In this document: positions 1 to 64,000 of the stretch, piece after piece | Layout of the letters: the number at the start of each line of letters is the position of its first letter | Position numbering within the stretch: position 1 is the first letter of the stretch | DNA from: Phytobacter massiliensis JC163 | Lineage (GTDB): Bacteria > Pseudomonadota > Gammaproteobacteria > Enterobacterales > Enterobacteriaceae | Direction of reading: 5' to 3' | Assembly (NCBI RefSeq): GCF_000321045.1 | Contig: NZ_HE578947.1 | Span: forward strand, 3,150-67,149 | Length of the DNA: 64,000 bases | Made by a program: the position numbers and the translations under genes | Notes under the pieces: model-generated | Told to the model about the DNA's origin: nothing | Seen by the model: only the letters and a program-made list of their open reading frames with translations | Database searches by the model: none

Positions 1-294
1 GGCTGCGTACCGATTTACGGCCTGATGGAGGATGCGGCGACGGCAGAAATTTCCCGCACCTCCATCTGGCAGTGGATCCACCACGAAAAGACCCTGAGCA
101 ACGGCAAGCCGGTGACCAAAGCGCTGTTCCGCCAGATGCTGGCAGAAGAGATGCGGGTGATTCAGGACGAGCTGGGCGAGCACCGCTACAGCAGCGGTCG
201 TTTCGATGACGCCGCGCGCCTGATGGAGCAAATCACCACCTCTGACGAACTGATCGACTTCCTGACTCTGCCAGGCTATCGCCTGCTGGCGTAA
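1..294 (+). CDS. aceB: malate synthase A, C-terminal fragment (5' end lies outside the window)
   Basis: ORF 25..294 ends in ...[12 protein letters not shown], typical of the AceB C-terminus. It lies immediately upstream of aceA as in the E. coli glyoxylate operon. Confidence 0.8.
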
Positions 295-325
295 TCCACC
301 ACATAACAATATGGAGCATCTGCAC

Positions 326-1630
326 ATGAAAACCCGTACCCAACAAATCGAAGAATTACAAAAAGAGTGGACCCAACCGCGCTGGGAAGGCATTCGTCGT
401 CCCTATAGCGCGGAGGAAGTGGTGAAATTACGCGGCTCGGTGAATCCGGAATGCACGCTGGCGCAGCTGGGCGCGGCGAAAATGTGGCGTCTGCTGCATG
501 GCGAATCCAAAAAAGGCTACATCAACAGCCTTGGCGCGCTGACGGGTGGCCAGGCGCTGCAACAGGCGAAAGCCGGTATCGAAGCGGTCTATCTGTCAGG
601 CTGGCAGGTGGCGGCGGACGCTAACCTGGCCTCCAGCATGTATCCGGATCAATCGCTTTACCCGGCAAACTCCGTCCCGGCGGTAGTGGATCGGATCAAC
701 AATACGTTTCGTCGCGCGGATCAGATCCAGTGGTCCAGCGGCATTGAGCCAAACGATCCGCGCTATGTGGACTACTTTTTGCCGATCGTCGCCGATGCGG
801 AAGCGGGCTTCGGCGGCGTGTTAAATGCCTTTGAACTGATGAAATCGATGATCGAAGCCGGTGCAGCGGCGGTTCATTTCGAAGATCAACTGGCCTCGGT
901 GAAGAAATGCGGCCACATGGGCGGCAAAGTGCTGGTCCCTACACAGGAAGCGATTCAGAAACTGGTGGCGGCCCGTCTGGCGGCTGATGTGATGGGCGTG
1001 CCGACGCTGGTGATTGCCCGTACTGACGCCGACGCGGCGGATCTGATCACCTCCGACTGTGACCCCTACGACAGCGAGTTTATTACCGGCGAGCGCACCA
1101 GCGAAGGGTTTTACCGTACCCGTGCAGGCATTGAGCAGGCCATCAGCCGTGGTCTGGCCTACGCCCCGTATGCCGATCTGGTGTGGTGCGAAACCTCAAC
1201 GCCTGATCTGGCGCTGGCGAAGCGCTTTGCCGATGCCATCCACGCAAAATATCCGGGCAAACTGCTGGCCTACAACTGTTCGCCGTCGTTTAACTGGCAG
1301 AAAAATCTGGACGACAGCACCATCGCCAGCTTCCAGCAGCAGCTGGCGGATATGGGCTACAAATACCAGTTCATTACCCTGGCGGGCATTCACAGCATGT
1401 GGTTCAACATGTTCGACCTGGCGCACGCCTACGCGCAGGGCGAGGGGATGAAGCACTATGTCGAGAAGGTGCAGCAGCCAGAGTTTGCCGCCGGAAAAGA
1501 GGACTATACCTTCGTTTCCCACCAGCAGGAAGTGGGCACCGGTTACTTCGACAAAGTCACCACCATCATTCAGGGCGGCGCCTCTTCGGTAACCGCACTG
1601 ACCGGTTCGACGGAAGAGTCGCAGTTCTGA
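326..1630 (+). CDS. aceA: isocitrate lyase
   Basis: The translation [38 protein letters not shown]... is near-identical to E. coli AceA over the full length. The true start is MKTRT at 326, 15 nt inside the track ORF 311..1630. Confidence 0.95.
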
Positions 1631-1669
1631 TAATCGTTGGCCCCCTCTGCCCGGAGCGGGGCAACGTAA

Positions 1670-3454
<1,785 letters not shown>

Positions 3455-3591
3455 TCATCGTTTTATCTGCGATTTAATATCAAGCCAGAGCACATACGAA
3501 GCTTACTGAAAGTTTTACTGGCGATAAGAGGAGCGCATTTCTAATATGTCCATATTAGACATTAAAGCCATTTTAGACGGAAGGAGGACGC

Positions 3592-3843
3592 ATGCATGTC
3601 ATTCCTGCGCAGCAAGCGAAGAATCAATTCGGAGATTTGCTGATGAAAGTCCAGCGTGAACCAGTAGAAATCAGCAAGCACGGGAAGCGTGTGGCGGTCG
3701 TGATTTCACCTGAAGAATACGATCATTTTACGCAGTTAAAGTTACAGCAGCTTAAAGCCGTTCTGGCTGAATCAATGGCTCAGGCCGACAGCGGCGATCT
3801 GCATAATATTGATGATGTCTTCGGCCCGCTGACGGAAAAGTAG
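3592..3843 (+). CDS. type II antitoxin, Phd/YefM family
   Basis: 83-aa protein with the Phd/YefM N-terminal pattern (M..IPAQQAKNQFGDLL...HGKRVAVVISPEEY). It sits directly upstream of a ParE-like toxin. Confidence 0.7.
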   Translation: MHVIPAQQAKNQFGDLLMKVQREPVEISKHGKRVAVVISPEEYDHFTQLKLQQLKAVLAESMAQADSGDLHNIDDVFGPLTEK

Positions 3844-3863
3844 TGGTCCAGGAAGGCTAAAGG

Positions 3864-4172
3864 ATGAGCGTCAGATTTACGAGCAAAGCGAAAGAGCATA
3901 TTCGCGCCATCAGGGTTTATTCCGTGCATCAGTGGGGCAAGGACGTCGCAGAGGCTTATGCCGGTGTGTTACGCGCCACAATCATGGAGCTTCTTAATCA
4001 CCATCCCTCTCCAGGCCGCGATCGCAGCGATGATCTGTTTCCGGGGATACGGAGCTTTCCTGTAGAACGACATGTTATCTATTACCGCGAAGCGGCTGAT
4101 GGCATTATCGTTCTGGCTGTACTACATGAAAAACAGGATCCTCACATCCACCTGTCACCGTCAAAAATTTAG
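3864..4172 (+). CDS. type II toxin, ParE/RelE family
   Basis: 102-aa protein with the C-terminal ParE/RelE signature (...RHVIYYREAADGIIVLAVLHEKQD). It is 21 nt downstream of the antitoxin gene. Confidence 0.7.
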   Translation: MSVRFTSKAKEHIRAIRVYSVHQWGKDVAEAYAGVLRATIMELLNHHPSPGRDRSDDLFPGIRSFPVERHVIYYREAADGIIVLAVLHEKQDPHIHLSPSKI

Positions 4173-4188
4173 CCTGCAGCAGCCTGGC

Positions 4189-4602
4189 TCAGGCCGTTAC
4201 AATAACGGCAAATTCCTCATACACAAGTTCCATATCTGGCGCCCAGCTGCCTTCGCGTTCAAAGAAGGCCCGATGCGCCGCTTGCCAGTAAGCGAGGCTG
4301 AGGTCGCCTTCGCCTTCCTGCGCGGCAAGTTCGCCGGTCATCTCATCAAAACGCACCAGCCTTAGCGCAACGGTGCGAATCACGCATACCGCTTTGCCTT
4401 TGCCGTCCAGCACAATGTGATAGGCCCCCGGCGTCACGGGCGGCTGCTCTTGCTGATAGCTGGCAAGCGAGCCGCAGGTGCCGCGCTTTTTGCCGGTGAC
4501 AACCAGGGCCGCCAGTTCGTCAGCCAGCTCTGGCGAATCGCCAAATGACCAGCAAAATGCAGAGGGGTATTTGTCCTGCCAGTATGCTTTCAGATCGCTC
4601 AT
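4189..4602 (-). CDS. ASCH/PUA-like domain protein
   Basis: 137-aa protein that I assign to the ASCH/PUA-like fold by overall resemblance only. Its start abuts the iclR stop (4602/4603). Confidence 0.5.
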   Translation of the reverse strand: MSDLKAYWQDKYPSAFCWSFGDSPELADELAALVVTGKKRGTCGSLASYQQEQPPVTPGAYHIVLDGKGKAVCVIRTVALRLVRFDEMTGELAAQEGEGDLSLAYWQAAHRAFFEREGSWAPDMELVYEEFAVIVTA

Positions 4603-5430
4603 TTATCGTATCCCGCCGTACGCCAGCGTCACTTCCTTCGCCGCCTTGATCACCATCGCGCCAAACTCGGTCACGCGGTCATCGGTGATGCGAGAAATCG
4701 GCCCGGAAATAGAAATCGCAGCGAACGGTTCGCGATGCTCATCATAAATGCACGCCGCCACGCAGCGCAGGCCGAGCGCGTGCTCTTCATCGTCAAACGA
4801 ATAGCCGCGTTTGCGCGTCTGGGCGAGATCGTCTTTCAGATGTACCGGCGACACCAGCGTGGCGTGGGTATACGCGTGCAGCCCTTTGCGGTGTAGCAGG
4901 CCGGTGACCTGCTCTTCGCTTAGCTGCGACAGAAAGGCTTTACCCGCCCCGGAGGCGTGCATCGGCAATTTTCCGCCGATAGGCGCAGACATGCGCATCA
5001 GCTGGGTACACTGCACCTGGTCGATAATTATCGCCTGGTGGTCGCTCTGGTCCAGCACCGCCAGATTGACCGTTTCACCCGAATCCTCCATCAGCTTGCG
5101 CAGAATCGGGTGGACGATCGCCAGCAGGTTACGGCTTTGTAGAAAGCTGCTGCCGACGATAAACGCGTGCGCGCCCACCGCCCAGTGGCCCAGTTCCCCT
5201 ACCTGACGCACAAAACCCTGCTGCTGCATCGTTGTAAGCAAGCGGTGAGTGGTAGAGTTAGGCAGGCCCGCCTGCTGCGCCAGTTCAGTGAGCGGCACGC
5301 TACCGTGAGATTCAGCAATAAATTCCAGCAGTTTCAGGCCGCGCGTCAGTGACTGCACCTGTCCGGTAGTCTGAGTGGCTGCGGCGGCAGACGGTTTTCT
5401 GCCACGCTTAGCGGGAACGGTAGCGACCAT
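4603..5430 (-). CDS. iclR: glyoxylate-bypass operon repressor IclR
   Basis: The 275-aa translation MVATVPAKRGRKPSAAAATQTTGQVQSLTRGLKLLEFIAES... is collinear with E. coli IclR. Confidence 0.95.
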   Translation of the reverse strand: MVATVPAKRGRKPSAAAATQTTGQVQSLTRGLKLLEFIAESHGSVPLTELAQQAGLPNSTTHRLLTTMQQQGFVRQVGELGHWAVGAHAFIVGSSFLQSRNLLAIVHPILRKLMEDSGETVNLAVLDQSDHQAIIIDQVQCTQLMRMSAPIGGKLPMHASGAGKAFLSQLSEEQVTGLLHRKGLHAYTHATLVSPVHLKDDLAQTRKRGYSFDDEEHALGLRCVAACIYDEHREPFAAISISGPISRITDDRVTEFGAMVIKAAKEVTLAYGGIR

Positions 5431-5610
5431 AAACGGCTCCTTTTCTGTATCGTGGAAATCATTTTCGTTTTATCTGATTATAATGCAAGCATTCACATAC
5501 TGATCCGATGAGTGAAGCTGAACTTGTCTCATGTTGCCCGCTGTTCTCTTTTCCACCAGCACGCTTTGTGCCACTATGGCTCGTTACGTTGAGCGTTGTC
5601 GGGAGCAAGT

Positions 5611-8600
5611 GTGAGCAGCAAAGTTGAACAACTGCGTGGGCAGTTAAATGAACGTATTCTGGTGCTGGACGGCGGTATGGGCACCATGATTCAGAGCTAT
5701 CGTCTGGGTGAAGCCGATTTTCGCGGCGACCGCTTTGCCGACTGGCCTTGTGACCTGAAGGGCAACAACGACCTGCTTGTGCTCAGCAAGCCGGAGGTCA
5801 TCAGCGCTATTCACAACGCCTACTTTGAGGCGGGCGCGGATATCATCGAAACCAACACCTTCAACTCGACGACCATTGCGATGGCGGATTACCAGATGGA
5901 ATCGCTGTCGGCGGAGATCAACTTTGCCGCGGCGAAGCTGGCCCGCGCCTGCGCCGATGAGTGGACCGCGCGCACGCCGGAAAAACCGCGCTATGTGGCG
6001 GGGGTGCTTGGCCCGACCAACCGCACGGCCTCCATCTCGCCGGACGTGAACGACCCGGCGTTCCGCAATATCACCTTCGATCAGCTGGTGGCAGCCTACC
6101 GCGAATCCACCAAAGCGCTGGTGGAAGGGGGCGCGGACCTGATCCTGATCGAGACGGTATTCGATACGCTGAACGCCAAAGCGGCGGTATTTGCCGTCAA
6201 AGCAGAACTTGAGGCGCTGGGCGTAGCGTTGCCGATCATGATTTCTGGCACCATCACCGACGCCTCCGGGCGTACGCTCTCCGGCCAGACCACCGAAGCG
6301 TTTTACAACTCGCTGCGCCACGCCGAAGCGCTCACCTTTGGGCTTAACTGCGCGCTGGGGCCGGATGAACTGCGCCAGTACGTGCAGGAGCTGTCGCGCA
6401 TTGCCGAATGTTACGTCACCGCCCACCCGAACGCCGGGCTACCCAACGCCTTTGGCGAGTACGATCTCGACGCTGACACCATGGCAGGTCAGATCCGCGA
6501 ATGGGCGGAAGCGGGCTTCCTGAATATCGTTGGCGGCTGCTGCGGCACCACGCCGGAACATATCGCCGCCATGAGCCGCGCGGTCGCAGGCCTGCCGCCG
6601 CGCAAGCTGCCGGAAATCCCCGTCGCCTGCCGCCTTTCCGGCCTGGAGCCGCTGAACATCGGCGACGACAGCCTGTTCGTCAACGTCGGCGAGCGCACCA
6701 ACGTGACCGGCTCGGCGAAATTTAAGCGGCTGATTAAAGAAGAAAAATACAGCGAGGCGCTGGATGTTGCCCGCCAGCAGGTGGAAAGCGGCGCGCAGAT
6801 TATCGATATCAACATGGACGAAGGGATGCTCGACGCCGAAGCGGCGATGGTGCGTTTCCTCAACCTGATCGCCGGGGAGCCGGATATCGCCCGCGTGCCG
6901 ATCATGATTGACTCCTCGAAGTGGGAGGTCATCGAAAAAGGGCTGAAGTGCATTCAGGGCAAAGGCATCGTCAACTCCATCTCAATGAAAGAGGGGGTTG
7001 AAGCCTTTATCCATCACGCGAAGCTGCTGCGTCGTTACGGCGCGGCGGTGGTGGTAATGGCGTTCGATGAGCAGGGCCAGGCCGACACCCGGGCGCGTAA
7101 AATCGAGATTTGTCGCCGCGCCTATAAAATTCTCACCGAAGAGGTGGGCTTCCCGCCGGAAGACATCATTTTTGACCCGAATATCTTCGCCGTGGCGACG
7201 GGTATTGAAGAGCACAACAACTACGCCCAGGACTTTATCGGCGCCTGCGAAGACATCAAACGCGAGCTGCCGCACGCGCTGATCTCCGGCGGCGTCTCTA
7301 ACGTGTCGTTCTCGTTTCGCGGCAACGATCCGGTGCGCGAGGCCATCCACGCGGTATTCCTCTACTACGCCATCCGCAACGGGATGGACATGGGCATCGT
7401 CAACGCCGGACAGCTGGCGATTTACGACGATCTGCCGACGGAGCTGCGTGATGCGGTTGAAGATGTGATCCTCAACCGCCGCGACGACGGCACCGAGCGG
7501 CTACTGGAGCTGGCGGAGAAATATCGCGGCAGCAAGGCCGATGATTCCGCCAACGCCCAGCAGGCGGAGTGGCGCAGCTGGGAAGTGAAAAAGCGCCTCG
7601 AATATTCGCTGGTAAAAGGCATCACCGAATTTATTGAACAGGATACCGAAGAGGCCCGTCAGCAGGCCGCCCGACCGATTGAGGTGATTGAAGGGCCGCT
7701 GATGGACGGCATGAACGTGGTCGGAGACCTGTTCGGCGAAGGCAAAATGTTCCTGCCGCAGGTGGTGAAATCCGCCCGCGTAATGAAGCAGGCGGTGGCG
7801 TATCTGGAGCCGTTTATCGAAGCCAGTAAGAAAAAGGTTCGAGCAACGGCAAGATGGTGATCGCCACGGTGAAGGGCGACGTGCATGACATTGGCAAAAA
7901 CATCGTCGGCGTGGTGTTGCAGTGCAATAACTATGAAATCGTCGATCTCGGCGTAATGGTGCCAGCAGAGAAAATCCTGAAAACCGCGAAAGAGGTCAAT
8001 GCCGATCTGATCGGCCTTTCCGGCCTGATCACCCCGTCGCTGGACGAAATGGTTAACGTGGCGAAAGAGATGGAGCGCCAGGGCTTTACCATTCCGCTGC
8101 TGATTGGCGGCGCGACCACCTCGAAAGCGCACACGGCGGTGAAGATCGAGCAGAACTACAGCGGCCCGACGGTGTACGTGCAGAACGCCTCGCGCACGGT
8201 GGGCGTGGTGGCGGCGCTGCTGTCGGACACCCAGCGCGATGACTTTGTCGCCCGCACCCGCAAAGAGTATGAAACGGTGCGTATTCAGCACGGACGTAAA
8301 AAACCGCGCACGCCGCCGGTGAGTCTGGAAGCGGCGCGCGATAACGATCTGGCCTTCGACTGGGCAAGCTATACGCCGCCAGTGGCGCATCGTCTGGGCG
8401 TACAGGAGGTGGAAGCGAGCATTGAAACGCTGCGTAACTACATCGACTGGACGCCGTTCTTTATGACCTGGTCGCTGGCGGGGAAATATCCGCGCATCCT
8501 GGAGGATGAGGTGGTGGGCGAGGAGGCGAAGCGCCTGTTCAAAGATGCCAACGACATGCTGGATAAACTGAGCGCGGAGAAAACTCTCAACCCCCGCGGT

Positions 8601-9293
8601 GTGGTCGGTCTGTTCCCGGCAAACCGCATCGGCGACGACATCGAAATCTACCGCGATGAAACCCGCACCCATGTGCTGGCGGTCAGCCATCATCTGCGCC
8701 AGCAGACCGAAAAAGTCGGCTTCGCCAACTACTGCCTGGCCGATTTTGTCGCGCCGAAGCTCTCCGGTAAAGCCGACTATATCGGTGCCTTCGCGGTGAC
8801 CGGCGGGCTGGAAGAGGACGCGCTGGCCGAGGCATTTGACGCACAGCATGATGACTACAACAAAATCATGGTGAAAGCGATTGCCGACCGTCTGGCGGAA
8901 GCGTTCGCGGAATATCTGCATGAGCGGGTGCGCAAAGTGCACTGGGGCTATGCGGCTAACGAGAATCTCAGTAATGAGGAACTGATCCGCGAAAACTACC
9001 AGGGCATTCGTCCTGCGCCGGGCTATCCGGCCTGCCCGGAACATACCGAGAAGGGAACCATCTGGCAGCTGCTGGATGTTGAAAAGCACACCGGCATGAA
9101 GCTTACCGAATCCTTCGCCATGTGGCCGGGCGCGTCGGTGTCGGGCTGGTATTTCAGCCACCCGGACAGCAAGTATTTCGCGGTGGCGCAGATTCAGCGT
9201 GACCAGGTTGAAGATTATGCCTTCCGTAAAGGCATGAGCGTAGCGGAAGTAGAACGCTGGCTGGCAGCTAACCTGGGGTATGACGCGGATTAA
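5611..9293 (+). pseudogene. metH: B12-dependent methionine synthase MetH; reading frame broken near 7828-7840, so it appears as two ORFs (track 5596..7860 and 7854..9293)
   Basis: Both ORFs are collinear with E. coli MetH (MSSKVEQL... through ...EASK, then [16 protein letters not shown]... through ...NLGYDAD). At agtaagaaaaaggttcgagcaacggcaagatggtg the text is one nt short of what keeps ...EASKE(K)G..NGKMVIAT in frame. The sequence is otherwise full length. Confidence 0.85.
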
Positions 9294-9310
9294 GCCTCCC
9301 GACTGAATAA

Positions 9311-9342
9311 AAACGGCCTGTTAATCCAGGCCGTTTTTATAT
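9311..9342 (+). terminator. rho-independent terminator after metH
   Basis: aaacggcctgttaatccaggccgttttt is a GC stem followed by a T-run. Confidence 0.7.
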
Positions 9343-9979
9343 TGCTCTGGAGTATGCGCAACGCATTTGGTAAGCCGGAGCGTTTGTATATTCTTTCTCT
9401 ACTCTTTTTCATAAAGGGGAAAGGAAAAGAGGAGCCTTGTAAAGGCGCGCGCCGCATCCGGATAATGGCCGTTATTCCCACCAGCAGCCTCTCTCTTTAT
9501 TTGATGCTTTGTAATATTAGCATGACGTTTTTGACCTTTATATTTATAGGGTTATTCTTTATCGCTGTCTTCTAAAAAAAGCGCGCTTCAACAATTTGTA
9601 TATAGTAGGCGAATTACTTTGTGAAACTGTTGTTGAACTATTTTTATAAATTACTTTTCAATTAATGCCAGTAAAGCTGTAGCAGAAATAAAATAAATTT
9701 TTAACAAATATTTTACGCAAAAAACGGAAAATTAAAAGCAGTTTTTAATCAGGGTGTTACGTTTTTCGGTGTTTCATTTCTGTTATCGATATTTTTCATT
9801 TAAGATCGTTTAAGAACCCTTAAAACTATTTGATCTTATTTAAAATGACAATTCCCAATGCCGCTTGCAATAATTCAGTCAACAGAAACACCCTTTGTTT
9901 TTGTTGTGAATGAATCATGCTTTTTAAATGATGACTCCAATTTATTGGAGTATCTATATATGCGAAAAAGGAATCTATC

Positions 9980-10561
9980 ATGCATAGCAAAATGGTAGTA
10001 AATAAAAGTTTGTTAGCCGCGTCGTTATGTATGACGCTGTTCAGTTTAGATGCGGCAGCAGCAGATGGCACCATTAACTTCACCGGCAATGTCACCACAA
10101 GTGCATGTACCACCATTGTAGGAGCAGGCCCCACCGGGGGCGCAATGAGTAACCCTGCAACGGTTGCGCTGCCAAACGTGACGGATACAACGCTGAATGC
10201 TGCCGTCGGGACTTACGCGGGCCATACGCCGTTCTCTATTTCCCTTACCGGCTGTGAAGCTACCGCTGCGTTACAGAACGTCCGTGCGATTTTCACAACG
10301 CCTTCACCGGCGTCGGGGGATAACTTCGTGATGGGTAACACCGCCGCAGGAGGTGCGCAAAACGTTGCTGTCGCGATTCTCAGTTCTGGTGGATCTCAGA
10401 TTGACCTTAACGGGGGCCCGAACACGGATACGGGGCTGGCTCTGCCAGCATCATCAGGTCCTGTGACGTTAAACTATCAGGCTGCCTATAAGTCGCTGAC
10501 CACGGGCGTGACGGCGGGGGCGGTCGCCGGTACTGCGGAATATATCATTTCCTATTTCTGA
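9980..10561 (+). CDS. fimbrial major subunit (type 1 / FimA-like pilin)
   Basis: 193-aa protein with a signal peptide, a conserved Cys pair, and the C-terminal ...YIISYF donor-strand motif. An AT-rich region lies upstream. Confidence 0.8.
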   Translation: MHSKMVVNKSLLAASLCMTLFSLDAAAADGTINFTGNVTTSACTTIVGAGPTGGAMSNPATVALPNVTDTTLNAAVGTYAGHTPFSISLTGCEATAALQNVRAIFTTPSPASGDNFVMGNTAAGGAQNVAVAILSSGGSQIDLNGGPNTDTGLALPASSGPVTLNYQAAYKSLTTGVTAGAVAGTAEYIISYF

Positions 10562-10704
10562 TACGCGTTACTGTTTCCGCGAATATTTTGTCTGCACGGT
10601 AGCTTTCACCAACGCAGACAAATATTCGCCTGACGATAAACAGCGCTCAACACTGCGCTGTTTATCGCAATATTTATTTTTACTTGTAAATAGAGGCTTT
10701 ATTC

Positions 10705-13308
10705 ATGCCGGTATTACTGTCGCTATCTGGCCATTTTATTCCGGGCAAAGCGGACGGAATAAAAGCTATGGTTGCAGGCTTTATTTGCTGCGGCCTGATA
10801 GCCGGTAAATCATCCGCTGAATCCCATTTCGAAGAGGCTTATCTGCACCGGGATAAAAACGGCGCATCGCCGGATGTTTTTATCTATAAAGATGCGTTGA
10901 CCCCGGGCATTAAGAACATTGAGATCATCGTGAATGAGCATCTGGCCGGAAAAAACGACGTGGATTTCGTGAGTACAGGCAATAATGAAGCTTCGCCGTG
11001 TCTGAGTGCCGCCATGCTTAAGATGCTGGGTATAAAAACCGAGCTCTATGAAAACGATGCGTCGGAGAATACCGCGCAGTGTTACGACCTGAAAAAGCAG
11101 ATTCCCTCCTCAGAACTGTATTACAAAAGCAGCCAGCAGCGATTGTATATTACGGTCCCCCAGGAGGCTGTAGATAAACAACATTTCACCATGATTTCCC
11201 CTGAGGAGTGGGATCACGGCGTGCCCAGCCTGCGTACCAGCTACAACGGCTACTACTATTCTTCGCGCATCAAAACCGGCCACAGTACGGATGGGCAGGA
11301 CTCGTCCGGCAGGGACACCTACAGCAGCGCCTATATGAACTTTAACACGGTGGGCTCGTTGGGCGCCTGGCGTCTGTACAGTATCGATTCCTTCTATAAA
11401 AGCAACCAGCGCGGCTGGGAGTCAGAACACGATCGCAGCTATTTGGCCCGGGATATTGCCGCGCTACGCAGCCAGCTACAGGTCGGGGAGATCTACACGC
11501 GCGGGTCAGGGTATATGTCAGGCTCCGTCCCACTGCACGGCGTTTCGCTGGCAACCAATGAGAAAATATCACTGGATAATCAGTTTACTTTTGCGCCAGT
11601 CATCCGCGGGGTGGCGCGCACCAACGCCCGTCTGACCGTGCGCCAGCGGGGGCGAGTGATTTACAGCACCACCCTGACGCCGGGGCCGTTTGCCATTGAT
11701 GACTTGTATAGCGCGCATGTAGGGGCGGACCTTGAAGCCACCGTTGAGGAGTCTGACGGGCAGCGGCAGGTGTTCCGGGTGCCCTATACGGCGTTGCCGG
11801 ACATGATTCGCCCGGGCGCGGTGCGCTACAACGTCTCCGCCGGTCAGTACCGACGTCAGGGCCGGGATATAAAGGCACCGGTGGTGTTATCCGGCGGGCT
11901 GGAGCGCGGTTTTGAACGCTTTACCCTCGGGAGTTCACTGCTGGCATCGGATCGCTACCAGACTTTATCAGCAGGCGCTTCGTGGAATGCCGGGAACATC
12001 GGCGCATTCTCTGCCGAGATCGCGCACGCCCGTTATCGTAACCCTGAAAACGATCACCACACCCGCGATGGCTCCGCGGTGCGTGTCCAGTACGCCCGAC
12101 ATTTTGAGGCGTCAGACACCTCGCTACAGATTCTGGGCTACCAGTATCGCTCAGAGGACTTTCTGGAGTTCCAGGAGTTCCTGATGCGTGACAGCTACTC
12201 TCCGCGTCCTGACGATGACGACACATACGCTCGCTATGAGCGGCGCAAGCGTAACCGCGTTGAGATGACCATTAACCAGACCGTGTCGGATATAGGCAGT
12301 CTCTACATGACGGTCAGCCAGGAACGCTATTACGGCACCAGTAAAAAAAGCACCTCTGTTACCGGAGGCATGGGCACAAACATTGGCAGCAGTACGGTCT
12401 CGCTCTCGCTGACGGACTCCCGGGATGATGAGCGTTCAGACCGGCAGGTCAGCCTGTCAGTCAGCATCCCCCTCAGCGCGGGAAGCGACCGCCACCAACA
12501 CCGTAATTACGGCTCACTGAACTATGGCCTGGTGCGTGACCAGGACAACCAGTTCAGTCAGTCGCTGGGCTACTCCGGCAGCGCACTGGATAACACGGTT
12601 ACCTATTCGGCGAACGTACTCCGTGATGTGCAGGGGGAATACAGCCAGTCCGGCACCCTGGGCTATAACGGCAGCATGGCGACGATCAGCGGAGGCCTGA
12701 GCCACAGCAAAAACACCAATCAGATATCGGCAGGGATGAGCGGCGGCGTGACCCTGTACAGCGGCGGCGTAGTGCTGTCGCCGGTGCTGGGCGACACGGT
12801 GGCGATTGTGGATACCACGGGTGCTCAGGGTATTGACGTCACGGGGACGGGCAATGCGAAAACCGACATCTTTGGCCACGCCGTGGTGACCTGGCTGACG
12901 CCGTACCGGTACAACGAGATAAATCTGGATCACTCGGGCGTGGACAACGTGGAACTGAAAGAGACCACGCGCAAAGTGGTGCCGAGCGAAGGCGCGGCAG
13001 TTCTGCTGAAATTTGCCTCGCGGGTCGGGCGGCGCGCGATGGTGGAACTGCACGGCGCCAGCACTATCCCCTTAGGGGCAATGGTGTACGCCGACGAAGA
13101 AAACGAGGCATCGCGCGAGGAAGTCGGCATTGTCGGCAACCGCGGGGTGACCTACCTGAGCGGTCTGGATGCGCGCCACGATGCGCGCCTGCGGGTCGTC
13201 TGGGGAGACGATCCGGGTTCACAGTGCCGGTTCACGCTGCCGGCGGCCACGCCGGAGCAGCTGAAGCCAGACAACTGGCACAAGAAGATTATCGTGAACT
13301 GCCGTTAG
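10705..13308 (+). CDS. fimbrial outer-membrane usher (FimD/PapC family); likely start near 10768
   Basis: 867-aa protein with usher-family length and the C-terminal ...RFTLPAATPEQL...KKIIVNCR. Confidence 0.85.
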   Translation: MPVLLSLSGHFIPGKADGIKAMVAGFICCGLIAGKSSAESHFEEAYLHRDKNGASPDVFIYKDALTPGIKNIEIIVNEHLAGKNDVDFVSTGNNEASPCLSAAMLKMLGIKTELYENDASENTAQCYDLKKQIPSSELYYKSSQQRLYITVPQEAVDKQHFTMISPEEWDHGVPSLRTSYNGYYYSSRIKTGHSTDGQDSSGRDTYSSAYMNFNTVGSLGAWRLYSIDSFYKSNQRGWESEHDRSYLARDIAALRSQLQVGEIYTRGSGYMSGSVPLHGVSLATNEKISLDNQFTFAPVIRGVARTNARLTVRQRGRVIYSTTLTPGPFAIDDLYSAHVGADLEATVEESDGQRQVFRVPYTALPDMIRPGAVRYNVSAGQYRRQGRDIKAPVVLSGGLERGFERFTLGSSLLASDRYQTLSAGASWNAGNIGAFSAEIAHARYRNPENDHHTRDGSAVRVQYARHFEASDTSLQILGYQYRSEDFLEFQEFLMRDSYSPRPDDDDTYARYERRKRNRVEMTINQTVSDIGSLYMTVSQERYYGTSKKSTSVTGGMGTNIGSSTVSLSLTDSRDDERSDRQVSLSVSIPLSAGSDRHQHRNYGSLNYGLVRDQDNQFSQSLGYSGSALDNTVTYSANVLRDVQGEYSQSGTLGYNGSMATISGGLSHSKNTNQISAGMSGGVTLYSGGVVLSPVLGDTVAIVDTTGAQGIDVTGTGNAKTDIFGHAVVTWLTPYRYNEINLDHSGVDNVELKETTRKVVPSEGAAVLLKFASRVGRRAMVELHGASTIPLGAMVYADEENEASREEVGIVGNRGVTYLSGLDARHDARLRVVWGDDPGSQCRFTLPAATPEQLKPDNWHKKIIVNCR

Positions 13309-13345
13309 CGGCAGTCGTAGTTAAACGAAACAGACGGAACAGAAA

Positions 13346-14068
13346 ATGACATTCAAACAGATATGCGCAGGCCTCCTTGCGGCCGGATTGCTCTCTTCTA
13401 TGGCGGATGCCGCCGTTCGGCCCCAGCTGACAAGGGCGGTGGCCTACGCGGAGGATAAAGAAACGACGGTTGGGGTGATCAATGACAGCGATAGCACCTA
13501 CATGCTGCAGTCGTGGCTGGAGGACTTACAGGGCCGGGATAGCGGAATACCGCTGGTGCTGACGCCGCCGGTGATGAAGATGGAGGGGAAGAGCGAAGGA
13601 AAACTTCGTCTGATGGTGATGCGCGGGGAAATCCCGCAGGACAGGGAGTCGGTGTACTGGCTGTCGCTACAGGAAATCCCCCCGAAGGCGAAGGACACGG
13701 CTAACCGTCTGGTGGTGGCGGTGAGAAGCCGGATAAAGGTATTCGTGCGCCCGGCAGGGCTGACGTCGGAGGGGGCCAGGGCGTCGGCAGGCGCGCTGCG
13801 CTGGAGCCTGCAGCGTGAAGGTAGCCAGACGTGGCTGATGGCCACCAACCCCACGCCTTATTACATCAGCTTCGGGCGCCTGACAGCAGGCTGCGGAAGC
13901 TGCAAAAAAGTGACGCCGGAAAACAAAAACACCATGGTGCCGCCGCAGGGGAGCCAGCGTTATAGCCTGCCGACTCAGGCCGGGACGGGTGCCATGAATG
14001 TCACCTGGAGCGCGATGAACGACTGGGGCGGCGCGGGCGAAGAGCACAGCCAGGAGGTGAGGCCGTGA
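13346..14068 (+). CDS. periplasmic fimbrial chaperone (PapD-like)
   Basis: 240-aa protein with a signal peptide and chaperone motifs (...YMLQSWLED..., ...RLMVMRGEIP...). Confidence 0.85.
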   Translation: MTFKQICAGLLAAGLLSSMADAAVRPQLTRAVAYAEDKETTVGVINDSDSTYMLQSWLEDLQGRDSGIPLVLTPPVMKMEGKSEGKLRLMVMRGEIPQDRESVYWLSLQEIPPKAKDTANRLVVAVRSRIKVFVRPAGLTSEGARASAGALRWSLQREGSQTWLMATNPTPYYISFGRLTAGCGSCKKVTPENKNTMVPPQGSQRYSLPTQAGTGAMNVTWSAMNDWGGAGEEHSQEVRP

Positions 14069-15324
14069 GCAGAATATGGGGAGTGGCCGCGGCGCTGGTC
14101 TCGGGGCTGGCTGTGATACCGACTCAGGCGGCGACATGGTCATACAACTATACCTGGCATGGTGGCCTGAATGCTGGCCTTCCGGCAGCAAATTGTACCC
14201 TTACTGTTCCTGATATCCGGCCGCTACAAGTGCCAAAGACCCTGGTAGTAGACAGCGCAGCCCCAATTGGTGCTGTATTGTACTCGTGGGATTTTAACAG
14301 TTTCTTACCGGGGTTCATGTCGCGGTGTACAGGCACTGGTATTAATACTTATGGACATGGCAGTATGGTTATAGACGGCATAGAGGTTGCCAACATAAAT
14401 CGTTGGGAACTTTTCTTACGAGGCCTGACAATCAGTGAGCCGAAAAACAATAGCATTCCCACTTATGCCACGACGCTATCAGGCATCGGGATACGTTTAT
14501 ATGTTAGGGCAGACACAGATGATAATAGTGAAAGTTTGTGGCAGGAGTTTCTCTATGCTGGAGGTCTCGGAGTTATCAGTTCGCCTGTACGGGGTAACGC
14601 TTATGTGTGGGGATATGGCAGCCCCGGTGTTGATAGTTTTTTTAGGGCCGACCTTGCTGACGGTTTTATTATGACGGATAAGGAAGCTGGCTTCTCTATT
14701 AAAGCAGAGTTGATAAAAACGGCGGACACAGTGCAGTACGGTAACCTGGGGCTGGCCGGTAATCCTGTAACAGCTTGGGAAACAGACGGAATAAGCACAG
14801 CATTGCCGACCGACCTACTAAGCGGTAACGCCATTACTGTAGTGTCGCCGGCATGCAGACTCCGTACCACCAATTACAACATCAGCATGGGTACATGGGC
14901 GGCAGACACGATTAACCATACCGGCACGCCGGCAAGCGGCCCAGCCCAACCCGTGGGGCTGGACCTGGAGTGTATGGGTCGGCCAGCTGATGTTCAGTTC
15001 AGGTTTGAGGATACCGGCAGCGCACCTTCAACGGCTGCACAGAAAAACGTCACCCTCTATGATGGCGGAGGGAACAAGGTTAACGGACTTGAAATTCAGA
15101 TGAAGTATAACGGCAGCCGGGTCAACATCGATGGCGTCACCCAGACCAGTACGGGGGCGCGTGGCCAGGCACATGATAATAGCGGGCTTGCGCCGACCTA
15201 TATAGCCGCCGGGCAGGCCATGTTTACCGCCAATTATATCCAGAACGGGCCTATCACCGTCGGAGGCAATAACTATACCGGGCCAGTTTCAGGCAAGGTT
15301 AACGTCTGGGTCACCTACAACTGA
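14065..15324 (+). CDS. fimbrial tip adhesin-like protein
   Basis: 419-aa secreted protein. Its start overlaps the chaperone stop (GTGA), and it is the last structural gene of the chaperone-usher operon. Confidence 0.6.
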   Translation: MSRIWGVAAALVSGLAVIPTQAATWSYNYTWHGGLNAGLPAANCTLTVPDIRPLQVPKTLVVDSAAPIGAVLYSWDFNSFLPGFMSRCTGTGINTYGHGSMVIDGIEVANINRWELFLRGLTISEPKNNSIPTYATTLSGIGIRLYVRADTDDNSESLWQEFLYAGGLGVISSPVRGNAYVWGYGSPGVDSFFRADLADGFIMTDKEAGFSIKAELIKTADTVQYGNLGLAGNPVTAWETDGISTALPTDLLSGNAITVVSPACRLRTTNYNISMGTWAADTINHTGTPASGPAQPVGLDLECMGRPADVQFRFEDTGSAPSTAAQKNVTLYDGGGNKVNGLEIQMKYNGSRVNIDGVTQTSTGARGQAHDNSGLAPTYIAAGQAMFTANYIQNGPITVGGNNYTGPVSGKVNVWVTYN

Positions 15325-15335
15325 TAACGTTTTAT

Positions 15336-15932
15336 ATGCATATGATGAATAATGAGAATATGATGTACGTCTATTCTAATGACACCTATTTTATAGCCGG
15401 TATAAGAAATGCGCTGGCCTTTTCCGGGATTAACTTTATGCATGATATTGCAGTAATTGATCCCGGAGGTGAGGATATTTATATAACAAGGGCTGCGGAA
15501 TTTCATCGTCCGGGTTTAGCAGATACATTAACCCACTTTATTGAAACACGCTGCTACTCCCTGAGAAAAAAAGCGCCGGTAGCGGAATATCTTTATGTGC
15601 TTAACTTAATGGCAAACAATGCCCGGATCCCTTTTCATGTAAAACCCTTAACAGAAAGAGAGGGCTTAATCTGTGAATCTTATCTGGCGGGTCGGGAAAG
15701 AAAAGAGATTGCGCAAAAAATGCATCTCAGTGAGCAGGCGCTGAGCTATAGTCAGGTAAAAGCGTTACGCAAAATGAACATTAAGAGCATCCCCTTTTTA
15801 CTTAAGGTTATGAAAAACTGGTATGCGTTTGGTAGCGGGCCATTCGTTGATTATCCCCGTCATACGTCAAGTTGCATGCCCGTTGACAATAACCTGGCCC
15901 ATCCGTGGGTCTCGGCCTGCCGGGGGCTCTGA
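15336..15932 (+). CDS. LuxR/GerE-type HTH regulator associated with the fimbrial operon
   Basis: The C-terminal segment LTEREGLICESYLAGRERKEIAQKMHLSEQALSYSQVKALRKM fits a LuxR-type HTH. It lies immediately downstream of the fimbrial genes. Confidence 0.6.
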   Translation: MHMMNNENMMYVYSNDTYFIAGIRNALAFSGINFMHDIAVIDPGGEDIYITRAAEFHRPGLADTLTHFIETRCYSLRKKAPVAEYLYVLNLMANNARIPFHVKPLTEREGLICESYLAGRERKEIAQKMHLSEQALSYSQVKALRKMNIKSIPFLLKVMKNWYAFGSGPFVDYPRHTSSCMPVDNNLAHPWVSACRGL

Positions 15933-16336
15933 ACAGCGGTCCATTTCGTGTGCCTCTACCGAATGCCTGTGTTCGCCAGCTGTGGACGGGTGCAGGAAGC
16001 GTGATCGGGCATTAACCGGGAAAATAAAATGACACACAAATAGTTTCGCTATAAATTATATGCTGAGCCAGCATTGAGTCCGTGACTTGCTATATGCAGG
16101 GCATTTACAACTCCATAATAGAAAATAACGTATTAAAAGTGATACCTTAAAAAATAGCCCATCGGCAGTATTATTTTTGATACCTTAAAAACGCCTTTAT
16201 AAATCAGGTTATGTGATCGCCGTAAATAACCCGGCGTGGCTATCTTTCTTAAAATAGCACAATAAAGTTCACATCACATATTACCTGAAAACGAACCTGT
16301 TAATCAGGATCATATTTCTATTATAGAGGCCATATT

Positions 16337-17620
16337 ATGGATACCGTTCAAAATACTCTCGTCACGCGTGAAGCCAGTGGCTGGAGAAAAAGTGATACCG
16401 TCTGGATGCTGGGCCTGTACGGTACAGCTATCGGTGCTGGCGTGCTGTTCCTGCCGATCAACGCTGGCGTGGGCGGGATGATCCCGTTGATGATCATGGC
16501 GGTGCTGGCTTTTCCGATGACCTTTTTTGCCCACCGCGGCTTAACCCGTTTTGTTCTGTCAGGTAAAAACCCCGGCGAAGATATTACCGAAGTGGTGGAA
16601 GAGCATTTTGGCGTCGGCGCGGGTAAGCTGATTACCCTGCTTTATTTCTTCGCTATTTATCCTATCCTGCTGGTATATAGCGTGGCGATTACCAATACGG
16701 TAGATAGCTTTATTACCCATCAGCTCGGTCTGGTCTCCCCGCCGCGCGCCGTTCTGTCGTTAATTCTGATTATCGGCATGATGGCGATTGTCCGCTTTGG
16801 CGAAAAGATGATCGTTAAAGCGATGAGCGTGCTGGTATTCCCGTTTGTCGCCGCGCTGATGATGCTGGCGCTCTATCTTATTCCGCAGTGGAATGGCGCT
16901 GCGCTGGAGACCCTCTCCCTGAGCAGTACCGCGCAGTCCGGCAATGGCCTGTGGATGACCCTCTGGCTGGCTATTCCGGTAATGGTGTTCTCCTTTAACC
17001 ACTCGCCGATTATCTCCTCGTTTGCCGTGGCGAAACGTGAAGAGTACGGCCAGGACGCCGAGCGTAAATGTTCACGTATTCTGGGTTATGCGCACATCAT
17101 GATGGTGCTGACCGTGATGTTCTTCGTCTTTAGCTGCGTGCTGAGCCTCACCCCGGAAAACCTGGCGGAAGCGAAAGCGCAAAATATCTCGATTCTGTCT
17201 TATCTGGCGAACCACTTTAACGCGCCGGTTATCGCCTGGATGGCGCCGATTATCGCGATGATTGCCATCACCAAGTCCTTCCTCGGCCACTACCTGGGCG
17301 CGCGTGAAGGCTTCAACGGTATGGTTATCAAGTCGCTGCGTGGCAAAGGTAAATCCATTGAAATCAACAGACTGAATAAAATCACCGCGCTGTTTATGCT
17401 GGTTACGACCTGGATTGTCGCTACCCTGAACCCAAGCATCCTCGGCATGATCGAAACCCTCGGCGGCCCGATTATTGCGATGATTCTGTTCCTGATGCCG
17501 ATGTACGCCATCAATAAAGTACCGGCCATGCGCAAGTACAGCGGGCATATCAGCAACCTGTTTGTGGTTGTGATGGGGCTTATCGCCATCTCCGCCATCT
17601 TCTTCTCGCTGTTTAGCTAA
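16337..17620 (+). CDS. sdaC: serine:H+ symporter (HAAAP family)
   Basis: 427-aa protein near-identical over most of its length to E. coli SdaC (...[29 protein letters not shown]...). Confidence 0.9.
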
Positions 17621-17680
17621 GTTTCAGCGCCGCCCATAGCGGGCGGCGCATCCGTTTTACCTAACTCGCGTGGGTGCCAC

Positions 17681-19048
17681 ATGATTAGCGTTTTCGATAT
17701 TTTCAAAATCAGTATTGGGCCGTCGAGCTCCCATACCGTCGGGCCGATGAAAGCAGGCAAACATTTTGTCGATACCCTGCAGGAAAAAGGCCTGTTACAT
17801 CGCGTCACCCGCCTGGTCGTGGATGTCTATGGCTCCCTCTCCTTAACGGGGAAAGGTCACCATACCGATATCGCCATTATTCTGGGGTTATCCGGCTATC
17901 TGCCGGATACCGTCGATATCGACGCCATTCCGGCGATTATTCATGACGTTAACGCCCATCATCGTCTTTTTATCGAAGAGGGGCAGCGGGAGATCGAATT
18001 CCCGGTCGCGGAGTGCATGCGTTTTCATAACGAATTTTTACCGCTGCATGAAAATGGAATGAGCATTACCGCTTTTTGCGACGGAAAAATCGCCCATTTC
18101 CAGACCTATTACTCTATTGGCGGCGGCTTTATCGTTACCGAAGAGAACTTCGGCAAAAGCCAGGATGCGGACATTGATATCCCGTTTCCCTTCTATTCCG
18201 CCCGCAATTTGCTGGCCCACTGCCACGATAACTGCCTGTCCATCTCCGCCGTGATGATGAAAAACGAGATTGCCCGGCATGGCCGCAGCGAAGTGGAACA
18301 GCATATGGCGAAGATCTGGGAAACCATGAAAAACGCCATCAATCGCGGTATGAATACCGAAGGCATACTGCCAGGCCCATTGAAAGTACCGCGTCGCGCA
18401 TCCGCGCTGCATCGCGTCCTGGCACCGCAAAGTAACACCATCACGCCGCTGAGCGCGATGGACTGGGTGAACATGTTTGCCATGGCGGTTGGGGAAGAGA
18501 ACGCCGCCGGTGGGCGTGTAGTCACCGCACCGACTAACGGGGCCTGCGGTATTATCCCGGCGGTGCTCGCCTACTATGACCGCTTTATCAAAGCGGTGAC
18601 GCCGGAAATCTATATGCGTTACTACCTGACCGCTGGTGCCATCGGCATTCTTTATAAGATGAATGCTTCTATCTCCGGCGCGGAAGTGGGCTGCCAGGGG
18701 GAAGTGGGCGTTGCCTGCTCCATGGCGTCTGCGGGGCTGGCGGAGCTGCTGGGTGCCAGCCCGGAAAAAGTCTGCATCGCCGCGGAAATTGGCATGGAGC
18801 ACAACCTTGGGTTGACCTGCGACCCGGTCGCCGGGCAGGTGCAGGTGCCCTGTATTGAACGTAACGCCATCGCGGCGGTGAAAGCGATCAACTCGGCCAG
18901 CATGGCGATGTACCGCACCAGCGACCCGAAAGTTTCGCTGGATAAGGTTATCGAAACGATGTTTGAAACCGGCAAGGATATGAACGCGAAGTACCGGGAA
19001 ACTGCCCGTGGGGGCCTGGCCATCAAAGTGGCGGTATGTGAATCCTGA
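17681..19048 (+). CDS. sdaB: L-serine dehydratase (Fe-S L-serine ammonia-lyase)
   Basis: 455-aa protein starting MISVFDIFKISIGPSSSHTVGPMKAG..., typical of SdaA/SdaB/TdcG. It follows sdaC as in the E. coli sdaCB operon. Confidence 0.9.
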   Translation: MISVFDIFKISIGPSSSHTVGPMKAGKHFVDTLQEKGLLHRVTRLVVDVYGSLSLTGKGHHTDIAIILGLSGYLPDTVDIDAIPAIIHDVNAHHRLFIEEGQREIEFPVAECMRFHNEFLPLHENGMSITAFCDGKIAHFQTYYSIGGGFIVTEENFGKSQDADIDIPFPFYSARNLLAHCHDNCLSISAVMMKNEIARHGRSEVEQHMAKIWETMKNAINRGMNTEGILPGPLKVPRRASALHRVLAPQSNTITPLSAMDWVNMFAMAVGEENAAGGRVVTAPTNGACGIIPAVLAYYDRFIKAVTPEIYMRYYLTAGAIGILYKMNASISGAEVGCQGEVGVACSMASAGLAELLGASPEKVCIAAEIGMEHNLGLTCDPVAGQVQVPCIERNAIAAVKAINSASMAMYRTSDPKVSLDKVIETMFETGKDMNAKYRETARGGLAIKVAVCES

Positions 19049-19056
19049 TGCCCTGA

Positions 19057-19080
19057 ACCGCCTGCCTGCGCAGGCGGTTA
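19057..19080. terminator. bidirectional hairpin between the convergent sdaB and XRE-regulator genes
   Basis: accgcctgcctgcgcaggcggt is a perfect inverted repeat. Confidence 0.5.
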
Positions 19081-19084
19081 TCCG

Positions 19085-19525
19085 TCACTTCTTCTCTGCC
19101 TCCGCAGGCATAAATGACCACACCACGCTGCGGGATGCCGACGAGGTATACCACTCATTAATGGCAGCATCCGCCGCCGCTTCCGGTACGGCCGCCTGCC
19201 GTTTCTCTTTTGGCTGATTCGCCTGTTTTTTCCGAATACGGATACGTGATGGCGAAGCGGACACCAGTTGGGCATTGAAGGCGCGAATATGGGAGTCATA
19301 CAAAATGGACTCCAGTTGATGCAGCCGGTCCAGCCCGCGCAAAATGCCAATTAACGTGCTCAGCGTGACCGACTCGCCTAATTCCACGCGTTTGATGGTG
19401 GCGGCGCCAACCTGCGCACGTTCAGCCAGTTCAATTTGTGACAGCCCGAGCTGCATACGCGTCTCTTTAATTCTGCGGCATAGCTCAGCAATTATTTCGC
19501 TGTCGGACATGGTACTGAAACGCAT
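19085..19525 (-). CDS. XRE-family HTH transcriptional regulator
   Basis: The N-terminal segment ...LGLSQIELAERAQVGAATIKRVELGE... is an HTH_XRE motif. The protein is 146 aa. Confidence 0.7.
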   Translation of the reverse strand: MRFSTMSDSEIIAELCRRIKETRMQLGLSQIELAERAQVGAATIKRVELGESVTLSTLIGILRGLDRLHQLESILYDSHIRAFNAQLVSASPSRIRIRKKQANQPKEKRQAAVPEAAADAAINEWYTSSASRSVVWSFMPAEAEKK

Positions 19526-19877
19526 TTTACTACCTCTGCTGCTACATAAGTCGGGGCGAATTATTTAACATAAACGCTTACAAATAAAGCGGATAATTTA
19601 TATTTTGCGAAGGCCACGGCACTAAATTTTTAAGCAAACCACAACGGTGTCTGCTGATAAAATTTAAATCCAATACAATGAACGGGATAGTTGACGGTAT
19701 AAGACAAGAGTCATTTTTACCATCATAAAATTAATGAGCCCGTTAACTCTTTTTCCTGCTGGCGTTAGAAAAATAAAAAGCCCTTTTATTTATCTTTTAT
19801 GTAACAATTTAAAGAGATTTGCGCCGGTAGGCTTTCATGTGCCGGAGGGTAAAATTACACAAGGAAGAGGTAATAGC

Positions 19878-20333
19878 ATGAGTTATAAAGGTAAAGTTTT
19901 TCTGTTCTGGGGAGTGATGGACCTGCTTACGCTTGGCAGCTATCTGTTTTTCTCGCTTATGCGGGGAGAGGTTCCTTTCTGGTCAGACATCACCCACTTT
20001 TATGCCGGGCTGGAACAGCACGAAGCGGGAGGCGGATACGCCATTTTGCTGCAGGGCCTTTTTTTCATCCATCTGGCCTTGTTGTTATCGCTGCCTGTTT
20101 CCGCATGGGCTTTCCTGGCGCATAAAAAAATGAGCGTCTTGTGGCTTGCCCTGCAGGAAACGATGCGTATTTTTTCGCTCACCTGCTCGCTGGCGCTTTT
20201 TCCGCTCATTTTGCATTTCGTTTCTTCCGGGCCAATGGTCAACCTGGCGCTCTTTTTGATTTCCGAAACCCTCAAGGTGGCTTCCCTTCTTTCCACAAAG
20301 CGGAAGAGGGAGGAGGGTGAGAAAGTCTCTTAA
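19878..20333 (+). CDS. small integral membrane protein (about 4 TM); start taken at MSYKGK with RBS aaggaagagg
   Basis: Hydrophobic segments are visible throughout. I chose the internal start at 19878 because of the RBS; the track ORF begins at 19734. Confidence 0.5.
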   Translation: MSYKGKVFLFWGVMDLLTLGSYLFFSLMRGEVPFWSDITHFYAGLEQHEAGGGYAILLQGLFFIHLALLLSLPVSAWAFLAHKKMSVLWLALQETMRIFSLTCSLALFPLILHFVSSGPMVNLALFLISETLKVASLLSTKRKREEGEKVS

Positions 20334-20424
20334 ATTTTTTGATCTCTTATACTTAATGAGGCTTCCCGCTTCCCCCGACATCATTGTGAAAAAGGAGCCA
20401 CAACAATAAGGAGAACAACAATCC

Positions 20425-22056
20425 GTGTTAATTCTGCTTCACCTGCTCTCTTCTGTCGCCCTGCTGGTATGGGGCACGCACATTGTTCGCACCGGCGTGA
20501 TGCGCGTTTTCGGCGCGCGGCTGCGCACCGTGCTGAGCCGCAGTATCGAGAAAAAATCCCTCGCCTTTAGCGCAGGGATTGGCGTGACCGCGCTGGTTCA
20601 AAGCAGTAATGCTACGACGATGCTGGTCACCTCCTTCGTCGCCCAGGATCTGGTGGCGCTGACGCCCGCGCTGGTGATTGTACTGGGCGCAGACGTGGGT
20701 ACCGCATTAATGGCGAGGGTGCTGACCTTCGACCTCTCCTGGCTGTCGCCACTGCTGATTTTTGTCGGCGTGATTTTCTTTTTAGGGCGTAAACAGACCC
20801 GCGCCGGGCAGCTTGGGCGCGTCAGCATCGGGCTTGGCCTGATTCTGCTGGCGCTGGAGCTGATTGTGCAGGCGGTAACGCCCATCACCCAGGCCAATGG
20901 CGTACAGGTGATCTTTGCCTCCCTGACGGGCGACATCATGCTTGATGCGCTGATCGGCGCGGTGTTCGCCATCGTCAGCTACTCCAGCCTGGCGGCGGTA
21001 TTATTGACCGCGACCCTAACTGCGGCAGGGGTTATCGCATTCCCGGTCGCCCTGTGTCTGGTGATTGGCGCTAACCTCGGTTCTGGCCTACTGGCGATGC
21101 TCAACAACAGCGCCGCCAATGCCGCCGCACGAAGAGTGGCGCTGGGCAGCCTGCTGTTTAAGCTGGTGGGCAGCCTGATGATTTTGCCGTTTGTACATTT
21201 GCTGGCGGAGGCGATGGATAACCTGTCGCTGCCCGAATCGGAACTGGTTATCTATTTCCACGTCTTTTATAACCTGCTGCGCTGCCTGTTGATGGTGCCG
21301 TTTGCAGGCGTGATGGCCCGCTTCTGCGAGCGTATTATTCGTGATGAACCCGAGCTGGATTCGCGGCTTAAACCGAAGCATCTCGACAGCTCGGCGCTGG
21401 ACACCCCCACGCTCGCGCTGGCTAATGCCGCGCGGGAGACCCTGCGGATGGGCGATACTATGGAGCAGATGCTGGAAGGGCTGCACAAGGTGATTCATGG
21501 CGAGCCGCGGGAAGAGAAGGCGCTGCGTAAACTCGCCGATGATATTAACGTGCTCTATACCGCCATTAAGCTCTATCTTGCGCGCATGCCGAAAGATGAA
21601 CTGGCAGAGGAGGAGTCAAAGCGCTGGGCTGAGGTTATCGAGATGTCGCTTAACCTTGAACAGGCGTCGGATATTGTCGAGCGTATGGGCAGCGAGATTG
21701 CCGATAAATCACTGGCGGCCCGGCGGGCATTCTCCGTGGAGGGGCTGGCCGAACTGGACGCGCTGCACGAGCAGCTGCTGAACAACCTCAAGCTCGCCAT
21801 GTCGGTCTTTTTCTCTGGCGATGTCGCCAGCGCGCGCCGCCTGCGTCGCAGCAAGCACCGTTTTCGTATCCTTAACCGGCGCTACGCCCATGCGCACGTT
21901 GACCGCCTGCATCAGCAAAATGTGCAAAGCATTGAAACCAGCTCCCTTCATCTGGGGCTGCTGGGCGATATGAAACGCCTGAACTCGCTGTTTTGCTCGG
22001 TAGCGTACAGCGTGCTGGAGCAGCCGGATCACGATGACGAGCGGGATGAGTATTAA
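20425..22056 (+). CDS. yjbB: Na+/phosphate symporter-related protein with a PhoU-like C-terminal domain
   Basis: 543-aa protein, a YjbB homolog by length and sequence pattern. It is at the E. coli yjbB position downstream of metH. Confidence 0.85.
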   Translation: MLILLHLLSSVALLVWGTHIVRTGVMRVFGARLRTVLSRSIEKKSLAFSAGIGVTALVQSSNATTMLVTSFVAQDLVALTPALVIVLGADVGTALMARVLTFDLSWLSPLLIFVGVIFFLGRKQTRAGQLGRVSIGLGLILLALELIVQAVTPITQANGVQVIFASLTGDIMLDALIGAVFAIVSYSSLAAVLLTATLTAAGVIAFPVALCLVIGANLGSGLLAMLNNSAANAAARRVALGSLLFKLVGSLMILPFVHLLAEAMDNLSLPESELVIYFHVFYNLLRCLLMVPFAGVMARFCERIIRDEPELDSRLKPKHLDSSALDTPTLALANAARETLRMGDTMEQMLEGLHKVIHGEPREEKALRKLADDINVLYTAIKLYLARMPKDELAEEESKRWAEVIEMSLNLEQASDIVERMGSEIADKSLAARRAFSVEGLAELDALHEQLLNNLKLAMSVFFSGDVASARRLRRSKHRFRILNRRYAHAHVDRLHQQNVQSIETSSLHLGLLGDMKRLNSLFCSVAYSVLEQPDHDDERDEY

Positions 22057-22175
22057 CTGGAAAGCGCCTCGCAAAAACTTTATGTGAGGCGCGACAGATT
22101 GAGCCGTCGTGATTATTATCCCGGCGAAGGACAGGATGTATTGCAGAACGTTATGCTCATAGAGAAGGAGAATTT

Positions 22176-22358
22176 ATGTACATTTATGCAGGCCAGAAAA
22201 GAGCTTTCAGCATTTTGCTTTCCCCACAAATGCCACCCGAACAATTACCCGGGCGTGCTCATGAGGCGTGGTTAAAAAGCAATAAAGATGCTATTGACGC
22301 ACTGAATCAATGGGTGGAGGAAAATGGTTCGTTTAGTGACTTTCAGCGAGCTTTCTGA
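22176..22358 (+). CDS. ccdA: CcdA-family antitoxin
   Basis: The C-terminus ...WLKSNKDAIDALNQWVEENGSFSDFQRAF matches the CcdA C-terminal motif (W..N...I...N...E.NGSF.D..R). There is an RBS aaggag 6 nt upstream, and the stop overlaps the ccdB start (ATGA). Confidence 0.7.
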   Translation: MYIYAGQKRAFSILLSPQMPPEQLPGRAHEAWLKSNKDAIDALNQWVEENGSFSDFQRAF

Positions 22359-22675
22359 TGGAGCAGTTTTGCGCCTATGAAAACTGTGGCAGAGGGAAAC
22401 ATCTTTATCCGTTACTTATTAATCTTCAACATCCTGTCGCCAACATCCTAAAGCATGTTCTTGTTGCTCCCGCAGTTGAGTTGCAACGCCTGGACGGTAT
22501 TGAGCCTCCTGCCAAAATTTGTCCGCTCATTGCAATTGGCAGCAAAACGTTCGTTGTGATGACCCACATGATGTCAGGCATACCTGAAAAAGAGCTGGGC
22601 GAGCGAGTTGCGGATTTGTCAGTCGAAAGAGCGAGATTACGGGATGCTATCGACTTTCTGATTAATGGTTATTGA
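22358..22675 (+). CDS. ccdB: CcdB-family gyrase-poison toxin
   Basis: 105-aa protein with CcdB-like blocks (...YPLLINLQ..., ...ICPLIAIG..., ...VVMTHMMSGIPEKELGERVADLS...AIDFLINGY). Confidence 0.7.
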   Translation: MEQFCAYENCGRGKHLYPLLINLQHPVANILKHVLVAPAVELQRLDGIEPPAKICPLIAIGSKTFVVMTHMMSGIPEKELGERVADLSVERARLRDAIDFLINGY

Positions 22676-22822
22676 CCCTTTTTAACCTTGACTGAGTATG
22701 GCTCCCGGCGCTGTCCATCAGTACATTTACCAGCAAAATCACGCCTTACTTCCACAGACCGTGCAACAGGCATTTTTTATCTGTCTTAAGGTGAGATATA
22801 TTTCGCTTTTACAGGAGAACTT

Positions 22823-23692
22823 ATGCTGCCCGACTCATCAATCCGATTAAACAAATACATCAGCGAAAGTGGAATTTGCTCACGCCGCGAAGCCGACCGT
22901 TACATTGAACAGGGTAACGTTTTTCTGAATGGAAAACGCGCCACGATTGGCGATCAGGTAAAGCCTGGCGATGTGGTAAAAGTGAATGGTCAGTTGATTG
23001 AGCCGCGCGAAGCGGAAGATCTGGTATTTATCGCCCTGAACAAACCCGTGGGCATTGTCAGCACCACCGAAGACAGCGAACGGGACAACATCGTGGATTT
23101 CGTCAACCACAGCAAACGGGTGTTTCCCATTGGCCGCCTTGATAAAGATTCACAGGGGCTGATTTTCCTGACCAACCACGGCGACCTGGTCAATAAAATT
23201 CTACGGGCCGGCAACGATCACGAAAAAGAGTATCTGGTCACGGTGGATAAACCCGTTACGGACGACTTTATTCGTGGCATGGGGGCGGGTGTGCCTATCC
23301 TCGGAACCTTGACGAAAAAATGTAAGGTCAAAAAAGAGGCCCCCTTTGTTTTTCGCATCACCCTGATTCAGGGGCTGAACCGCCAGATCCGTCGCATGTG
23401 CGAACACTTTGGTTATGAAGTGACGAAGCTTGAGCGCACGCGAATTATGAACGTCAGCCTGGCAGGCCTGCCGCTTGGTGAATGGCGCGACCTGACGGAC
23501 GACGAGCTGATTGCGCTGTTTAAACTGATCGAAAACTCCTCGTCAGAGGCAAAACCTAAGGCCAAAGCGAAGCCGAAAGCCGCAGGCATTAAGCGCCCGG
23601 TGGTGAAAATCGAAAAAAGCAGCGAGAAAGCGCGCCCGGCAGGAAATGGCAAGCGCTTCACCTCGCCGGGGCGTAAGAAGAAAGGGCGTTAA
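22823..23692 (+). CDS. rluF: 23S rRNA pseudouridine synthase RluF
   Basis: It has an S4 domain ([40 protein letters not shown]) and an RsuA-type catalytic core (...[18 protein letters not shown]...) with a lysine-rich tail. Synteny supports the call. Confidence 0.9.
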
Positions 23693-23961
23693 CGTCTGCC
23701 GCGCGTCGGCGTATTCGCCGACCAGGAAAAAGAGGCCTCGGTATCCGGTTTATACGCCTGCTGTTTTTTCAACTGGCGGGCTTTTTTGGCTTCGGCTTCG
23801 CGCTGCGCCATTAACTTATCGATGTACTCTTTCTTTACGCTGTTGGTCTCTGCATTGGTCAGCGGACGGCCATGCGCTATGCGGGCGCGATCGAGCAGCG
23901 TTTTTAACTCACGCTGTTCGCGCTCGGTCATCTCTTTTTGGGTAATACGGGGAAGTGCCAT
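23689..23961 (-). CDS. yjbD: DUF3811 protein YjbD
   Basis: 90-aa protein [31 protein letters not shown]... at the syntenic position convergent with rluF. Confidence 0.8.
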
Positions 23962-24034
23962 CGGAGTGCCCTCTGTTAGCCAGTAAAGTCAGGCTCCATG
24001 CCAGTCTACGGCAATACGCCGCGGGCGGATAGCG

Positions 24035-24793
24035 TCACTGTGCGATACGCAGTTTCCCGGCGAAATCCTGCTGTGTATAACGGGTTGTTTTAAAGCCTTT
24101 ATCCGTGATGATGCCATCGACTTCTTTCAGGGTTGCGATGCACATCACCCCATCCTGACCAAATTTGGTATGGTCGGCGAGGATCACTGCTTTTTTGCTC
24201 ATGGCAATCATCGCCTTAGCGACGTACGCTTCCTCAAAGCTTTTTACCAGCACCCCGTGCTGCGGGGAGATACCCCCTGCGCCAATAAAGCAGATATCAG
24301 CGTGGATAGCATTTATTTGCTGACAAACCGAGACGCCAAGATTAGCGCGAAAATGGTAATCATATTCGCCGCCTAATACATAGACACGGGCCTGCAAATT
24401 GTGCTCTTTAATTTTATCGGCAATCAAGGCGGAGTTAGTAATAACGGAAAAGGCGAGGGGGGGAAGCTGTTCGGCAAGAATAAGATTGGTGGTACAGGAG
24501 TCAATAAACAGCGTATCACGTTCGCTCACCATGCCCGCGGCAAGTTTGCCAATTGCCATTTTTTCTTCACGATGGGCATTTATTCGAGCGCCAAAGGTAT
24601 CTTCCTGCACAACCTGTTTTTTTACCGCCCCGCCGTGAATCTTGGTGATTTGCCCTTCGGTTTCCAGCAGGGAGAGATCGCGGCGAATAGTTTCTGAGGT
24701 AACGTTTAGCGTTTCCGATAATTTAATAACGGTAACTTCACCGAATTTGTTTAATTCATCAAGAATATGTTTTCTTCTTTTAATCGGGTTCAT
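24035..24793 (-). CDS. DeoR/GlpR-family transcriptional regulator (start taken at MNPIKRRKHILDEL)
   Basis: It has an N-terminal DeoR HTH (KRRKHILDELNKFGEVTVIKLSETLNVTSETIRRDL) and a C-terminal sugar-phosphate-binding domain. Confidence 0.8.
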   Translation of the reverse strand: MNPIKRRKHILDELNKFGEVTVIKLSETLNVTSETIRRDLSLLETEGQITKIHGGAVKKQVVQEDTFGARINAHREEKMAIGKLAAGMVSERDTLFIDSCTTNLILAEQLPPLAFSVITNSALIADKIKEHNLQARVYVLGGEYDYHFRANLGVSVCQQINAIHADICFIGAGGISPQHGVLVKSFEEAYVAKAMIAMSKKAVILADHTKFGQDGVMCIATLKEVDGIITDKGFKTTRYTQQDFAGKLRIAQ

Positions 24794-25643
24794 TATTTTC
24801 CGCCAGTGTCGAGCTTTGGCGAATGGTAACTGGATGCGCAGAGCAACGCAACCACTCAAGCGCATGGACGATACCCTCATCATCGTTCGCGGTCGTTATA
24901 AAGCGGGCCTGCTGTTTGACGACCTCCGGCGCATTACCCATCGCTATCCCCGTGCCGGCTGCCGCAAACATGCTAATATCATTCTGCCGGTCGCCGATAG
25001 CGACAACCTGCGAGCAGGGAATATTTAACTGCTGGCTTAATTTCGTTACCGCGTAGCCTTTATTTATTTCACTGCGCTGAATATCAATATAATTCCCGCC
25101 GGTGATTGTCGCCGTATAGCCATAAGGAAGTTTACAGGTGACCTCCGCACACAGCGCGTCAATATTTTCCTGCGCGCCCACCAGCGTTATCTTATAAATA
25201 TCGCGGCGGTTAACTATCTCGACAGGCGTGGCGGCGATGAGCGGCACAGCGAATAATTGGGCTTCATAGCGTGTCCACGGGGCGACAGGCCTGTCGTAAC
25301 GGTGATAAATAGCATCCGCGCTAAAAAAATGGTGGTCGTAGCACGCAAGGGAAATATGCCGGTCAATATCCCGCAAATCCATGCCGGATAGCGCAGCGGT
25401 ATGAATAACCTGCTGCGGCGACATGGCGATAATCTGTCCGCCGTTAAAACCGGCGCACCAGCCGAACAGCGTGGCAACCTGCTGCTGTTGCAGCAGGCGC
25501 GTCATTGAGGAGACCGGTCTGGCGGAACAGGCTGCCAGCAGGCCGCCGCGCTGACGGAATGCAATCAGCGCCTGGCGCGTAGGCGGGCTGATTGTCTTTT
25601 GCGACGTCAGTAATGTTCCATCCAAATCGGTAACCAACAGCAT
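24780..25643 (-). CDS. Cof-type HAD-IIB phosphatase
   Basis: MLLVTDLDGTLL... is HAD motif I, and ...VVAIGDRQNDISMF... is motif IV. Confidence 0.8.
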   Translation of the reverse strand: MLLVTDLDGTLLTSQKTISPPTRQALIAFRQRGGLLAACSARPVSSMTRLLQQQQVATLFGWCAGFNGGQIIAMSPQQVIHTAALSGMDLRDIDRHISLACYDHHFFSADAIYHRYDRPVAPWTRYEAQLFAVPLIAATPVEIVNRRDIYKITLVGAQENIDALCAEVTCKLPYGYTATITGGNYIDIQRSEINKGYAVTKLSQQLNIPCSQVVAIGDRQNDISMFAAAGTGIAMGNAPEVVKQQARFITTANDDEGIVHALEWLRCSAHPVTIRQSSTLAENNEPD

Positions 25644-25653
25644 CTCTGTTTCC

Positions 25654-26493
25654 TTAATGCGTAATAAACGGCGTAACGGCTTCTTTGGCGGCGTTGCAGA
25701 CCATGTTGTCGATGGCCGTGCCCACGACCAGAATATTGACGCCGGTATCCTTAAACGCCCTGGCGTTGGCCAGGTTGATGCCGCCTTCCGCCAGCGTTGG
25801 CACCTCTACCGCGTCAACCAGCGCCCGCAGGCGATCTTTAATGACCTGGGGGATGTCGCCTGCCGCCACGCCTTCATAACTCATGCCGGTCATCAGGCCA
25901 ATCATATCGACGCCAATCTCCTGCATCCTTTTCGCCACGCTGGCCACCTCTTCCGGCGTGCGGGCCGGAATGCCGAAGGTATGCAGGTCATCCGGATGAC
26001 CAATGTAGGCATCCACGGTCAGGCCATATTGATGGGCGAGATTGACGATGTCCTGCAGGTCGTCCCAGTCGGATTTGTGGGTGTGCAGGCCATCGGCTCC
26101 GGCGCGGGCAATCTCCAGAATCTCCGTTTCGCTGAGGGGAACCGGCAGCGTCTCGGTAAAGCCGCCCGCGATACCGACGGTAATAAAGATATCGTCAGGC
26201 ACCACGTTGCGTACGCCGTGTACCGCTTCGGCCATCTGCCCGTTGGTGATTTCATGGCGGATCTGCTCTGCCGCGTGCATATTGCTCACGCCTTTATGCC
26301 CGCGCGCCAGCGCCAGCGCAGGGTGGTTCGGCTCCAGCAGCTTAACGCCCGCCTCACACACCGCTTTCGCCAGCCGCGCATCGTCGCCGGTGATCCCGGT
26401 ACTGAGGATGGTTTGCCCGCCGTGCAGCGCAATGGCGTCTTTCACTTTCTGTAACGCTTTGGCGCGTTTTTTATTCATATCGCCTTTAAACAT
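25654..26493 (-). CDS. putative TIM-barrel enzyme (KDPG/KDGP-aldolase-like) of a DeoR-regulated sugar cluster
   Basis: 279-aa soluble protein with alternating beta/alpha signature segments (...ILVVGTAID...). The family assignment is tentative. Confidence 0.35.
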   Translation of the reverse strand: MFKGDMNKKRAKALQKVKDAIALHGGQTILSTGITGDDARLAKAVCEAGVKLLEPNHPALALARGHKGVSNMHAAEQIRHEITNGQMAEAVHGVRNVVPDDIFITVGIAGGFTETLPVPLSETEILEIARAGADGLHTHKSDWDDLQDIVNLAHQYGLTVDAYIGHPDDLHTFGIPARTPEEVASVAKRMQEIGVDMIGLMTGMSYEGVAAGDIPQVIKDRLRALVDAVEVPTLAEGGINLANARAFKDTGVNILVVGTAIDNMVCNAAKEAVTPFITH

Positions 26494-26519
26494 AAATACC
26501 TCTGGTGTTGGTGCGTGAA

Positions 26520-28106
26520 TTAACGGGCTTGCGCGGCAGGTTCTTTCTGCACGACGGCCCTGAAACGGTTAGCAATAATGGTGGTGATACAGGTCATTGC
26601 CATTACGGCGAACATCACCAGCGCCATCTGCAGCGCGTTGCTCGATAAGAACGGTGAGGCGAAAGCGGGGACATAGGCTACCCCTTTGATGTTAAAGAAG
26701 CCCAGCATCATGCCGCCCATTCCGGCCCAGAAGATGGCGGAGCCGAAGACAATCTTGTTGGCGAACATAAAGGGATAGGCTGATTCAACAAAGGTTCCAA
26801 AGCCCATATTGATAAGCAGTCCTGGCGTGGCGACCGCCGCTTCGCTTTTTTCGCGCGGGGCGATGACGTTAGCAAGGTTAATGCCCGCGGCGACCATCAC
26901 CAGGCCAACCATATCAACCGCGCCGAGGAAGCTGACGCCGGATTTTTCCATCTCCAGCAGCACCAGCGGCAGAATAACCGCGTGGTAGACGCCGCCGAGA
27001 ATGGCCGGCCAGATAACCAGCCCTGCCAGCAGTCCGGCAAGAACCGGGCTGAACGCCAGCGTGCTTTCAATCGCCAGCTTGATGTAGTTCCCCGCCGACA
27101 GCGCCAGCGGGCTGAGCAGGTAGTGCATGATTAGCCCGGCGGCGAGGCCCGAGATCCCACCGGCCACGATGTTGACGGTGGTCATCGGGAAGCGCCAGTT
27201 CAGGCACAGTTCAAACAGCCAGCGAACCAGCACGCCGGCCATCACGCCGCCGAGGATGCCGCCAATCAGGCCGCCTTCAACCGAGAGCACCCCGGCGACG
27301 ACCCCGGCAACAATCGAGACTTCGTCCAGCTCGGAGATCTGCTTTGCCGCCAGCACGGCGACTAACACCGGCAGGCCTTTCAGCAGAATTTCAAAGATGT
27401 CGTTAAGCTTTTCCAGCCCCGGAATGTGGCTCATGGCGAGCACTATCGCCATCGCGATAAAGCCCGGCAGGGCAGGGATCATGATGCTGCGGATATTAAA
27501 GCGCTTAAGCAGGCTCTTTCCGGAGCCGCCCTGCGACGGCGACGCGCTGCCCAGCTGCGGTTTGTACTTAATGCCCCAGTGTTTACACAACGACGCCACA
27601 AACGAGACGGCGCGGGTGCGGCTGGTGGTGCCGGTTGTCCCGGAGGTGGCGACGACGTTTGCTCCTTTTGCCGCCACCAGCGCCATAGATGTCCCGCCAG
27701 TGCCGACGATGGGCGTTTTCATCTCAACCGCAGCGGCAAAAACGGCCTGGTTCGCCTTCTGGGGATCGGCGCTCATCACCACGATCCCGTCGATCTCGCC
27801 GTTGCGGATCATCTGCGCGATTCGGTTATCGCTCTCCACCACCGAGGCGTTAACTTCGGAAAGTTTGCCCTGGAAGATGCGTTGCGGTTTTAGCGGGTTT
27901 TCAGGCGTTAATGCATACACAGAGGCTGGGGTATCCGCCTTCGCGACATCCATCGAGGCGTCTGCCGCGATAAACTGTACGGCGGCTACCTGTACATCTG
28001 CGGCGTCGCACTGCTGATAAATCTCCTGGAGTAGCTTTTCAGGCTCTGCGCCACCCAGGTTGTAGAGGTTGCCTCCACTGCTTCCAATAATCGCAATTTT
28101 TTTCAT
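26520..28106 (-). CDS. large polytopic membrane protein with an N-terminal soluble domain of about 170 aa (putative permease; start taken at MKKIAIIGSSGG)
   Basis: The membrane part has at least 10 hydrophobic segments rich in G/A/L/V. The N-terminal domain starts MKKIAIIGSSGGNLYNLGG. There is a GAGG RBS before the chosen start; the track ORF runs 26520..28172. Confidence 0.5.
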   Translation of the reverse strand: MKKIAIIGSSGGNLYNLGGAEPEKLLQEIYQQCDAADVQVAAVQFIAADASMDVAKADTPASVYALTPENPLKPQRIFQGKLSEVNASVVESDNRIAQMIRNGEIDGIVVMSADPQKANQAVFAAAVEMKTPIVGTGGTSMALVAAKGANVVATSGTTGTTSRTRAVSFVASLCKHWGIKYKPQLGSASPSQGGSGKSLLKRFNIRSIMIPALPGFIAMAIVLAMSHIPGLEKLNDIFEILLKGLPVLVAVLAAKQISELDEVSIVAGVVAGVLSVEGGLIGGILGGVMAGVLVRWLFELCLNWRFPMTTVNIVAGGISGLAAGLIMHYLLSPLALSAGNYIKLAIESTLAFSPVLAGLLAGLVIWPAILGGVYHAVILPLVLLEMEKSGVSFLGAVDMVGLVMVAAGINLANVIAPREKSEAAVATPGLLINMGFGTFVESAYPFMFANKIVFGSAIFWAGMGGMMLGFFNIKGVAYVPAFASPFLSSNALQMALVMFAVMAMTCITTIIANRFRAVVQKEPAAQAR

Positions 28107-28354
28107 AGCGGCCTCAAATAGGGTAAGAGGGTTATCTGTGTTGTAATGAGCGTATATTCCCAACCAAAACAAAATAGATCAACATTTAAATCAGTCATTG
28201 AAACAGGTGTTGATAGTATTATCTAAATTAACTTAATGAATTTACTAAATTAAATGGTTATTTTGTTTTGTGTTGTTGTTTGTGGATTTGTGACGGGCTT
28301 CAAAAGCCGGAAGAGAAGAAATGGATGGCTCAACGCCATCCATTCAGATGAGTA

Positions 28355-29287
28355 TTAGCGGGGCGTTCTGGTTTTATTTGCGACAGGTTTACCGGACCAG
28401 TAGCCTGCCAGCAGCGAGCCGGAAAGATTGTGCCAGACGGAGAAGAGCGCGCCGGGCAGGGCGGCAAGCGGGCCGAAATAGATTTTCCCCAGCGCGGCGG
28501 CCAGCCCGGAGTTCTGCATTCCCACCTCAATGGCCAGCGTGCGGCAGGTGGACTCGTCAAACCCAAACAGACGCCCGCCCCAGTAGCCGGTAAGCAGGCC
28601 AATGCCGTTATGCAAAATCACCGCAACAATCACCACCAGCCCTACCGACGCAATGTTAGCGGCAGAGCCTGCCACCACGGCGCTGATGATCGCCAGAATG
28701 CACACCATCGAGAAGGCGGGCAGATACGGCTCCACCGCTTTCACCACCCGGGGGAAGAGATGGTGCACGATTAAACCAAGGCCAATCGGGATCACCACAA
28801 TCTGCATAATGCTCACCAGCATGCCCATCACGTCGACCTGAATATGGGCATCCACGTAGAGACGAGTAAGCAGCGGCGTGGCGACAACGCCCACCAGCGT
28901 TGAGACGGCAGAGATAGTGACCGACAGCGCCACATCCCCTTTTGCGAGATAGATCATCACGTTGGACGCGGTGCCGCTTGCCACGCTGCCCACCAGCACC
29001 ATCCCGGCGGAGAGTTCCGGCGGCATATTAAAGAGCTTCGCCAGCAGCCAGGCGGCGAGGGGCATAATCAGATAGTGCAGAAAGATGCCCGCGGCGACGG
29101 GGGCCGGTCGCGCCAGCACGCGCTTAAAGTCATCAAGCTTTAAATGAACGCCCATGCCAAACATAATCAGCATCAGCAGCGTGGCGACCCACGGGCCGAC
29201 AGGGGTAAAGGTCGTGGGCGTGTAATACGCAATAACAGAGAGCAGCAGCGCCCATAACGGGAACAGCCGTGTCAAAGTGGCGAGCAT
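28355..29287 (-). CDS. bile acid:sodium symporter (BASS) family transporter
   Basis: 310-aa protein with about 9 TM and BASS-like motifs (...[28 protein letters not shown]..., ...[15 protein letters not shown]...). Confidence 0.75.
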
Positions 29288-29405
29288 GTTGTTTTCCTCG
29301 AGTGCGTGTTGTGTTTTTTTATAGGCTGGCCGGGATCGAGCCCGGCCATAGCTATTGTTTATCGTGTGAGGAAAGCTAATTCAATAAAATTATGGTGATA
29401 ACGCT

Positions 29406-30986
29406 TCATGTTGCGTCGCGCAGGCTCTCCCAGCTCAGCCCGAAGCGCGCCAGATATTTTCGCAGCCGATCGGCATCGTTGGGGTTCGCTTTTTTACGCC
29501 GGGAGACGGCGAACAGCTCGCGGCCCGCTTCGGAGAGCGACTGGCTACGCCGACAAACTTCAACTACCGTTTCCAGCTGCCGCTGGTCAAACAGATCGAT
29601 CTCTTCAACCAGCGCAGGGTGGGCGGGCGCGATGCGCCAGCTATGGCGTAAACGCGTAATCTCCTCCTCAACAAGCGCCAGCGTAATACGCCCCTGCTCG
29701 GCAAGCGTCGCCATGCGGAACACCGACGCGCTCAGCTCGCGGAAATTGCCGCGCCACAGCGCCTGCGGCGAGCAGGCAAACGCCAGATAGCGATCGCGGG
29801 CCTCTTTATCGAAACGAACCTGCGTCTGTTCGCTATCGGCGAAGCGTTGCAGCTCAAATTCAACGTTTGGCGCGATGTCTTCCCGCCGCTCGGCCAGCCC
29901 CGGCAGCGCAAAGCTCCACATATTAATGCGCGCGTAGAGATCTTCACGAAAATGCCCCTCAGCCACCCACTGGGGCATATCGCGGTGGGTTCCGGCGATG
30001 AGTTGAAAATCGCTGCGCACCTCTTTATCCGCGCCAAACGGGAAGAAGGTTTTCTCTTCTATCGCTTTTAATAGCATCGCCTGCTCATCCAGCCCCAGCT
30101 CGGCGATTTCATCCAGAAAAAGCACGCCGCCATCGGCTTCGCGCAGCAACCCGGCGCGGGGCGTTAACGCGCCGGTGAACGCGCCTTTAACGTGGCCGAA
30201 CAGCGTCGACATCGCGTTATCGCCGCGCAGCGTGGCGCAGTTCACCGCGACCAGCTTGCCTTGTACCTGGTGGCGTGACTGCTTAAGCTGAAAAATACGC
30301 CGGGCAAGGAAGGATTTCCCCGCCCCGGTCGGGCCGGTGAGCAGCATCGGCGAGCGTGAACGCAGCGCTACCCGTTCTATCTGGTCAATAAGCCGATTGA
30401 AGGTGGCGTTGCGGGTATCAATGCCCGCTTTCAGAAAAGAGACCGACTGCTGCTGTTCGCGCTGAAAACGGCTGGTAAGAGTGGCATAACGGCTTAAATC
30501 GAGATCGATAACCGAGCAGACTCCTGCGGCGACCGCCTCTTCTGGCGAGCCTTTCGGTGCCGGGCCGGTTTGCAGCAGGCTGGCGGGAAGGTAGCGGGCT
30601 TCGGTGAGCAGAAACCAGCAGATCTGCGCCACGTGGGTGCCGGTGGTGATATGCACCAGATACTCTTCATTCTCGGTATCGAAGTCGTAGCGGGTGGCGA
30701 AATCCAGAAAGGCCGCGTAGACCTCTTCGAAATCCCACGGGTCATTGATGCTGATAGCATGCGCCCGTACCTGAGTATGCGGGGAAAGCAGGGCGACATC
30801 CTCCGCCAGCTGCTGCGCCATTCCCGTATCCCGCGGCTGGTGGAGCAGTTCAAGCCGGTCGACTGGCAAATCAGGCTGCTGGCACAGCCCCACCGTTGGC
30901 CGCCATTTTCGGAACCTGTTTGCCCGCTTGCCGCGCTTATCCAGCACGGTTCCCAGTACGCCTATCACCACTCGCCGCTTTGCCAT
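29406..30986 (-). CDS. rtcR: sigma54-dependent activator RtcR (CARF sensor, AAA+ and HTH domains)
   Basis: 526-aa protein collinear with E. coli RtcR (...RLELLH..., ...NPWDFEEVYA..., ...GPTGAGKSFLARRI..., ...DADRLRKYLARFGL...). Confidence 0.9.
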   Translation of the reverse strand: MAKRRVVIGVLGTVLDKRGKRANRFRKWRPTVGLCQQPDLPVDRLELLHQPRDTGMAQQLAEDVALLSPHTQVRAHAISINDPWDFEEVYAAFLDFATRYDFDTENEEYLVHITTGTHVAQICWFLLTEARYLPASLLQTGPAPKGSPEEAVAAGVCSVIDLDLSRYATLTSRFQREQQQSVSFLKAGIDTRNATFNRLIDQIERVALRSRSPMLLTGPTGAGKSFLARRIFQLKQSRHQVQGKLVAVNCATLRGDNAMSTLFGHVKGAFTGALTPRAGLLREADGGVLFLDEIAELGLDEQAMLLKAIEEKTFFPFGADKEVRSDFQLIAGTHRDMPQWVAEGHFREDLYARINMWSFALPGLAERREDIAPNVEFELQRFADSEQTQVRFDKEARDRYLAFACSPQALWRGNFRELSASVFRMATLAEQGRITLALVEEEITRLRHSWRIAPAHPALVEEIDLFDQRQLETVVEVCRRSQSLSEAGRELFAVSRRKKANPNDADRLRKYLARFGLSWESLRDAT

Positions 30987-31120
30987 CTCTTATCCTTAAA
31001 GATAAACATTGATATGTAAGGATAAAAAAGATAGCGCGCCATAACAATTCATCGCAATGCGTTAAATTTAAAATATTTATTAATCAAGCAATTAAAAAAT
31101 AATTAGGGTGGCGCTGATTC

Positions 31121-31137
31121 TGGCACGCTTCTGGCAA
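31121..31137 (+). promoter_or_regulatory. sigma54 (-24/-12) promoter for the rtc operon
   Basis: TGGCACgcttcTGGCA fits TGGCAC-N5-TTGCA. It is divergent from rtcR, as in the E. coli rtcBA promoter. Confidence 0.7.
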
Positions 31138-31149
31138 TAGTTATCCTGC

Positions 31150-31300
31150 CATCGCACTGAGCACGCAGGGGATTGTAGCCCCGCCGGCGCATAAGGAACG
31201 GCAGACGCCGTTTTCCGCATGCGTTCCGTCAGTAAGTGGCAACCAGGGTTCGATTCCCAATTCACTCGCTAAGTGAAACTGGTTGTTAAATCTGGAAAAA
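31150..31300 (+). ncRNA. structured RNA element / tRNA-like (Y-RNA-like) candidate in the rtc operon leader
   Basis: It contains GGGTTCGATTCCC (a tRNA T-arm consensus), a perfect hairpin AACGGCagacGCCGTT nested in gcgcat...atgcg, GGGGattgtaGCCCC, and TTCACTcgctaAGTGAA. There is no ORF with an RBS. A structural alignment is needed to confirm it. Confidence 0.4.
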
Positions 31301-31442
31301 AACGGAGCGTTGAGCAGTCGGCAACCTCCAGAACAGGCTGCCGGTAACGATGCCGTGCCGCAGGCAAAAGGGAATTCCCCTGTCGCTTCGCCTCTGCGCC
31401 CGCGTCTGTCTCATCATTTAAGGAAAGAACAATGACAAAAAA

Positions 31443-32558
31443 ATGACTATCCGAAAAGGCCAACTGGGGCTGCTGGCAAAAGAGGGCGACTACTATCAGG
31501 TGCTGGAAGCGGGCGAGCACCGCCTGCCGTGGTTCAGCAAGCCGGAGGTGCTGATCGTTGAGCGCGACGGGAGCGAAGTTCCGCCTGCGCTGGCGGAATA
31601 CCTGCGTCGCTTTCAGCCTGAATGGGCCGCCCAGTACTGCCTGACGGTGGATTTAACGGAACATGAGGCGGGCGCGCTGTATATGAACGGCGTGTTGCAG
31701 GAGATTTTGCCACCGGCGACACGTCGCCTTTACTGGCTGGCCGATGAGGCGCTGAAACTGGTACGGCTGGACACGCGCCAGCGGCAGGTCCCCACGGACA
31801 TCATGAATGCGGTACTGCAACCGCGTCGCGGCGGCGCGGTAAAAGGGCGCGAAGCGATACTGACCGTGCAGGTTCCCGCCTGGCATGTAGGGGTGCTAAA
31901 AATCGACGGTGAAACCCAGGCGTTGTTGCCGCCGGGTCTTACCGCCTGGTGGAAAGTTAACCATCTGGTCGAGGCAGAAGTGGTGGATACCCGCCTGCAG
32001 GTGCTGGAGGTGAGCGGTCAGGAAATTCTCACTAAAGACAAAGTGAACCTGCGCCTGAACCTGGCGGCGAACTGGCGCTACAGCGATGTACTCCAGGCTT
32101 TTGGTCAACTGACGAAACCGCTGGATCATCTTTACCGCGAATTGCAGTTTGCCCTGCGCGAGGCGGTAGGCACACGTACGCTGGATGAGCTGCTGGAAGA
32201 TAAGCAGATCATCGATGAGGTCGTTAGCGCGCAGGTCAAAAGCCGCATGATGCCGTATGGCATTAAGGTGGCCTCGCTGGGGGTCAAAGACATTGTGCTG
32301 CCGGGCGATATGAAAACCATCCTCTCCCGGCTGGTTGAGGCGGAAAAATCGGCCCAGGCTAATGTCATCCGCCGTCGTGAAGAGACCGCCGCGACACGCT
32401 CGTTATTGAACACGGCGAAAGTCATGGAAAACAACCCGGTGGCGCTGCGCTTAAAAGAGCTGGAAACGCTCGAAAAAGTCGCGGAGCGCATCGATAAAAT
32501 TTCGGTATTCGGCGGTCTGGACCAGGTCCTGCACGGCTTAGTGAATATTAAAGGATAA
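31443..32558 (+). CDS. SPFH/band-7 (stomatin-like) domain protein with a distinct N-terminal domain and no TM segment
   Basis: The C-terminal half (...KDKVNLRLNLAANWRYSD...VKDIVLPGDMKTILSRLVEAEKSAQANV...) is an SPFH fold. It sits between the sigma54 promoter and rtcB. Confidence 0.7.
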   Translation: MTIRKGQLGLLAKEGDYYQVLEAGEHRLPWFSKPEVLIVERDGSEVPPALAEYLRRFQPEWAAQYCLTVDLTEHEAGALYMNGVLQEILPPATRRLYWLADEALKLVRLDTRQRQVPTDIMNAVLQPRRGGAVKGREAILTVQVPAWHVGVLKIDGETQALLPPGLTAWWKVNHLVEAEVVDTRLQVLEVSGQEILTKDKVNLRLNLAANWRYSDVLQAFGQLTKPLDHLYRELQFALREAVGTRTLDELLEDKQIIDEVVSAQVKSRMMPYGIKVASLGVKDIVLPGDMKTILSRLVEAEKSAQANVIRRREETAATRSLLNTAKVMENNPVALRLKELETLEKVAERIDKISVFGGLDQVLHGLVNIKG

Positions 32559-32563
32559 GAGAT

Positions 32564-33790
32564 ATGCAGCAGAATGATTTTGAACTGTTAATGGCGCAGA
32601 ACAGCGCGCCGGTGAAGATGTGGACCCACGGCGTGCCCGTGGAGCCGGAGGCGCAGGCGCAGCTGCTTAAAACCGCCAGAATGCCGTTTATTTTTAAGCA
32701 CCTGGCCGTCATGCCGGATGTGCATCTGGGTAAGGGTTCGACCATCGGCAGCGTTATCCCCACCAAAGGGGCGATCATCCCGGCCGCGGTGGGGGTGGAT
32801 ATCGGCTGCGGAATGATTGCCGTGCGCACGTCGCTGCTGGCAAGCGATCTGCCGGATAACTTAAGCGGGCTGCGCAGCGCCATTGAACGTGCCGTTCCCC
32901 ATGGGCGAAGCGTAGGGCGCGGTAAGCGTGACGTTGGCGCATGGGACACGCCGCCGGACGAAGTGAATGTTCACTGGGGGCAGTTGGCCGCGCGCTTTAA
33001 GCGGCTAACCGATAAATATCCCCGCCTGCTGAACACTAACAATCATCAGCATCTGGGAACATTGGGGACCGGTAACCACTTTATTGAAATCTGTCTGGAT
33101 GAGCAGCAGCGGGTGTGGGTGATGCTGCATAGCGGGTCGCGTGGGGTCGGTAACGCCATCGGTAATGTCTTTATCACCCTCGCGCAGCAGGATATGCAAC
33201 GGCATATCGCCAACCTGCCGGATCGTGATCTGGCCTACTTCCAGGAGGGAAGCCAGCATTATGAGGATTACATTGAGGCGGTGGAGTGGGCGCAGGATTT
33301 TGCCCGTCATAACCGGGAAGTGATGATGTCCCGCGTGCTGGCGGCGCTGTCGAAGAGCGTGACGAAGCCCTTTATGACGCAGCAGGAGGCGGTGAACTGC
33401 CACCATAACTACGTACAAAAAGAGCGTCATTTTGACGAAGAGGTGCTGGTGACGCGCAAAGGCGCGGTGTCGGCGCAGAAGGGGCAGATGGGGATCATCC
33501 CCGGCTCGATGGGGGCGAAAAGTTTTATCGTGCGCGGGCTGGGTAACGAAGAGAGCTTCTGTTCGTGCAGCCACGGCGCGGGACGCACCATGAGCCGTAC
33601 GGCGGCGAAAAAGCGCTTTACCGTTGAGGACCAGATCCGCGCCACCGCTCACGTTGAGTGCCGTAAAGACAGCGAGGTGATCGATGAGATCCCGATGGCC
33701 TACAAAGATATTGATGCCGTAATGGCGGCCCAGTCTTCGCTGGTGGAAATTGTGCATACGCTGCGTCAGGTGGTGTGCGTGAAAGGATAA
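32564..33790 (+). CDS. rtcB: RNA-splicing ligase RtcB
   Basis: 408-aa protein near-identical in conserved blocks to E. coli RtcB (...MPDVHLGKGSTIGSVIPTKGAIIPAAVGVDIGCGM..., ...CSCSHGAGR..., ...LRQVVCVKG). Confidence 0.95.
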   Translation: MQQNDFELLMAQNSAPVKMWTHGVPVEPEAQAQLLKTARMPFIFKHLAVMPDVHLGKGSTIGSVIPTKGAIIPAAVGVDIGCGMIAVRTSLLASDLPDNLSGLRSAIERAVPHGRSVGRGKRDVGAWDTPPDEVNVHWGQLAARFKRLTDKYPRLLNTNNHQHLGTLGTGNHFIEICLDEQQRVWVMLHSGSRGVGNAIGNVFITLAQQDMQRHIANLPDRDLAYFQEGSQHYEDYIEAVEWAQDFARHNREVMMSRVLAALSKSVTKPFMTQQEAVNCHHNYVQKERHFDEEVLVTRKGAVSAQKGQMGIIPGSMGAKSFIVRGLGNEESFCSCSHGAGRTMSRTAAKKRFTVEDQIRATAHVECRKDSEVIDEIPMAYKDIDAVMAAQSSLVEIVHTLRQVVCVKG

Positions 33791-33794
33791 AAAG

Positions 33795-34598
33795 ATGATG
33801 AACACGGTGGATGCCGCGATGCGCGAGCGTGTGATGCGGCAGTTAAAAGAGGTGGAGCAGCGTTTTGGCGTGCGGGTACTGTACGCCTGCGAGTCCGGCA
33901 GCCGGGGGTGGGGTTTTGCCTCGCCGGACAGCGATTACGACGTGCGCTTTTTGTATGTTCACCCGCCCGAGTGGTATCTGCGGGTGGAGGCGGCGCGGGA
34001 CGTTATCGAACTGCCAATAGATGATGAGCTGGACGTCTGCGGCTGGGAGTGGCGCAAGGCGCTCGGCCTGTTGAAAGGGGCCAACCCGACGCTTATCGAG
34101 TGGCTGGACTCGCCGGTGGTTTATCAGCAGGACGGCGCCACCGTGGCGGCGCTAAAAGCGCAGGTGCCTCGCTGGTTCTCCCCCGTGCGCGCCCGCTGGC
34201 ACTACTATTCGATGGCGCGCAAAAACTTTCGTAGCTATCTGCAGGGTGACGAGGTGCGGCTGAAAAAGTACTTTTATGTGCTGCGCCCTCTGCTGGCGGT
34301 GCGTTGGGTAGAGGCGGGTAAAGGCGTCCCGCCGATGCGTTTTGCCGAACTGCTGGCAGGTAGTGAACTGGACGCGCCGTTGCGCCGGGAAATCGACGAT
34401 CTGCTTGCTCGCAAACAGCGCGCCGGAGAGGCGGAGTATGGCCCGCGCCGCCCGCTGCTGCATGCTTTCCTGAATGCCGAACTGGCCAGGGGTGAGATCC
34501 CGCCCGTATTGCCGGACAGCAGGGAGGGAAATAGCAGCGAACTGGATAGTTTGCTGTATCAGACCGTTATGGCCCCGCAGTCCCCGGATGCGGCATAG
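33795..34598 (+). CDS. Pol-beta-superfamily nucleotidyltransferase, in the position normally held by rtcA
   Basis: It has the motif GSRGWGFASPDSDYDVRFLY (GS...D.D). It is 4 nt downstream of rtcB, and there is no RtcA-like ORF. Confidence 0.65.
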   Translation: MMNTVDAAMRERVMRQLKEVEQRFGVRVLYACESGSRGWGFASPDSDYDVRFLYVHPPEWYLRVEAARDVIELPIDDELDVCGWEWRKALGLLKGANPTLIEWLDSPVVYQQDGATVAALKAQVPRWFSPVRARWHYYSMARKNFRSYLQGDEVRLKKYFYVLRPLLAVRWVEAGKGVPPMRFAELLAGSELDAPLRREIDDLLARKQRAGEAEYGPRRPLLHAFLNAELARGEIPPVLPDSREGNSSELDSLLYQTVMAPQSPDAA

Positions 34599-34640
34599 CC
34601 TTATCCGGGCTACTCTTTGTAGCCCGGCTCGGTTTTAAGG
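34598..34640. repeat. REP-type extragenic palindrome
   Basis: gccttatccgggctac...gtagcccggctc. The reverse complement (gtagcccggataaggc) recurs near 57745. Confidence 0.5.
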
Positions 34641-35090
34641 GTGGTATTGCCCACTGCTGACCAGCGCGTAGAGGTGGTTCGGTGAGTAGCGCCAGCTCTC
34701 ATTAAGCCCCAGAAACGCCGCGCAAAACTCGCTGCAAAACAGCCTGTTGCGATGCTCTTTGTTGCCCAATACAATCCCCAGCGCTCCCTGCCAGTCGTAG
34801 CGTTTGCCGTCATGCTGGCGGAAAAACGCCTCCACTTCCGGCAGACTTGTCTGCAATGGCAGCTTATCCCACTTATCATCCGGCAACGGCATCAGCTTGC
34901 CGCGTACGCCGCGATCGCGAAACGAAGCCGAGTAACAGAGGTACTCATTTCCGCCGCGCGCCACGGCCAGTTCACAGTGGGAGTAGATCCCACGCGTGAT
35001 TTTGCGGGTCAGCCAGTCGGCAACCCTGGCAATGCCCCGGTGCTCCGCCCGCCCTTTATAGCAGGCGAGCCAGACGGTGGCGTTACTCAT
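34635..35090 (-). CDS. YiiX/YaeF-like permuted papain-fold (C92) hydrolase
   Basis: It has ...RLFCSEFCAAFL (like the YiiX LYCSELV catalytic-Cys block) and an upstream ...GIYSHCELAV (His block). It is 72 nt downstream of the tail-fibre gene on the same strand. Confidence 0.5.
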   Translation of the reverse strand: MSNATVWLACYKGRAEHRGIARVADWLTRKITRGIYSHCELAVARGGNEYLCYSASFRDRGVRGKLMPLPDDKWDKLPLQTSLPEVEAFFRQHDGKRYDWQGALGIVLGNKEHRNRLFCSEFCAAFLGLNESWRYSPNHLYALVSSGQYHP

Positions 35091-35161
35091 GGCTGCCAGC
35101 CTGGGGTGTAGTCGTAAAATGATTTTTGATTAAATATGATTCCATTTTATTTATCCTGTTA

Positions 35162-36835
35162 TTATACAGTAATGGCTTGTGGGCGAATTTCTCCATACAT
35201 ACCAGTGACTGCATTAGTGAAAAGCTGCCTTCCATATTCTTCAGGATCATCTTTTGACGCGGTAAATAAAATCTCTGTACCTATTCCTTCGATATCACAG
35301 GTGAAATTGATAGAGTTATATGTTCCCTCATTTAAATCTTTATAATTAGCGTAAGGATTTCGTATATTCTTTACTCTAGAGGTATTACCTATAGGGACTC
35401 GTTGGATTAACATGTTTGTAGTCAAATATTGATGGAGCACATCCGTTTTATCATGCTGTGCAGCATTGCATGTCCACCAAATTCCTGGTAAATAGGCAGT
35501 TGCATTCATGTTTTTACCCATGGAAAAGCCTGGCCCCGATAAAAAGCAGCAAGAGGATAAAGTACTGCCAGCTCTAATTTCGCCTTGCTTTATATCATCT
35601 ATTTGATTAAGACTTGATTGGGTATTCTTTATAAATGGAACAGTAGCTAAACAATACGCGCCATCCCCATTTACCTTAGGGTAAAGCCCCTTAATTTGAT
35701 CGGCAGTATGAGTATGATTCGCCGGTGCCGCCGCATTCGCCTTGTCCATCGCCGCTTTCACCGCGCTCGGCGTCGCCGCTTCGGTGGTGCTGGTGCTGTT
35801 AGTGGCATTATTCAGCTTCACCACCCCTTTCTGGGTCAGGGTGCCATCCGGTACGCCGGTGACCTGATTCCAGGGGTGGGTGTGGCTGGCCGGTGCGGCC
35901 GCATTCGCCTTATCCATTGCCGCTTTCACCGCGCTCGGCGTCGCCGCTTCGGTGGTGCTGGTGCTGTTAGTGGCGCTGTTCAGCTTCACCACCCCTTTCT
36001 GGGTCAGGGTGCCGTCCGGTACGCCGGTGACCTGATTCCAGGGGTGAGTGTGGCTGGCCGGTGCGGCGGCATTCGCTTTATCCATCGCTGCTTTCACCGC
36101 GCTCGGCGTTGCTGCTTCGGTGGTGCTGGTGCTGTTGGTGGCGTTGTTCAGCTTCACGATCCCTTTCTGGGTCAGGGTGCCGTCCGGCACGCCGCTTATC
36201 TGGCTCCAGGTATGGGTGTGATTACGCGCTTCGGCCAGCGCTGCTTTCACCGCTTTCGGCGTGGCGGCTTTGGTTTCGTCATCGCTGTTGGTGGCGTTGC
36301 TGAGCTGCGTAAAGCCTTTTTGCGTGAGCGTGGCGTCCGGGTGTCTGGTGGAGTGCTCGTGCTCATCCAGCAGCGAATCCACATAGTCGCGGGTTGCCAG
36401 CACCACGCTGGGGTCAACGGTCAGGGTGACCGCCGTGGTGTTGGACACTTCCATAATCAGACGAATGCAGACCTGCTTGCCGCTGCCGCCGGGCAACAGC
36501 GGCTTGTAGGACTCCGGGAACTTGCCGATGGCGATCAGATCGCCGTCGGTGTCGAATACCCCCACCTCGCGCACGTACCAGCCGCCGATGTTTTCCGGCA
36601 GTACTACTTCGGCAATCAGCCAATTGGGGTTATTGGGCGCGACCGTCAGGGTATTCATCTCACCGCGCCAGACTTCGCGACGTAATTTCGTCTGGTTAAC
36701 GGCAGGCTCATAATATTGCCCGCCGCCGTCGCCAACCGCCATCTTTTGCAGATGCAGCTGTTTTTTCTCCGCCAGCGCGGCGGCGATTTTCGCCATCCCC
36801 TTATTGGTCAGGAGAGTATAAAATTCATTATCCAT
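35162..36835 (-). CDS. phage tail fibre protein (P2 gpH-like N-terminus, repeat region, low-GC C-terminal receptor-binding domain)
   Basis: The N-terminus (...MAVGDGGG...WRGEMN...IAEVVLPENIGGWYVREVGVFD...ESYKP...HPDATLTQKGFTQLSNATNS) resembles P2 gpH. It has P2 fibre-repeat units TLTQKG.VKLN.ATNSTS..EAATPSAVKAA. Confidence 0.85.
   Translation of the reverse strand: MDNEFYTLLTNKGMAKIAAALAEKKQLHLQKMAVGDGGGQYYEPAVNQTKLRREVWRGEMNTLTVAPNNPNWLIAEVVLPENIGGWYVREVGVFDTDGDLIAIGKFPESYKPLLPGGSGKQVCIRLIMEVSNTTAVTLTVDPSVVLATRDYVDSLLDEHEHSTRHPDATLTQKGFTQLSNATNSDDETKAATPKAVKAALAEARNHTHTWSQISGVPDGTLTQKGIVKLNNATNSTSTTEAATPSAVKAAMDKANAAAPASHTHPWNQVTGVPDGTLTQKGVVKLNSATNSTSTTEAATPSAVKAAMDKANAAAPASHTHPWNQVTGVPDGTLTQKGVVKLNNATNSTSTTEAATPSAVKAAMDKANAAAPANHTHTADQIKGLYPKVNGDGAYCLATVPFIKNTQSSLNQIDDIKQGEIRAGSTLSSCCFLSGPGFSMGKNMNATAYLPGIWWTCNAAQHDKTDVLHQYLTTNMLIQRVPIGNTSRVKNIRNPYANYKDLNEGTYNSINFTCDIEGIGTEILFTASKDDPEEYGRQLFTNAVTGMYGEIRPQAITV
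35717..36220 (-). repeat. three tandem 168-bp (56-aa) repeats inside the tail-fibre gene, plus a degenerate fourth unit upstream
   Basis: The units HTHPWNQVTGVPDGTLTQKGVVKLN.ATNSTSTTEAATPSAVKAAMDKANAAAPAS are near-identical at the DNA level. The same relationship appears on the opposite strand as the RRRFGGAGAV runs in ORF 35696..36685. Confidence 0.85.
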
Positions 36836-36837
36836 AA

Positions 36838-37470
36838 TTACTCCGGGTAAATAGACGTAATTTCAAGGCTCCATTGCCCTGTGCCAAAATAAACTGGCTT
36901 AGTTTGTTGAACTTCCAGTACCTGGAAGGGTGAAATAGTGGTAATTTCGCCGCCAAAAAGGGCGCAGCCCAGTACCGGTATTGCGCTCTGGTTAATAATC
37001 CAGATAATCAGTGCTTCCAGCTTTGAACGCACATTTTTATATTCATGAATCAGCTCTACCAGATGATTAAAAAGCGGTTCATCGATGCCATTGTTAATAA
37101 GCTCAATTTCAATTTTGAAAAAATACGCTTTGCCACCGTATTCAAACCATTCGGCAATAGTGCCAGGTAACGATAATATCTCCAGCACGCGACGAACGGC
37201 CCAGGGCGTCCCTTTATATTTGTGCAGCTCAATGGCCTGCTTGATTAATTCCCGCTTCTCCTTTTCATTGCGGGCGAATAACCAGCCCTCCAGTCCCTGC
37301 ACATGAAACTGTTCGGCCAGCGAAGGCAGCGCAGAGGCGTCAACCAGATCCACCAGGTAAATAAGCAGCGCCGTCAGATCCATTTGTGCGAAGCGTTCGG
37401 CGGCGATGTTCGCCAGAAGCGAAAAGCGCTCATCGCGGGCAAGCGGCGGCGGCAGATGCAATTTATCCAT
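36838..37470 (-). CDS. phage baseplate/tail protein gpI-like
   Basis: It sits between gpJ and the fibre as in P2 (J-I-H). It is 210 aa, and its start overlaps the gpJ stop. Confidence 0.7.
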   Translation of the reverse strand: MDKLHLPPPLARDERFSLLANIAAERFAQMDLTALLIYLVDLVDASALPSLAEQFHVQGLEGWLFARNEKEKRELIKQAIELHKYKGTPWAVRRVLEILSLPGTIAEWFEYGGKAYFFKIEIELINNGIDEPLFNHLVELIHEYKNVRSKLEALIIWIINQSAIPVLGCALFGGEITTISPFQVLEVQQTKPVYFGTGQWSLEITSIYPE

Positions 37471-38475
37471 CGCTCACTCCGGCAATCGTCACGTCAATAA
37501 TGATGCATTCCGCCCATACATGCGCCAGCAGTTCACGTTTGGCAGGCTGTTCCAGCGCCACGTCGTAAACGCCATCCACCTGCAGCACTTTGATTATCTG
37601 ATTCGGCACAATATCCTGGCCGAGCCGCGTCTGGCGCTGCTGGGTCCATGCTTCAATTGCCGCGCGGGCGGCGGCAAGGGTGGCCGCCTGATCGGCATGG
37701 GTAAAGAGCGTCAGCCGGGCGCGAATCTGATAAGGCACCCGCGGCGGCAATTTGACGCTGACCTTATCGGTCAGCGGGCGCTTTTTGTCCTTGCCCACTT
37801 CCTGCTGAATTTGGGCAAGCAGTTCCGTCCCCGGCATGCCGTTCAGCGTCAGTGGATAGATCTCCACGCAGCCTTCCGGCAACCCTTCATCCGGCCCCAG
37901 TATCGCCACGTCGATAATTGACTGGCTGACGGAAAGCGTATGAAAACGGTATGCCCCGTAGCTGCCTGCGTTACTGAAACTTTCTGGTGCCAGCCTGATA
38001 CGCTCCCGCAGCGCGTCGTCGCTCTCTTCATCGCAACCGCCAGCCGAGGTCGTCAGGTTGGTTACCTTCACCGGATAGCTGCTGATCCTGTCCATCAGGG
38101 CGCTGATTTGCGCAGGTTCCCAGCCGTTGCCCGCTTCACCGGTTACAAGACAGGTGGCGGTGACAGCCGCCTCTGGCTTGTTGGGCAGAACCCTGACATC
38201 CTCTTCGCTGGCTGAGCGGGCAGGCGGTGAACGCCAACCAGTTCGCCTAAATAATCCAGCATGGGGGCGCGGGAATAGGCCACCAGGTTTTGCTTCGCCG
38301 CCTCCTGAATGGCGATGCGGACAAGGTTTTCACGATAGGCAATCAGGTCGATAAGCAGCCGCTCCGCCTGTGCCGGATAGAGTTTTTTACCGCTGGCCTT
38401 TTCATATTGCGCGATTATCTCGCTGGTAATTTGCGCGGGGTCGCGGTCGATAAAATCGGGTTCGGCTATCGCCAT
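37463..38475 (-). pseudogene. phage baseplate assembly protein gpJ-like; frame interrupted (ORFs 38143..38475 and 37463..38095, with a third frame carrying sense between them)
   Basis: The N-terminal ORF (MAIAEPDFIDRDPAQITSEIIAQYEK...LVGVHRLPAQPA) becomes nonsense after about residue 94. The C-terminal ORF (...ESFSNAGSYGAYRFH...) resembles P2 gpJ. Between them the frame ...VLPNKPEAAVTATCLVTGEAGNGWEPAQIS reads sensibly, which implies two single-nt gaps near G/C runs (about 38200 and about 38098). Confidence 0.7.
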
Positions 38476-38825
38476 AACACCTCCGTAGAGTTAATAACGC
38501 CGTCTGCGGCGCGCCATTGCACATGAAGCGTCAGGTGTTCGCCGTCAATCGTCGGCGTCACCTTGAGCAGGCGGCAACGTGGCTCCCACATGCGGATCGC
38601 CTCCACCGACTCCCGTACCACGTGCGGAATAGCTCGCTCGACGGGATAGTCGATATAGCGCCACAGGTTGCTGCCAAACAGCGGTCTGTGAGGATCGCTG
38701 CCGCGCGGCGTGCGCAGGATGATGTGTATTGCCTGATGAATATCGTCCAGCCCGCAGACATATTCTTCAGGGCGCTGCAGGGCAGGTTGCCAGTGCAGGG
38801 TTGAGGGTCGTGTTTTCGTGTTCAT
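38466..38825 (-). CDS. phage baseplate protein gpW/gp25-like
   Basis: 119-aa protein of GPW/gp25-family size. It is in the V-W-J order of a P2 baseplate module. Confidence 0.75.
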   Translation of the reverse strand: MNTKTRPSTLHWQPALQRPEEYVCGLDDIHQAIHIILRTPRGSDPHRPLFGSNLWRYIDYPVERAIPHVVRESVEAIRMWEPRCRLLKVTPTIDGEHLTLHVQWRAADGVINSTEVLWR

Positions 38826-39001
38826 GCGGCTATTTTCACCTCAACGGAGGCGGCGCGATATTAAAGCGCTTTAGGAAAGGAGTTGATTAAAGAGAGAAAA
38901 ATCGCCGCATCGGGCGTCCCGGATGCGCTTCGCTTATCCAGGCTACAGTTAGCGGCAGGAGGCGCACCCGGGAACCCCGGATACGCCGTGCGGCGGGTGG
39001 G

Positions 39002-39745
39002 TTAGTGAGAGTGGTGGTTTGAGTTGCCGCCGCTGTCCATAACTGAACCGCTGGCTTTTAGGTTGCCCTGAATATTAACGTTGCCGGTGATCACCGCACT
39101 GCTGCCAGCGCCGCTGCTGCCTGCCATGCCGCCAAGCCAGGTCAGTTTTTTCATCACCGTAACATTGCCGGTAAAGGTGCTAATCGGCGCATCCACCGTT
39201 ACATCCAGCGCTTTAATGCCGGTACGGGCAGCCTCCACGCTGACATCAACGGCCTGTACCGCCACCTGGCTTGCCTCCACGCTCACGTCAGTGGCCTTCA
39301 CGCTGACCGTCTCCGAGGTCACATTTACCTGTTGCGCTTTTACCTCCACCAGCGGCGAGGTGAGGCGGGTACTCTCTTTCACCTCAATCACTATCTTTTC
39401 GATACCGCCGTTGATGGTGAGCTGGTGCGATTGACGATCGTATTCAAAAGCCGCGCCGTCGGAAAAATGCACGTAGCGTTTGTCGCGCGAGGCCAGCGGC
39501 GCGGTGTCAACCGTGGAGTAAACCGCCCCCAGCACCACGCCGTCTTCACCGTTGTCATCAAGCAGAACCTCGACCTGTTCGCCCATATCCGGCAGCCAGT
39601 AGTCTTTGTTGTCCTGCGTATTGCGCTGCAGAACCGGCAGCCAGTTGCTTTGCAGATTATCGCACTCCGGCAGAGTAACCCTGACGAGAACCGTGGTCTC
39701 GTCGATGTCGCTGATAATTCCCGTCTGGCGGGTAACGCCTTTCAT
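39002..39745 (-). CDS. phage baseplate spike gpV-like
   Basis: It has an N-terminal OB-like domain followed by short V/S/T-rich beta-helix repeats (VNVTSETVSVKATDVSVEASQVAVQAVDVSVEA...) and a Gly-rich C-terminus with HHSH. Confidence 0.75.
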   Translation of the reverse strand: MKGVTRQTGIISDIDETTVLVRVTLPECDNLQSNWLPVLQRNTQDNKDYWLPDMGEQVEVLLDDNGEDGVVLGAVYSTVDTAPLASRDKRYVHFSDGAAFEYDRQSHQLTINGGIEKIVIEVKESTRLTSPLVEVKAQQVNVTSETVSVKATDVSVEASQVAVQAVDVSVEAARTGIKALDVTVDAPISTFTGNVTVMKKLTWLGGMAGSSGAGSSAVITGNVNIQGNLKASGSVMDSGGNSNHHSH

Positions 39746-39754
39746 GTCGTCTCC

Positions 39755-40795
39755 TTACTGGCTGGTCGCCGGTCCGCGTGAAATGTCGATTTCGGTGGTA
39801 TAGCCGCTGCGGGTAAATCGATGCATTGATTTATCAATCAGCCACTGGCCGGACAGAACGCCGAAGCCGGTCAGTTCGATTTTGTTCCCCGCGGTCAGCT
39901 GCGGGCAGCCCATCAGGCTCAGCGTGCCGGTCTGCTGATACTCGTTATGGCTGTCCAGCGCGGCGTTGGCTTTCGCCTGCGCCGCGCCGGTATCGGGCGC
40001 GCGGCTGTTGAGCTTGAGAGTATCGGCGCTGGTTGCCGCCCCCCTGGCCGACGGTTTTTGCTGGCTATCGTGGGTATAAATAACCAGCTCCTTTTTCTTG
40101 CCGTTTTGATGTTGTACGGTGGCGTTCTTATAGATCCGGTTGATGGTATCGTTAAAGGTGTAATGGCCGATATCCGTCCGATCGAGGGTTTTCACCGGCG
40201 CAAGGCAGCGCAGCGAAGGCAGATGTGAAAAGACAAGCTCCGCCGCCGTCACCTTGACGGTGTAGCCGTACTCACTGGCCAGACGCTTGAGAAACGCAAT
40301 ATCGGTTTCCGCGTACTGCGTTACCCGGTCAATGTTCAGGGTAGCGATGTGCCCCACCAGCTTTAAGCCGTGCTTTTGCGCAATACGGCTGGCGATGGCG
40401 GCAAGGGTGGTCTCTTCAAACCCCTCGCTGTTTCTGGTGCGCAGCGCTTTGCTGACCGAGGTGGCGATGCCGTCAATATTCACCGTGGACGGCGGCGCGC
40501 TGATATCAATTTTATCAATGATATAGACGCCGCAATCCAGCAGTTCCTCCCCCTGGTAGCCCAGATGCAGGGCAAGGGTATCGCCTTTGCCGGGATACCA
40601 TTCGTTCACCCAGCGGCCTTCGCTGTCTTCCAGCGTAATGGCGATAACATCCGACTCGTTCTTGATGCTGTCGCTGTAGCTGATGCTAGTGACATAAGGG
40701 GCGATATCGTAAGTAATATCCTTATGCCCGTACCAGAGCGTAAAAATGGGCGTTAGCGTGGCACAGACGCCGCCGGACAGGGTTATCTCAGCCAT
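39755..40795 (-). CDS. phage late-control gene D (gpD)-like tail protein
   Basis: 346-aa protein. It is in the tape measure (gpT)-U-X-D order. Confidence 0.7.
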   Translation of the reverse strand: MAEITLSGGVCATLTPIFTLWYGHKDITYDIAPYVTSISYSDSIKNESDVIAITLEDSEGRWVNEWYPGKGDTLALHLGYQGEELLDCGVYIIDKIDISAPPSTVNIDGIATSVSKALRTRNSEGFEETTLAAIASRIAQKHGLKLVGHIATLNIDRVTQYAETDIAFLKRLASEYGYTVKVTAAELVFSHLPSLRCLAPVKTLDRTDIGHYTFNDTINRIYKNATVQHQNGKKKELVIYTHDSQQKPSARGAATSADTLKLNSRAPDTGAAQAKANAALDSHNEYQQTGTLSLMGCPQLTAGNKIELTGFGVLSGQWLIDKSMHRFTRSGYTTEIDISRGPATSQ

Positions 40796-40992
40796 GGCGC
40801 CAGCTCCGTTGTGGTCTGCGTGGCGCGCACGACAGGGATGATTAACCGTACGCCGGACGGCAGCACCGCCGTGATGGCAACATGAGGATTCGCGGCGATA
40901 AGCCGCTCATAGGCGAGGGCGTCGCCATAGTAGCGCCAGGCGAGGTTGTCCCAGCGCTCCCCCTCTGTGGTGATGTGTTCAAGGTAGCGCAT
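40783..40992 (-). CDS. phage tail protein gpX-like (LysM-like)
   Basis: 69-aa protein with ...WDNLAWRYYGDALAYERLIAANPHVAITAVLPSGVRLIIP, which fits the P2 gpX pattern (...ICVRYYG...LAANPGL...LP.G..). Confidence 0.75.
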   Translation of the reverse strand: MRYLEHITTEGERWDNLAWRYYGDALAYERLIAANPHVAITAVLPSGVRLIIPVVRATQTTTELAPWLR

Positions 40993-41945
40993 TACACCCT
41001 CCTCGTGACGATCGCGGCGGCGATAAGGCTGGTCGCCGTGGTGGTTTTTTGCACGCTGTTACGCGCCTCGTTGACCTGCGAAGCGGCGTCGTTGAAGAGG
41101 GCTTCCGCCGCGCTTTGCTTGAAGGTGTCAAACAGCGATTTGGCATGTTCAAGCAGCGTGGTCGCGTCGTGGGCGCAGTCACGGATGCCCGGCAGGCTGT
41201 CGATCAGCGCCTGGATTTGCGCGGAGAGCGCGGCAGGCATTGCCGCCAGCGTTTGTAAATCCAGCGGCTGGCGCAAAAGCGCCTCCGTTGCGTCGATGAT
41301 TTTTTTCAGCGTATTGATGGTGTTGATGCACTTCTCTTTCAGCGCCTTCGCCTCCTTTATCAAATCTTTTGCCTGCGCGACCATTTTTTTGGCCTCCTCA
41401 ATGGCGTCGGCTATATCGTCCATCATCGCTCTGGCGTCGCGCATTCCGTCTTCGATGGTCTTCATCAGGTCATCGAACCAGCTGTCGCCAAGCCGCGGGA
41501 AATCCTGCCACTGCTCATCAATATTTGGGTCCTGCGTTGAGACTGCGGGCGGCAACAGCGGGCTCTTCGGGTTACCGGTGTACTCCTGCAGCGACAGGCT
41601 ACCGCTCTGGGCAATCACGTTGCCGTAAGGATCGGTGTGCTGGTGGGTAGCCGTCAGGTCGGTTATCACGAACCAGCCGCGGTAATCGCCGTTGCCAAAC
41701 ACCAGCGCCATCGCCTGATGCGCGGTCATGGCTTGCCGCAGGCGGTTCAGCTCCGCTGTCGGCTGACAGTACTGGCTGTGGAAACTGAACTGCAGCGTAA
41801 TTTTGTCCAGCTTGTCGCCGATAAACTGCACCCCTGGTTTACCTTCGATACGGGCATGAGAGGCGTAATCCACGCCCATTGTGTTTTCGAAGCCGTCCCA
41901 GTAAGCAACGACCTCAAACTCTATTTCTCCTAATACGGCATACAT
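40992..41945 (-). CDS. phage tail protein gpU-like with a C-terminal coiled-coil extension of about 160 aa
   Basis: The N-terminal roughly 150 aa are gpU-like (...GKPGVQFIGDKLDKITLQFSFH..., ...GWFVITDL...). The C-terminus is rich in A/E/K/L heptads. Confidence 0.6.
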   Translation of the reverse strand: MYAVLGEIEFEVVAYWDGFENTMGVDYASHARIEGKPGVQFIGDKLDKITLQFSFHSQYCQPTAELNRLRQAMTAHQAMALVFGNGDYRGWFVITDLTATHQHTDPYGNVIAQSGSLSLQEYTGNPKSPLLPPAVSTQDPNIDEQWQDFPRLGDSWFDDLMKTIEDGMRDARAMMDDIADAIEEAKKMVAQAKDLIKEAKALKEKCINTINTLKKIIDATEALLRQPLDLQTLAAMPAALSAQIQALIDSLPGIRDCAHDATTLLEHAKSLFDTFKQSAAEALFNDAASQVNEARNSVQKTTTATSLIAAAIVTRRV

Positions 41946-44272
41946 CAGGCGTACCCCCGGCGCTGTTGCTGCGCCATCACATCGTTAATCATTTTTTCCA
42001 GCTGGTGTTTATTCAGCGCCAGCACCTTGTTGACCTCTCCGGCGGCATTCGCGCCGTTCCCCTGGACGGTGACCTGCGGCGAAAAATGAACCTGTACATT
42101 CCCCTGAGCGCGCGGCGGCAATACCAACGGTTTCGCAGCGGTTTTTGGCGGTACGCTAAGAGGGGAAGGTGTGACAGGCGATTTCGCCCCTGTCGCGAGT
42201 GGCGGAGGAACCGGGCCAGCCAGCGCCATTCCGGCGACGCCCGGCATTATTGCAGCGCCCTGTGGCTCAACGCTGATGCCAATAACTTTCTTCAACCAGT
42301 CCGGGATATAGCTTTTTATCTTGCTGAACACCTCCCCCAGAACGGGGAATGCCTTCACCAGGCTGTTAACCAGGCTACTTATCATTTTGCCGCCGAATTC
42401 GCTAAAGCTGGCAGGCAGGTCAATGCCGAGCCAGCTCATCAAACCGGCGAACGCTTTGTAAAATATGCCCAGCGGCGACCAGTCGAGAATGAACGCCGTA
42501 ATGCCCAACACACCGCCAGCAAAGATCTCTTTGATGCGCTCCCAGAGTCCCAGAAAGAACTTTTTAATCGGCTCAAAATAGCGGTAAATCAGCAATACCG
42601 CGCCGACGATGACGGAGATAATGCGGCCCAGGGGCGTCATGAGCAGGAAACGGAGAACCCAGCGTCCCAGCGTCATAAAAACTCTGCCCAGCCCTTTTAG
42701 TCTGCTTCCCAGTTGCAGAAAGCCTCTGCCCAGCCCTTTCAGCCAGCCACCCACTCTCGACAGACCGCCGCCTAGCCCTTTCAGCGCGTTCCATGCTTTC
42801 CCGATGGCGCCGCTCAGGGCCAGGCGGGCTTTTAATTTGAGGAACAGATCGATCAGGCGAATAATTGGCGAGGCGACAAGGTTCGCTCCCAGCTTCAGGA
42901 CGCTGAGCGCGCCGTTGAACAGCCAGATTGCGCCGATAAATTTGGCGATGCCCTGTACCAGCGCCGGGTTATCACGCAGCCAGGCGCTGAACTGGCGAAT
43001 AAGCGGGGTAAGGCTTACCGCCAGATCGCCGATCGCCGGCATGAGCTGCAGGCCGACGGTGAGCCACAGATCGTTGAGCGCCAGCTGCAACGCTTTGGTC
43101 TGCTCAAGGGGAGAGGACATCCTGGTGGTGAAATCGCTGTCCAGCATGGTGCTCTGCCCGGCCTGCATATTAGACGTTTTCAGCTGCTGAAATTCGCCGC
43201 TGTTCGCCAGCATCGGCGCGAGGAAATCCAGCGTTTGCCTGTCGCCGAACATCTCGCCGAGATTAAATTGCGTGACCAGAGCCTGTAGCGCATCTGCCCG
43301 GGCGCTAAGATCGTCAATTTTCATGGCCTGCTTAAACTGGTCGAGGATCAGCGGGTTCATTTTCTGCAGCTGCATTTCGACGATATGGGCCATGGCCTGC
43401 GCCACGCCCAGGCCGTTTTGTTGGTGCTCCAGCAGCGAGCCCCGCAGATCCACCCCCTGGCTGGCAAACCAGTTATCCGTCTTCCTGGAGAAGGTGGTGT
43501 GCAGGAAATGGGCGAAATTATCCTCCGCAGCGGCAGCGCTGGGGGCGTTTTGCATCGCGATTTGCTGTGTCGCCGCCAGTTCCGCAAGCCCCTCTGTTCC
43601 CTGCGCGCCTGTCCGCGCGGCAAAGCGTTCAATCCACAGGGTTTGATCGGCCACGGAGACGCCGCCGTTCTTCGCGACGTCCGCCAGCATCGTCTGCGCG
43701 ACGTGGAACGCTTGCGGAGCAATATGCAACTGGTTGCGGGTCGAGATGGCCGCCTGCGCCCAGGTTTGCGCGCTGTCGCGGGTGGCGGTGGCGGCTTTGG
43801 CGATGTCGGGCATATAGCGGTTGAGCTCATGCAGGGAACGGATTCCGCCTTCCATCATCGTGGTGGCGGCATCCTGCAGGGCCAACTGATCCTGATTGAA
43901 ATCGAGGCTCCAGTCGCGCAGATTCAGGCTCAGAGCGTCGCGTGTATCGTCATCCATGTCGTTTTTGATGGCCATATTGACCATGCCGTCCTGAAACTCG
44001 AAGGGCAGCCGCCAGTCTGGCTGCTCTACCAGCAAAAGTTTGCCCATCTGACTGATAAATGTGCGGGTTTCGGTGAGCAAGGCTTCACGACGGTTGCTGT
44101 TTTCTTCCCGGCGTAAGGCGGATGCCGTTAGCTGCTGTGTAAGTCTGGTGATTTTTTCATGCTCAGTGCTGAGCGATTGTAACTGGCGGGCGTTACGTGA
44201 GCCGTTACGGGCAATTGCCTGCGTCAACGTCTCATTACGCGCCTGTAGCTGGGTCATAATGTCGTTGGCCAA
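41945..44272 (-). CDS. phage tail tape-measure protein
   Basis: 775-aa protein with an alpha-helical/coiled-coil N-terminus, a Gly-rich hydrophobic central region (...LKGLGGGLSRVGGWLKGLGRGFLQLGSRLKGLGR...), and a position between gpE/E' and gpU. Confidence 0.85.
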   Translation of the reverse strand: MANDIMTQLQARNETLTQAIARNGSRNARQLQSLSTEHEKITRLTQQLTASALRREENSNRREALLTETRTFISQMGKLLLVEQPDWRLPFEFQDGMVNMAIKNDMDDDTRDALSLNLRDWSLDFNQDQLALQDAATTMMEGGIRSLHELNRYMPDIAKAATATRDSAQTWAQAAISTRNQLHIAPQAFHVAQTMLADVAKNGGVSVADQTLWIERFAARTGAQGTEGLAELAATQQIAMQNAPSAAAAEDNFAHFLHTTFSRKTDNWFASQGVDLRGSLLEHQQNGLGVAQAMAHIVEMQLQKMNPLILDQFKQAMKIDDLSARADALQALVTQFNLGEMFGDRQTLDFLAPMLANSGEFQQLKTSNMQAGQSTMLDSDFTTRMSSPLEQTKALQLALNDLWLTVGLQLMPAIGDLAVSLTPLIRQFSAWLRDNPALVQGIAKFIGAIWLFNGALSVLKLGANLVASPIIRLIDLFLKLKARLALSGAIGKAWNALKGLGGGLSRVGGWLKGLGRGFLQLGSRLKGLGRVFMTLGRWVLRFLLMTPLGRIISVIVGAVLLIYRYFEPIKKFFLGLWERIKEIFAGGVLGITAFILDWSPLGIFYKAFAGLMSWLGIDLPASFSEFGGKMISSLVNSLVKAFPVLGEVFSKIKSYIPDWLKKVIGISVEPQGAAIMPGVAGMALAGPVPPPLATGAKSPVTPSPLSVPPKTAAKPLVLPPRAQGNVQVHFSPQVTVQGNGANAAGEVNKVLALNKHQLEKMINDVMAQQQRRGYA

Positions 44273-44368
44273 AGTAAATTCTTCCGTTTGATGGCCCGGC
44301 GGCAGGCTTTCTTGAAATGGCAGAGAAGGGGCAGGAAACCGGGCGTAAGGTTGGGAGACCCGCAGGCG

Positions 44369-44575
44369 TTACGCCTGCGAATCGTATTCGTGTTTTATCT
44401 GGGTGTTCGCTTCGTCCAGCCAGCGGGTGAAATCCTCAACCGCCAGGGCATCGATCTCACTGGGCGGAAAGCGAAACCATCTCGCCAGCAGCGCCATTGC
44501 CTGCCATAGCTGCGGCGGATTCTGTAGCCATACCGAGCATGGCCTGAAATCGCTTTTGCAGCGCCTGATAATCAA
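44369..44575 (-). CDS. gpE' -1-frame extension region (probable programmed frameshift product E+E')
   Basis: The -1 frame continues past the gpE stop and reads ...WFRFPPSEIDALAVEDFTRWLDEANTQIKHEYDSQA. Tail-chaperone frameshifting is conserved in this gene arrangement. Confidence 0.5.
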   Translation of the reverse strand: MIIRRCKSDFRPCSVWLQNPPQLWQAMALLARWFRFPPSEIDALAVEDFTRWLDEANTQIKHEYDSQA

Positions 44576-44774
44576 GCAGATCCATTTCCGCCAGGTCCTC
44601 CTGTACCAGGCCGGTCATGGCCGCCATCAGCGGCTCGTCCCACTCCTCCGGCTTGTCGCTGGCGCGTCGCGCATTACGCATGTCTTTTACTTTCAGGCGG
44701 CGCAGCGTCAGGGTTTCAATATGTTCGCCCGCCGCAGAGGTAAACGGGAATTGCAGAGTATATTTTTCGCTCAT
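44457..44774 (-). CDS. phage tail assembly chaperone gpE-like
   Basis: 105-aa protein between the tube and tape-measure genes. It overlaps the -1-frame ORF 44369..44575, which looks like an E' extension. Confidence 0.7.
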   Translation of the reverse strand: MSEKYTLQFPFTSAAGEHIETLTLRRLKVKDMRNARRASDKPEEWDEPLMAAMTGLVQEDLAEMDLLDYQALQKRFQAMLGMATESAAAMAGNGAAGEMVSLSAQ

Positions 44775-44815
44775 TTTATTATCCTTTTAATTTCGGGGCC
44801 GCAGCCCCGAATAAA

Positions 44816-45340
44816 TTAGCCGCCGATATTGTTACGGTAAGCCGTTAATTGATCTTCGCCATTTACGCGGAAGATATTCGCCAGATAATCCAGTTCGAGC
44901 AGCGTTTCGCCGTCTACAACCTGTTTGATATAGGTGCAGCCGAAGGCGCTACTGAATTCCGGGTTTTCATTCTGTTTAAACGTGCCCAGCGGATTCTTTT
45001 TAAACATCACGGTCATATGGGTGACCAGCGCCAGCTGATCGGCCCGACCCTGAGAGTTATAGCAGTCAACGTTTGAGCGGCACTGTAATGCCACGGCCTG
45101 CCACGGGTTGGCGGTTTTGCGCATGACATCGTGGTAAAACACGTTCCATTTGATTTCGCCTTCCAGCTTATCAAACCCGGCGGGCAGCTCGATCTTACCC
45201 ACCATCCCCAGCGCTTTATGCTCCTGCATAATCAGGCTAATATCCGGCAGTTTAATTTCGCTGGCGCGCCCTAACAGGTTATTGCCATCAAGATAAATAT
45301 TGGCGTTGGTAATACGGTTAATTTGAATTTTTCCGGCCAT
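44816..45340 (-). CDS. phage major tail tube protein (gpFII-like)
   Basis: 174-aa protein. It follows the sheath gene with a 1-nt overlap. Confidence 0.85.
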   Translation of the reverse strand: MAGKIQINRITNANIYLDGNNLLGRASEIKLPDISLIMQEHKALGMVGKIELPAGFDKLEGEIKWNVFYHDVMRKTANPWQAVALQCRSNVDCYNSQGRADQLALVTHMTVMFKKNPLGTFKQNENPEFSSAFGCTYIKQVVDGETLLELDYLANIFRVNGEDQLTAYRNNIGG

Positions 45341-46776
45341 TAGCTATTGCTCTCCAGAGAGACTAAATATTCAGAGGTAATTTCAGTTTCAAATGTCAGA
45401 CGTTCCAGCGGCGGCGGCGGCGTAAATTTGTAGTTAAGCAACAAATGACCCGCCGCCAGCTCCGTTTGTGAATTTCGCGCCGGGTCATACCAGCATTCGA
45501 AGCCCAGCAGCGCGCCATCGGCAATAAGCTTGCGCCCCCAGCCGTTCACTGATTCCGTCAGCGCGTCGATCAGCGCCTGGTTAATCGGCATATCCATAAA
45601 CTGCTGGCTGAAATAACGGATGGATTCATTAATCACATCGCCGGTACGCCGCACGTTTTCAAAGTTACGCATATGGGTCACGGTCGGCCAGGCGGCGGTG
45701 CGGTTGCCCCACAGGCGGTAGCCGGAACCGTAGCTGTTGAAAACAGTGGTGATGCCATTCTCATTCAGCAGGTTCACTTCGCTTTGCGGATCGTCAATCA
45801 TCGCCGACAGCGAACGCTCAACGCCGGTAATACCCTGGATCTCCTGATTGGAATTACTCCACCAGAATCCCTTTTCAATATCGACTTTGGCGCGCAGGCC
45901 CGCAGCGCGGGAAGAGAGCGGCTCCAGCACCTCGCTATTGGTTTCGCTGTTGAACGCTTTCACGTGCGGATAGCACAGGCGAGCGCGATCGGAACTGGTG
46001 TTGAAGTTGATCGTGCCTTTCGACCCGCGGCCCGCCAGCACCTGCTGGAAGGTGGTGCCGACAGGGGCGTCAATATAGGTAATGGCCCCCAGCTTTTCCG
46101 CCTGAGTGATGAGTTCAGTCGCCACGGTTTTTTGCGTACAGAAGACCGGCGCCAGCAGGATTTTGGGATAAAAACCGTACTGGGTATAGATATCCTGCAG
46201 GAGCTTCATCCCGGTGCGATCGCCCGCGGCGTTGATAGCGCCAATGATTTCCGACGCGGTAATTTTAGTTGGGTCGGTATAGGTAACGTTGGCGTAAGCC
46301 TGCGAGTTGGGTGTTAATGCGCCATTAAGGCAGGTCACTTCGCCAGTGAGCATATCCACGGTGTAATCCGTGCCCAGCACATAAGGCGAGCTGCCGTTAG
46401 AGCCACGGCTAATCACTACCGTTTGATAAGCCTTATTATTCGGCTGAATCTTCGCTTTTCCGTCCGCGTCAAAGCGAAGACTGATATTAGCGGTGACTTT
46501 ATGGAGAACAGGGCTGAGGACGTTAATAACAACGACCGTGCCTGCGCCGTGATCGTAAATGGCTTTCAGCGCTTGCGGAATGGTGAAGTTGGAAACATTT
46601 GCGCCAAACTGCGCCGCATCGCTTTCTGATAAGCACAGCGTCGGCTGGTTAACCGGGCCGCTTGGGGCGGTGCCGATCAGGGCAATAACGGCGGATTTTA
46701 CCGCTTTAATAGGACGCGGGCCGGTTTCAATTTCAATGGTTTCTACACCGTGCAGGTAATTAGCTGCCATGTACAA
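45340..46776 (-). CDS. phage contractile tail sheath protein (gpFI-like)
   Basis: 478-aa protein with the sheath-family C-terminal block (...GYRLWGNRTAAWP...). Confidence 0.9.
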   Translation of the reverse strand: MYMAANYLHGVETIEIETGPRPIKAVKSAVIALIGTAPSGPVNQPTLCLSESDAAQFGANVSNFTIPQALKAIYDHGAGTVVVINVLSPVLHKVTANISLRFDADGKAKIQPNNKAYQTVVISRGSNGSSPYVLGTDYTVDMLTGEVTCLNGALTPNSQAYANVTYTDPTKITASEIIGAINAAGDRTGMKLLQDIYTQYGFYPKILLAPVFCTQKTVATELITQAEKLGAITYIDAPVGTTFQQVLAGRGSKGTINFNTSSDRARLCYPHVKAFNSETNSEVLEPLSSRAAGLRAKVDIEKGFWWSNSNQEIQGITGVERSLSAMIDDPQSEVNLLNENGITTVFNSYGSGYRLWGNRTAAWPTVTHMRNFENVRRTGDVINESIRYFSQQFMDMPINQALIDALTESVNGWGRKLIADGALLGFECWYDPARNSQTELAAGHLLLNYKFTPPPPLERLTFETEITSEYLVSLESNS

Positions 46777-46963
46777 TTTCCTCTTCTTCTTCTGTAATTT
46801 CTGCCGCTTCGGTAATGACCGGCGTTAAATGACCGCGAGCAATCATGGTCATGACCCACTCGTTGTCCTCCGGCAGGGAGACTTCGCTGTCGGTCCACAA
46901 TAAAAGCTCTTCGCCATCGGCAAGGGTGACGCCGCTTGCCGGGCCGCTATAGATATATTTCAT
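46760..46963 (-). CDS. small acidic tail-module protein of unknown function
   Basis: 67-aa protein with a run EEEEEI. It is translationally coupled (ATGA overlap upstream, 17-nt overlap with the sheath gene). Confidence 0.45.
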   Translation of the reverse strand: MKYIYSGPASGVTLADGEELLLWTDSEVSLPEDNEWVMTMIARGHLTPVITEAAEITEEEEEIVHGS

Positions 46964-47412
46964 TGAATTTCCTCATAGTTAACGATGGTCAGCAGAGGGA
47001 GATCCTTGCTTTCCTGATTGGCGATAAACAGGGCGCTGGACGCCATTTCCAGGGCGTAACAGGCAAAGCCCGCGTTATTGCCGATGAACGTTTCGCTCTT
47101 CATCCACAGCAGGCGATCGCAGCCGGGAAGGGCGATACCGCCCAGCGTCTGGCGGGTCCGATCCAGGGCGTTAAGCGCATCAGCCTGCGGCGCGATGACG
47201 GTCGCGGTGAAATGGAGAGTCCGCCTCTGCACCACGGCGTCTGTGCTTTCGGTTGCCGCAAAATCGGCGCCGCTGTAATGAATGAGTACCGCCGGGCGGT
47301 TATTAAGCGGGATATAATCCGTTGCACTTTGCGTGGAAATAGATACATCCATATCCGGATTTAATTCGCGCAGATATTCCATCAGCGCCGTAATAACAGC
47401 TGAGGTTTCCAT
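46960..47412 (-). CDS. putative tail completion / sheath-terminator protein (DUF1834/gp37-like)
   Basis: 150-aa protein, the first gene of the tail operon upstream of the sheath gene. The family assignment is tentative. Confidence 0.4.
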   Translation of the reverse strand: METSAVITALMEYLRELNPDMDVSISTQSATDYIPLNNRPAVLIHYSGADFAATESTDAVVQRRTLHFTATVIAPQADALNALDRTRQTLGGIALPGCDRLLWMKSETFIGNNAGFACYALEMASSALFIANQESKDLPLLTIVNYEEIQ

Positions 47413-47638
47413 TTGGTGTTCTCCTTACTCTTTCACGGAGAATCACATTTCCTCTCCGTCACAGTTCGGGAGTATTCTGGCGTGATGGCGCGGTGAATGC
47501 TTTTAATCTGCTTTAAAGAAAAAAGTTAAAAGAAATAAAAAATCCCCGGCGTATTTACGACGAGGATTTATACCCTAAATAATTCGAGTTGCAGGAAAGC
47601 CAACGCTCATGCAACTTGAAGTATGACGGGGATTTAGG

Positions 47639-47953
47639 TTATGCACCTCCACGTTGGATCAATTCTATCTTGCTATATAGCGCATCCAGTTTGGCTTCTA
47701 TTACCGCCTGGCCGCGTAAATAATCTTCCCGGCGAACATAATGCAGCGGAAGATCGGCTCTGAATTCCAGAAATTCTCGTTCCAGCCTTGACCAGCCTAT
47801 TTCTGACTCCCGGCGGGCTATTTCCAGGGCTTCAAAGCGTTCGCTCAACCGCTTCTCTATTTGCGCCAGCAGCAGTTTACCGGCGGCAAACAGCAGCCCA
47901 ACAAAGGAGAGCAAGAGGGAGATAATTTCCCAGAAATCGATGCTGAGTTTCAT
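47639..47953 (-). CDS. type II membrane coiled-coil protein, putative i-spanin-like lysis accessory protein
   Basis: It has an N-terminal TM (IISLLLSFVGLLFAAGKLLL) followed by a charged coiled-coil. It lies directly downstream of the endolysin gene. Confidence 0.45.
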   Translation of the reverse strand: MKLSIDFWEIISLLLSFVGLLFAAGKLLLAQIEKRLSERFEALEIARRESEIGWSRLEREFLEFRADLPLHYVRREDYLRGQAVIEAKLDALYSKIELIQRGGA

Positions 47954-47966
47954 TGGCCTCCTCTGA

Positions 47967-48572
47967 TTACTGAATGCAGCTGGCGTGCCCCCACTGCAAA
48001 TAGCGGGCGGCGTGCTGGTATAAAATCACTTTTGGATAGTGACGGTTTTCCCGCCAGTTGGCGGCGCTGCGCCCGGCGTTGACCCGTTCCACATGATCAA
48101 ACCAGACTGTTGAATCAAGCCCTTTGGCGGCTGCCAGCTTTTTATCGCGGTTAACCCAACCCTGGCCGCCGTTATAGGCGCTAAGGGTAAAGGCCATACG
48201 CTGACAGCTGTCTTTCGCCGTGATGCCGCGCCAGAGTTGACGGTCGTACTGCACCAGCGCGCGTATCGCCCAGACCGGATTGAACGGCTTGTTTTCCCGT
48301 AGCTGCGGATAGAGCTGGCTTACCCATTGCGCTGTTGCAGGCATAAACTGCGCCATTCCCTGCGCGCCGACCGGCGAACGGGCCGCCGGGTTCCAGCCCG
48401 ACTCCTGATGTAACTGCCCGGCAAAATCAGCCACCGGGGCATTTATCCCCCAGATTTCGCGGGCGGTACGGATCAGTTCATTGCGCCATTTTAACGCTGC
48501 ACGCGGCGGTTCGGCGGCGTTGGCTGACAGGGCTAACATCCACAGCAGACAGATGCATGAACGCCACATCAT
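47967..48572 (-). CDS. phage endolysin, lytic transglycosylase (SLT domain) with a signal peptide/SAR N-terminus; start taken at MMWRS
   Basis: It has the SLT motif ...ESGWNPAARSPVGAQGMAQFMP.TA... and the signal-like MMWRSCICLLWMLALSANA. Its start overlaps the holin stop. Confidence 0.8.
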   Translation of the reverse strand: MMWRSCICLLWMLALSANAAEPPRAALKWRNELIRTAREIWGINAPVADFAGQLHQESGWNPAARSPVGAQGMAQFMPATAQWVSQLYPQLRENKPFNPVWAIRALVQYDRQLWRGITAKDSCQRMAFTLSAYNGGQGWVNRDKKLAAAKGLDSTVWFDHVERVNAGRSAANWRENRHYPKVILYQHAARYLQWGHASCIQ

Positions 48573-48859
48573 TACAGCCCCAGCGCGACGGCAAGGCAGA
48601 CGGCGGCCACAATGACGGCGCGACGGATCATCGCGGCGGCGCAGCATACCGACTCCTGCCACGGGCAAAAAGAGTCCGGACGGGCCCAGGGAAAAAGGCT
48701 GCGATCGAGCCAGTAGCCTAATACTGCCGACAGCGATACCAGACTGAGCTTATAGATGACGACCGGAATTTGCGCTGACGAAACCCAGCCAATAAGCGTG
48801 AAAAGAATAGCCGAGGCGACCAGCCAGCCGGAGAGGCGGGGGAAGCATGTTTTTTTCAT
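48572..48859 (-). CDS. putative holin (3 TM)
   Basis: 95-aa protein with three hydrophobic segments. It is immediately upstream of the endolysin and overlaps it. Confidence 0.5.
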   Translation of the reverse strand: MKKTCFPRLSGWLVASAILFTLIGWVSSAQIPVVIYKLSLVSLSAVLGYWLDRSLFPWARPDSFCPWQESVCCAAAMIRRAVIVAAVCLAVALGL

Positions 48860-49179
48860 ATGTATCTCCTGATAAACGGGAGACGAGTATGGGGTTTGCC
48901 GCGATCGTTAAAACGAAAAACGGTTTAATAAATAAGTTTAAAAAATGTATTTCCCCGTATCCCGCTAACGCAAGGCGATAAGACGAAACAGGAGAACAGC
49001 AACCGGCGATGATGGCTTGCCAGCAGGCTGTGCTGTTTGGGGGAAGAAGGCGGCGAAGAGGGCAGGAGCAAAAAAGAGGCTGTGTTTATATGATTGATTT
49101 TTAAAGTTTGTTTAATGAATTTCACCGCTGTGACGGCAACGATCTTTTTTGATCGCGCGCAGAAAAAAGCGTAAAAAAT

Positions 49180-49199
49180 TACTGTATATGCATACAGTA
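49180..49199. promoter_or_regulatory. LexA (SOS) box
   Basis: tACTGTatatgcatACAGTa is a perfect CTGT-N8-ACAG palindrome. It lies about 230 nt upstream of the Mor-like gene. Confidence 0.75.
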
Positions 49200-49429
49200 A
49201 TGTGTAAAATGGGGCCATCAGAAAGAGACCGCTCTGCCTGTAAAATATATTCAAATTGTGAATTAGAAATGTATTAAACATTTTTCTCTGAAATAATTAT
49301 TCCATCAGGGAAGTGTTATTTATTCGAATTATGAATGTATTTGCGGTTAGTTAACGCACCTGTTTTACGCGCTCCCTTTATACAGGCGATTCCGGGCAGC
49401 ACGGGGTGCAGGATATATGGAGATAACTT

Positions 49430-49777
49430 ATGATTCAAAAATCAAAAGAAACAGTTCGGGTGCCGGAGATCATCAGCGATCTGGCCTTTCACGCGTCGCA
49501 AATCCTTATTGAAAGCATGAATGTCGACAGCGCATCGGCAGAGAATGTCGGCCATGCCATCGCGGATCGGATGATGCGCAACTGGGGCGGGCAAAGCATC
49601 TACTTTCCAAAAGGGGTTTCAAGCCGGGCCTCCGAGCGGGATTACCAGATTTATGAAGAGTGTAATGGCCGCAACTATGCGGAGCTGGCAAGGAAGTATA
49701 AATTGACGCTGCAATGGATCTATAAAATTGTGAAGCGGGTGCATACCGAGAAACAGCACCAGCGGCGGATGCTGTAA
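49430..49777 (+). CDS. Mor/C-family phage late-transcription activator
   Basis: 115-aa protein with a C-terminal HTH (...YAELARKYKLTLQWIYKIVKRV). It is divergent from the lysis/tail operons. Confidence 0.7.
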   Translation: MIQKSKETVRVPEIISDLAFHASQILIESMNVDSASAENVGHAIADRMMRNWGGQSIYFPKGVSSRASERDYQIYEECNGRNYAELARKYKLTLQWIYKIVKRVHTEKQHQRRML

Positions 49778-49783
49778 ATCTGA

Positions 49784-49808
49784 CGGGCCGTATAGCTGTT
49801 ATACGGCC
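49784..49808. terminator. bidirectional hairpin between the convergent Mor-like and lysC genes
   Basis: gggccgtatagctgttatacggccc is an inverted repeat. Confidence 0.6.
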
Positions 49809-49816
49809 CTGCTCTC

Positions 49817-51166
49817 TCATTCAAACAGGTTGTGATGAAGCTTCTGCACCACCTGCTCGGCCTCGGTGCCCGGCACCAGGAAGCAGAGGTTATAGCTCGA
49901 TGCGCCGTAGCAGATCATCCGGATATTAAACGGCTCCAGCACGCCGAACACCTCTTTACCCACGCCGCAGGCTTTTGACAAATCGTTGCCAATCAGCGCC
50001 ACCAGCGCCAGGTTCTCTTCCACCTCCACACGGCAGAGGGAAGAGAGCTCGGTCAGCAGCGCCTGGGTGAGCAGCGTGTCCCCGGTTGACGTTGAACCGG
50101 TGGTGTCGAGCGTCAGCGCCACGCTCACTTCCGAGGTGGTGATCAAATCCACCGAAATATTATGCCGCGCCAGAATACCGAACACTTCGGCGAGGAAGCC
50201 GCGCGAGTGGAGCATGTTCAGGCTATGGAGCGTAAGCAGCGTCTGCTTGCGGCGCAGCGCCAGCGCGCGGAACAGCGGCGGGTTGTGCGTCTTATTGCAC
50301 ACCAGCGTGCCGCCGGCTTGGGGATCTTTACTGGAGCCGACAAAGACCGGGATATCGCTGCGTACGGCGGGCAACAGGGTCGCGGGGTGTAGCACTTTCG
50401 CGCCGAACGTGGCCATCTCCGCCGCCTCTTCGAAGGCGATCTCATCAATACGTTTTGCCGCAGGCACCACGCGTGGATCGGTGGTGTAGATGCCGGGCAC
50501 GTCGGTCCAGATATCAACGCGGGCCGCCTGCAGCGCTTCGCCAAGCAGTGCGGCGGTGTAGTCGCTGCCGCCGCGGCCAAGCGTGGTGGTGCGCCCTTTG
50601 GCCTCGCTGCCGATAAAGCCCTGGGTAATGACCAGGCCGTCCGCCAGACGCGGTTTAAGCTGCTGCGTGGCGAGTTCGGAAAGCGCCGCGACATCCGGCT
50701 CCGCGCGGCCAAAGCGATCGCTGGTGCGCATGATCTTGCGCACGTCAAACCACTGCGCCATCACGTCGCGCTCGCGCAGGATCTCCACAAACAGCAGGGT
50801 CGACATCAGCTCGCCGTGGCTGACCAGTTCATCCGTCAGCGCCGTAGACGTAGCGAGCGAGGCGGCCTCCGCCAGCGTGGTGATGTTCTCCAGCAGGCGT
50901 TCAATCTCTTCACGAATGACGTTGGGGTTTTGCAGGCGCTCCAGGATATCGAACTGGATTTTACGGATCGCGTCGAGCTTCACGAAGCGTTCGCTGGTCT
51001 CCAGACCATCGGCCAGAGCGACCAGCAGATTGGTGACGCCCGCCGAGGCGGAAAGCACCACCAGGCGTACGTTCGGATCGGCAAGCACGACATCCGCGCT
51101 GCGGTTCATGGCATCAAAATCGGCAACGCTGGTGCCGCCAAATTTTGCAACGATTACATCTGTCAT
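49817..51166 (-). CDS. lysC: lysine-sensitive aspartokinase III
   Basis: 449-aa protein MTDVIVAKFGGTSVADFDAMNRSADVVL... collinear with E. coli LysC. Confidence 0.95.
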   Translation of the reverse strand: MTDVIVAKFGGTSVADFDAMNRSADVVLADPNVRLVVLSASAGVTNLLVALADGLETSERFVKLDAIRKIQFDILERLQNPNVIREEIERLLENITTLAEAASLATSTALTDELVSHGELMSTLLFVEILRERDVMAQWFDVRKIMRTSDRFGRAEPDVAALSELATQQLKPRLADGLVITQGFIGSEAKGRTTTLGRGGSDYTAALLGEALQAARVDIWTDVPGIYTTDPRVVPAAKRIDEIAFEEAAEMATFGAKVLHPATLLPAVRSDIPVFVGSSKDPQAGGTLVCNKTHNPPLFRALALRRKQTLLTLHSLNMLHSRGFLAEVFGILARHNISVDLITTSEVSVALTLDTTGSTSTGDTLLTQALLTELSSLCRVEVEENLALVALIGNDLSKACGVGKEVFGVLEPFNIRMICYGASSYNLCFLVPGTEAEQVVQKLHHNLFE

Positions 51167-51189
51167 AACGACCTCGTGTCAGGGAAAGA

Positions 51190-51400
51190 AAAACGCGACC
51201 TGAGCACAAGGGCAGAAAAGAAACCGGTGCAGGCGCAAATACCGTATTTATAAATAAAATGTGTGACTGATACTGTCAACGCCGGGATTATGCGGATTTT
51301 TCATGCTGGGAGCAGGGGTAGTAATGGTGCTTATATGCTGGCGTTAAACGCTATACTTTTTACCCGTGTTTGATCGATGCGCAGGGAACGGCATTAAAAC
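51190..51400 (-). ncRNA. lysC 5' leader containing the lysine riboswitch (LYS element)
   Basis: The roughly 300-nt leader is conserved. Its end (CCCUGACACGAGGUCGUUAUG on the minus strand) matches the E. coli lysC leader end. I did not verify the riboswitch core motifs. Confidence 0.5.
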
Positions 51401-51472
51401 CCATCACACTTTTCTGTGTCTGGCGTTACAATCGATCCCAGTCACAATTCTCAAATCAGAAGAGTATTGCTC

Positions 51473-53119
<1,647 letters not shown>

Positions 53120-53139
53120 TGCGTTAATAGCCACAGATA

Positions 53140-53170
53140 AAAAAGCCGATAATAATATCGGCTTTTTTTA
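53140..53170 (+). terminator. rho-independent terminator after pgi
   Basis: aaaaagccgataataatatcggcttttttta is a stem followed by a T-run. Confidence 0.8.
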
Positions 53171-53488
53171 TCAGATAATTCCCGTTGCCCTGGCATATGA
53201 TTAATTCACCGCTCTGAGGTAATTCCGAAAAAGACGTAAACCCCGGTAATTCATCAGTGTTATTTTCAGATGTTACGTATACTTCGCTGTTATGTCTCAA
53301 ATAACAACCTATTGAAATAACAGTGTTTTAAATTAAATAACTCTTTCGTATATTAGCCGTTTTTCCAATTTTCTTAAAACTCGCCGCTGCGTTTCCCATT
53401 GTCTAAATAGCCTGCTTTAGTTGTGTATACTCGTCTTCGCCTGTGTATTTCAGGCAAATCTCCATTCATTCATTGAAGGGAAATTGAT

Positions 53489-53731
53489 ATGAAAAAAGCA
53501 CTGTATGGCATTTTTGCCATCACCGCGCTTGCGGCGACGTCTGCCTTAGCGGCACCGGTTCAGGTCGGTGAAGCGGCAGGCTCGGCGGCGACGGCGGTCT
53601 CTGCGGGTAGCTCCTCAGCGACCAGCGTCAGCACCGTAAGCTCTGCGGTGGGTGTTGCCCTGGCGGCAACCGGCGGCGGCGACGGTTCCAATACCGGAAC
53701 CACCACCACCACGACCACCAGTACTCAATAA
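53489..53731 (+). CDS. yjbE: small secreted Ala/Ser/Thr-rich protein YjbE
   Basis: It has a signal peptide, a low-complexity body (...[18 protein letters not shown]...), and a [10 protein letters not shown]-terminus. It is the first gene of the yjbEFGH cluster. Confidence 0.85.
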
Positions 53732-53796
53732 CCACGAGTACTTTAATCATAACCACACTTCGGTGTGGTTATTTCGTCCCCTCTGGAGAAGAGTCG

Positions 53797-54434
53797 TGAA
53801 GCGACCTGCAATTATTCTGATTTGCCTGCTGATTCAGGCCTGCTCAGCCACCACCAAAGGGCTGGGCCACTCGCTGTGGGAAAGTATGTTTGGCACGCCC
53901 GGCGTTCACTTAACCGATGACGATATTGCGAATATGCCTTACGCCAGCCAGTACGTGCAGCTCAACGGCGGCCCGCAGCTGTTCGTGGTTCTGGCCTTCG
54001 CGGAAAACGGCCAGCAGAAATGGGCGACGCAGGATCAGGCGGTTATTGTGACGCAGCATTACCGCATCGTAAAAACGGTGCTGGGCGGCGATAACCTGCT
54101 GGAAGTGAACAACCTGGCGGCTGACCCGCTGGCAAGGCCAAACCAGATAGTTGATGGCGCAAGCTGGACCAGAACCATGGGCTGGACGGAGCATAACCAG
54201 GTGCGCTATGCCACGGCACGTTCGGTATTTCGCTGGAACGGCACCGATTCCATCACCGTGGGGAGCGACGTCACCCGCGTGCGCGTTCTTGAAGAAGAGG
54301 TTTCCACTGACCAGGCGAGCTGGCGAAACCGTTACTGGGTGGATGAGGACGGGCTGATTCGCCAGTCTGAACAGTACCTGGGGACGAACTGGTTCCCGGT
54401 TAAAACGACTCTGATCAAGGCGGCGAAATCATGA
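53797..54434 (+). CDS. yjbF: lipoprotein YjbF (GTG start, VKRPAIILICLLIQAC lipobox)
   Basis: Synteny plus a lipoprotein signal. The track ORF 53652..54434 contains an upstream out-of-context extension. Confidence 0.75.
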
Positions 54435-55168
54435 GAACTCTCTGTGGCGTCGCTTTTTCCATTAGTCTGGCATTATCCCAGGCCCATGCCGCCGGCACGG
54501 TAAACGTCTACGTTTCCGGCGACAGTAAAGCCAAAACGCTGACTAACGCGGCGCATCTGATTGATGTGGTCGGGCAGCCGCGGCTGGCCCAGAGCTGGTG
54601 GCCGGGGGCGGTCATCAGCGAACGTCAGGCCACGGCGGCGCAGGAACAGCGTCAGCAATCGCTGCTGGCGCAGCTTGACGTGCTGGCTGGCGAAGAGAGC
54701 GGCGACAGCGCGGCGGCGGTGAGTGCGCTACGCCGTCAGTTGCAAGAGATCCGCGTCACGGGGCGGCAGAAGGTCAATCTCGACCCGGATTATGTTCGCG
54801 TGGCATCGGGCGCTAACCCGCCTCTGGAGGGGGAGTACAGCCTGTGGACAGGGCCGCAGCCCACGACCATTACCGTGGTGGGGCTGGTCAGTCAGCCGGG
54901 CAAAAAAGCCTTTACGCCGGGGCGTGACGTGGTGAGTTACCTGGACGAGATGAGCGTGCTGAGCGGCGGCGACAAGAGCTACGCCTGGGTGATTTACCCC
55001 AATGGCGATACGCAAAAAGTGCCGGTGGCGTACTGGAACCGTCGTCATGTCGAACCCATGCCCGGCAGCGTGATTTTTGTCGGCTTCGCCCCCGATCTGT
55101 GGGGCGCGCGCAACGAGACGCTCAACGCCGACATTATTGATTCTCTGACGCATCGGATACCGGAATAA
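54431..55168 (+). CDS. yjbG: YjbG, exopolysaccharide-production periplasmic protein
   Basis: 245-aa protein with a signal peptide. It is coupled to yjbF by an ATGA overlap and is in synteny. Confidence 0.8.
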
Positions 55169-55170
55169 TA

Positions 55171-57267
55171 ATGAAAAAATCGTTTGTCATCAGCGTACTG
55201 GCGCTGGGCGTGAGTGCCGCCTGCCAGGCCGAAACGTATCCGGCACCCATTGGCCCGTCCCAGTCCGACTTTGGCGGCGTAGGGCTTCTGCAAACCCCCA
55301 CCGCGCGTATGGCGCGGGAAGGGGAAATCAGCCTCAACTATCGCGATAACGACCAGTACCGCTACTACTCCGGCTCGGTGCAGCTTTTCCCGTGGCTGGA
55401 GACAACGCTGCGCTACACCGACGTTCGCACCCGCAAATACAGCAGCGTCGAGGCCTTCTCCGGCGATCAGTCTTATAAAGACAAAGCGTTCGATCTGAAA
55501 TTACGCCTGTGGGAAGAGAGCTACTGGCTGCCGCAGGTGGCGGTTGGCGCGCGGGATATCGGCGGGACAGGGCTGTTTGACGGCGAATATGTCGTGGCCA
55601 ACAAAGCCTGGGGGCCGTTCGACTTCTCGCTCGGGCTGGGCTGGGGCTATCTGGGCACCGCCGGCAACGTCAAAAACCCGCTTTGCTCCTACGACGAAAA
55701 ATTCTGCTATCGCGATAACAGCTACAACCAGGCCGGCTCGGTGGACGCCAGCGGCATGTTCCACGGCCCGGCCTCGCTGTTCGGCGGCGTCGAGTATCAG
55801 ACGCCCTGGCAGCCGTTGCGGCTGAAGCTGGAGTATGAAGGCAACAACTATCAGCAGGATTTTGCCGGCAAACTGCCGCAAAAGAGCAAGTTCAACGTTG
55901 GCGCGATCTACCGGGTTACGGACTGGGCCGATGTCAACCTGAGCTACGAGCGCGGCAACACGTGGATGTTTGGCTTTACCCTGCGTAATAACTTCAACGA
56001 CCTGCGCCCGCGCTATAACGATAACGCCCGGCCGCAGTATCAGCCGCAGCCGCAGGACGCCATCCTCCAGCATTCGGTGGTGGCAAACCAGCTTACGCTG
56101 CTGAAATACAACGCCGGGCTGGCCGACCCGCAGATTCAGGTGAAGGGCGACACGCTGTACGTGACCGGCGAGCAGGTGAAATACCGCGACGCCCGCGAGG
56201 GTGTAGAGCGCGCCAACCGCATTATCATGAACGACCTGCCGGAAGGTATTCGCACCATCCGCGTAACGGAAAACCGCCTGAATATGCCGCAGGTGACCAC
56301 CGAAACCGATGTCGCCAGCCTGCAGCGCCATCTGGAAGGCGAGCCGCTGGGCCATGAAACAGATCTGGTGCAAAAACGCGTCGAGCCGATCGTGCCCCAG
56401 AGCACCGAGCAGGGCTGGTATATTGAGAAATCGCGCTTCGATTTCCATCTCGATCCGGTGCTCAACCAGTCGATTGGCGGGCCGGAAGGTTTCTACATGT
56501 ATCAGCTGGGCGTGATGGCCACCGCCGACTGGTGGCTGACCGACCATCTGCTGACCACCGGCAGCCTGTTCGCCAACATCGACAATAACTACGATAAATT
56601 CAACTACACCAACCCGCCGAAAGATTCAGCGCTGCCGCGCGTGCGCACCCATGTGCGCGACTACGTGCAGAACGATGTCTATGTAAATAACCTGCAGGCC
56701 AACTACTTCCAGTACCTGGGGAACAGTTTCTACGGCCAGGTCTACGGCGGCTATCTGGAAACCATGTTCGGCGGTGCCGGGGCGGAGGTGCTGTACCGTC
56801 CGGTAGACAGTAACTGGGCGTTTGGTATTGACGCGAACTACGTGAAGCAGCGTGACTGGCGCAGCGCGCAGGATCTGATGAAATTCACCGACTACAGCGT
56901 TAAGACGGGCCACCTCACCGCCTACTGGACGCCTTCGTTTGCGCAGGATGTCCTGATCAAGGCGAGCGTCGGTCAGTATCTGGCAGGCGATAAAGGCGGC
57001 ACGCTGGAAGTGGCCAAACACTTCGACAGCGGCGTGGTGGTGGGGGCTTATGCCACCCTGACCAACGTGTCGCCGGATGAGTACGGGGAAGGGGATTTCA
57101 CCAAAGGGGTTTACGTTTCGATTCCGCTGGATCTCTTCTCTTCCGGGGCGACTCGCAGCCGCGCGGCGATTGGCTGGACGCCGCTCACCCGCGACGGCGG
57201 CCAGCAGTTGGGGCGTAAGTTCGATCTCTATAGTTTGACCAGCGACAAGAGCATGAACTTCCGCTGA
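55171..57267 (+). CDS. yjbH: YjbH, outer-membrane exopolysaccharide-export beta-barrel protein
   Basis: 698-aa protein with a signal peptide and an aromatic C-terminus (...SMNFR). It is in synteny. Confidence 0.85.
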
Positions 57268-57289
57268 TCGCAGACTCCCGGGCGCGGCT

Positions 57290-57450
57290 TTCGCCTTACC
57301 CCGGTTACGAATCAATCCCCTCTCCCCTGTGGGGAGAGGGTTAGGGTGAGGGGAACATGCGGCTCAGGAGGTTTGTTCCGTTCACCTCATGTTCATGGCG
57401 ATATGTCGCCTCCCTGGCACGTGAACGGGCTAAGGGGAACACCGCGTTCC
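57290..57450. repeat. cluster of extragenic palindromic elements
   Basis: Three inverted repeats are present: cccctctcccctgtggggagagggttagggtgagggg, aaggggaacaccgcgttcccctt, and ccgttcac...gtgaacgg. Confidence 0.5.
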
Positions 57451-57796
57451 CCTTAGCAATCCCCGCTCCCCCGTCAGGAAATCGGTGCTTCGCACTGCGT
57501 TCGCCTCCCGCCCCGCTGCCTGCGGCCGGTTTGACTCGACGTCCTGTCTCGACAAACCTCAGTCCGCCATCCCTGGCGGCCTGACCTTGTCATCGGGTCT
57601 CCGTCTCACCGATTTCAGCGGGGACACAACCCCTCGCTGCATGCCCAGTGCCATCAGGTTACAACGATGTCGCTGTGGCGGTGATGCCTGAAAGGCGAGT
57701 CAGCTGTGGCTAAAAGGATTGCGGACGTTAACAGTATCTACCTGAACCGTAGCCCGGATAAGGCAATGCCGCATCCGGGAATAGCCCGCGCAGCGT

Positions 57797-58306
57797 TTAT
57801 ATCTCTCTGCCGAGAATATGCAGCGTGCTTTGTTGCGATGCGCTCCCGAACACGGTGTCGTGGAGATGACGCAAACCCTGGCGTTCATAAAACCGCCGTG
57901 CCTGCGGGTTGGCGGCTAACACCTCAAGCCACAGAAATGCCTCGCCCCTGGCGCGAGCGTGGCAAACTACCTCTTCAAACAGCCGTTCGCCGTAGCTTTT
58001 ACCGGTCATGCCCGGGAGAAAATAGAGCTTATGCAGCAGCGTCCCGGCAGGCCCCTGCGGCGTAACCGGCTGGCGAAAGCTGAATTTGGCGAAACCGACA
58101 GGCTTGTCGGTAGCGGCAATAAGCCAGCAGCAGGCAGCGTCCCGTAAGCTCTGGTCCAGCACGGGCAGGGCGTACTCCTGTTCAAGGAATGCCTCCATCT
58201 CCTGCTTTTCATGCCACAGATGCGCAAAGTGGTGACGGTAGCTGGTATAACCCATCTGATGAAGCAGCCCGGCATCCTCTGGCTGCGCCTTATGTATGGT
58301 TAACAC
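57797..58306 (-). CDS. GNAT-family N-acetyltransferase
   Basis: 169-aa protein with the acetyl-CoA-binding block ...YFLPGMTGKSYGERLFEEVVCHARARG... and the C-terminal ...FYERQGL. Confidence 0.75.
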   Translation of the reverse strand: MLTIHKAQPEDAGLLHQMGYTSYRHHFAHLWHEKQEMEAFLEQEYALPVLDQSLRDAACCWLIAATDKPVGFAKFSFRQPVTPQGPAGTLLHKLYFLPGMTGKSYGERLFEEVVCHARARGEAFLWLEVLAANPQARRFYERQGLRHLHDTVFGSASQQSTLHILGREI

Positions 58307-58440
58307 GGAAAAATGTCCCTTATTGTCTTTTATCGCTCGCTATCTCATCACGCAGCGGTACAAAATATAAGCAAATAAACTAGATCTGGATCACATTTTT
58401 GCGTTATACAGAAGGCTCGCCACTGAGAATGAGGTGCTGT

Positions 58441-58851
58441 ATGACATCCCTGACTCGCCCGCGCGTTGAGTTCATCTCAACGGTTCTGCAAACCGTGCTC
58501 AACCTTGGCCTGCTGAGCCTTGGTCTGATCCTGGTGGTGTTTCTCGGCAAAGAGACGCTCCATCTGGCCGATGTGCTATTCGCCCCAGAGCAAACCAGCA
58601 AATATGCGCTGGTGGAGGGGCTGGTGGTCTACTTCCTCTATTTCGAGTTTATCGCCCTGATTGTGAAATACTTTCAGTCCGGCTTTCACTTCCCCCTTCG
58701 CTATTTTATCTATATCGGCATAACCGCCATTGTGCGGCTGATTATCGTCGATCATAAATCGCCGATGGACGTGCTGATTTACTCCGGCGCGATCCTGCTG
58801 CTGGTGATAACGCTGTGGCTGTGCAACTCGAAGCGGCTGAAACGCGAATAA
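58441..58851 (+). CDS. psiE: phosphate-starvation-inducible inner-membrane protein PsiE
   Basis: The translation [38 protein letters not shown]... is near-identical to E. coli PsiE; the track ORF begins at 58399. Confidence 0.9.
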
Positions 58852-58858
58852 AAAAAGG

Positions 58859-58888
58859 CGCTCCACGGAGCGCCAAAACACGTAATAA
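58859..58888. terminator. bidirectional terminator between the convergent psiE and malG genes
   Basis: aaaaaaaggcgctccacggagcgccaaaa is a stem flanked by A/T runs. Confidence 0.7.
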
Positions 58889-58945
58889 CAGTCACAAGTC
58901 GGGTCAATATTCCAATGAGGACTACAGTGGCATCTAACGAAAAAC

Positions 58946-59836
58946 TTACCCTTTTACCCCGCCCGCCGTCAGGCCATTAACCAGCCAGCGCTGGGCAAGC
59001 AGGAAGACAACGGTAATGGGAATGGCAGAGAGCACCGCCGCCGCCGCAAAATCCCCCCACAGGTAGTTTTGCGGGTTGAGATATTGCTGCATCCCTACTG
59101 CCAGTGTGTAGCTGTTGACATCACGCAGCAGCAGAGAGGCCACCGGCACTTCGGTGATGGCGGCGATAAACGACAGGATAAATACCACCGCCAGAATCGG
59201 CACCGACAGCGGCAGCAGCACCAGGCGAAACGCCTGCCACGGCGTGGCGCCATCCAGCGCGGCGGCCTCTTCCAGCGAGTTATCGATGGTTTCGAAATAG
59301 CCTTTAATCGTCCAGACGTGCAGCGCAATCCCGCCGAGGTAGGCGAAAATCACCCCGCCGTGGGTGTTCAGGCCGATAAACGGAATGTACTGGCCGAGAC
59401 GGTCGAACAACGCGTACAGCGCCACCAGCGACAGCACCGCCGGGAACATCTGGAAAATCAGCATCCCTTTCAGCAGCGTCGCTTTGCCGGGAAAACGCAT
59501 ACGGGCAAAGGCATAGGCGCAGGTGGTGGAGAGCGCCACGACGCCAATGGCCGTGATCCCGGCGATTTTAATCGAGTTCCACAGCCACAGCAGCACCGGG
59601 AAGGGCGGCGGCGTTACGCGGCCATCAGCGTGTTCGACGCTAAAGCCCAGCGCCAGTTTCCAGTGCTCCCAGGAGATGGTCTCCGGGATCAGGCTGCCCG
59701 TTGCGAAGTTGCCTTCACGCAGGGAGATAGCGATAACCATCAGCAGCGGGAACATAATAGCGGCGATAAACACCAGCAGTAATACGTGTGTGATGAACAG
59801 CCTGAGCTTTTGCGATTTTGCCTGGACCATAGCCAT
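58946..59836 (-). CDS. malG: maltose ABC transporter permease MalG
   Basis: 296-aa protein [21 protein letters not shown]... collinear with E. coli MalG. Confidence 0.95.
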
Positions 59837-59850
59837 TTTTATCGCCCTCC

Positions 59851-61395
59851 TTAGTCAAATTTCATGCGCGTGGCTTTCAGATTCACTATCGCAAGCGCGC
59901 CCACCAGCAGGAAGATAAGCGTAGCGATAGCGGCAGCGAGGCCGAAGTCCTGACCGCCGCCGCCCTCAAAGGCGATGCGGTAGGTGTAGCTCACCAGCAG
60001 GTCGGTATACCCGGCAGGCGTGGTGGTGCCGATACGGTCCGGGCCGCCGTTGGTCAGAAGCTGAATCAGCACGAAGTTATTAAAGTTAAAGGCGAAGCTG
60101 GCGATCATCAGCGGCGTTAACGGCTTAATCAGCAGCGGCAGCGTAATTTTAAAGAAGTTCTGGAACGGCCCTGCGCCGTCCATTGCCGAGGCCTCATACA
60201 GATCGTCCGGGATGGCTTTCAGCAGCCCCATGCAGAGGATCATCATGTACGGATAGCCCAGCCAGGTGTTGACGATAATAATCATCGAGCGGGCGGTGGT
60301 CGGGTCGCTGAACCAGGCCGGTTTGATGCCAAACAGCGCGCTCAGCATCATGTTGATTTCGCCAAAGCTCTGGTTGAACAGCCCTTTGAAGATCAGAATG
60401 GAGATAAACGACGGCACGGCGTAGGGCAGAATCAACAGCACCCGGTAGATGGCTTTGCCTTTCAGCGATTCCCACTGCACCAGGCAGGCCAGCACCATGC
60501 CCACCGCTACGGTGAGCAGTACGGTCAGCACCGAGAAAACCACCGTCCAGACGAAAATCGCGATAAAGGGCTTTTGAATGCCGTCGTCCTGGAAGACGCG
60601 GGTGAAGTTATCCCAACCGATGGTCACGGTATAGCCAGGGCTGAGCTGCTCTTCTCCCCAGCTGCCATCCGCATTGACCACCTGATAAAAACCCTGGCTG
60701 TTATTCGGCTTGTATTTCACGCCGCTCTGATTGTTGGTCAGCGTGCCGTCATCGGCAAGCGTGTAGAGCGGGGTGGTGCCGGAGAACTGGCGCAGCGAAC
60801 TCATGATGACATTGCTGCCGTCCGGTAATTCCGCCGTCAGCTGGTTCAGGGCGGTGCGGTTTTGCGTAATAACGCGCAGATTGCCGCGCTCGCCTTCCGG
60901 CAGGGCGTCGCTCTCTTTCAGCGCGATTTTCTGTTCGCCGCCGAGCTTAAACAGCTCCGACAGGTAATTTTTGCCGCTTTCGCCGTCGGTCAGGGCCAGA
61001 CGCCATTCACTCCCCGCCGGGTAGAGGGCGAAGTTATAGGTTTTGCCCGCCTGGAACGAGCGATCCAGCAGAACCTGCTGCGCGCGTTCCTGAGTAAGCT
61101 GGTGGGTGCTGCTGTAGTTCGTGAAGGCGATAGCAATAGTGCAAATGAGGGGGAACAGGACAAACAGCCCCATGCCCGCAAGGCCAGGGTAAACATAGCG
61201 CCAGGCGTAGGCTTTCCGGTTGGCGAAAATGTACAGGCCAATCGAGCTTAAAATCAGCGTCGTGATGGCGAAAAGGTATTCCCCCTGGGCATACATTAAA
61301 ACGACAAGATATCCCACCAGTAAGGCAAGCAGGCCAATGATTGACCATGTGAACTGCCGGTTCTGCCACCAGTGTTTCTTTTTTACGACATCCAT
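59851..61395 (-). CDS. malF: maltose ABC transporter permease MalF
   Basis: 514-aa protein [23 protein letters not shown]... collinear with E. coli MalF. Confidence 0.95.
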
Positions 61396-61584
61396 GGGGA
61401 TTTTCCTCTTTACACTTCATCCTTCGCGCTGCCTCTTTGTTGGCAGCGGATACGCACCCCAGTCACTTACTTTTGTAAGCTCCTGGGGATTTGCATCCTT
61501 GCCGCCTCGATGCAGCACGAATGATTTCGTGTAAACAACGTATTTAACAATCCTTACTTCCTGAGAAATAAGGGACTACAGGTA

Positions 61585-63144
<1,560 letters not shown>

Positions 63145-64000
63145 ATGGCGAGCGTACAGCTGCGGAATGTAACGAAAGCCTGGGGCGACGTGGTGGTATC
63201 TAAAGATATCAACCTCGACATCCATGATGGAGAGTTCGTGGTGTTTGTTGGCCCGTCAGGCTGTGGGAAGTCGACGCTGCTGCGAATGATCGCGGGTCTG
63301 GAAACAATTACCAGCGGCGATCTGCTGATTGGCGACACCCGTATGAATGATGTACCGCCTGCGGAACGCGGCGTCGGCATGGTGTTTCAGTCCTATGCGC
63401 TCTACCCCCACCTTTCGGTGGCGGAGAACATGTCCTTCGGCTTAAAGCTGGCCGGGGCGAAAAAAGAGGTGATTAACCAGCGCGTGACGCAGGTAGCCGA
63501 GGTGTTGCAGCTGGCCCATCTGCTGGAGCGTAAGCCGAAGGCGCTCTCCGGCGGCCAGCGTCAGCGCGTGGCGATTGGCCGTACGCTGGTGGCGGAGCCG
63601 CGCGTCTTTCTGCTCGATGAGCCGCTCTCTAACCTTGATGCCGCGCTGCGCGTACAGATGCGTATTGAGATCTCCCGCCTGCACAAGCGCCTGAACCGCA
63701 CGATGATCTACGTCACCCACGACCAGGTGGAAGCGATGACCCTCGCCGACAAGATAGTGGTGCTCGACGCCGGGCGCGTGGCGCAGGTGGGCAAGCCGCT
63801 TGAGCTGTACCACTACCCTTCAGATCGCTTTGTCGCCGGGTTTATCGGCTCGCCGAAAATGAACTTCCTGCCGGTAAAAGTGACCGCCACCGCCATTGAA
63901 CAGGTACAGGTTGAACTGCCCAATCGCCAGCAGGTCTGGCTGCCAGTCGACAGCGCCAACGTGCAGGTGGGCAGCAATATGTCGCTGGGCATTCGCCCGG
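63145..64000 (+). CDS. malK: maltose ABC transporter ATPase MalK (N-terminal part; continues beyond the window)
   Basis: The translation [53 protein letters not shown]... has Walker A and the ABC signature LSGGQRQR. Confidence 0.95.

Follow-up and report, generated by a model that had tools for sequence, protein, structure and literature searches.

What kind of RNA-repair operon joins an SPFH protein, an RNA ligase and a nucleotidyltransferase behind a long leader, and what is that leader for? The question is raised by positions 29406-34598 of a 64,000-nucleotide stretch of Phytobacter massiliensis JC163 (contig NZ_HE578947.1), hereafter the window, where rtcR, a promoter, the leader, the genes for SPFH, RtcB and RlaP and a terminator-like hairpin were all found (Table 1). 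We consider it likely that the locus is an RNA-repair operon induced by damage, a reduced enterobacterial version of the RtcR-controlled 'Band-7/SPFH - RtcB - RlaP' class, working by the mechanism proposed below, with the leader as the RNA partner of the SPFH protein. The operon is not new as a kind; its type was already predicted in 2016 and is present in many bacteria.

Table 1. Coordinates of the operon features in the window.
Feature	Position	Strand	Description
rtcR	29406..30986	-	526 aa; sigma54-dependent activator: N-terminal CARF-type RtcR domain, AAA+ domain, C-terminal region
sigma54-type promoter	31121..31136	+	TGGCAC-GCTTC-TGGCA; GG 31122-31123, GC 31134-31135
Leader 5' domain	31147..31243	+	~97 nt; three helices (P1, P2, P3); placed by covariance model
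P1	31156-31160 with 31229-31233	+	helix of 5' domain
P2	31168-31182	+	hairpin of 5' domain
P3	31185-31228	+	long hairpin of 5' domain; conserved 2-nt bulge TT at 31224-31225
T-arm-like hairpin	31246..31258	+	GGG-TTCGATT-CCC
Hairpin	31261..31277	+	TTCACT-CGCTA-AGTGAA; directly 3' of T-loop hairpin; read from sequence
Hairpin	31304..31329	+	GGAG(C)GTTG-AGCAGTCGG-CAACCTCC; conserved GCAGTC loop motif; read by eye from sequence and alignment A4
Leader 3' domain	31336..31407	+	72-nt extended hairpin; invariant GCAAAA...TTCCCCTG...CTTCG block
Shine-Dalgarno-like sequence	31420-31427	+	AAGGAAAG; upstream of mini-ORF and SPFH start
Mini-ORF	31432 (ATG) to 31446 (TGA)	+	MTKK*; stop overlaps SPFH start ATG
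SPFH/Band-7 ('slipin') gene	31443..32558	+	371 aa; soluble
rtcB	32564..33790	+	408 aa; 3'-phosphate/5'-hydroxyl RNA ligase
rlaP	33795..34598	+	267 aa; Pol-beta-superfamily nucleotidyltransferase, PF10127
Terminator-like hairpin	34605..34627	+	9 bp, 7 G-C pairs, then CTCGGTTTTA; likely operon end

A sequence-only reading of the locus had taken RtcR and RtcB for clear orthologs, and profile searches bore this out. RtcR matches Pfam RtcR (9e-81, residues 3-188) and Sigma54_activat, scores 832 bits against the NCBIfam RNA_repair_RtcR equivalog (cut-off 650) and 873 bits against PADLOC RtcR--CARF_AAA_HTH, and is identical to WP_044180901 of P. massiliensis. RtcB (identical to WP_044180907) matches Pfam RtcB (9e-131), shares 72.5% identity with E. 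coli RtcB over 407 residues and keeps all six of its active-site residues (D75, C78, H168, H185, H281 and H337). The Pol-beta-fold nucleotidyltransferase downstream, recognized earlier by its GS...DxD motif (here GSRGWGFASPDSDYD), matches Pfam PF10127 RlaP over its full length (3.7e-94) and is not of the aminoglycoside type. This protein is identical to WP_044180910 and also matches the phage family phrog_14344 'nucleotidyltransferase'; a solved structure detectable by sequence was not found for it. The RlaP family owes its name to its linkage to RNA ligases.

The soluble SPFH protein described upstream of rtcB was likewise recovered, matching Pfam Band_7 (6e-25) with no transmembrane segment (maximum Kyte-Doolittle value over 19 residues, 0.99). 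It comprises a beta-repeat N-terminal region (residues 1-135), an SPFH domain (~139-285) and long C-terminal helices (287-351). Its homologues have 375 residues and start four codons upstream, where relatives read ATG-xxx-AAA-AAA-AT(G/C) in frame. The window has A7 where relatives have A8; as a result, ATG 31432 opens a four-codon mini-ORF instead of the SPFH frame. Compared with the cage-forming SPFH proteins stomatin, HflK/C, prohibitin and QmcA, and with the SPFH-like shoulder of the major vault protein, the window protein lacks a membrane anchor and carries the additional ~135-residue beta-repeat region, for which no match was found. Unlike theirs, its oligomerization would be a prediction, and neither an NfeD nor an FtsH partner is encoded near its gene.

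The genes are closely packed, with gaps of 5 nt between the SPFH gene and rtcB and 4 nt between rtcB and rlaP. No sigma70-like promoter was found between them, leaving no sign of independent transcription of the flanking genes, and the only plus-strand terminator-like sites from the promoter to the end of rlaP lie at 34596-34627. The next gene downstream (34635-35090) is on the opposite strand. Gene spacing, strand and terminator together point to a single transcript from promoter to terminator. The TGGCAC-N5-TGGCA pattern, proposed earlier as a sigma54 promoter, is by itself not above chance (3 matches against 3.5 expected). The site is unchanged in 8/8 enterobacterial loci, and equivalent sigma54 sites precede the leader, 470-610 nt upstream of the SPFH gene, in ~30 rtcR-linked loci of other taxa; none lies upstream of the SPFH gene in rtcR-less loci. 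Judging by the spacing that usually follows the -12 element, transcription probably starts near 31147. The ligand and mechanism of RtcR have been described, and in Salmonella induction needed RtcA (PMC7790460). No RtcA homologue was detected by tblastn in the 64-kb window; either RtcA is encoded elsewhere in the genome or induction proceeds via nuclease-made cyclic ends.

The view that the SPFH protein and the nucleotidyltransferase stand in place of rtcA is misleading. RtcA shares an operon with SPFH and RlaP in 17 related loci, and the usual arrangement in Burkholderiales, Pseudomonas and other groups is rtcR, long leader, SPFH, RtcB and RlaP, frequently with RtcA as well. The suggestion of nucleotide addition during RNA repair agrees with a 2025 preprint in which two Pseudomonas RlaP proteins extend damaged RNA at its 3'-OH by one or two NMP (PMC12776372). 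Given this activity and the known Band-7/RtcB layout, SPFH and RlaP do not replace RtcA, which is simply missing here. The RlaP product ends in a 3'-OH that RtcB cannot ligate, a gap flagged in the preprint itself (PMC12776372).

Comparison with known systems places the operon more closely. According to later papers that cite them (bioRxiv 10.1101/312249; PMC12776372), Burroughs and Aravind (2016) predicted an RNA-repair system of Band-7, b7a-tRNA and RtcB. As portrayed there, the system resembles the window in that an SPFH/Band-7 gene adjoins those for RtcB and RlaP and directly follows a non-coding RNA region, but its defining tRNA-like cloverleaf is missing from the P. massiliensis leader, which has only a T-loop hairpin. 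In P. aeruginosa, PA4581-PA4585 comprise rtcR, PA4582 (the SPFH protein PaFlo8), rtcB, PA4584 (RlaP) and rtcA; a divergent rtcR is thus followed by SPFH, RtcB and RlaP in the same order (PMC8619066; PMC13086221; PMC12776372). Four Pseudomonas loci (L009, L026, L029 and L045) share both this order and the 5' leader domain of the window; the examined Pseudomonas loci carry rtcA and, within the leader, two tRNA-like genes in tandem, whereas the window has neither. The E. coli rtcR-rtcBA locus is likewise divergent and under sigma54 control (RtcR is 63% identical), but its 188-bp intergenic region holds no long leader, SPFH and RlaP are absent, and rtcA is present. In some E. coli strains a leader-slipin-RlaP pair is found at a separate place, accompanied by neither rtcR nor rtcB. 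The SPFH gene therefore does lie outside the textbook E. coli operon, as had been remarked; the novelty this implied did not stand, since the architecture is widespread and PA4582 and PA4584 (PMC8619066) and PaFlo8 (PMC13086221) are in print. The Salmonella Typhimurium operon rsr-yrlBA-rtcBA, with a Ro60 orthologue and Y RNAs, offers another parallel: RtcR and sigma54 control a repair operon with RtcB, and a ring- or scaffold-type protein is accompanied by tRNA-mimicking ncRNAs from the same transcript. There, however, the protein is of the Ro/TROVE type rather than SPFH, the RNA lies between genes rather than at the operon 5' end, and rtcA is present; the YrlA hallmarks (GNCGAA motif, D-arm) are both absent from the window leader.

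The leader, which spans ~295 nt between the promoter and the SPFH gene, is a real structured RNA, as had been proposed. Its 5' domain, which starts essentially at the inferred transcription start, matches covariance model R2 (71.2 bits, E 6e-11). Among 21 sequences, 93.5% of cells were paired, compared with 71.8% after shuffling (0/500 shuffles as high) and at most 52% in slid controls; with 53 sequences the value was 95.1%, and 16 of the 19 pairs showed compensatory change. The domain was found in 53 of 83 sources, in a single copy per locus, invariably upstream of the SPFH gene and on its strand, including at loci without rtcR, rtcB or rlaP. No Rfam family matches it, and it goes unmentioned in the papers that cite Burroughs and Aravind (bioRxiv 10.1101/312249; PMC12776372).

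Further downstream, the T-arm-like hairpin alone among the leader elements gives a match to R1, the model of the tRNA-like b7a-tRNA (positions 52-64, 13 nt; 11.7 bits, E 8e-4 in a 471-nt search with filters off, and E 0.56 in a large search). Its loop is unchanged in 7/8 enterobacterial leaders. ARAGORN found no tRNA in the leader, and the Rfam tRNA model returned nothing there at E<=10. In non-enteric loci, the SPFH gene is preceded by tRNA-like genes at a constant distance; the enterobacterial variant is without the b7a-tRNA cloverleaf and retains the one T-loop hairpin. The stem at 31261-31277 covaries in alignment A4 (TTCACT/AGTGAA, TTCATT/AATGAA, TTTCAT/ATGAAA, TTCGCC/GGTGAA) and is missing in Lonsdalea. 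Read by eye, its 5' arm may have an alternative partner in AGTG 31235-31238. A GCAGTA/C motif like that of the next hairpin also occurs 3' of the b7a-tRNA in non-enteric loci. Evidence for the fold of the 3' domain, derived with RNAalifold from eight enterobacterial leaders, is moderate at that sample size: 94.3% of cells were paired, compared with 85.1% after shuffling (0/500 shuffles) and at most 48% in slid controls, with compensatory change in 11/22 pairs.

From these elements a mechanism can be proposed. RtcR would oligomerize and open the sigma54 promoter, and one transcript, as spacing, strand and terminator suggest, would run from ~31147 through the structured leader, the SPFH gene, rtcB and rlaP to the terminator-like hairpin. 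Ligation by RtcB would follow the established biochemistry of a family whose active site is intact here, and RlaP, by analogy with its two Pseudomonas counterparts, would add one or two nucleotides to the 3'-OH ends of RNAs short of nucleotides. The SPFH protein, without a membrane anchor, most likely assembles in the cytoplasm into an oligomeric scaffold or chamber that would host damaged RNA together with the repair enzymes; its long C-terminal helices would be those that drive ring or cage assembly in stomatin, HflK/C and prohibitin, and both RNA binding and cage formation are predicted from fold similarity. The leader, with its three-helix domain, T-loop hairpin, further hairpins and 3' hairpin, would most likely be the cognate RNA of this protein and be released from the transcript's 5' end, as a counterpart of the Ro-accompanying Y RNAs of Salmonella.

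The main rival leaves the identity of the operon as it is and takes the leader for a purely cis-acting 5' UTR, which would control transcription or translation of the SPFH gene and not be released as an RNA cofactor. We regard this as a serious possibility, though a doubtful one. A leader at the mRNA 5' end, with its 3' hairpin near the ribosome-binding site, fits cis regulation and a released RNA equally. The 5' domain begins at the inferred transcription start, always lies directly upstream of the SPFH gene on the same strand and is retained where the cloverleaf is lost, and the 3' hairpin stops 13 nt short of the Shine-Dalgarno-like sequence. In many taxa a pyrimidine-rich YTCCCC motif is also found repeatedly 55-110 nt before the start codon, and the segment 3' of the T-loop hairpin has, by eye, two mutually exclusive pairing partners. 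Nevertheless, the anti-Shine-Dalgarno idea and the alternative pairing are candidates at most, and neither a terminator nor an attenuator of canonical form turned up within the leader. T-loop hairpins and the full tRNA-like cloverleaves of homologous leaders typify stable processed RNAs, and in Salmonella the analogous ncRNAs arise by processing of the operon transcript and bind the protein encoded alongside them.

The surroundings of the locus bear on whether the operon is chromosomal at all. A tail-gene cluster begins 37 nt past rlaP (34635 onward), the same juxtaposition occurs in E. coli CFSAN061771, PHROGs has phage families for both RtcB and RlaP, and many viral RlaP proteins are known, including one in T4 (PMC12776372). 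The operon might therefore be cargo of the adjacent phage-like element, such as an anti-defence module repairing tRNAs cut by host anticodon nucleases, instead of a chromosomal stress operon. This is very unlikely: in Citrobacter this chromosomal site (yjbD ... lysC-pgi) holds rtcR-leader-SPFH-RlaP, with rlaP adjoining lysC and no phage genes, and in the window lysC-pgi-yjbEFGH resumes beyond the tail cluster, which makes the phage-like element an insertion next to the operon. Of 80 related loci, most lie on chromosomes and are linked to rtcR; none of SPFH, RtcB and RlaP fits a PADLOC defence model, and a scan of viral contigs for the leader motif gave chance matches only. The order of divergent rtcR, leader, SPFH, RtcB and RlaP also occurs in Burkholderia, Pseudomonas, Dechloromonas, Azonexus, Chitiniphilus, Acidovorax, Delftia, Undibacterium and others. 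That SPFH and the nucleotidyltransferase are chance neighbours of rtcB, and the leader a decaying, functionless tRNA-gene relic, is hardly credible: the tRNA-like element is indeed degenerate, and even rtcB has been lost from the locus in the close relatives Citrobacter, Klebsiella and E. coli, but the genes keep their order across beta- and gammaproteobacteria, the intergenic gaps are short, the promoter is conserved, and compensatory changes preserve the leader helices across 53 loci, which would not be expected of a relic.

The P. massiliensis locus is thus a variant of a known system and of moderate interest, chiefly for its leader RNA. Compared with relatives outside Enterobacteriaceae, the operon has lost the b7a-tRNA cloverleaf and rtcA. 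The part of greatest interest is the long RNA leader, conserved and folded, which is unlisted in public RNA catalogues.

Repair operons built around RtcB are believed to rank among the chief means by which bacteria recover from toxins that cut tRNA and rRNA and from nucleases induced by damage. Every part of such an operon listed in the sequence-only reading, namely rtcR, the SPFH gene, rtcB and a nucleotidyltransferase (NTase) gene, was recovered at identical coordinates in the ORF list and in profile searches, and the functional reading of the locus as an RNA-repair operon is judged right. The rtcR gene is divergent from the SPFH gene (456 bp apart in the ORF list). In RtcB, the metal-binding and GMP-histidine residues are intact (D75, C78, H168, H185, H281 and H337 are kept, in E. 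coli numbering). The GS...DxD motif reported for the Pol-beta-fold NTase was likewise found, as the catalytic motif hG[GS]...[DE]x[DE] in GSRGWGFASPDSDYD (residues 35-49). Profile searches placed this protein in the subfamily that Pfam names 'RlaP, RNA repair pathway DNA polymerase beta family', with residues 9-255 covering profile positions 1-248 of 249 at 315.5 bits (gathering cut-off 23). No solved RlaP structure was retrieved by sequence, and among the PADLOC defence models the sole match in the operon was RtcR.

Features of the RNA-repair operon, its leader and the adjoining phage-like block
Feature	Position	Strand	Basis or remark
rtcR	29406-30986	-	Pfam RtcR (CARF-type N-terminal) + Sigma54_activat AAA+; NCBIfam equivalog 832 bits, cut-off 650
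Putative sigma54 promoter, TGGCAC-GCTTC-TGGCA	31121-31136	+	Pattern match (-24 GG / -12 GC)
P1 closing helix	31156-31160 with 31229-31233	+	
P2 short hairpin	31168-31182	+	
P3 long hairpin	31185-31228	+	Base helix CGG-YGC / GYR-(T[G/T])-CCG, conserved 2-nt bulge
Hairpin after T-loop hairpin	31261-31277	+	Visible covariation
Hairpin with conserved GCAGTC loop	31304-31329	+	
Extended hairpin, 72 nt (3' domain)	31336-31407	+	11 compensatory pairs, 8 sequences
Shine-Dalgarno-like AAGGAAAG	31420-31427	+	
SPFH, 371 aa	31443-32558	+	Pfam Band_7
RtcB	32564-33790	+	Pfam RtcB, 9e-131
RlaP NTase, 267 aa	33795-34598	+	PF10127, E 3.7e-94, full length
Phage tail fibre, baseplate, tail, tape-measure-sized and endolysin-like genes	34635-48668 (~14 kb)	-	Between rlaP and lysC

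The tight gene spacing described earlier holds, with gaps of 5 nt between SPFH and RtcB and 4 nt between RtcB and RlaP; no sigma70-like promoter was found between the operon genes, and the only terminator-like sites on the + strand from the promoter to the end of the NTase gene lie at 34596-34627. The TGGCAC-N5-TGGCA element is also present as described. It is identical in eight enteric loci and has equivalents in about 30 rtcR-linked loci, and is here taken as the putative sigma54 promoter of the repair genes. At the SPFH gene itself, the start in relatives lies four codons further upstream and gives a protein of 375 aa (ATG-xxx-AAA-AAA-ATG/C). A run of seven A stands in the window where relatives have eight, and the upstream ATG at 31432 therefore opens a mini-ORF, MTKK-stop (31432-31446), whose TGA overlaps the in-frame SPFH ATG at 31443 (ATGA). 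The seven-A run is a homopolymer indel or a sequencing error, and SPFH expression may depend on re-initiation through the overlap.

The SPFH protein was described as soluble, and no hydrophobic segment was detected in it. Unlike stomatin, HflK/C and QmcA, it lacks a membrane anchor (maximum KD19 0.99), and its N-terminus is predicted to form beta strands; the NCBIfam models for HflK and HflC scored far under their cut-offs. Membrane-anchored scaffolds of this kind are marked by an N-terminal anchor together with NfeD or FtsH as a partner, a class to which the window protein does not belong. Cage-forming SPFH proteins, such as stomatin, HflK/C, prohibitin and QmcA, assemble into rings or cages via C-terminal helices.

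The SPFH family comprises 539 clusters at 50% identity (E<=1e-30), and a scan of one genome per species yielded 80 loci, which were mapped by tblastn. Profiling of these neighbourhoods showed that the SPFH-RtcB-RlaP order is common across several genera: the arrangement rtcR(-), an interval of 450-730 bp, SPFH, RtcB and RlaP occurs in Burkholderia, Pseudomonas, Dechloromonas, Azonexus, Chitiniphilus, Acidovorax, Delftia and Undibacterium, with SPFH proteins 45-87% identical to that of the window. This locus type is widespread and already in the literature. For example, in both P. aeruginosa and P. fluorescens the RlaP gene is flanked by rtcB and rtcA (PMC12776372), and the PaFlo8 SPFH protein has been described as 'embedded within the rtc locus' (2026 paper, PMC13086221). 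The suggestion that SPFH and the NTase stand in place of rtcA is misleading. A tblastn search with E. coli RtcA gave no match within the 64-kb window; the same search detected RtcA in 17 related loci, where it shares the operon with SPFH and RlaP, either after RlaP or between RtcB and RlaP. SPFH and RlaP are thus additions alongside RtcA, not substitutes for it.

The closest relatives are more reduced: rtcR, leader, SPFH and RlaP without rtcB are found in Citrobacter, Klebsiella, Superficieibacter, Lonsdalea and Mangrovibacter. Some E. coli strains keep only promoter, leader, SPFH and RlaP, with rtcR and rtcBA at other sites; in E. coli CFSAN061771, which has no adjacent rtcR, RtcR from the distant rtcBA locus would need to act in trans. 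Among the related loci, those of E. coli CFSAN061771 (L001), Citrobacter (L002), L003-L006 and L056 retain sigma54 promoter, leader, SPFH and RlaP and have lost rtcB from the operon. By comparison of the mapped loci, the window is an enterobacterial locus that retains rtcB, yet, as in its relatives, is without an operon rtcA. Several further arrangements were observed. Many non-enteric loci (L009, L019, L026-L031, L046 and others) have SPFH-rtcB gaps of 400-900 bp, which could hold another small gene or RNA. SPFH homologues of about 510-550 aa with an additional N-terminal beta-repeat copy occur at L007, L025 and L044 (also homologues P0002 and P0122), the duplicated region being seen as two tblastn segments per gene.

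The chief addition to the sequence-only reading is a conserved, covariation-supported domain at the 5' end of the leader that is not in Rfam. When transcripts were lined up from the sigma54 promoter, this domain was found at the extreme 5' end in all rtcR-linked loci, the window included. R2, the covariance model of the domain (helices P1, P2 and P3), matches the window at 31147-31243 with 71.2 bits (E 6e-11), directly upstream of SPFH and on the same strand. Across 21 aligned sequences from enterics, Burkholderiales and Pseudomonas, compensatory changes are seen at 15 of the 19 pairs, and 93.5% of cells are paired, compared with 71.8% after shuffling (0/500 as high) and at most 52% with slid partners. 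Of the 83 sources, 53 have exactly one copy, which in every case precedes SPFH on the same strand; 32 of these 53 lie outside the seed alignment. The sources without the domain include the cyanobacterial loci and several gammaproteobacterial ones. The 53-sequence alignment has 95.1% of cells paired and 16 of 19 pairs covarying, values that lean toward structure because the alignment was fitted to the R2 model. Folding of the single leader sequence was uninformative (z = -1.3), and the structure is clear only by comparison.

The 5' domain has no family match in Rfam 15. With limits of E<=1 for the region and E<=10 for the leader, the hits amounted to noise (mir-133, an R1162 antisense RNA, a plastid UTR), and on six related loci only tRNA was recognised. 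The domain is not mentioned in the available papers citing Burroughs and Aravind (2016). Pattern searches with the leader motif gave 71 matches on viral contigs; none passed R2 and none had an SPFH gene beside it, and they are therefore attributed to chance. In several Burkholderiales (L008, L032, L033, L039 and L059), P2 reads GGGTTCAAxxxCCC, with a T-loop-like loop; counting P2, the T-loop hairpin and the b7a-tRNA T arm, these leaders would have three T-loop-like hairpins each.

Copies of the R2 domain also occur in rtcR-less loci in which tRNA gene arrays take the place of the promoter. In these SPFH(-RtcB) loci (L062, L043, L068, L022, L071, L050, L077, L013, L034, L023, L042 and L021), large arrays of up to 28 tRNAs (L062; 16 in L043) lie directly upstream of the leader domain and the tRNA-like gene, on the SPFH strand, and the whole resembles an island that combines spare tRNAs with RNA repair.

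In almost all of the non-enteric loci, ARAGORN detected a tRNA-like gene that precedes SPFH by 250-440 nt, with two of them in tandem in the Pseudomonas loci. These genes are always on the SPFH strand, their anticodon loops are odd or variable (some are tetraloops), and they are taken to be b7a-tRNAs. R1, a covariance model built from 36 of these RNAs, scored 56-88 bits when run on additional non-enteric loci; its only match in the eight enterobacterial leaders, that of the window among them, was a T arm of 13-15 nt (11.7-14.9 bits). With filters off, its match in the window was just GGGTTCGATTCCC at 31246-31258 (T arm, 13 nt, 11.7 bits). ARAGORN found no tRNA in the window leader, nor did the Rfam tRNA model at E<=10; the cloverleaf is absent. 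The order of motifs in the enteric leaders (5' domain, T-loop, hairpin, GCAGT motif, YTCCCC motif) parallels that of the longer non-enteric leaders, so the enteric leader looks like a condensed form whose tRNA-like part is reduced to a single T-loop hairpin.

Downstream of the T-loop hairpin, an A-rich stretch separates the next hairpin from that with the GCAGTC loop, and the 3' hairpin is 94.3% paired, compared with 85.1% after shuffling (0/500 as high, 8 sequences). A MAFFT alignment of all taxa from the b7a-tRNA to the SPFH gene was too noisy for a common structure. TTCACT (31261-31266) can pair with either the downstream AGTGAA (31272-31277) or the upstream AGTG (31235-31238), and by eye the changes in Citrobacter and Klebsiella sp. 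match both pairings (GATGA/TCATC upstream, ATGAAA downstream). This alternative pairing is a possible structural switch.

The locus resembles several known systems in part. According to Wang et al. (2018), the 2016 prediction held that RtcB adjoins a Band-7 protein and a tRNA-like b7a-tRNA in certain bacteria, and the b7a-tRNA was without experimental validation as of 2018 (bioRxiv 10.1101/312249). As in this Band-7/b7a-tRNA/RtcB system (Burroughs and Aravind, 2016, as summarised in citing papers), the window has an SPFH protein of the RtcB-linked clade adjacent to RtcB; unlike it, the window lacks the tRNA-like cloverleaf, one defining feature of the published system. A divergent RtcR, a sigma54-type promoter and an intact RtcB are shared with RtcR-regulated rtc operons, from those of which with RtcA the window operon differs in having none. 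YrlA-type Y RNAs, encoded beside rsr, are marked by GNCGAA(N0-1)G near the 5' end, a T stem-loop, an acceptor-like stem-loop and a near-invariant D stem-loop (PMC4201824). The window leader likewise has a T-loop hairpin followed by another hairpin; both the GNCGAA motif and the GCTCA D-arm core are missing from 31147-31442, and no Ro/TROVE gene was found within the operon in the ORF list or by profile searches. An identification as YrlA was rejected on the basis of the motifs.

For the proposed mechanism, the steps of RtcR would be those described in Salmonella, ligation by RtcB would follow the chemistry established for the family, and nucleotide addition by RlaP would follow that of a 2025 preprint, the one characterisation of the family, in which the enzymes of P. 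fluorescens and P. aeruginosa only were reported to add 1-2 NMP onto a damaged RNA 3'-OH (PMC12776372). To judge from its fold, the SPFH protein may be a cytoplasmic oligomer, and by analogy with Ro and Y RNAs the leader would be its released RNA partner. Two points sit uneasily with this scheme: induction in Salmonella required RtcA (PMC7790460), which is absent here within the window, and the RlaP product bears a 3'-OH, an end that RtcB cannot join (PMC12776372). As for the leader, its release as a partner of SPFH is the favoured reading, with a chance a little short of even, because the presence of the 5' domain follows that of the SPFH gene, not that of rtcR, rtcB or rlaP, and because the leaders of relatives contain tRNA-like modules of the sort usual in stable RNAs. 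A leader that acts purely in cis, which its position on the mRNA fits, is nearly as likely. Short ORFs are present in the leader; a small protein encoded there was rejected on the grounds that indels in relatives are not multiples of three and that helices pair via compensatory changes. A reading of the 3' domain as a decayed b7a-tRNA was also rejected: R1 aligned over its full length gives 1.3 bits, and the motifs stand in a different order.

The chromosomal setting bears on whether the operon is prophage cargo. In Citrobacter, which is without the phage-like block, yjbD and lysC-pgi flank the locus and rlaP is the immediate neighbour of lysC; in the window, lysC (49817-51166), pgi and yjbEFGH resume beyond the block, and in E. 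coli CFSAN061771 the same tail genes follow the SPFH-RlaP pair. This synteny marks the block as an insertion next to the operon, and the cargo reading was rejected. No obvious capsid or integrase genes were seen in 34635-48668, which could be a tailocin or a defective prophage. Its 151-aa ORF at 34635-35090 (-), converging on rlaP, matches phrog_1128 (E 2e-57), a 'moron' family that bears the label enoyl-CoA hydratase/carnithine racemase-like; neither Pfam nor NCBIfam gave a match for the ORF, and its E. coli counterpart is annotated as hypothetical.

The window thus presents a compact version of the system in an enterobacterium, with four genes, no cloverleaf and no rtcA, and still fewer parts are found in close relatives (Citrobacter, Klebsiella and some E. 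coli). It is possible, if on balance doubtful, that the ~97-nt 5' domain represents a class of structured RNA not described before and that it serves the RtcB-linked SPFH proteins as their obligate RNA partner or as their sensor. If so, enterobacterial leaders would be a natural experiment in which the cloverleaf, and often rtcB, were discarded while the 5' domain, the T-loop hairpin and SPFH-RlaP were kept, and the conserved core of the system would be an SPFH-RNA particle, not a tRNA mimic. The leader domain offers a defined, covariation-supported RNA target for tests of SPFH binding or of translation control. Were the SPFH protein, which is soluble and possibly cage-forming, to have an RNA of its own, SPFH biology would reach beyond membranes, and such a particle would echo the vault and Ro ribonucleoproteins.

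What the first reader, a model, noticed from the sequence alone, without database searches (positions are those of the whole stretch)
31138..31442. Roughly 300-nt structured non-coding leader with a tRNA T-arm-like GGGTTCGATTCCC element between the sigma54 promoter and the first rtc-operon gene
E. coli rtcB starts shortly after its promoter. Here a long leader contains several perfect hairpins (GGGGattgtaGCCCC; gcgcat-aagg-AACGGCagacGCCGTT-ttcc-gcatgcg; TTCACTcgctaAGTGAA) and an exact match to the tRNA T-stem/loop consensus (AGGGTTCGATTCCC; the identical 13-mer occurs in tRNA-Gly). In Salmonella, rtc operons encode Y RNAs (YrlA/YrlB) that mimic tRNA next to the Ro60 ortholog Rsr. No Rsr is present here. 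This could be a Y-RNA-like or tRNA-mimic ncRNA, a regulatory leader sensed by the RNA-repair machinery, or a degenerate tRNA fragment left by an old integration event.
Basis: seen in the sequence. Interest (0 to 1): 0.7.

Follow-up and report, generated by a model that had tools for sequence, protein, structure and literature searches.

The report
tRNA-derived RNA leading slipin–RtcB operon
The roughly 300 bases between the RtcR-controlled promoter and the first gene of this RNA-repair operon encode a conserved, tightly folded RNA that keeps a tRNA 'elbow' hairpin; it is an enterobacterial, non-cloverleaf relative of a tRNA-like partner RNA of Band-7/slipin proteins that was predicted in 2016 and, as of a 2018 preprint, had not been tested.

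Summary
A sigma54 promoter (31121-31136) is followed by a ~296-nt leader (about 31147-31442) before a soluble slipin/Band-7 gene, RtcB and the RlaP nucleotidyltransferase. The leader is a multi-domain RNA. Domain 1 is a three-way junction. It is followed by the invariant T-loop hairpin GGGUUCGAUUCCC, a short hairpin and an invariant ACUGGUUGU. Domain 3 is a long bulged hairpin. Domains 1 and 3 have strong covariation across Enterobacterales: 92% of cells paired against 38-50% in slid controls, and 25/30 and 19/22 pairs with compensatory changes. Covariance models built without the window hit it at 90 and 60 bits. The T-loop motif lies upstream of slipin in 76 of 80 species. Distant relatives carry cloverleaf tRNA-like genes there, some with arrays of 8-28 tRNAs. 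This matches the 'Band-7-associated tRNA' system predicted by Burroughs and Aravind (2016). The window, however, has no cloverleaf. Its T-arm belongs to an upstream companion element, which in Undibacterium sits directly before the cloverleaf. No Rfam family matches and RefSeq does not annotate it; about 29% of complete E. coli genomes carry a copy. The most likely role is a tRNA-mimicking RNA partner of slipin in RNA repair, which is inferred, not shown. I class it as a new variant of a known, predicted kind.

The parts
30987..31120 (+). Divergent rtcR-operon control region with TTATC/GATAA repeats (putative RtcR upstream activating sites)
   Evidence: Sequence. The GATAA-type repeats and the promoter are kept in the E. 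coli copy, which has no adjacent rtcR (alignment A1). Assigning them as RtcR sites is inference.
31121..31136 (+). Sigma54 promoter TGGCACGCTTCTGGCA (-24 GG 31122-23, -12 GC 31134-35); predicted start near 31147
   Evidence: Unique match in the window. Conserved in most Enterobacterales loci at the same distance and in E. coli. RtcR with a Sigma54_activat domain is encoded divergently. The start site is inferred from the usual spacing.
31156..31233 (+). Domain 1: a three-way junction. P1 is ACUGA 31156-60 paired with UCAGU 31229-33. It encloses hairpin hp1 (31165-31184, a degenerate T-arm-like 7-nt loop) and the long bulged hairpin (31185-31228).
   Evidence: RNAalifold on 35 Enterobacterales. 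Pair counts: 92.5% paired against 38-49% when slid, 25/30 pairs with compensatory changes, 0/500 shuffles reach the observed values (the counted structure also includes the T-arm). P1 position 40/117 switches A-U to G-C in 13 sequences. The hp1 loop reads UUCGAAG or UUCAAAA in Xenorhabdus.
31246..31258 (+). T-arm: GGG-UUCGAUU-CCC, an exact tRNA T-loop consensus
   Evidence: GGTTCGAnTCC is invariant in all 35 aligned Enterobacterales and present upstream of slipin in 76/80 species. The stem covaries as 5 bp in relatives. It is the only part of the window that matches the tRNA-like model R1 (11.8 bits) and Rfam's tmRNA T-arm (9 bits).
31261..31277 (+). Hairpin UUCACU-cgcua-AGUGAA directly 3' of the T-arm (a closed 'acceptor-stem-like' helix)
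   Evidence: In the 13-sequence subgroup alignment A5, the counted structure (this hairpin plus the T-stem) scores 87.5% paired (this helix alone 88%), covariation 0.21 against at most 0.086 slid, and two pairs change on both sides: UCACU/AGUGA, UCAUU/AAUGA, UCACC/GGUGA.
31278..31286 (+). ACUGGUUGU, almost invariant in the window's subgroup; a possible D-loop (GG) mimic
   Evidence: All positions but one are invariant in A5; one Klebsiella sequence has A for the C. The other subgroup has a GGUU(A) tract 5' of the T-arm instead, and L012 has both. The D-loop reading is inference.
31304..31329 (+). Middle hairpin GGAG-...-CUCC
   Evidence: Seen in the MFE and centroid folds and in the tail alignment. 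Not tested formally.
31336..31407 (+). Domain 3: a long bulged hairpin. The outer helix pairs 31336-45 with 31398-31407. The inner helix pairs 31352-68 with 31375-91. It carries conserved GGCAAAA, UUCCCCUG and GCUUCGCC tracts.
   Evidence: RNAalifold on 24 sequences. Pair counts: 92.3% paired against 40-50% slid, 19/22 pairs compensatory, 0/500 shuffles on all five measures. Model R3, built without the window, hits 31334-31409 at 59.7 bits, E 8e-14.
31420..31446 (+). Shine-Dalgarno AAGGAA (31420-25), a 4-codon upstream ORF ATG ACA AAA AAA TGA (31432-46), and the slipin ATG at 31443
   Evidence: Sequence. Close relatives read ATGACAAAAAAAATTACC in one frame, giving 375 aa.
31443..34598 (+). Operon genes: slipin/Band_7 (31443-32558), RtcB (32564-33790), RlaP (33795-34598)
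   Evidence: Pfam. Stomatin-like SPFH by PDB sequence search. Synteny across Enterobacterales.
29406..30986 (-). rtcR (CARF-type RtcR domain plus sigma54 AAA+ activator)
   Evidence: Pfam RtcR and Sigma54_activat. PADLOC RtcR model, 873 bits.

Best explanation
The leader is a tRNA-derived, multi-domain structured RNA. It is transcribed from the RtcR/sigma54 promoter together with slipin, RtcB and RlaP.

What it is (shown):
- It is a conserved ~290-nt RNA whose two large domains covary.
- Its centre keeps an intact tRNA T-loop, followed by a closed helix and a GG-containing tract.
- It is homologous to an element that, in Undibacterium, lies directly upstream of a cloverleaf 'Band-7-associated' tRNA-like gene.
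- In Enterobacterales that cloverleaf has been lost or reduced.

How it works (inferred):
- The RNA, or a piece processed out of the 5' UTR, is the RNA partner of the soluble SPFH/slipin protein. Such proteins form rings or cages. The relationship would be analogous to Y RNA with Ro60 in the Salmonella rsr-yrlBA-rtcBA operon.
- The T-loop 'elbow' mimic presents a tRNA-like surface. It could recruit or position tRNA-handling enzymes (RtcB, RlaP, and perhaps TruB or RNase P), or compete with tRNA for a nuclease, while tRNAs are damaged.
- Induction follows RtcR sensing of tRNA fragments with 2',3'-cyclic phosphate ends. This step is taken from work on Salmonella.
For: Structure and conservation:
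- Covariation of Domain 1 plus the T-arm, of the post-T hairpin and of Domain 3.
- G-U pairs and hits on the + strand only fix the strand.
- Models built without the window or E. coli find the window once in 64 kb: R2 at 90.1 bits, R3 at 59.7 bits.
- The leader is 97.9% identical to the nearest relative, against 75.6% for the neighbouring intergenic DNA.

tRNA descent:
- The T-loop motif lies upstream of slipin in 76/80 species.
- Cloverleaf tRNA-like genes with non-conserved or malformed anticodon loops occupy that position in Orbales, Neisseriaceae and Burkholderiales.
- R2 hits Undibacterium L055 3121-3255 (46 bits) directly before a cloverleaf at 3259-3337 (R1 74 bits).

Partnership with slipin rather than with RtcR or RtcB:
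- The RNA always accompanies slipin, whereas RtcB is missing in many loci and RtcR is missing next to the E. coli copy.
- Some tRNA-array loci have slipin with no RtcR or RtcB nearby.

Literature:
- b7a-tRNA was predicted next to Band-7 and RtcB, and proposed to be redundant with YrlA (10.1101/312249).
- The YrlA domain order is T, acceptor-like stem, D (PMC4201824).
- RtcR is activated by damaged tRNAs (PMC7790460).
- RlaP repairs RNA 3' ends (PMC12776372).
- A slipin, rtcB and a tRNA array are co-induced in Anabaena (PMC10272220).
- The slipin is stomatin-like; solved stomatin, QmcA and HflK/C entries hold 12-64 chains each.
Against: - There are no expression, processing or binding data of any kind.
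- No terminator or second promoter separates the RNA from slipin, so it may act only as a 5' UTR.
- The window lacks the cloverleaf that defines b7a-tRNA.
- Its T-stem has only 3 pairs.
- The acceptor-like stem seen in other genera is not supported in the window's subgroup.
- The slipin N-terminal ~145 residues have no recognised RNA-binding family.
- No Ro-type binding motif is present.
- The structures were derived from and counted on the same alignments, and the sequences are phylogenetically related, so the shuffle statistics overstate significance. The slid controls and the held-out model hits mitigate this.
Confidence: 0.5

Rival explanations
1. The RNA is a purely cis-acting regulatory leader. 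It controls translation, stability or elongation of the slipin-RtcB-RlaP mRNA. It might do so by binding slipin or RtcB for feedback. Alternatively, the nucleases that damage tRNA, or tRNA-processing enzymes, might cleave or remodel it.
For: - No terminator or sigma70 promoter lies between the RNA and slipin.
- Conservation runs up to about 35 nt before the start codon.
- Mutually exclusive pairings exist around the T-arm: the strand after the T-arm can pair upstream or downstream, and L012 has both partners.
- In some Burkholderiales the structured spacer ends in a U-run before slipin, which looks like an attenuator.
Against: - The Shine-Dalgarno sequence and start codon lie outside the covarying helices.
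- Relatives carry complete tRNA-like genes with encoded CCA at this position, which suggests a released stable RNA.
- The element stays with slipin under different promoters and gene sets.
Confidence: 0.25
2. The tRNA-like hairpin is an RNA-processing or stability signal. It would attract RNase P, RNase E or 3' exonuclease-blocking factors, as tRNA punctuation does. This would define the 5' end of the operon mRNA and protect it. It would have no partner-RNA role.
For: - In other genera an acceptor/T minihelix with a (C)ACC tail flanks the T-arm. Such minihelices are known RNase P and CCA-enzyme substrates (established knowledge).
- M. smegmatis YrlA is cut by RNase P (PMC4201824).
Against: - This does not explain about 170 nt of additional covarying structure in Domains 1 and 3.
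- The window's subgroup lacks a supported acceptor stem and a CCA-like tail.
Confidence: 0.12
3. It is a neutral relic: decaying remains of tRNA genes or of a phage attachment site, without present function.
For: - Descent from tRNA genes is likely.
- A contractile-tail gene cluster lies 3.4 kb downstream.
- The window's T-stem is eroded to 3 bp.
Against: - The 11-nt T-loop motif is invariant across 35 Enterobacterales.
- Compensatory changes occur in 25/30 and 19/22 pairs.
- The leader is 97.9% identical to the nearest relative, against 75.6% for the flank.
- The element is present in loci with no phage genes.
- Only one viral contig carries the slipin.
Confidence: 0.03

Closest known systems
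[quoted passage not shown]
   Same: - It is encoded next to a Band-7/slipin gene in an RtcB operon.
- It carries a tRNA T-loop.
- It was unvalidated experimentally as of the citing 2018 preprint.
- Orthologous loci in Orbales, Neisseriaceae and Burkholderiales have cloverleaf versions at the same position.
   Different: - The window has no cloverleaf: ARAGORN, the Rfam tRNA model and my model R1 all fail apart from the 13-nt T-arm.
- By homology (R2 hit in Undibacterium) the window's T-arm belongs to a companion element upstream of the cloverleaf.
- The RNA also includes a three-way junction and a long 3' hairpin. Whether the 2016 paper describes these I could not check.
YrlA-type bacterial Y RNAs with Ro60/Rsr (Chen et al. 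2014, PMC4201824; Wang et al. 2018)
   Same: - It is a non-coding RNA inside an RtcR-regulated RtcB operon.
- It contains a tRNA-mimicking module.
- The order in the window, T-arm then closed helix then GG-containing tract, resembles YrlA's T, acceptor-like stem, D order.
- Chen et al. note that a tRNA dimer can mimic that arrangement, and here a tandem of tRNA-like genes is the likely ancestor.
   Different: - No Rsr/TROVE gene is in the operon.
- No GNCGAAN0-1G Ro-binding motif is present.
- There is no D stem-loop with support.
- No Rfam hit.
- The protein partner would be an SPFH protein, not Ro60.
tRNA-like domain of tmRNA and tRNA acceptor/T minihelices
   Same: In several genera the element reduces to an acceptor-like stem, a D-loop-like GGUUA linker, a T-arm and a (C)ACC tail. 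That is a tRNA 'top half' without an anticodon arm, as in tmRNA.
   Different: - There are no mRNA-like or pseudoknot domains.
- The window's subgroup lacks a supported acceptor stem.
- Only the generic T-arm matches tmRNA models (9 bits).
Stress-induced tRNA gene arrays co-regulated with rtcB (Anabaena trn operon; PMC8421152, PMC10272220)
   Same: - Distant slipin loci carry same-strand arrays of 8-28 tRNA genes next to the tRNA-like elements.
- In Anabaena the array, rtcB and a slipin gene are derepressed together.
   Different: - The window has no tRNA gene.
- Regulation here is by RtcR/sigma54, not TrcR.
- The Anabaena genes are not in one operon.

Membership tests
b7a-tRNA (Band-7-associated tRNA-like RNA) | Encoded adjacent to a Band-7/SPFH gene linked to RtcB | tested here: met
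   The leader lies immediately 5' of slipin, followed by RtcB. The same arrangement is seen in 80 species.
b7a-tRNA (Band-7-associated tRNA-like RNA) | [quoted passage not shown] | tested here: not met
   - ARAGORN finds nothing at default or relaxed thresholds.
- The Rfam tRNA model gives no hit at E<=10.
- Model R1, built from 27 cloverleaf elements, matches only 31246-31258 (11.8 bits).
- Other Enterobacterales reach 21 bits at most.
b7a-tRNA (Band-7-associated tRNA-like RNA) | tRNA T-arm with the GGUUCGAnUCC consensus | tested here: met
   Exact match at 31247-31257, invariant in 35 Enterobacterales.
b7a-tRNA (Band-7-associated tRNA-like RNA) | Orthology of the window element to the cloverleaf gene itself | tested here: not met
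   In Undibacterium the R2 homolog (L055 3121-3255; L050 3494-3649) lies upstream of, and separate from, the cloverleaf (L055 3259-3337; L050 3656-3734). The window element therefore corresponds to the companion element.
YrlA / bacterial Y RNA | Encoded next to, and bound by, Ro60/Rsr (TROVE domain) | tested here: not met
   The operon proteins are Band_7, RtcB and RlaP, with no TROVE domain. Binding is not testable here.
YrlA / bacterial Y RNA | Ro-binding helix with the GNCGAAN0-1G motif | tested here: not met
   There is no match to G.CGAA.?G, and not even CGAA, in 31147-31442.
YrlA / bacterial Y RNA | tRNA-like module in the order T-arm, closed acceptor-like stem, D-arm | tested here: inconclusive
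   The T-arm and a covarying closed hairpin are present. The near-invariant ACUGGUUGU could be a D-loop mimic, but no D stem is supported.
Canonical tRNA gene | Cloverleaf with anticodon arm, detectable by tRNA finders | tested here: not met
RtcR/sigma54-dependent rtc operon | Divergent rtcR, a -24/-12 promoter, and RtcB downstream | tested here: met
   RtcA is absent from this operon. Activation by RtcR is inferred.
Any Rfam 15 family | Match at the gathering score, or even at E<=10 with a sensible alignment | tested here: not met
   In the leader at E<=10 there are only chance-level hits, plus the 13-nt T-arm against tmRNA. Related leaders give nothing.

The most novel reading that the evidence does not exclude
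The whole ~290-nt leader is one previously undescribed class of large structured RNA. It would have been built by remodelling a tandem pair of tRNA genes into a Y-RNA-like T / closed-stem / D-loop arrangement, flanked by two extra domains. It would assemble with a soluble SPFH cage protein into a bacterial RNP dedicated to tRNA repair or protection. This would be a functional analogue of Ro60-Y RNA, and possibly of vault particles, that arose independently. It would be present in many Enterobacterales, including more than a quarter of E. coli strains.
Probability: 0.2. Interest if true: 0.8.

Novelty: new variant of a known kind. Interest (0 to 1): 0.6.

Why it matters
- RtcB/RtcR operons are widespread, but what they repair and which cofactors they use remain largely open questions.
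- A tRNA-like RNA partner of Band-7 proteins was predicted in 2016; a 2018 preprint described it as not validated, and my literature searches found no later test.
- This window shows that genetically tractable enterobacteria, including about 29% of complete E. coli genomes, carry a divergent version that tRNA finders and Rfam miss.
- That version has a well-defined covarying structure, a single sigma54 promoter and a simple operon.
- This makes three questions directly testable: whether SPFH/slipin proteins form RNPs, what a minimal tRNA 'elbow' mimic does during tRNA damage, and how tRNA genes are remodelled into new non-coding RNAs.
- It also supplies three covariance models' worth of alignment for a new RNA family.

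Tried and rejected
Pairings considered and dropped:
- A D-arm reading of GUC-AGC...-GAC after the long hairpin. The U/C at that position covaries with the 5' strand of P1, not with GAC, and five genera would have C·A mismatches.
- CAACCAG (31240-46) pairing with CUGGUUG (31279-85), which the MFE fold uses. The 5' strand is not conserved in any relative, while the 3' strand is almost invariant.
- The acceptor-like stem AGUGG/UCACU in the window. It is not above controls in the window's subgroup, though a comparable stem is seen in other genera.

Searches that led nowhere:
- Cloverleaf search by ARAGORN at 85% thresholds: nothing in the window.
- Rfam at E<=10: only chance hits.
- Phage origin: only one viral contig carries the slipin. 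PADLOC has no model for slipin, RtcB or RlaP.
- Domain 3 model in Burkholderiales: no hit at E<0.1, although those loci have a long structured spacer.

Things I could not or did not do:
- Burroughs and Aravind 2016 could not be read: it is not held by DOI or PMC id. What that paper shows for Enterobacterales is therefore unknown to me.
- I did not predict the slipin structure. The homologs returned were all 87-90% identical, too shallow for a useful alignment.
- Single-sequence thermodynamics gave no signal (z -1.32).
Full report
**Locus**

The finding lies in the 456-nt gap between two divergent genes.
- rtcR (29406-30986, minus strand) has the Pfam domains RtcR and Sigma54_activat, and matches the PADLOC RtcR model at 873 bits.
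- A plus-strand operon encodes a Band_7/SPFH 'slipin' protein (31443-32558), RtcB (32564-33790) and the RlaP nucleotidyltransferase (33795-34598).

There is no RtcA and no TROVE/Rsr protein in the operon. A sigma54-type promoter, TGGCACGCTTCTGGCA, sits at 31121-31136 and is the only such match in the window. With the usual spacing, transcription should start near 31147, which gives a leader of about 296 nt. No sigma70-like promoter and no plus-strand terminator were found between 30900 and 31600. By inference, the leader is therefore co-transcribed with slipin.

**Checking the observation**

- GGTTCGANTCC occurs once in 64 kb, with 0.11 expected by chance.
- The window contains no tRNA gene, even at relaxed ARAGORN thresholds in this region.
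- At gathering thresholds Rfam 15 finds only STnc430, elsewhere in the window.
- At E<=10 in the leader, Rfam reports chance-level hits plus the bare T-arm against a tmRNA model at 9 bits.
- The folding energy of the leader alone is not unusual (z = -1.32).

The case for a real structure therefore has to be comparative.

**Relatives**

The slipin protein retrieved 80 loci from 80 species: Enterobacterales, Orbales, Neisseriaceae, Burkholderiales, Thiotrichaceae and others, at 45-88% identity. The T-loop motif GGTTC[GA]AnTCC lies within 700 nt upstream of slipin in 76 of them. Of the four exceptions:
- L076 ends at a contig edge, 51 nt upstream of the slipin match.
- L055 has the motif slightly further away.
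- L032 has a variant that the later model still finds.
- L062, a 2-kb contig with about 540 nt of upstream sequence, has no match and was not examined further.

Across Enterobacteriaceae the gene order is conserved: bile-acid symporter, rtcR, leader, slipin, then RtcB in some loci, then RlaP. RtcB is absent in many species.

In E. coli, 1547 of 5426 complete genomes carry a ~75% identical copy of leader positions 31167-31404. In the genome I inspected, and in an Escherichia species representative (L010), it lies upstream of slipin plus RlaP, with no adjacent rtcR or rtcB. In the inspected genome RefSeq annotates nothing in that intergenic region. The E. coli copy keeps the sigma54 promoter and the upstream GATAA repeats. 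This suggests control in trans by the resident RtcR, which is inference.

**Structure of the 5' half**

A MAFFT alignment of 35 Enterobacterales leaders (A2) and RNAalifold give a three-way junction.
- P1 pairs window 31156-60 with 31229-33 and closes the junction.
- hp1 spans 31165-31184.
- The long bulged hairpin spans 31185-31228.
- The T-arm follows at 31246-58.

Counting these 30 pairs gives 92.5% standard pairs, against 38-49% when the 3' partners are slid by 1-3 columns. Compensatory changes occur in 25 of 30 pairs, and no shuffle out of 500 reaches the observed covariation. P1 is especially clear: A-U in 17 sequences, G-C in 13. Many G-U pairs, and model hits on the plus strand only, fix the strand.

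The 7-nt loop of hp1 is not T-loop-like in the window (AUUGUAG). It reads UUCGAAG or UUCAAAA in Xenorhabdus. It lies 76 nt before the main T-arm, the same spacing as the two tandem tRNA-like genes of distant relatives. I read hp1 as a degenerate second T-arm, which is inference.

**Around the T-arm**

The 11-nt T-loop motif is invariant in all 35 sequences. The stem is 5 bp and covaries in most genera, but is only 3-4 bp in the window's subgroup.

Two arrangements exist.
- In Erwinia, Brenneria, Lonsdalea, Mangrovibacter, Proteus, Xenorhabdus and others, a 5' strand and a GGUU(A)-containing linker precede the T-arm. The complementary 3' strand follows it, often ending in (C)ACC. This is an acceptor/T 'minihelix' with a D-loop-like linker.
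- In the window's subgroup (Citrobacter, Klebsiella, Enterobacter, Escherichia, Phytobacter, Yokenella) the strand after the T-arm instead forms a local hairpin (31261-77). Together with the T-stem it scores 87.5% paired (88% for the hairpin alone), and two of its pairs change on both sides.

In that subgroup the upstream acceptor-like pairing is not above controls. The hairpin is followed by ACUGGUUGU, which is invariant apart from one base in one Klebsiella sequence. Superficieibacter (L012) has both sets of partners.

The window's order, T-arm then closed helix then GG tract, is the order of the tRNA-like module of YrlA Y RNAs (PMC4201824). Reading ACUGGUUGU as a D-loop mimic is my inference.

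**Structure of the 3' half**

The rest of the leader is also conserved. An alignment of 24 Enterobacterales and Orbales sequences (A3) folds into a long bulged hairpin, window 31336-31407. It scores 92.3% pairs against 40-50% slid, has 19 of 22 pairs with compensatory changes, and no shuffle out of 500 reaches the observed value on any of the five measures. The Shine-Dalgarno sequence and start codon lie outside it.

**Held-out tests**

Two models were built without the window and without Escherichia.
- R2 covers Domain 1 plus the T-arm. It finds the window once, at 31154-31263 on the plus strand, with 90.1 bits (E about 1e-20), and the Escherichia copies at 82-85 bits.
- R3 covers Domain 3. 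It finds 31334-31409 at 59.7 bits, every other Enterobacterales and Orbales locus searched (some were in its training set), and Neisseriaceae at about 25 bits. It finds no Burkholderiales locus.

Against the nearest relative (metagenome contigs whose slipin is 99% identical), the leader is 97.9% identical while the promoter-distal intergenic DNA is 75.6% identical. This indicates purifying selection on the transcribed part.

**Relation to known RNAs**

The literature search led to Wang, Chen, Wolin and Xiong (bioRxiv 10.1101/312249), who summarise Burroughs and Aravind (NAR 2016). According to that summary:
- b7a-tRNA and YrlA occasionally swap protein partners.
- The RNA had not been validated.

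I could not read the 2016 paper itself.

The distant loci fit that description. Next to slipin they carry cloverleaf tRNA-like genes whose anticodon loops are unconserved, malformed, or replaced by a tetraloop. The Rfam tRNA model hits two of the three cloverleaf elements tested and misses the Gilliamella one.

A model of 27 such cloverleaves (R1) matches the window only over the 13-nt T-arm (11.8 bits), and other Enterobacterales at no more than 21 bits. The defining cloverleaf is therefore absent here.

R2 also hits two Undibacterium (Betaproteobacteria) loci, L055 3121-3255 at 46 bits and L050 3494-3649 at 31 bits. In both, the hit lies immediately upstream of a separate cloverleaf (L055 3259-3337, R1 74 bits; L050 3656-3734). 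The window's T-arm therefore belongs to a companion, tRNA-derived element that precedes the cloverleaf. In Enterobacterales the cloverleaf itself has been lost, or reduced to the post-T hairpin and ACUGGUUGU. The second alternative is inference.

[quoted passage not shown] That fits an origin of this arrangement from a tandem pair.

**Mechanism**

What is shown:
- A conserved, covarying, strand-specific RNA with a tRNA T-loop at its centre.
- It is always linked to slipin, is variably linked to RtcB, RlaP and RtcR, and lies behind a sigma54 promoter here.

What is inferred:
- RtcR, activated by tRNA fragments with cyclic phosphate ends (PMC7790460), drives transcription.
- The RNA, possibly after processing, binds the soluble stomatin-like slipin. 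The closest solved relatives are stomatin, QmcA and HflK/C, whose entries hold 12-64 chains each.
- It offers a tRNA-elbow mimic that recruits or regulates RtcB and RlaP, or competes with tRNAs for a nuclease. RlaP adds one or two nucleotides to damaged RNA 3' ends (PMC12776372).

Independent support for a functional link between slipin, RtcB and tRNA comes from Anabaena. There, a tRNA array, rtcB and a slipin gene are all derepressed in a trcR mutant (PMC10272220; PMC8421152).

The main rival is a purely cis-acting leader. The lack of a terminator and the alternative pairings around the T-arm keep it alive. A neutral-relic reading is contradicted by the conservation pattern.

**Verdict**

The tRNA-mimic reading is right in kind, and it connects to a published prediction. 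However, the window element fails the cloverleaf test for b7a-tRNA and the Ro-related tests for Y RNA.

It is best described as a new, non-cloverleaf variant of the Band-7-associated tRNA-like RNA system. It is embedded in a ~290-nt multi-domain leader that Rfam does not cover and that the one RefSeq record I inspected does not annotate. The function remains inferred.

Noticed in passing
L054, L059, L061, L064, L067, L069, L071, L078-L081 (e.g. L081 668-3454 and 5172-5982; L064 1992-3715): In Burkholderiales and uncultured Gammaproteobacteria the slipin gene is flanked by same-strand arrays of 8-28 apparently canonical tRNA genes, mostly without RtcR or RtcB within 4 kb. The last one or two elements before slipin are the odd tRNA-like ones. 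This recalls the stress-induced tRNA arrays of cyanobacteria.
   Followed up: partly
window 31432-31446: Close relatives start slipin at ATGACAAAAAAAATTACC (MTKKITIR, 375 aa). The window has one A fewer and a T-to-G change, which gives a 4-codon upstream ORF (MTKK stop) whose TGA overlaps a new ATG at 31443 (371 aa). Either this is a compensated frameshift with translational coupling, or it is a sequencing error in the A-run.
   Followed up: partly
window 34635-48668, minus strand: A contractile-tail gene cluster begins directly after RlaP: tail fibre, baseplate, tape measure, sheath and endolysin. No head genes were seen among the 10 ORFs scanned in this stretch, so it may be a tailocin or a defective prophage. 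The same small gene (151 aa) and tail fibre follow RlaP in E. coli L001 and Superficieibacter L012. The E. coli copy of leader-slipin-RlaP may therefore have travelled with this element.
   Followed up: partly
L001 (E. coli NZ_CP033850.1 1816282-1816524) and 1546 other E. coli genomes: About 29% of complete E. coli genomes have the leader. In the one genome inspected it precedes slipin and RlaP next to yjbD, without rtcR or rtcB alongside but with the sigma54 promoter and upstream repeats intact. The region is unannotated in RefSeq there.
   Followed up: partly
L035-L046 (e.g. L040 3989-5554); protein P0002 (522 aa): In Orbales, Neisseriaceae, Xenorhabdus and some Providencia the slipin carries an insertion of about 140-190 residues after its first ~40 residues. 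As a result the tblastn match is split.
   Followed up: no
L064 3716-3935, L059, L060: In tRNA-array-type Burkholderiales the long GC-rich structured spacer between the tRNA-like genes and slipin ends in a run of 5-7 U. It may be a terminator or attenuator, so the RNA could be a separate transcription unit there.
   Followed up: no
window 30987-31060 and L001 5830-5880: TTATC / GATAA repeats (e.g. TTATCCTTAAAGATAA ... GGATAAAAAAGATAG) lie next to the rtcR start and are conserved in the E. coli copy. They are candidate RtcR binding sites.
   Followed up: no
window 53132-53293, minus strand: The enterobacterial sRNA STnc430 (Rfam RF02053, 74.8 bits) is the only Rfam match in the window at gathering threshold.
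   Followed up: no
window 32564-34598 and related loci: This rtc-type operon has RlaP but no RtcA. RtcB is missing from the operon in about a third of the enterobacterial species, so slipin plus RlaP plus the RNA looks like the stable core.
   Followed up: partly

Follow-up and report, generated by a model that had tools for sequence, protein, structure and literature searches.

A lysC-linked, head-less BcepMu-like tail island as a probable Mu-type R-tailocin locus, with a split gpJ gene in Phytobacter massiliensis

Carotovoricin has been called a Mu-type tailocin under SOS/LexA control (PMC13566846), and kosakonicin, from Kosakonia radicincitans, whose genus neighbors Phytobacter, is a head-less R-type cluster with a hypervariable fibre locus, which has been described as homologous to phage P2 and whose tails have been seen by electron microscopy (PMC6629978). 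The locus studied here has an orthologue in Salmonella enterica, STM4198-STM4219 (LT2 numbering), likewise placed at lysC-pgi; in the literature that we searched this one figures through STM4200, used in serovar PCR, or under the name of a "BcepMu-like prophage" and not as a tested tailocin, and the same search returned no report of expression, particles or killing for this family of islands. The R2-type pyocin of Pseudomonas aeruginosa and the tail of phage P2 share with our island the contractile sheath and tube and the P2-family proteins U, X, D, V, W, J, I and E/E'. The pyocin is damage-inducible via an activator and set free by lysis genes of its own, as is predicted for intact copies of the island. 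In P2 and the R-pyocins, the baseplate genes V-W-J-I-H precede sheath and tube. In the island, by contrast, sheath and tube come first, and a LexA box and Mor take the place of PrtR/PrtN (R-pyocin) or Ogr (P2).

The window, that is, the whole 64-kb stretch of Phytobacter massiliensis DNA analyzed here, carries at 34635-49777 a head-less island of contractile-tail genes recognized by Pfam and PHROGs searches (Table 1). We read it, with a probability of roughly 0.7, as a chromosomally fixed, head-less descendant of a temperate BcepMu-like myovirus, forming a Mu-type R-tailocin locus whose copy in the window was recently broken. Gene calls came from Pfam, NCBIfam and PHROGs profile searches, and these matched the minus-strand genes listed in an earlier note on this DNA except for gpJ and a supposed spanin. 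The flanks are chromosomal, as that note had proposed, with RtcR, slipin, RtcB and RlaP at one end and lysC-pgi at the opposite one; further to the left lies ordinary chromosome (aceAK, iclR, metH and a fimbrial operon). The metH gene is frameshifted at an A-run in the window assembly, a probable homopolymer error, so that the assembly may hold errors, the 103-bp loss in gpJ described below being of a different type. Because P. massiliensis contigs devoid of the island join lysC straight to RlaP, its boundaries are fixed, the left one lying at 34639/34640 in deletion alleles. Nothing beyond 34640-49579 is island-derived, which excludes head genes hidden just outside. A search of the entire window for homologues of BcepMu-type terminase, portal, capsid, transposase and invertase found none, nor any of the KP12 head and early proteins; the window has no integrase gene, and no att-like repeats were found flanking the island. 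The claimed lack of head, terminase and integrase genes thus held over the entire window.

Table 1. Features of the island, in window coordinates, with strand and supporting evidence
Feature	Position	Strand	Evidence
Terminal island gene, 151 aa, moron-type protein	34635-35090	-	PHROG 1128, E 1.7e-57
Tail fibre, 557 aa	35162-36835	-	Phage_tail_fib N-terminal domain and four Phage_fiber_2 repeats
Baseplate protein gpI	36838-37470	-	Tail_P2_I, E 4e-34
Baseplate wedge gene gpJ, inactivated	37463-38475	-	Pfam Baseplate_J on two ORFs; orthologue alignment
Baseplate wedge protein gpW (gp25-like)	38466-38825	-	GPW_gp25; PHROG 43
Spike protein gpV	39002-39745	-	Phage_base_V
Baseplate hub gpD	39755-40795	-	Phage_GPD
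Tail protein gpX	40783-40992	-	Phage_tail_X, E 4e-22
Long gpU, 317 aa	40992-41945	-	Phage_P2_GpU at residues 6-123; PHROG 788 over full length
Tape measure protein	41945-44272	-	PhageMin_Tail
Tail assembly chaperones E (44457-44774) and E' extension (44369-44575)	44369-44774	-	Phage_TAC_7, Phage_P2_GpE
Tail tube	44816-45340	-	Phage_tube, E 1e-55
Tail sheath, 476 aa from ATG	45340-46770	-	Phage_sheath_1, Phage_sheath_1C
67-aa acidic protein	46760-46963	-	PHROG 895; conserved in phage lineage
Gp37-family protein (BcepMu gp37), tail completion, first gene of tail block	46960-47412	-	PF09646, E 3e-36
Spacer where head genes were probably lost	47499-47567	-	Terminator-like hairpin with T-run (47535-47567), then conserved motif
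104-aa protein with N-terminal hydrophobic segment	47639-47953	-	PHROG 462; homologous to KP12_277
Lytic transglycosylase endolysin, N-terminal signal-like sequence	47967-48572	-	SLT domain; PHROG 669 endolysin
Holin, 95 aa	48572-48859	-	Holin_2-3, E 5e-27; PHROG 1528
A/T-rich block, candidate lysis-operon promoter or activator site	48924-48948	-	Conservation; function putative
LexA box (49180-49199), then conserved TAAAAT (49205-49210)	49180-49210		Consensus match and conservation
Mor-family late transcription activator	49430-49777	+	PHROG 532, E 1.5e-37; PF08765 on identical gene

By gene content and order, the island is recognizable as a derivative of the BcepMu-like lineage and not as a prophage. 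It has Gp37, a Holin_2-3 plus SLT pair, a sheath-first order, a long GpU and Mor, and lacks a Mu-type transposase and Mu-type head genes. BcepMu-like phages (BcepMu, Klebsiella phage KP12 and a Pectobacterium prophage) have homologous lysis genes, Gp37 and tail block in the same order, the same E/E' frame arrangement and a Mor-family activator, but between their lysis genes and gp37 they also possess ~8 kb of Mu-type genes (terminase, portal, F, scaffold, capsid, gp36), and a further ~10 kb holds their early genes, among them the transposase; all of these are absent from the window. Synteny with KP12 and the Pectobacterium prophage pinpoints these missing blocks, so that two parts of the ancestral phage, the early region and the head block, appear to be gone. 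The order Holin_2-3, SLT, Gp37, sheath, tube, E/E', T, long U, X, D, V, W, J, I, H is shared. What had looked like an unusual mosaic, a P2-like module driven by a Mu-type Mor, is the normal layout of BcepMu-like phages such as KP12 and the Pectobacterium prophage, and the head-less architecture recurs in a cluster of Pectobacterium brasiliense which we presume to be the carotovoricin Er locus.

Individual tail genes agree with this ancestry. The gp37 gene has tblastn matches in BcepMu, phiE255 and KP12, and in both KP12 and the Pectobacterium prophage a homologue of the 67-aa protein is encoded ahead of the sheath. The gpU protein combines the GpU domain with a helical extension of ~190 aa, which is normal for this phage lineage since PHROG 788 spans the full protein and the KP12 counterpart has 294 aa. 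The E' frame is +1/-2 relative to E, and both this relation and the sequence CGATTTCAG are kept in all relatives, complete phages included. The tape measure aligns over its full length with orthologues at 61-64% identity, the sheath is 81-82% identical to Citrobacter and Salmonella proteins, gpW is 97% identical to the Salmonella protein, and gpV shows an OB domain, repeats and a His-rich C-terminal end.

A divergent Mor-family activator and a LexA box, both announced in the earlier note, are indeed present. The Mor protein is 46% identical to the product of the last early-operon gene of KP12, annotated rdgB, and mor has a dN/dS of 0.04-0.07. The LexA box, TACTGTATATGCATACAGTA, fits the E. coli consensus at 18 of 20 positions and is the sole CTGT-N8-ACAG in the 64 kb; promoter-like hexamers overlap it on both strands. 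All lysC-linked copies examined have the box in the spacer from holin to mor, and it was found neither in the Pectobacterium head-less cluster nor in the phages examined. The A/T-rich block, which precedes the holin start by 65-90 nt, is nearly invariant in five loci whose spacer is otherwise 63% identical. The motif CTTTTTTCTTTAAAGCAGATTAAAAGC at 47499-47525 is a candidate late promoter or activator site: it is kept upstream of gp37 in Salmonella, Dryocola, E. coli and the head-less Pectobacterium cluster, with greater divergence in both Superficieibacter copies, and its KP12 counterpart precedes the presumed scaffold and capsid genes. A fragment of an ERIC-like repeat occurs at 47575-47640. 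In a promoter consensus scan, promoter-like sites were no commoner than in shuffled sequence; the promoter and Mor-site assignments are candidates that we infer solely from conservation and consensus matching.

The island has a lysis cassette of its own, with an intact holin conserved along all 95 aa and an SLT endolysin whose start was placed at MMWRSC... by comparison with relatives. The 104-aa gene, conserved after the lysis genes (dN/dS ~0.05), had been called spanin-like. We rejected this assignment: the protein has no cysteine and no lipobox, no ORF of at least 20 aa in 47380-47990 encodes a lipoprotein partner, and PHROG 462 is not a spanin family. The Rz-like spanin of the Pectobacterium cluster (PHROG 1403), encoded between SLT and the PHROG 462 gene, is absent from the island, leaving a cassette without a recognizable spanin. 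At the opposite end, the fibre has a conserved N-terminus, 168-nt tandem repeats (D1-D3) and a low-GC variable C-terminal tip, 42% identical to that of the fibre in a second P. massiliensis genome. Neither of these fibre genes is followed by a chaperone gene, and other strains have different tips accompanied by DUF4376 or Caudo_TAP chaperones. The 151-aa gene, left undescribed in the earlier note, is a homologue of Salmonella STM4198 without Pfam or NCBIfam match; it also ends the island in Salmonella, Superficieibacter and E. coli and has a dN/dS of 0.07-0.09.

All tail genes are present in the window, but gpJ, listed as a gene in the earlier note, is not intact. A deletion of 103 bp with its junction near 38201-38205, which cost ~35 codons and threw the gene out of frame, has split it into ORFs at 38143-38475 (110 aa) and 37463-38095 (210 aa). 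Positions 1-28 and 92-254 of the Pfam Baseplate_J profile match the separate ORFs, and the gap is visible in an alignment with four orthologues. J has 371 aa in 13 comparison loci, namely four orthologous loci and nine near-identical contigs, the latter being those that share a gpW identical to that of the window; the second P. massiliensis genome has the complete tail gene set, as do the copies of Salmonella, Superficieibacter and Dryocola. The J family (P2 J, T4 gp6) is an essential wedge protein. Given the deletion, baseplate assembly should fail in the window copy, which probably no longer makes particles. The island could still be a functional SOS-inducible tailocin if the deletion were an artefact or if the J fragments still worked, and it is true that all other genes are collinear and gap-free with the intact allele of the second P. 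massiliensis genome (99.5% identity from holin to J, 98.0% from J to fibre) and that at least one frameshift of the assembly, the one in metH, is probably a homopolymer error. However, the loss in J is clean, with a short imperfect microhomology at the junction and unlike a homopolymer slip, it takes ~35 residues from an essential wedge protein and shifts its frame, and the 13 related loci retain the full-length gene, which makes this possibility unlikely. The earlier proposal of a candidate functional tailocin is weakened, as genuine inactivation of tail genes, which the note had itself named as a refutation, is seen in this genome for one essential gene, J; its head-less tail island with lysis genes, Mor and LexA box stands, and its gpJ, spanin-like gene and unusual mosaic do not.

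The family as a whole presents a different picture. The island occurs at lysC in Salmonella, two species of Superficieibacter, Dryocola and E. coli as well as in the window genome, and its dS of ~1 is similar to that of lysC (0.83-1.05). This presence in at least five genera with lysC-like divergence does not accord with the recent insertion hinted at by the words "inserted between rtc and lysC". In comparisons with four other genera, all island genes have dN/dS values of 0.03-0.37, and of at most 0.26 bar one gp37 comparison, pointing to maintenance by selection. A decaying prophage remnant, never co-opted and without host function in any lineage, might explain why prophage finders call the island a BcepMu-like prophage, why it is found in ~1% of complete E. 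coli genomes and is missing from most, and why E. coli and P. massiliensis show pseudogenes and large deletions. The gpI and fibre pseudogenes of E. coli NCTC9699 suggest that decay is common in the family, and P. massiliensis offers an allelic series (intact, J-deleted as in the window, Mor-only, and only a Mor fragment) in which the locus is visibly being lost. Nevertheless, ~20 genes remaining open under such dN/dS across five genera, a near-perfect LexA box in a poorly conserved spacer and the identical two clean block deletions in all copies make a mere remnant quite improbable. Some other contractile-injection role, either Afp/PVC-type toxin delivery or tail donation to a tail-less element elsewhere, could be suspected from the conserved 151-aa gene at the distal end and from the cargo that the V-W spacer takes up in relatives (gtrABC, an AbiJ-like gene). 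Such a role seems highly improbable: the Pfam and PHROG searches gave no match of any island gene to an AAA+ ATPase or toxin family, the genes, holin and endolysin among them, are those of a phage tail released by lysis, and the window has no head genes.

Under the tailocin reading, loss of the early region, repressor and transposase included, would have left mor beside the lysis genes. In intact copies, LexA would bind the box in the holin-mor spacer and block the overlapping promoter or promoters until DNA damage removes it and Mor is made. Mor would then turn on both the lysis unit (holin, SLT and 104-aa protein) and, from the conserved motif before gp37, the tail unit. Tails would assemble, the holin-SLT pair would lyse the producer, and the released particles would kill neighbors selected by the hypervariable fibre tip.

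Among known systems, the Salmonella island is an orthologous locus, with ~80% nucleotide identity across 81% of the window island. Its Mor, LexA box and holin-SLT-104 aa / Gp37-to-fibre layout, shared also by the E. coli counterpart, are the same, but it carries gtrABC between V and W, has J intact and a chaperone gene for its fibre, and differs in its far flank. Kosakonicin is unlikely to be orthologous because no Kosakonia protein occurs among the 120 closest sheath homologues. The presumed carotovoricin cluster of P. brasiliense follows the same gene order from holin to fibre, likewise without heads, with a sheath 72% and a tube 77% identical to those of the island and the same phage motif kept before gp37. 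It is not an orthologous locus: it lies beside a metalloprotease / type I secretion operon and not at lysC, and keeps genes for an Rz-like spanin of 224 aa and for a 103-aa protein, both missing from the lysC island. Neither an adjacent mor nor a LexA box accompanies it, these being cis-linked in the lysC island only; the carotovoricin activator RdgB and repressor RdgA are encoded elsewhere than the cluster. The lysC-linked islands would therefore represent a domesticated Mu-type tailocin family, of which the window copy is a recently inactivated member, and their lineage and layout, as far as genes reveal them, are those of the presumed carotovoricin cluster, an already known kind of tailocin.

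The element beside lysC in Phytobacter massiliensis belongs to a well-known class, the SOS-inducible contractile tail bacteriocins that derive from BcepMu-like phages. Exact protein matches assign the window to this species, formerly classified under Metakosakonia or Enterobacter. Pfam and PHROG searches place the structural and lysis genes between 48859 and 34635 on the minus strand, opposite a Mor-family activator (see table), and the left 30 kb of the window consists of ordinary chromosome. The absence of capsid, portal and terminase genes from the window, reported in an earlier note, holds: no homologue of the terminase, portal, F, scaffold, capsid, gp36, transposase or invertase of KP12, a BcepMu-like Klebsiella phage, was found within the 64 kb. 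Island-less alleles provide stronger evidence for the boundaries than this search for head genes. Metagenomic and genomic contigs encoding an identical LysC carry the same backbone minus the island, identity to the window ending at 49580 in two of them (L007, L008) and at 49142 in two others (L010, L011), and picking up again at 34639 in all four. All island DNA therefore sits between lysC and RlaP, which rules out the capsid or terminase genes that, as that note had cautioned, might lie just outside. Att-like direct repeats were not found at the island ends, and the tube protein had no exact match. A holin frameshift, hinted at by a truncated tblastn alignment, was rejected, as every locus encodes an uninterrupted holin of 95 aa.

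Features of the lysC island, its relatives and its flanks
Feature	Sequence	Position	Strand	Remarks
Holin_2-3 holin, then SLT-domain lysin	window		-	Pfam/PHROG; lysin with signal-like N-terminus
104-aa protein	window		-	after SLT lysin; hydrophobic segment at N-terminus
Gp37-family protein, then 67-aa acidic protein	window		-	
Sheath, tube, E/E' chaperones, tape measure, 317-aa GpU	window		-	in that order
X, D, V, W, J, I, repeat-containing fibre	window		-	in that order
151-aa PHROG 1128 protein	window		-	last gene of island
Mor-family activator	window	49430-49777	+	
RtcR, slipin, RtcB, RlaP	window			one flank
lysC-pgi	window			other flank
E chaperone and E' extension	window	44369-44774		
ERIC/IRU-like fragment	window	47575-47640		
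V-W spacer	window	38826-39001		empty
V-W cargo, gtrABC	L001 (Salmonella)	14943-17778		O-antigen glucosylation
V-W cargo, AbiJ_NTD4 gene	L023 (Pectobacterium prophage)	18123-18977		
SLT 3' remnant	L007	11588-12157		
SLT 3' remnant	L010	2996-3416		
Slipin (Band_7) and RlaP nucleotidyltransferase	window	31443-34598		by island end
Slipin and RlaP	L022 (related locus)	633-2557		by island end
Slipin and RlaP	L002 (related locus)	16805-18702		by island end
lysC leader	window	51167-51472		
sRNA STnc430, enterobacterial	window	53132-53293		downstream of pgi; Rfam RF02053, 74.8 bits
metH	window	5677-9293		two ORFs (727 and 479 aa)
Chaperone-usher fimbrial operon	window	9980-15324		left flank; low GC; fimbrial subunit, usher, PapD chaperone, plus LuxR-type regulator

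The gene order of the island is shared with KP12 and with a complete Pectobacterium prophage, and it is therefore not a mosaic: the pairing of a P2-like tail module with a Mu-type Mor activator, previously regarded as unusual, is the normal make-up of the BcepMu-like group. The order in P2 itself differs, the island having sheath and tube ahead of the baseplate genes. Both phages carry some 8 kb of Mu-type head genes, missing from the island, between gp37 and the small genes that follow the lysis genes, and the Mor homologue of KP12 (annotated rdgB) is the last gene of an early operon of ~10 kb that includes the transposase. The island is the remainder of a BcepMu-like phage after loss of the head block and the early block. 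Its long GpU is normal for the lineage, PHROG 788 spanning the full length. At the point of head-gene loss, the spacer contains a fragment that resembles the enterobacterial ERIC/IRU repeat, with a weak Rfam V_AS5 match at the same place; a similar insertion occurs in the holin-mor spacer of Superficieibacter electus (L003). In all relatives the GpE-domain extension E' is offset from E by +1/-2 in frame, and CGATTTCAG is conserved in islands and phages alike. A -1 frameshift was rejected, as the frames do not fit, and the arrangement may represent an unusual programmed shift.

Holin and mor are separated by a 570-bp spacer that carries TACTGTATATGCATACAGTA, the sole CTGT-N8-ACAG in the 64 kb, which agrees at 18 of 20 positions with the E. 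coli LexA consensus. This LexA box is kept in all island copies, within a spacer that is only 63% identical around it. On the mor strand the box is followed, after 5 nt, by a conserved TAAAAT, and the opposite strand has a TTTACA-16-TACAGT match at the box. Other conserved motifs occur upstream of holin and of gp37; in the lysC islands the TTTTTTCTnnAAnCAGATTAAAAG motif in the spacer before gp37 is preceded by a terminator-like hairpin and followed by a -10-like element, and the hairpin suggests a lysis unit and then a separate tail unit. The spacing of the conserved motifs to the -10-like hexamers of the holin and gp37 promoters proved inconsistent, and we claim no defined Mor site; an Rfam scan of the regulatory spacers returned only weak, chance-level matches. 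In the proposed circuit, LexA would repress one or more promoters overlapping its box, Mor would switch on the two late units (lysis and tail), the holin and the exported SLT lysin would lyse the producer without a spanin, and the fibre would determine the target range. The 104-aa protein, initially described as spanin-like, is not a recognisable spanin by family assignment or ORF search, and the Rz-like gene (PHROG 1403) known from relatives is missing. Spanin loss and the LexA box with its cis-linked Mor are modest variations on the known class.

The island copy in the window is probably dead. Its gpJ is split into two ORFs, and alignment with four orthologues reveals a 103-nt gap, with the junction GCGAAGA/GGATGTC and short, imperfect microhomology. 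Some 35 codons are gone and the frame is shifted in a member of the P2 J/T4 gp6 family of essential wedge proteins, so that this copy should be unable to build baseplates. J is 371 aa long in all nine of the contigs that share an identical gpW and extend to J. Compared with L012, a second P. massiliensis genome with an intact island, the window shows 99.5% identity and no gaps from holin to the break in J, and 98.0% identity, again ungapped, past it. The possibility that several tail genes might be inactivated is thus borne out for one essential gene, J, the island being otherwise gap-free from the holin on. Also interrupted is metH, which loses its frame around 7830-7860, in the run AAGAAAAAGG, either as a real pseudogene or through a homopolymer sequencing error. 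As this frameshift falls at an A-run, the assembly may hold homopolymer errors; the 103-bp loss in J is not an error of that type.

Copies of the island also neighbour lysC in Salmonella (LT2 genes STM4198-4219), two Superficieibacter species, Dryocola and E. coli NCTC9699, the last with pseudogenes in gpI and the fibre. A head-less SLT-gp37-sheath arrangement occurs in 50 of 5,426 complete E. coli genomes, and the sheath matches listed include close homologues annotated in Citrobacter, Enterobacter, E. albertii and Lelliottia. This wider distribution is drawn from the E. coli genome search and from homologues of the sheath, the gpD search of genome contigs, which relies on exact peptide words, having returned only three loci. 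Cargo has entered the V-W spacer in relatives, and the slipin-RlaP pair is common to Phytobacter, Superficieibacter and E. coli NCTC9699, with RtcB between the two genes in Phytobacter only and RtcR absent from E. coli; the two genes may move along with the island, or they may flag a variable hotspot. Seven short, unannotated GenBank records named Escherichia phage ECO95 1-6-1 and Salmonella phage S.Kent 1-2-1 (OR845311, OR845313, OR845696, OR850896, OR850955, OR851066, OR851449) are fragments of such islands at 76-89% identity, and could be host DNA or tail-island DNA from phage preparations. Upstream of lysC, no Rfam lysine riboswitch match appears in the window even at E<=1, and alignment shows that the window and Salmonella SARB27 both lack the riboswitch segment of ~230 nt that is annotated in E. 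coli NCTC9699.

Every island gene has a dN/dS of 0.03-0.37 against four genera (at most 0.26 except in one gp37 comparison), and the fibre tip and its chaperone are exchanged as a cassette between strains. Together with the conserved LexA box, these features mark an element that was co-opted and is retained by purifying selection, in line with the tailocin reading of the family as a whole. Island dS is ~1 and lysC dS 0.83-1.05; with dS near saturation, spread by recombination in the flanks may also have occurred. Contigs of P. massiliensis or very close relatives, gathered by exact LysC and gpW protein matches, show four locus states: intact (L006, L012), J-deleted (the window), reduced to Mor and the LexA box, which abut what is left of a diverged SLT 3' end (L010, L011), and a Mor-only allele in which mor is also truncated (L007, L008). 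The SLT remnant is ~75% identical to the SLT gene of the window, whereas the flanks reach 96-98%, so that island alleles seem to move between lineages; a different, diverged allele once occupied the site in the L007 and L010 lineages. The island family is conserved over long spans and often lost locally.

The boldest reading, with a probability of only about 0.35, is that of an old, largely vertical Mu-type tailocin of the Enterobacteriaceae (Salmonella, a minority of E. coli, Phytobacter, Superficieibacter, Dryocola, and probably Citrobacter and Enterobacter), with a minimal rewired circuit from LexA box to cis-linked Mor to two late units, spanin-less lysis and perhaps the same head-loss event as carotovoricin; its intact copies would then be an uncharacterised bacteriocin of major enteric pathogens. 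The island is real, its type is already known, and it is not surprising to a specialist. Our literature search found no description of the lysC island of Salmonella or E. coli as a tailocin; one large Salmonella survey groups 'tailocin/phage loci' without detail, and annotations of the island in Salmonella enterica and E. coli have to date gone no further than a prophage remnant. Competition between strains is shaped by tailocins, which are also under development as precision antibacterials. Should the intact copies prove active, a conserved tail bacteriocin triggered by the SOS response would be present in Salmonella enterica and some E. coli. The four locus states in P. massiliensis offer a natural series for studying the loss of such weapons. 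Conservation across genera of important enteric bacteria and this natural decay series make the island worth pursuing.

Among known tailocins, kosakonicin is an unlikely orthologue, being called P2-like in its own paper and with no Kosakonia protein among the best 120 sheath matches. The closest architecture is that of a head-less Pectobacterium brasiliense cluster, which is presumed to be the carotovoricin locus; its sheath and tube are 72% and 77% identical to those of the island. Both loci have the TTTTTTCTnnAAnCAGATTAAAAG motif before gp37, a motif that in KP12 stands ahead of the genes taken as scaffold and capsid and that recurs, more diverged, at the corresponding position of the Pectobacterium prophage. 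A shared head-loss event is possible because both keep this presumed phage capsid-operon promoter fused before gp37. Carotovoricin is described as a Mu-type tailocin under control of the SOS response (PMC13566846). By contrast with the lysC island, the P. brasiliense cluster has a 224-aa Rz-like spanin (PHROG 1403) and a 103-aa gene, lacks both the Mor gene and the LexA box that are cis-linked to the island, and occupies a different chromosomal site.

Follow-up and report, generated by a model that had tools for sequence, protein, structure and literature searches.

A LexA (SOS) box lying between a holin gene and a divergently oriented gene for a Mor-family protein (hereafter mor) probably functions as an operator at which host LexA represses transcription, which would make mor inducible by DNA damage, with the Mor protein then activating the late operons of a domesticated tailocin. 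Such a two-step cascade—from LexA to mor, and from Mor to the late genes—was predicted in an earlier note on this DNA, and it now gains comparative support, namely from the invariant arms of the box, the near-constant spacing between the box and mor, the existence of loci containing an orphan mor, and an element shared by the tail and baseplate promoters. The positions of the features in the window (i.e., the whole 64-kb stretch of DNA that was analyzed) are compiled in Table 1.

Table 1. Features of the tailocin-like cluster and of its putative control regions in the window.
Feature	Position	Strand	Sequence, parts, or evidence
Tail structural genes	34635..47412	-	Pfam, ORF map, syntenic E. 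coli annotation
Second late promoter (putative), upstream of baseplate W gene	38832..38878	-	Element TTTCCTAAAGCGCTTTAATATC (38878..38857), 19 nt, GAAAAT (38837..38832)
Late promoter of tail operon, putatively Mor-dependent	47474..47520	-	Element TTCTTTAAAGCAGATTAAAAGC (47520..47499), 19 nt, CAGAAT (47479..47474)
Intrinsic terminator-like hairpin with T run	47535..47568	-	Between lysis cassette and tail operon
Lysis cassette	47639..48859	-	Holin 48572..48859; SLT lytic transglycosylase 47967..48572; 104-aa membrane protein 47639..47953
Holin-proximal AT-rich island	48923..48947	-	CTTTAATAAATAAGTTTAAAAAATG (+ strand letters); top conservation in intergenic region, 0.98
Putative Mor-dependent promoter of mor	49097..49143	+	Element ATTTTTAAAGTTTGTTTAATGA (49097-49118), 19 nt, AACGAT (49138-49143)
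LexA (SOS) box	49180..49199	.	TACTGTATATGCATACAGTA; direct read, unique in window, conserved
Conserved decamer adjoining box	49202..49211	.	GTGTAAAATG; invariant in nearly all box-bearing lineages
mor-like gene, 115 aa, sole regulator in cluster	49430..49777	+	Pfam PF08765; GGAG ribosome-binding site 49419-49422

The gene content of the cluster is that of an R-type tailocin, with sheath, tube, tape measure, baseplate, fiber, and lysis genes present and phage head and replication genes absent. The tail gene set comprises Gp37, sheath, tube, chaperone, tape measure, gpD, gpV, W, J, I, and tail fiber, and the tail region also includes a 151-aa ORF without a Pfam match. The lysis genes were identified from matches to the Pfam families Holin_2-3 (E = 5e-27) and SLT (E = 6e-15), and the syntenic E. 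coli genes are annotated accordingly. Searches of the cluster by Pfam, the ORF map, and the syntenic E. coli annotation revealed no head, capsid, terminase, integrase, replication, or repressor genes; more specifically, a gene for a cleavable LexA/cI-like repressor is absent both from the RlaP-lysC interval of the window and from the E. coli cluster as annotated. The limits of the cluster in the window are RlaP (33795..34598) and lysC, with pgi following lysC, and with RtcR and a slipin-RtcB-RlaP operon at the far end. The syntenic E. coli cluster is located between yjbD and lysC, and its annotated genes are tail and lysis genes only.

The product of the mor-like gene matches the Pfam Mor profile PF08765 at positions 2-105 of 107 (E = 7e-40), and its use as a query also retrieved the structures of Mu Mor (1RR7, E = 1.8e-9) and Mu C (9L0X, E = 7e-7). 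It thus belongs to the Mor/C family, as indicated by the full-length match to the family profile and by the match to Mu Mor. Among annotated phage proteins, the nearest is BcepMu gp01, at 52.6% identity to the Mor protein of the window, and the homologue in the BcepMu-like phage phiE255 is annotated as 'RdgB'. From its gene content—that is, tail and lysis genes only, and no repressor—the cluster is therefore described as a headless, R-type, Mu/BcepMu-derived tailocin-like unit of ~15 kb, with the Mor-like protein as its only regulator.

The LexA box was read as tACTGTatatgcatACAGTa at 49180-49199, just where it had been reported to lie. It is located in the AT-rich, 570-bp divergent intergenic region between the holin gene (- strand) and the Mor-family gene (+ strand), 230 nt upstream of the ATG of mor (49430) and 320 nt from that of the holin gene (48859). 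The earlier description of the box as an exact match to the LexA consensus applies to the CTGT-N8-ACAG core and to both 8-nt arms, but not to the center, where GC in place of AT gives two mismatches, so that 18 of the 20 positions of the consensus (TACTGTATATATATACAGTA) are matched. The recA box of E. coli K-12, also read directly, is TACTGTATGAGCATACAGTA, from which the box in the window differs at two central positions.

The CTGT-N8-ACAG motif occurs only once in the whole 64-kb window. Since 0.52 occurrences of this core are expected per window by chance, and since at least one was found in 42 of 100 shuffles, the core alone is not significant. A full 20-mer within two mismatches of TACTGTATATATATACAGTA, however, was reached in none of the 100 shuffles. 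Conservation of the box across loci, as described below, is stronger evidence than these chance statistics.

Orthologous loci were gathered from E. coli, Superficieibacter, IMG/VR viral contigs, and Logan/ENA contigs. A scan of genome contigs with exact peptides returned two loci only, and the diversity of the collection stems mostly from the viral contigs, the Logan contigs, and the E. coli genomes. The cluster is found at the same chromosomal site in several other genera and in ~3.6% of complete E. coli genomes (196 of 5426), in which the regulatory region is present without annotation. The box was found in 15 of 16 distinct holin-mor intergenic regions, at a distance of 221-232 nt from the ATG of mor (293 nt in one case, with an insertion) and of 299-350 nt from the ATG of the holin gene. 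Furthermore, scanning viral contigs by Mor alignment showed the box to be present in all 22 loci encoding a Mor protein at least 83% identical, located 221-246 nt (once 293 nt) from mor. The window, too, has a box, as do the loci from E. coli, Superficieibacter, and metagenomes.

When 15 distinct orthologous intergenic regions were aligned and analyzed with a sliding 20-mer, the box showed a pairwise identity of 0.96, compared with 0.50 for the region as a whole. A total of 15 distinct box 20-mers were observed over all fetched loci, with CTGTAT...ACAG invariant in each of them and with the six central positions varying (ATGCAT, GTAAAA, ATTTAT, GTGTAT, ACACAT, ACGTAT, and others). These comparisons show the box to be under selection in the manner that LexA binding would produce, with its arms fixed and its center free—a pattern that points to selection for LexA contact and that recent common descent would not give.

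It is very improbable, in our estimation, that the box is a chance palindrome, a decaying relic without present function, or the binding site of a protein other than LexA. The expectation of 0.5 core motifs per window would fit a chance origin, and a relic would fit both the loss of the box in some lineages and its decayed form in an orphan mor locus of Salmonella; however, neither accounts for fifteen spacer variants with invariant arms in several genera and in many flank contexts, nor for the failure of any shuffled sequence to reproduce the 20-mer match. As for a binder other than LexA, no alternative repressor is encoded in the cluster.

The box is nevertheless not indispensable, because four tailocin lineages (L020/21 and L050-52), with Mor proteins 75-81% identical, lack it while retaining a complete cluster and an intact mor. 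It was also found in none of 55 phage loci with a collinear GemA-Mor arrangement (BcepMu-like, with Mor ~50% identical), and likewise not in phages L022-24. Because these phage relatives are without the box, the predicted LexA operator is an acquisition of the tailocin lineage that came with domestication. The tailocin and the Mu/BcepMu-like phages share a homologous activator, homologous holin, SLT, Gp37, sheath, and tube proteins, and, in the case of phage L022, the same promoter element upstream of the holin gene. In the phages, however, mor closes the early operon, lying behind GemA in the same orientation and under the control of the phage repressor, whereas in the tailocin it is inverted, stands alone, and is detached from the early operon, with the LexA operator having been gained. 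The locus would thus be a clear case of regulatory domestication, in which a phage mor from the end of a repressor-controlled early operon was inverted and placed under LexA.

A further concern, raised in the earlier note itself, was that the box might be part of a divergent promoter having nothing to do with mor; examination of the loci favored mor, as the box is kept in strains that have mor but have no holin and tail genes. Indeed, in loci L108-L110, which encode a Mor protein identical to that of the window, the tail/lysis cluster is missing (the order being RlaP, 750 bp, mor, and lysC) and no leftward or divergent gene is present, and yet the box is retained as AACTGTATATAAATACAGTA followed by TGTAAAAT, with a different spacer and a diverged flank. 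The spacing of the box on the mor side is near-constant; the interval between the box and the holin gene varies in both length and composition, and the highly conserved holin-proximal island (0.98 identity) is the holin gene's own.

Both strands contain promoter-like hexamers that overlap the box, and the ATG of mor lies 230 nt away. On the + strand, a -10-like TAAAAT inside the conserved decamer (49205-49210) is located 5 nt downstream of the box and directed towards mor, accompanied by a poor -35 inside the box. On the - strand, a -35-like TTTACA (49208..49203) is followed, after 16 nt, by TACAGT (49186..49181, inside the box). A sigma-70 matrix based on approximate frequencies yielded 7.3 bits for the + strand site and 8.5 bits for the - strand site, a difference not decisive for promoter direction; other AT-rich pseudo-sites proved not to be positionally conserved.

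The - strand site raises the alternative, which we consider unlikely, that the box mainly or also governs a leftward promoter, such that LexA would gate a long-leader holin/lysis transcript or a bidirectional SOS promoter. This TTTACA-16-TACAGT site was the only one matched in a consensus promoter scan of the intergenic region, has the top score in the intergenic region of the window (8.5 bits), and is conserved in most lineages; moreover, in the box-less lineages its position is occupied by a - strand TATAAT in three cases and by TAATAAT in the fourth. A leftward role, however, is difficult to reconcile with an interval between the box and the holin gene that is highly variable in both length and sequence, with the holin gene having a conserved island of its own, and with the retention of the box where there is neither a holin gene nor any leftward gene. 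The score of the - strand site, furthermore, falls to 4.4 bits in L034-36, in which the box is shifted relative to its flanks and the + strand TAAAAT still adjoins it. In addition, lysis set off directly by way of LexA, before the Mor-dependent synthesis of tails, would waste the cell. Assignment of the box to mor is thus preferred, and the likeliest target of LexA would be a + strand promoter using the conserved TAAAAT located 5 nt downstream of the box.

Several lineages contain stronger sigma-70-like sites further down the AT-rich leader, such as TTGACA-19-TATATT in E. coli, at positions that are not conserved; should mor in fact be transcribed from such a downstream site, no occlusion by LexA would take place there. 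Other features were sought in the leader. A small coding region in the leader, from the box to mor, was ruled out, since the reading frames that open at a conserved ATG lack a ribosome-binding site and are not alike in length or sequence from one lineage to another, and a conserved leader hairpin was likewise ruled out, single-sequence folds being weak and not conserved. No Rfam family was detected in the mor leader at E <=1.

The second step of the cascade—that is, activation of the late genes by Mor—is supported by a promoter element recurring at the late operons. The lysis and tail units are separated by a terminator, and the tail operon therefore needs an activator-type promoter of its own. 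An equivalent terminator stem-loop (AATCCCCG...CGGGGATTTTTT) is present in other lineages, and beyond this lysis-cassette terminator, upstream of gp37, a TTCTCTAAAGCAGATTAAAAGA-like sequence is common to all lineages. The 22-bp element at 47499-47520 is a quasi-dyad, as it matches on both strands.

A late-promoter matrix was built solely from seven enterobacterial gp37-upstream sites. Its top match in phage L022 was in the gap between mor and the holin gene (21.9, with the next match at 4.8), and its top match in a high-GC tailocin-like locus (L106) was in the region between mor and gp37 (21.0, with the next at 8.0). In the window, the second-best match (15.1) was at 38857-38878, upstream of the baseplate W gene, and this site recurs at the same place in the E. 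coli and viral loci. At a distance of exactly 19 nt downstream of the element, a -10-like hexamer (CAGAAT, GAAAAT, or TAGCAT) is found at the promoters of the tail and baseplate operons, where the -10 is weak, and of the phage L022 holin gene, with no -35 present; this fixed geometry is seen also in L106. Promoters dependent on Mor or C have a binding site at about -53 to -32, containing a dyad centered near -43, and a -10 but no -35. The putative late promoters show this geometry in silico, with the element at about -53 to -32.

With respect to the holin gene, the island upstream of it scored 15.0 against the late-promoter matrix in the + orientation and 7.9 in the - orientation. It was rejected as a full late-promoter element, its half-sites being 13 bp apart instead of 10, no -10 being found at 19 nt, and the match being partial. 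A shared, putatively Mor-dependent promoter motif of the kind for which the earlier note had proposed a scan was recovered upstream of the tail operon (47499-47520), with the holin-upstream region yielding only a partial match, and the copy at the baseplate operon (38857-38878) lies outside the regions listed there. The position of the island relative to the holin gene is the same as that of the element in phage L022, and the island is probably part of the holin/lysis promoter. Because it matches the element only in part, it is positional homology with the phage promoter that points to control of lysis by Mor.

Taken as a mechanism, the arrangement would operate as follows. In undamaged cells, LexA would occupy the box and block RNA polymerase at the overlapping A/T-rich promoter-like sequences. 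Upon DNA damage, RecA-stimulated self-cleavage of LexA would permit transcription of mor with a leader of ~210 nt. Dimers of Mor would then turn on the tail and baseplate promoters and probably also the holin promoter, so that tails would be built and the cell lysed.

SOS-induced tailocins run by an activator are already known, and the novelty predicted from the present sequences is a host LexA operator replacing a repressor of the RdgA or PrtR type. The closest known system is the RecA-RdgA-RdgB circuit, which, in work by McEvoy et al. (1992) and Liu, Chatterjee & Chatterjee (1994), was reportedly shown to control carotovoricin, pectin lyase, and lysis in Pectobacterium carotovorum; RdgB is said to be Mor-like and to be held in check by RdgA, a cleavable cI/LexA-like repressor encoded next to rdgB. 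In both systems, an SOS signal would act through a Mor-family activator on tail and lysis genes. In the case of carotovoricin, however, RdgA links RecA to the activator, whereas the present cluster has no RdgA-like gene and has a canonical, predicted host LexA operator instead. The statement in the earlier note that other tailocins achieve the same outcome with different regulators overlooks carotovoricin, whose RdgB is reportedly itself Mor-like.

Carotovoricin has been described as a Mu-type tailocin that is SOS-controlled and has no repressor inside its cluster (PMC13566846). In the pyocins, damage removes PrtR, the repressor of the activator PrtN, and PrtN then turns on the tail and lysis genes (PMC12297226, PMC5411513). 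The cascade proposed here resembles the PrtR/PrtN circuit in having two steps and in the removal, by DNA damage, of a repressor of the activator gene; it differs in that PrtR is LexA-like and encoded in the pyocin cluster, whereas here the predicted repressor is host LexA and the activator belongs to the Mor family, of which PrtN is not known to be a member. A repressor gene encoded together with the activator, as in circuits of the RdgA/RdgB or PrtR/PrtN type, was found neither in the cluster of the window nor in that of E. coli.

Direct use of LexA has precedents of another kind. LexA represses colicin operons directly, that is, at the genes for the effector and for lysis; in phage 186, its target is the antirepressor gene tum. 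As in these cases, a function that is costly, suicidal, or inducing would here be switched by host LexA itself, without an SOS sensor of the element's own; the difference is that the predicted target of LexA is the gene for a transcription activator running several late operons. A search of the literature found no paper on LexA-Mor wiring or on the regulation of the present enterobacterial cluster, and no experimental account of particles from it that kill related strains. The 'tailocin' of E. coli ST131 (PMC9205054) was considered as a possible instance of the same cluster and rejected, as s2-ST131 is a P2-like prophage with head genes and the accessions of the present cluster are absent from the supplements; that paper contains no regulatory analysis.

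Tailocins influence how gut Enterobacteriaceae compete with one another, and their development into precision antibacterials is under way. If the proposed cascade is correct, its control logic would be minimal and portable, consisting of a host operator, a small activator, and a defined late-promoter element of 22 bp, and would explain both the silencing of a repressor-less phage remnant and its tie to DNA damage. Quinolones and other SOS-inducing drugs would then be predicted to trigger tailocin release and lysis in carrier strains.

That Mor may activate its own gene is hinted at by one more copy of this late-promoter element, located ~60 nt before the box. In the window, the copy fits the pattern with two mismatches, and its scores are 6.6 (+ strand) and 12.3 (- strand); in E. 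coli, too, it is weak (6.6, + orientation), and it is degenerate in L033 and L108, both of which still have the box. Among the lineages without a box, no block of the region is better conserved than this copy, which scores 17.1 on the + strand in L020, with TACGAT following after 18 nt. Transcription from this promoter would start near 49150, which places the LexA box at +31 to +50. Through this copy, Mor would boost its own transcription, and LexA bound at +31 to +50 would act as an additional brake.

In a different reading, which we regard as quite improbable, LexA would serve chiefly as a downstream roadblock on a Mor-autoregulated mor promoter starting near 49150, with no occlusion of a sigma-70 promoter, and SOS induction would free an all-or-none positive feedback. 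The late-promoter-like element, combined with AACGAT or TACGAT at the canonical spacing of 18-19 nt upstream of the box, is consistent with this reading, as are the conservation of the element in the box-less lineages (17.1) and the position of the box relative to the predicted start site. The element is, however, weak in the window and in E. coli and degenerate in two loci that have kept the box, and a promoter under autoregulation alone would require the initial Mor to come from elsewhere. Moreover, repressors usually block transcription only weakly when their site is far downstream of the start.

Occlusion of a + strand promoter at the box remains the preferred role of LexA. A broader scheme can be drawn, which is speculative and, on balance, rather unlikely in its entirety. 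LexA would block both an ignition promoter and, at +31 to +50, the Mor feedback promoter, forming a two-key switch with all-or-none firing only under sustained SOS, and the LexA-controlled orphan mor of tail-less strains—with a decayed box throughout Salmonella—would be an SOS activator retained by the host and acting in trans on other Mu-type elements or on host genes. Natural variants for comparison exist in the form of both the box-less lineages and the orphan-mor strains.

The LexA box is absent upstream of mor, the Mor-family activator gene, in four lineages carrying an intact tailocin cluster (L020 and L050–L052). In these lineages the late-promoter-like element TTTTTTGAAATTTGTTTAAAAGA is retained and is followed by TACGAT. 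They also have in common a conserved block, TTCAATGAATGG..ATGATG, located roughly 200 nt ahead of the mor gene; this block may be an operator of another regulator. A variant architecture was found in three further comparison loci (L034–L036), in which the LexA box lies about 20 nt farther from mor, and the TAAAAT-bearing motif GTGATTAAAATGG sits upstream of the box, not downstream of it.

Coordinates and strands of the features discussed
Feature	Locus	Position	Strand
RtcR, sigma-54 activator	window	within 29406-34598	-
Slipin/Band_7, then RtcB, RlaP	window	within 29406-34598	+
RNA-repair-type unit	window	29406-34598	
Orphan mor	L108 (also L109, L110)	253-1000	
Orphan mor	L018 (also L019)	908-1297	
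Box-less region	L020 (also L050-L052)	2496-3000 (L020); upstream of mor at 2501 (L050-L052)	
LexA box ATCTGTATATTTAYACAGCA	L034-L036	~246 nt upstream of mor	
mor, divergent gp37 and sheath	L106	1781-2821	
ISEcp1 and truncated tape-measure gene	L004	1-1267	
AT-rich regions with late-promoter pattern matches	window	9642-9825; 16183-16216	
GAAAAT of predicted baseplate promoter to ATG of W	window	38823-38837	
Region upstream of lysC	window	51167-51470	

The activator gene also occurs as an orphan. In the tail-less strains (L108–L110), all tail and lysis genes are gone, while an identical Mor protein and a LexA box are retained, and the gene order is RlaP, 750 bp, mor, lysC. An orphan mor likewise adjoins lysC in Salmonella enterica (cluster P0003, 332 member sequences), and the LexA box there has the decayed form AACTTGTTAAATAAATGTTA.

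The 22-bp late-promoter element was also found (score 21.0) beyond the enterobacterial cluster, in L106, a high-GC (Burkholderia-like) locus of tailocin type. Here mor is divergent from gp37 and the sheath gene with no lysis cassette separating them, and the LexA box is absent from this locus. Several matches to the late-promoter pattern with two to three mismatches cluster in two AT-rich regions of the window distant from the tailocin, and are probably an effect of composition. In the predicted baseplate promoter, the −10-like GAAAAT ends 6 nt ahead of the ATG of the baseplate gene W, and no Shine-Dalgarno sequence was seen before this ATG; W may be translated from a leaderless mRNA, or its start codon may be misplaced. 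The same arrangement is shared by E. coli.

In E. coli FDAARGOS_497 (L004), the tape-measure gene of the cluster is truncated by an ISEcp1 element, and this tailocin is probably dead despite its regulatory region being intact. The mor-and-box region matched two places per genome in 12 E. coli genomes, a pattern suggestive of duplication, either of the element or of its regulatory module.

In the window, an RNA-repair-type unit directly abuts the tail-fibre end of the cluster; at the corresponding position, E. coli carries only slipin and nucleotidyltransferase genes. On the lysC side, Rfam showed no lysine riboswitch ahead of lysC, either in the window or in the loci from Superficieibacter and Salmonella and those of Enterobacter type (comparison loci L001, L002, L018, L020, and L025). 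A clear match (99.5 bits) precedes lysC in the E. coli locus L003, and the lysC–pgi spacer is about 220 nt longer in E. coli than in the window.
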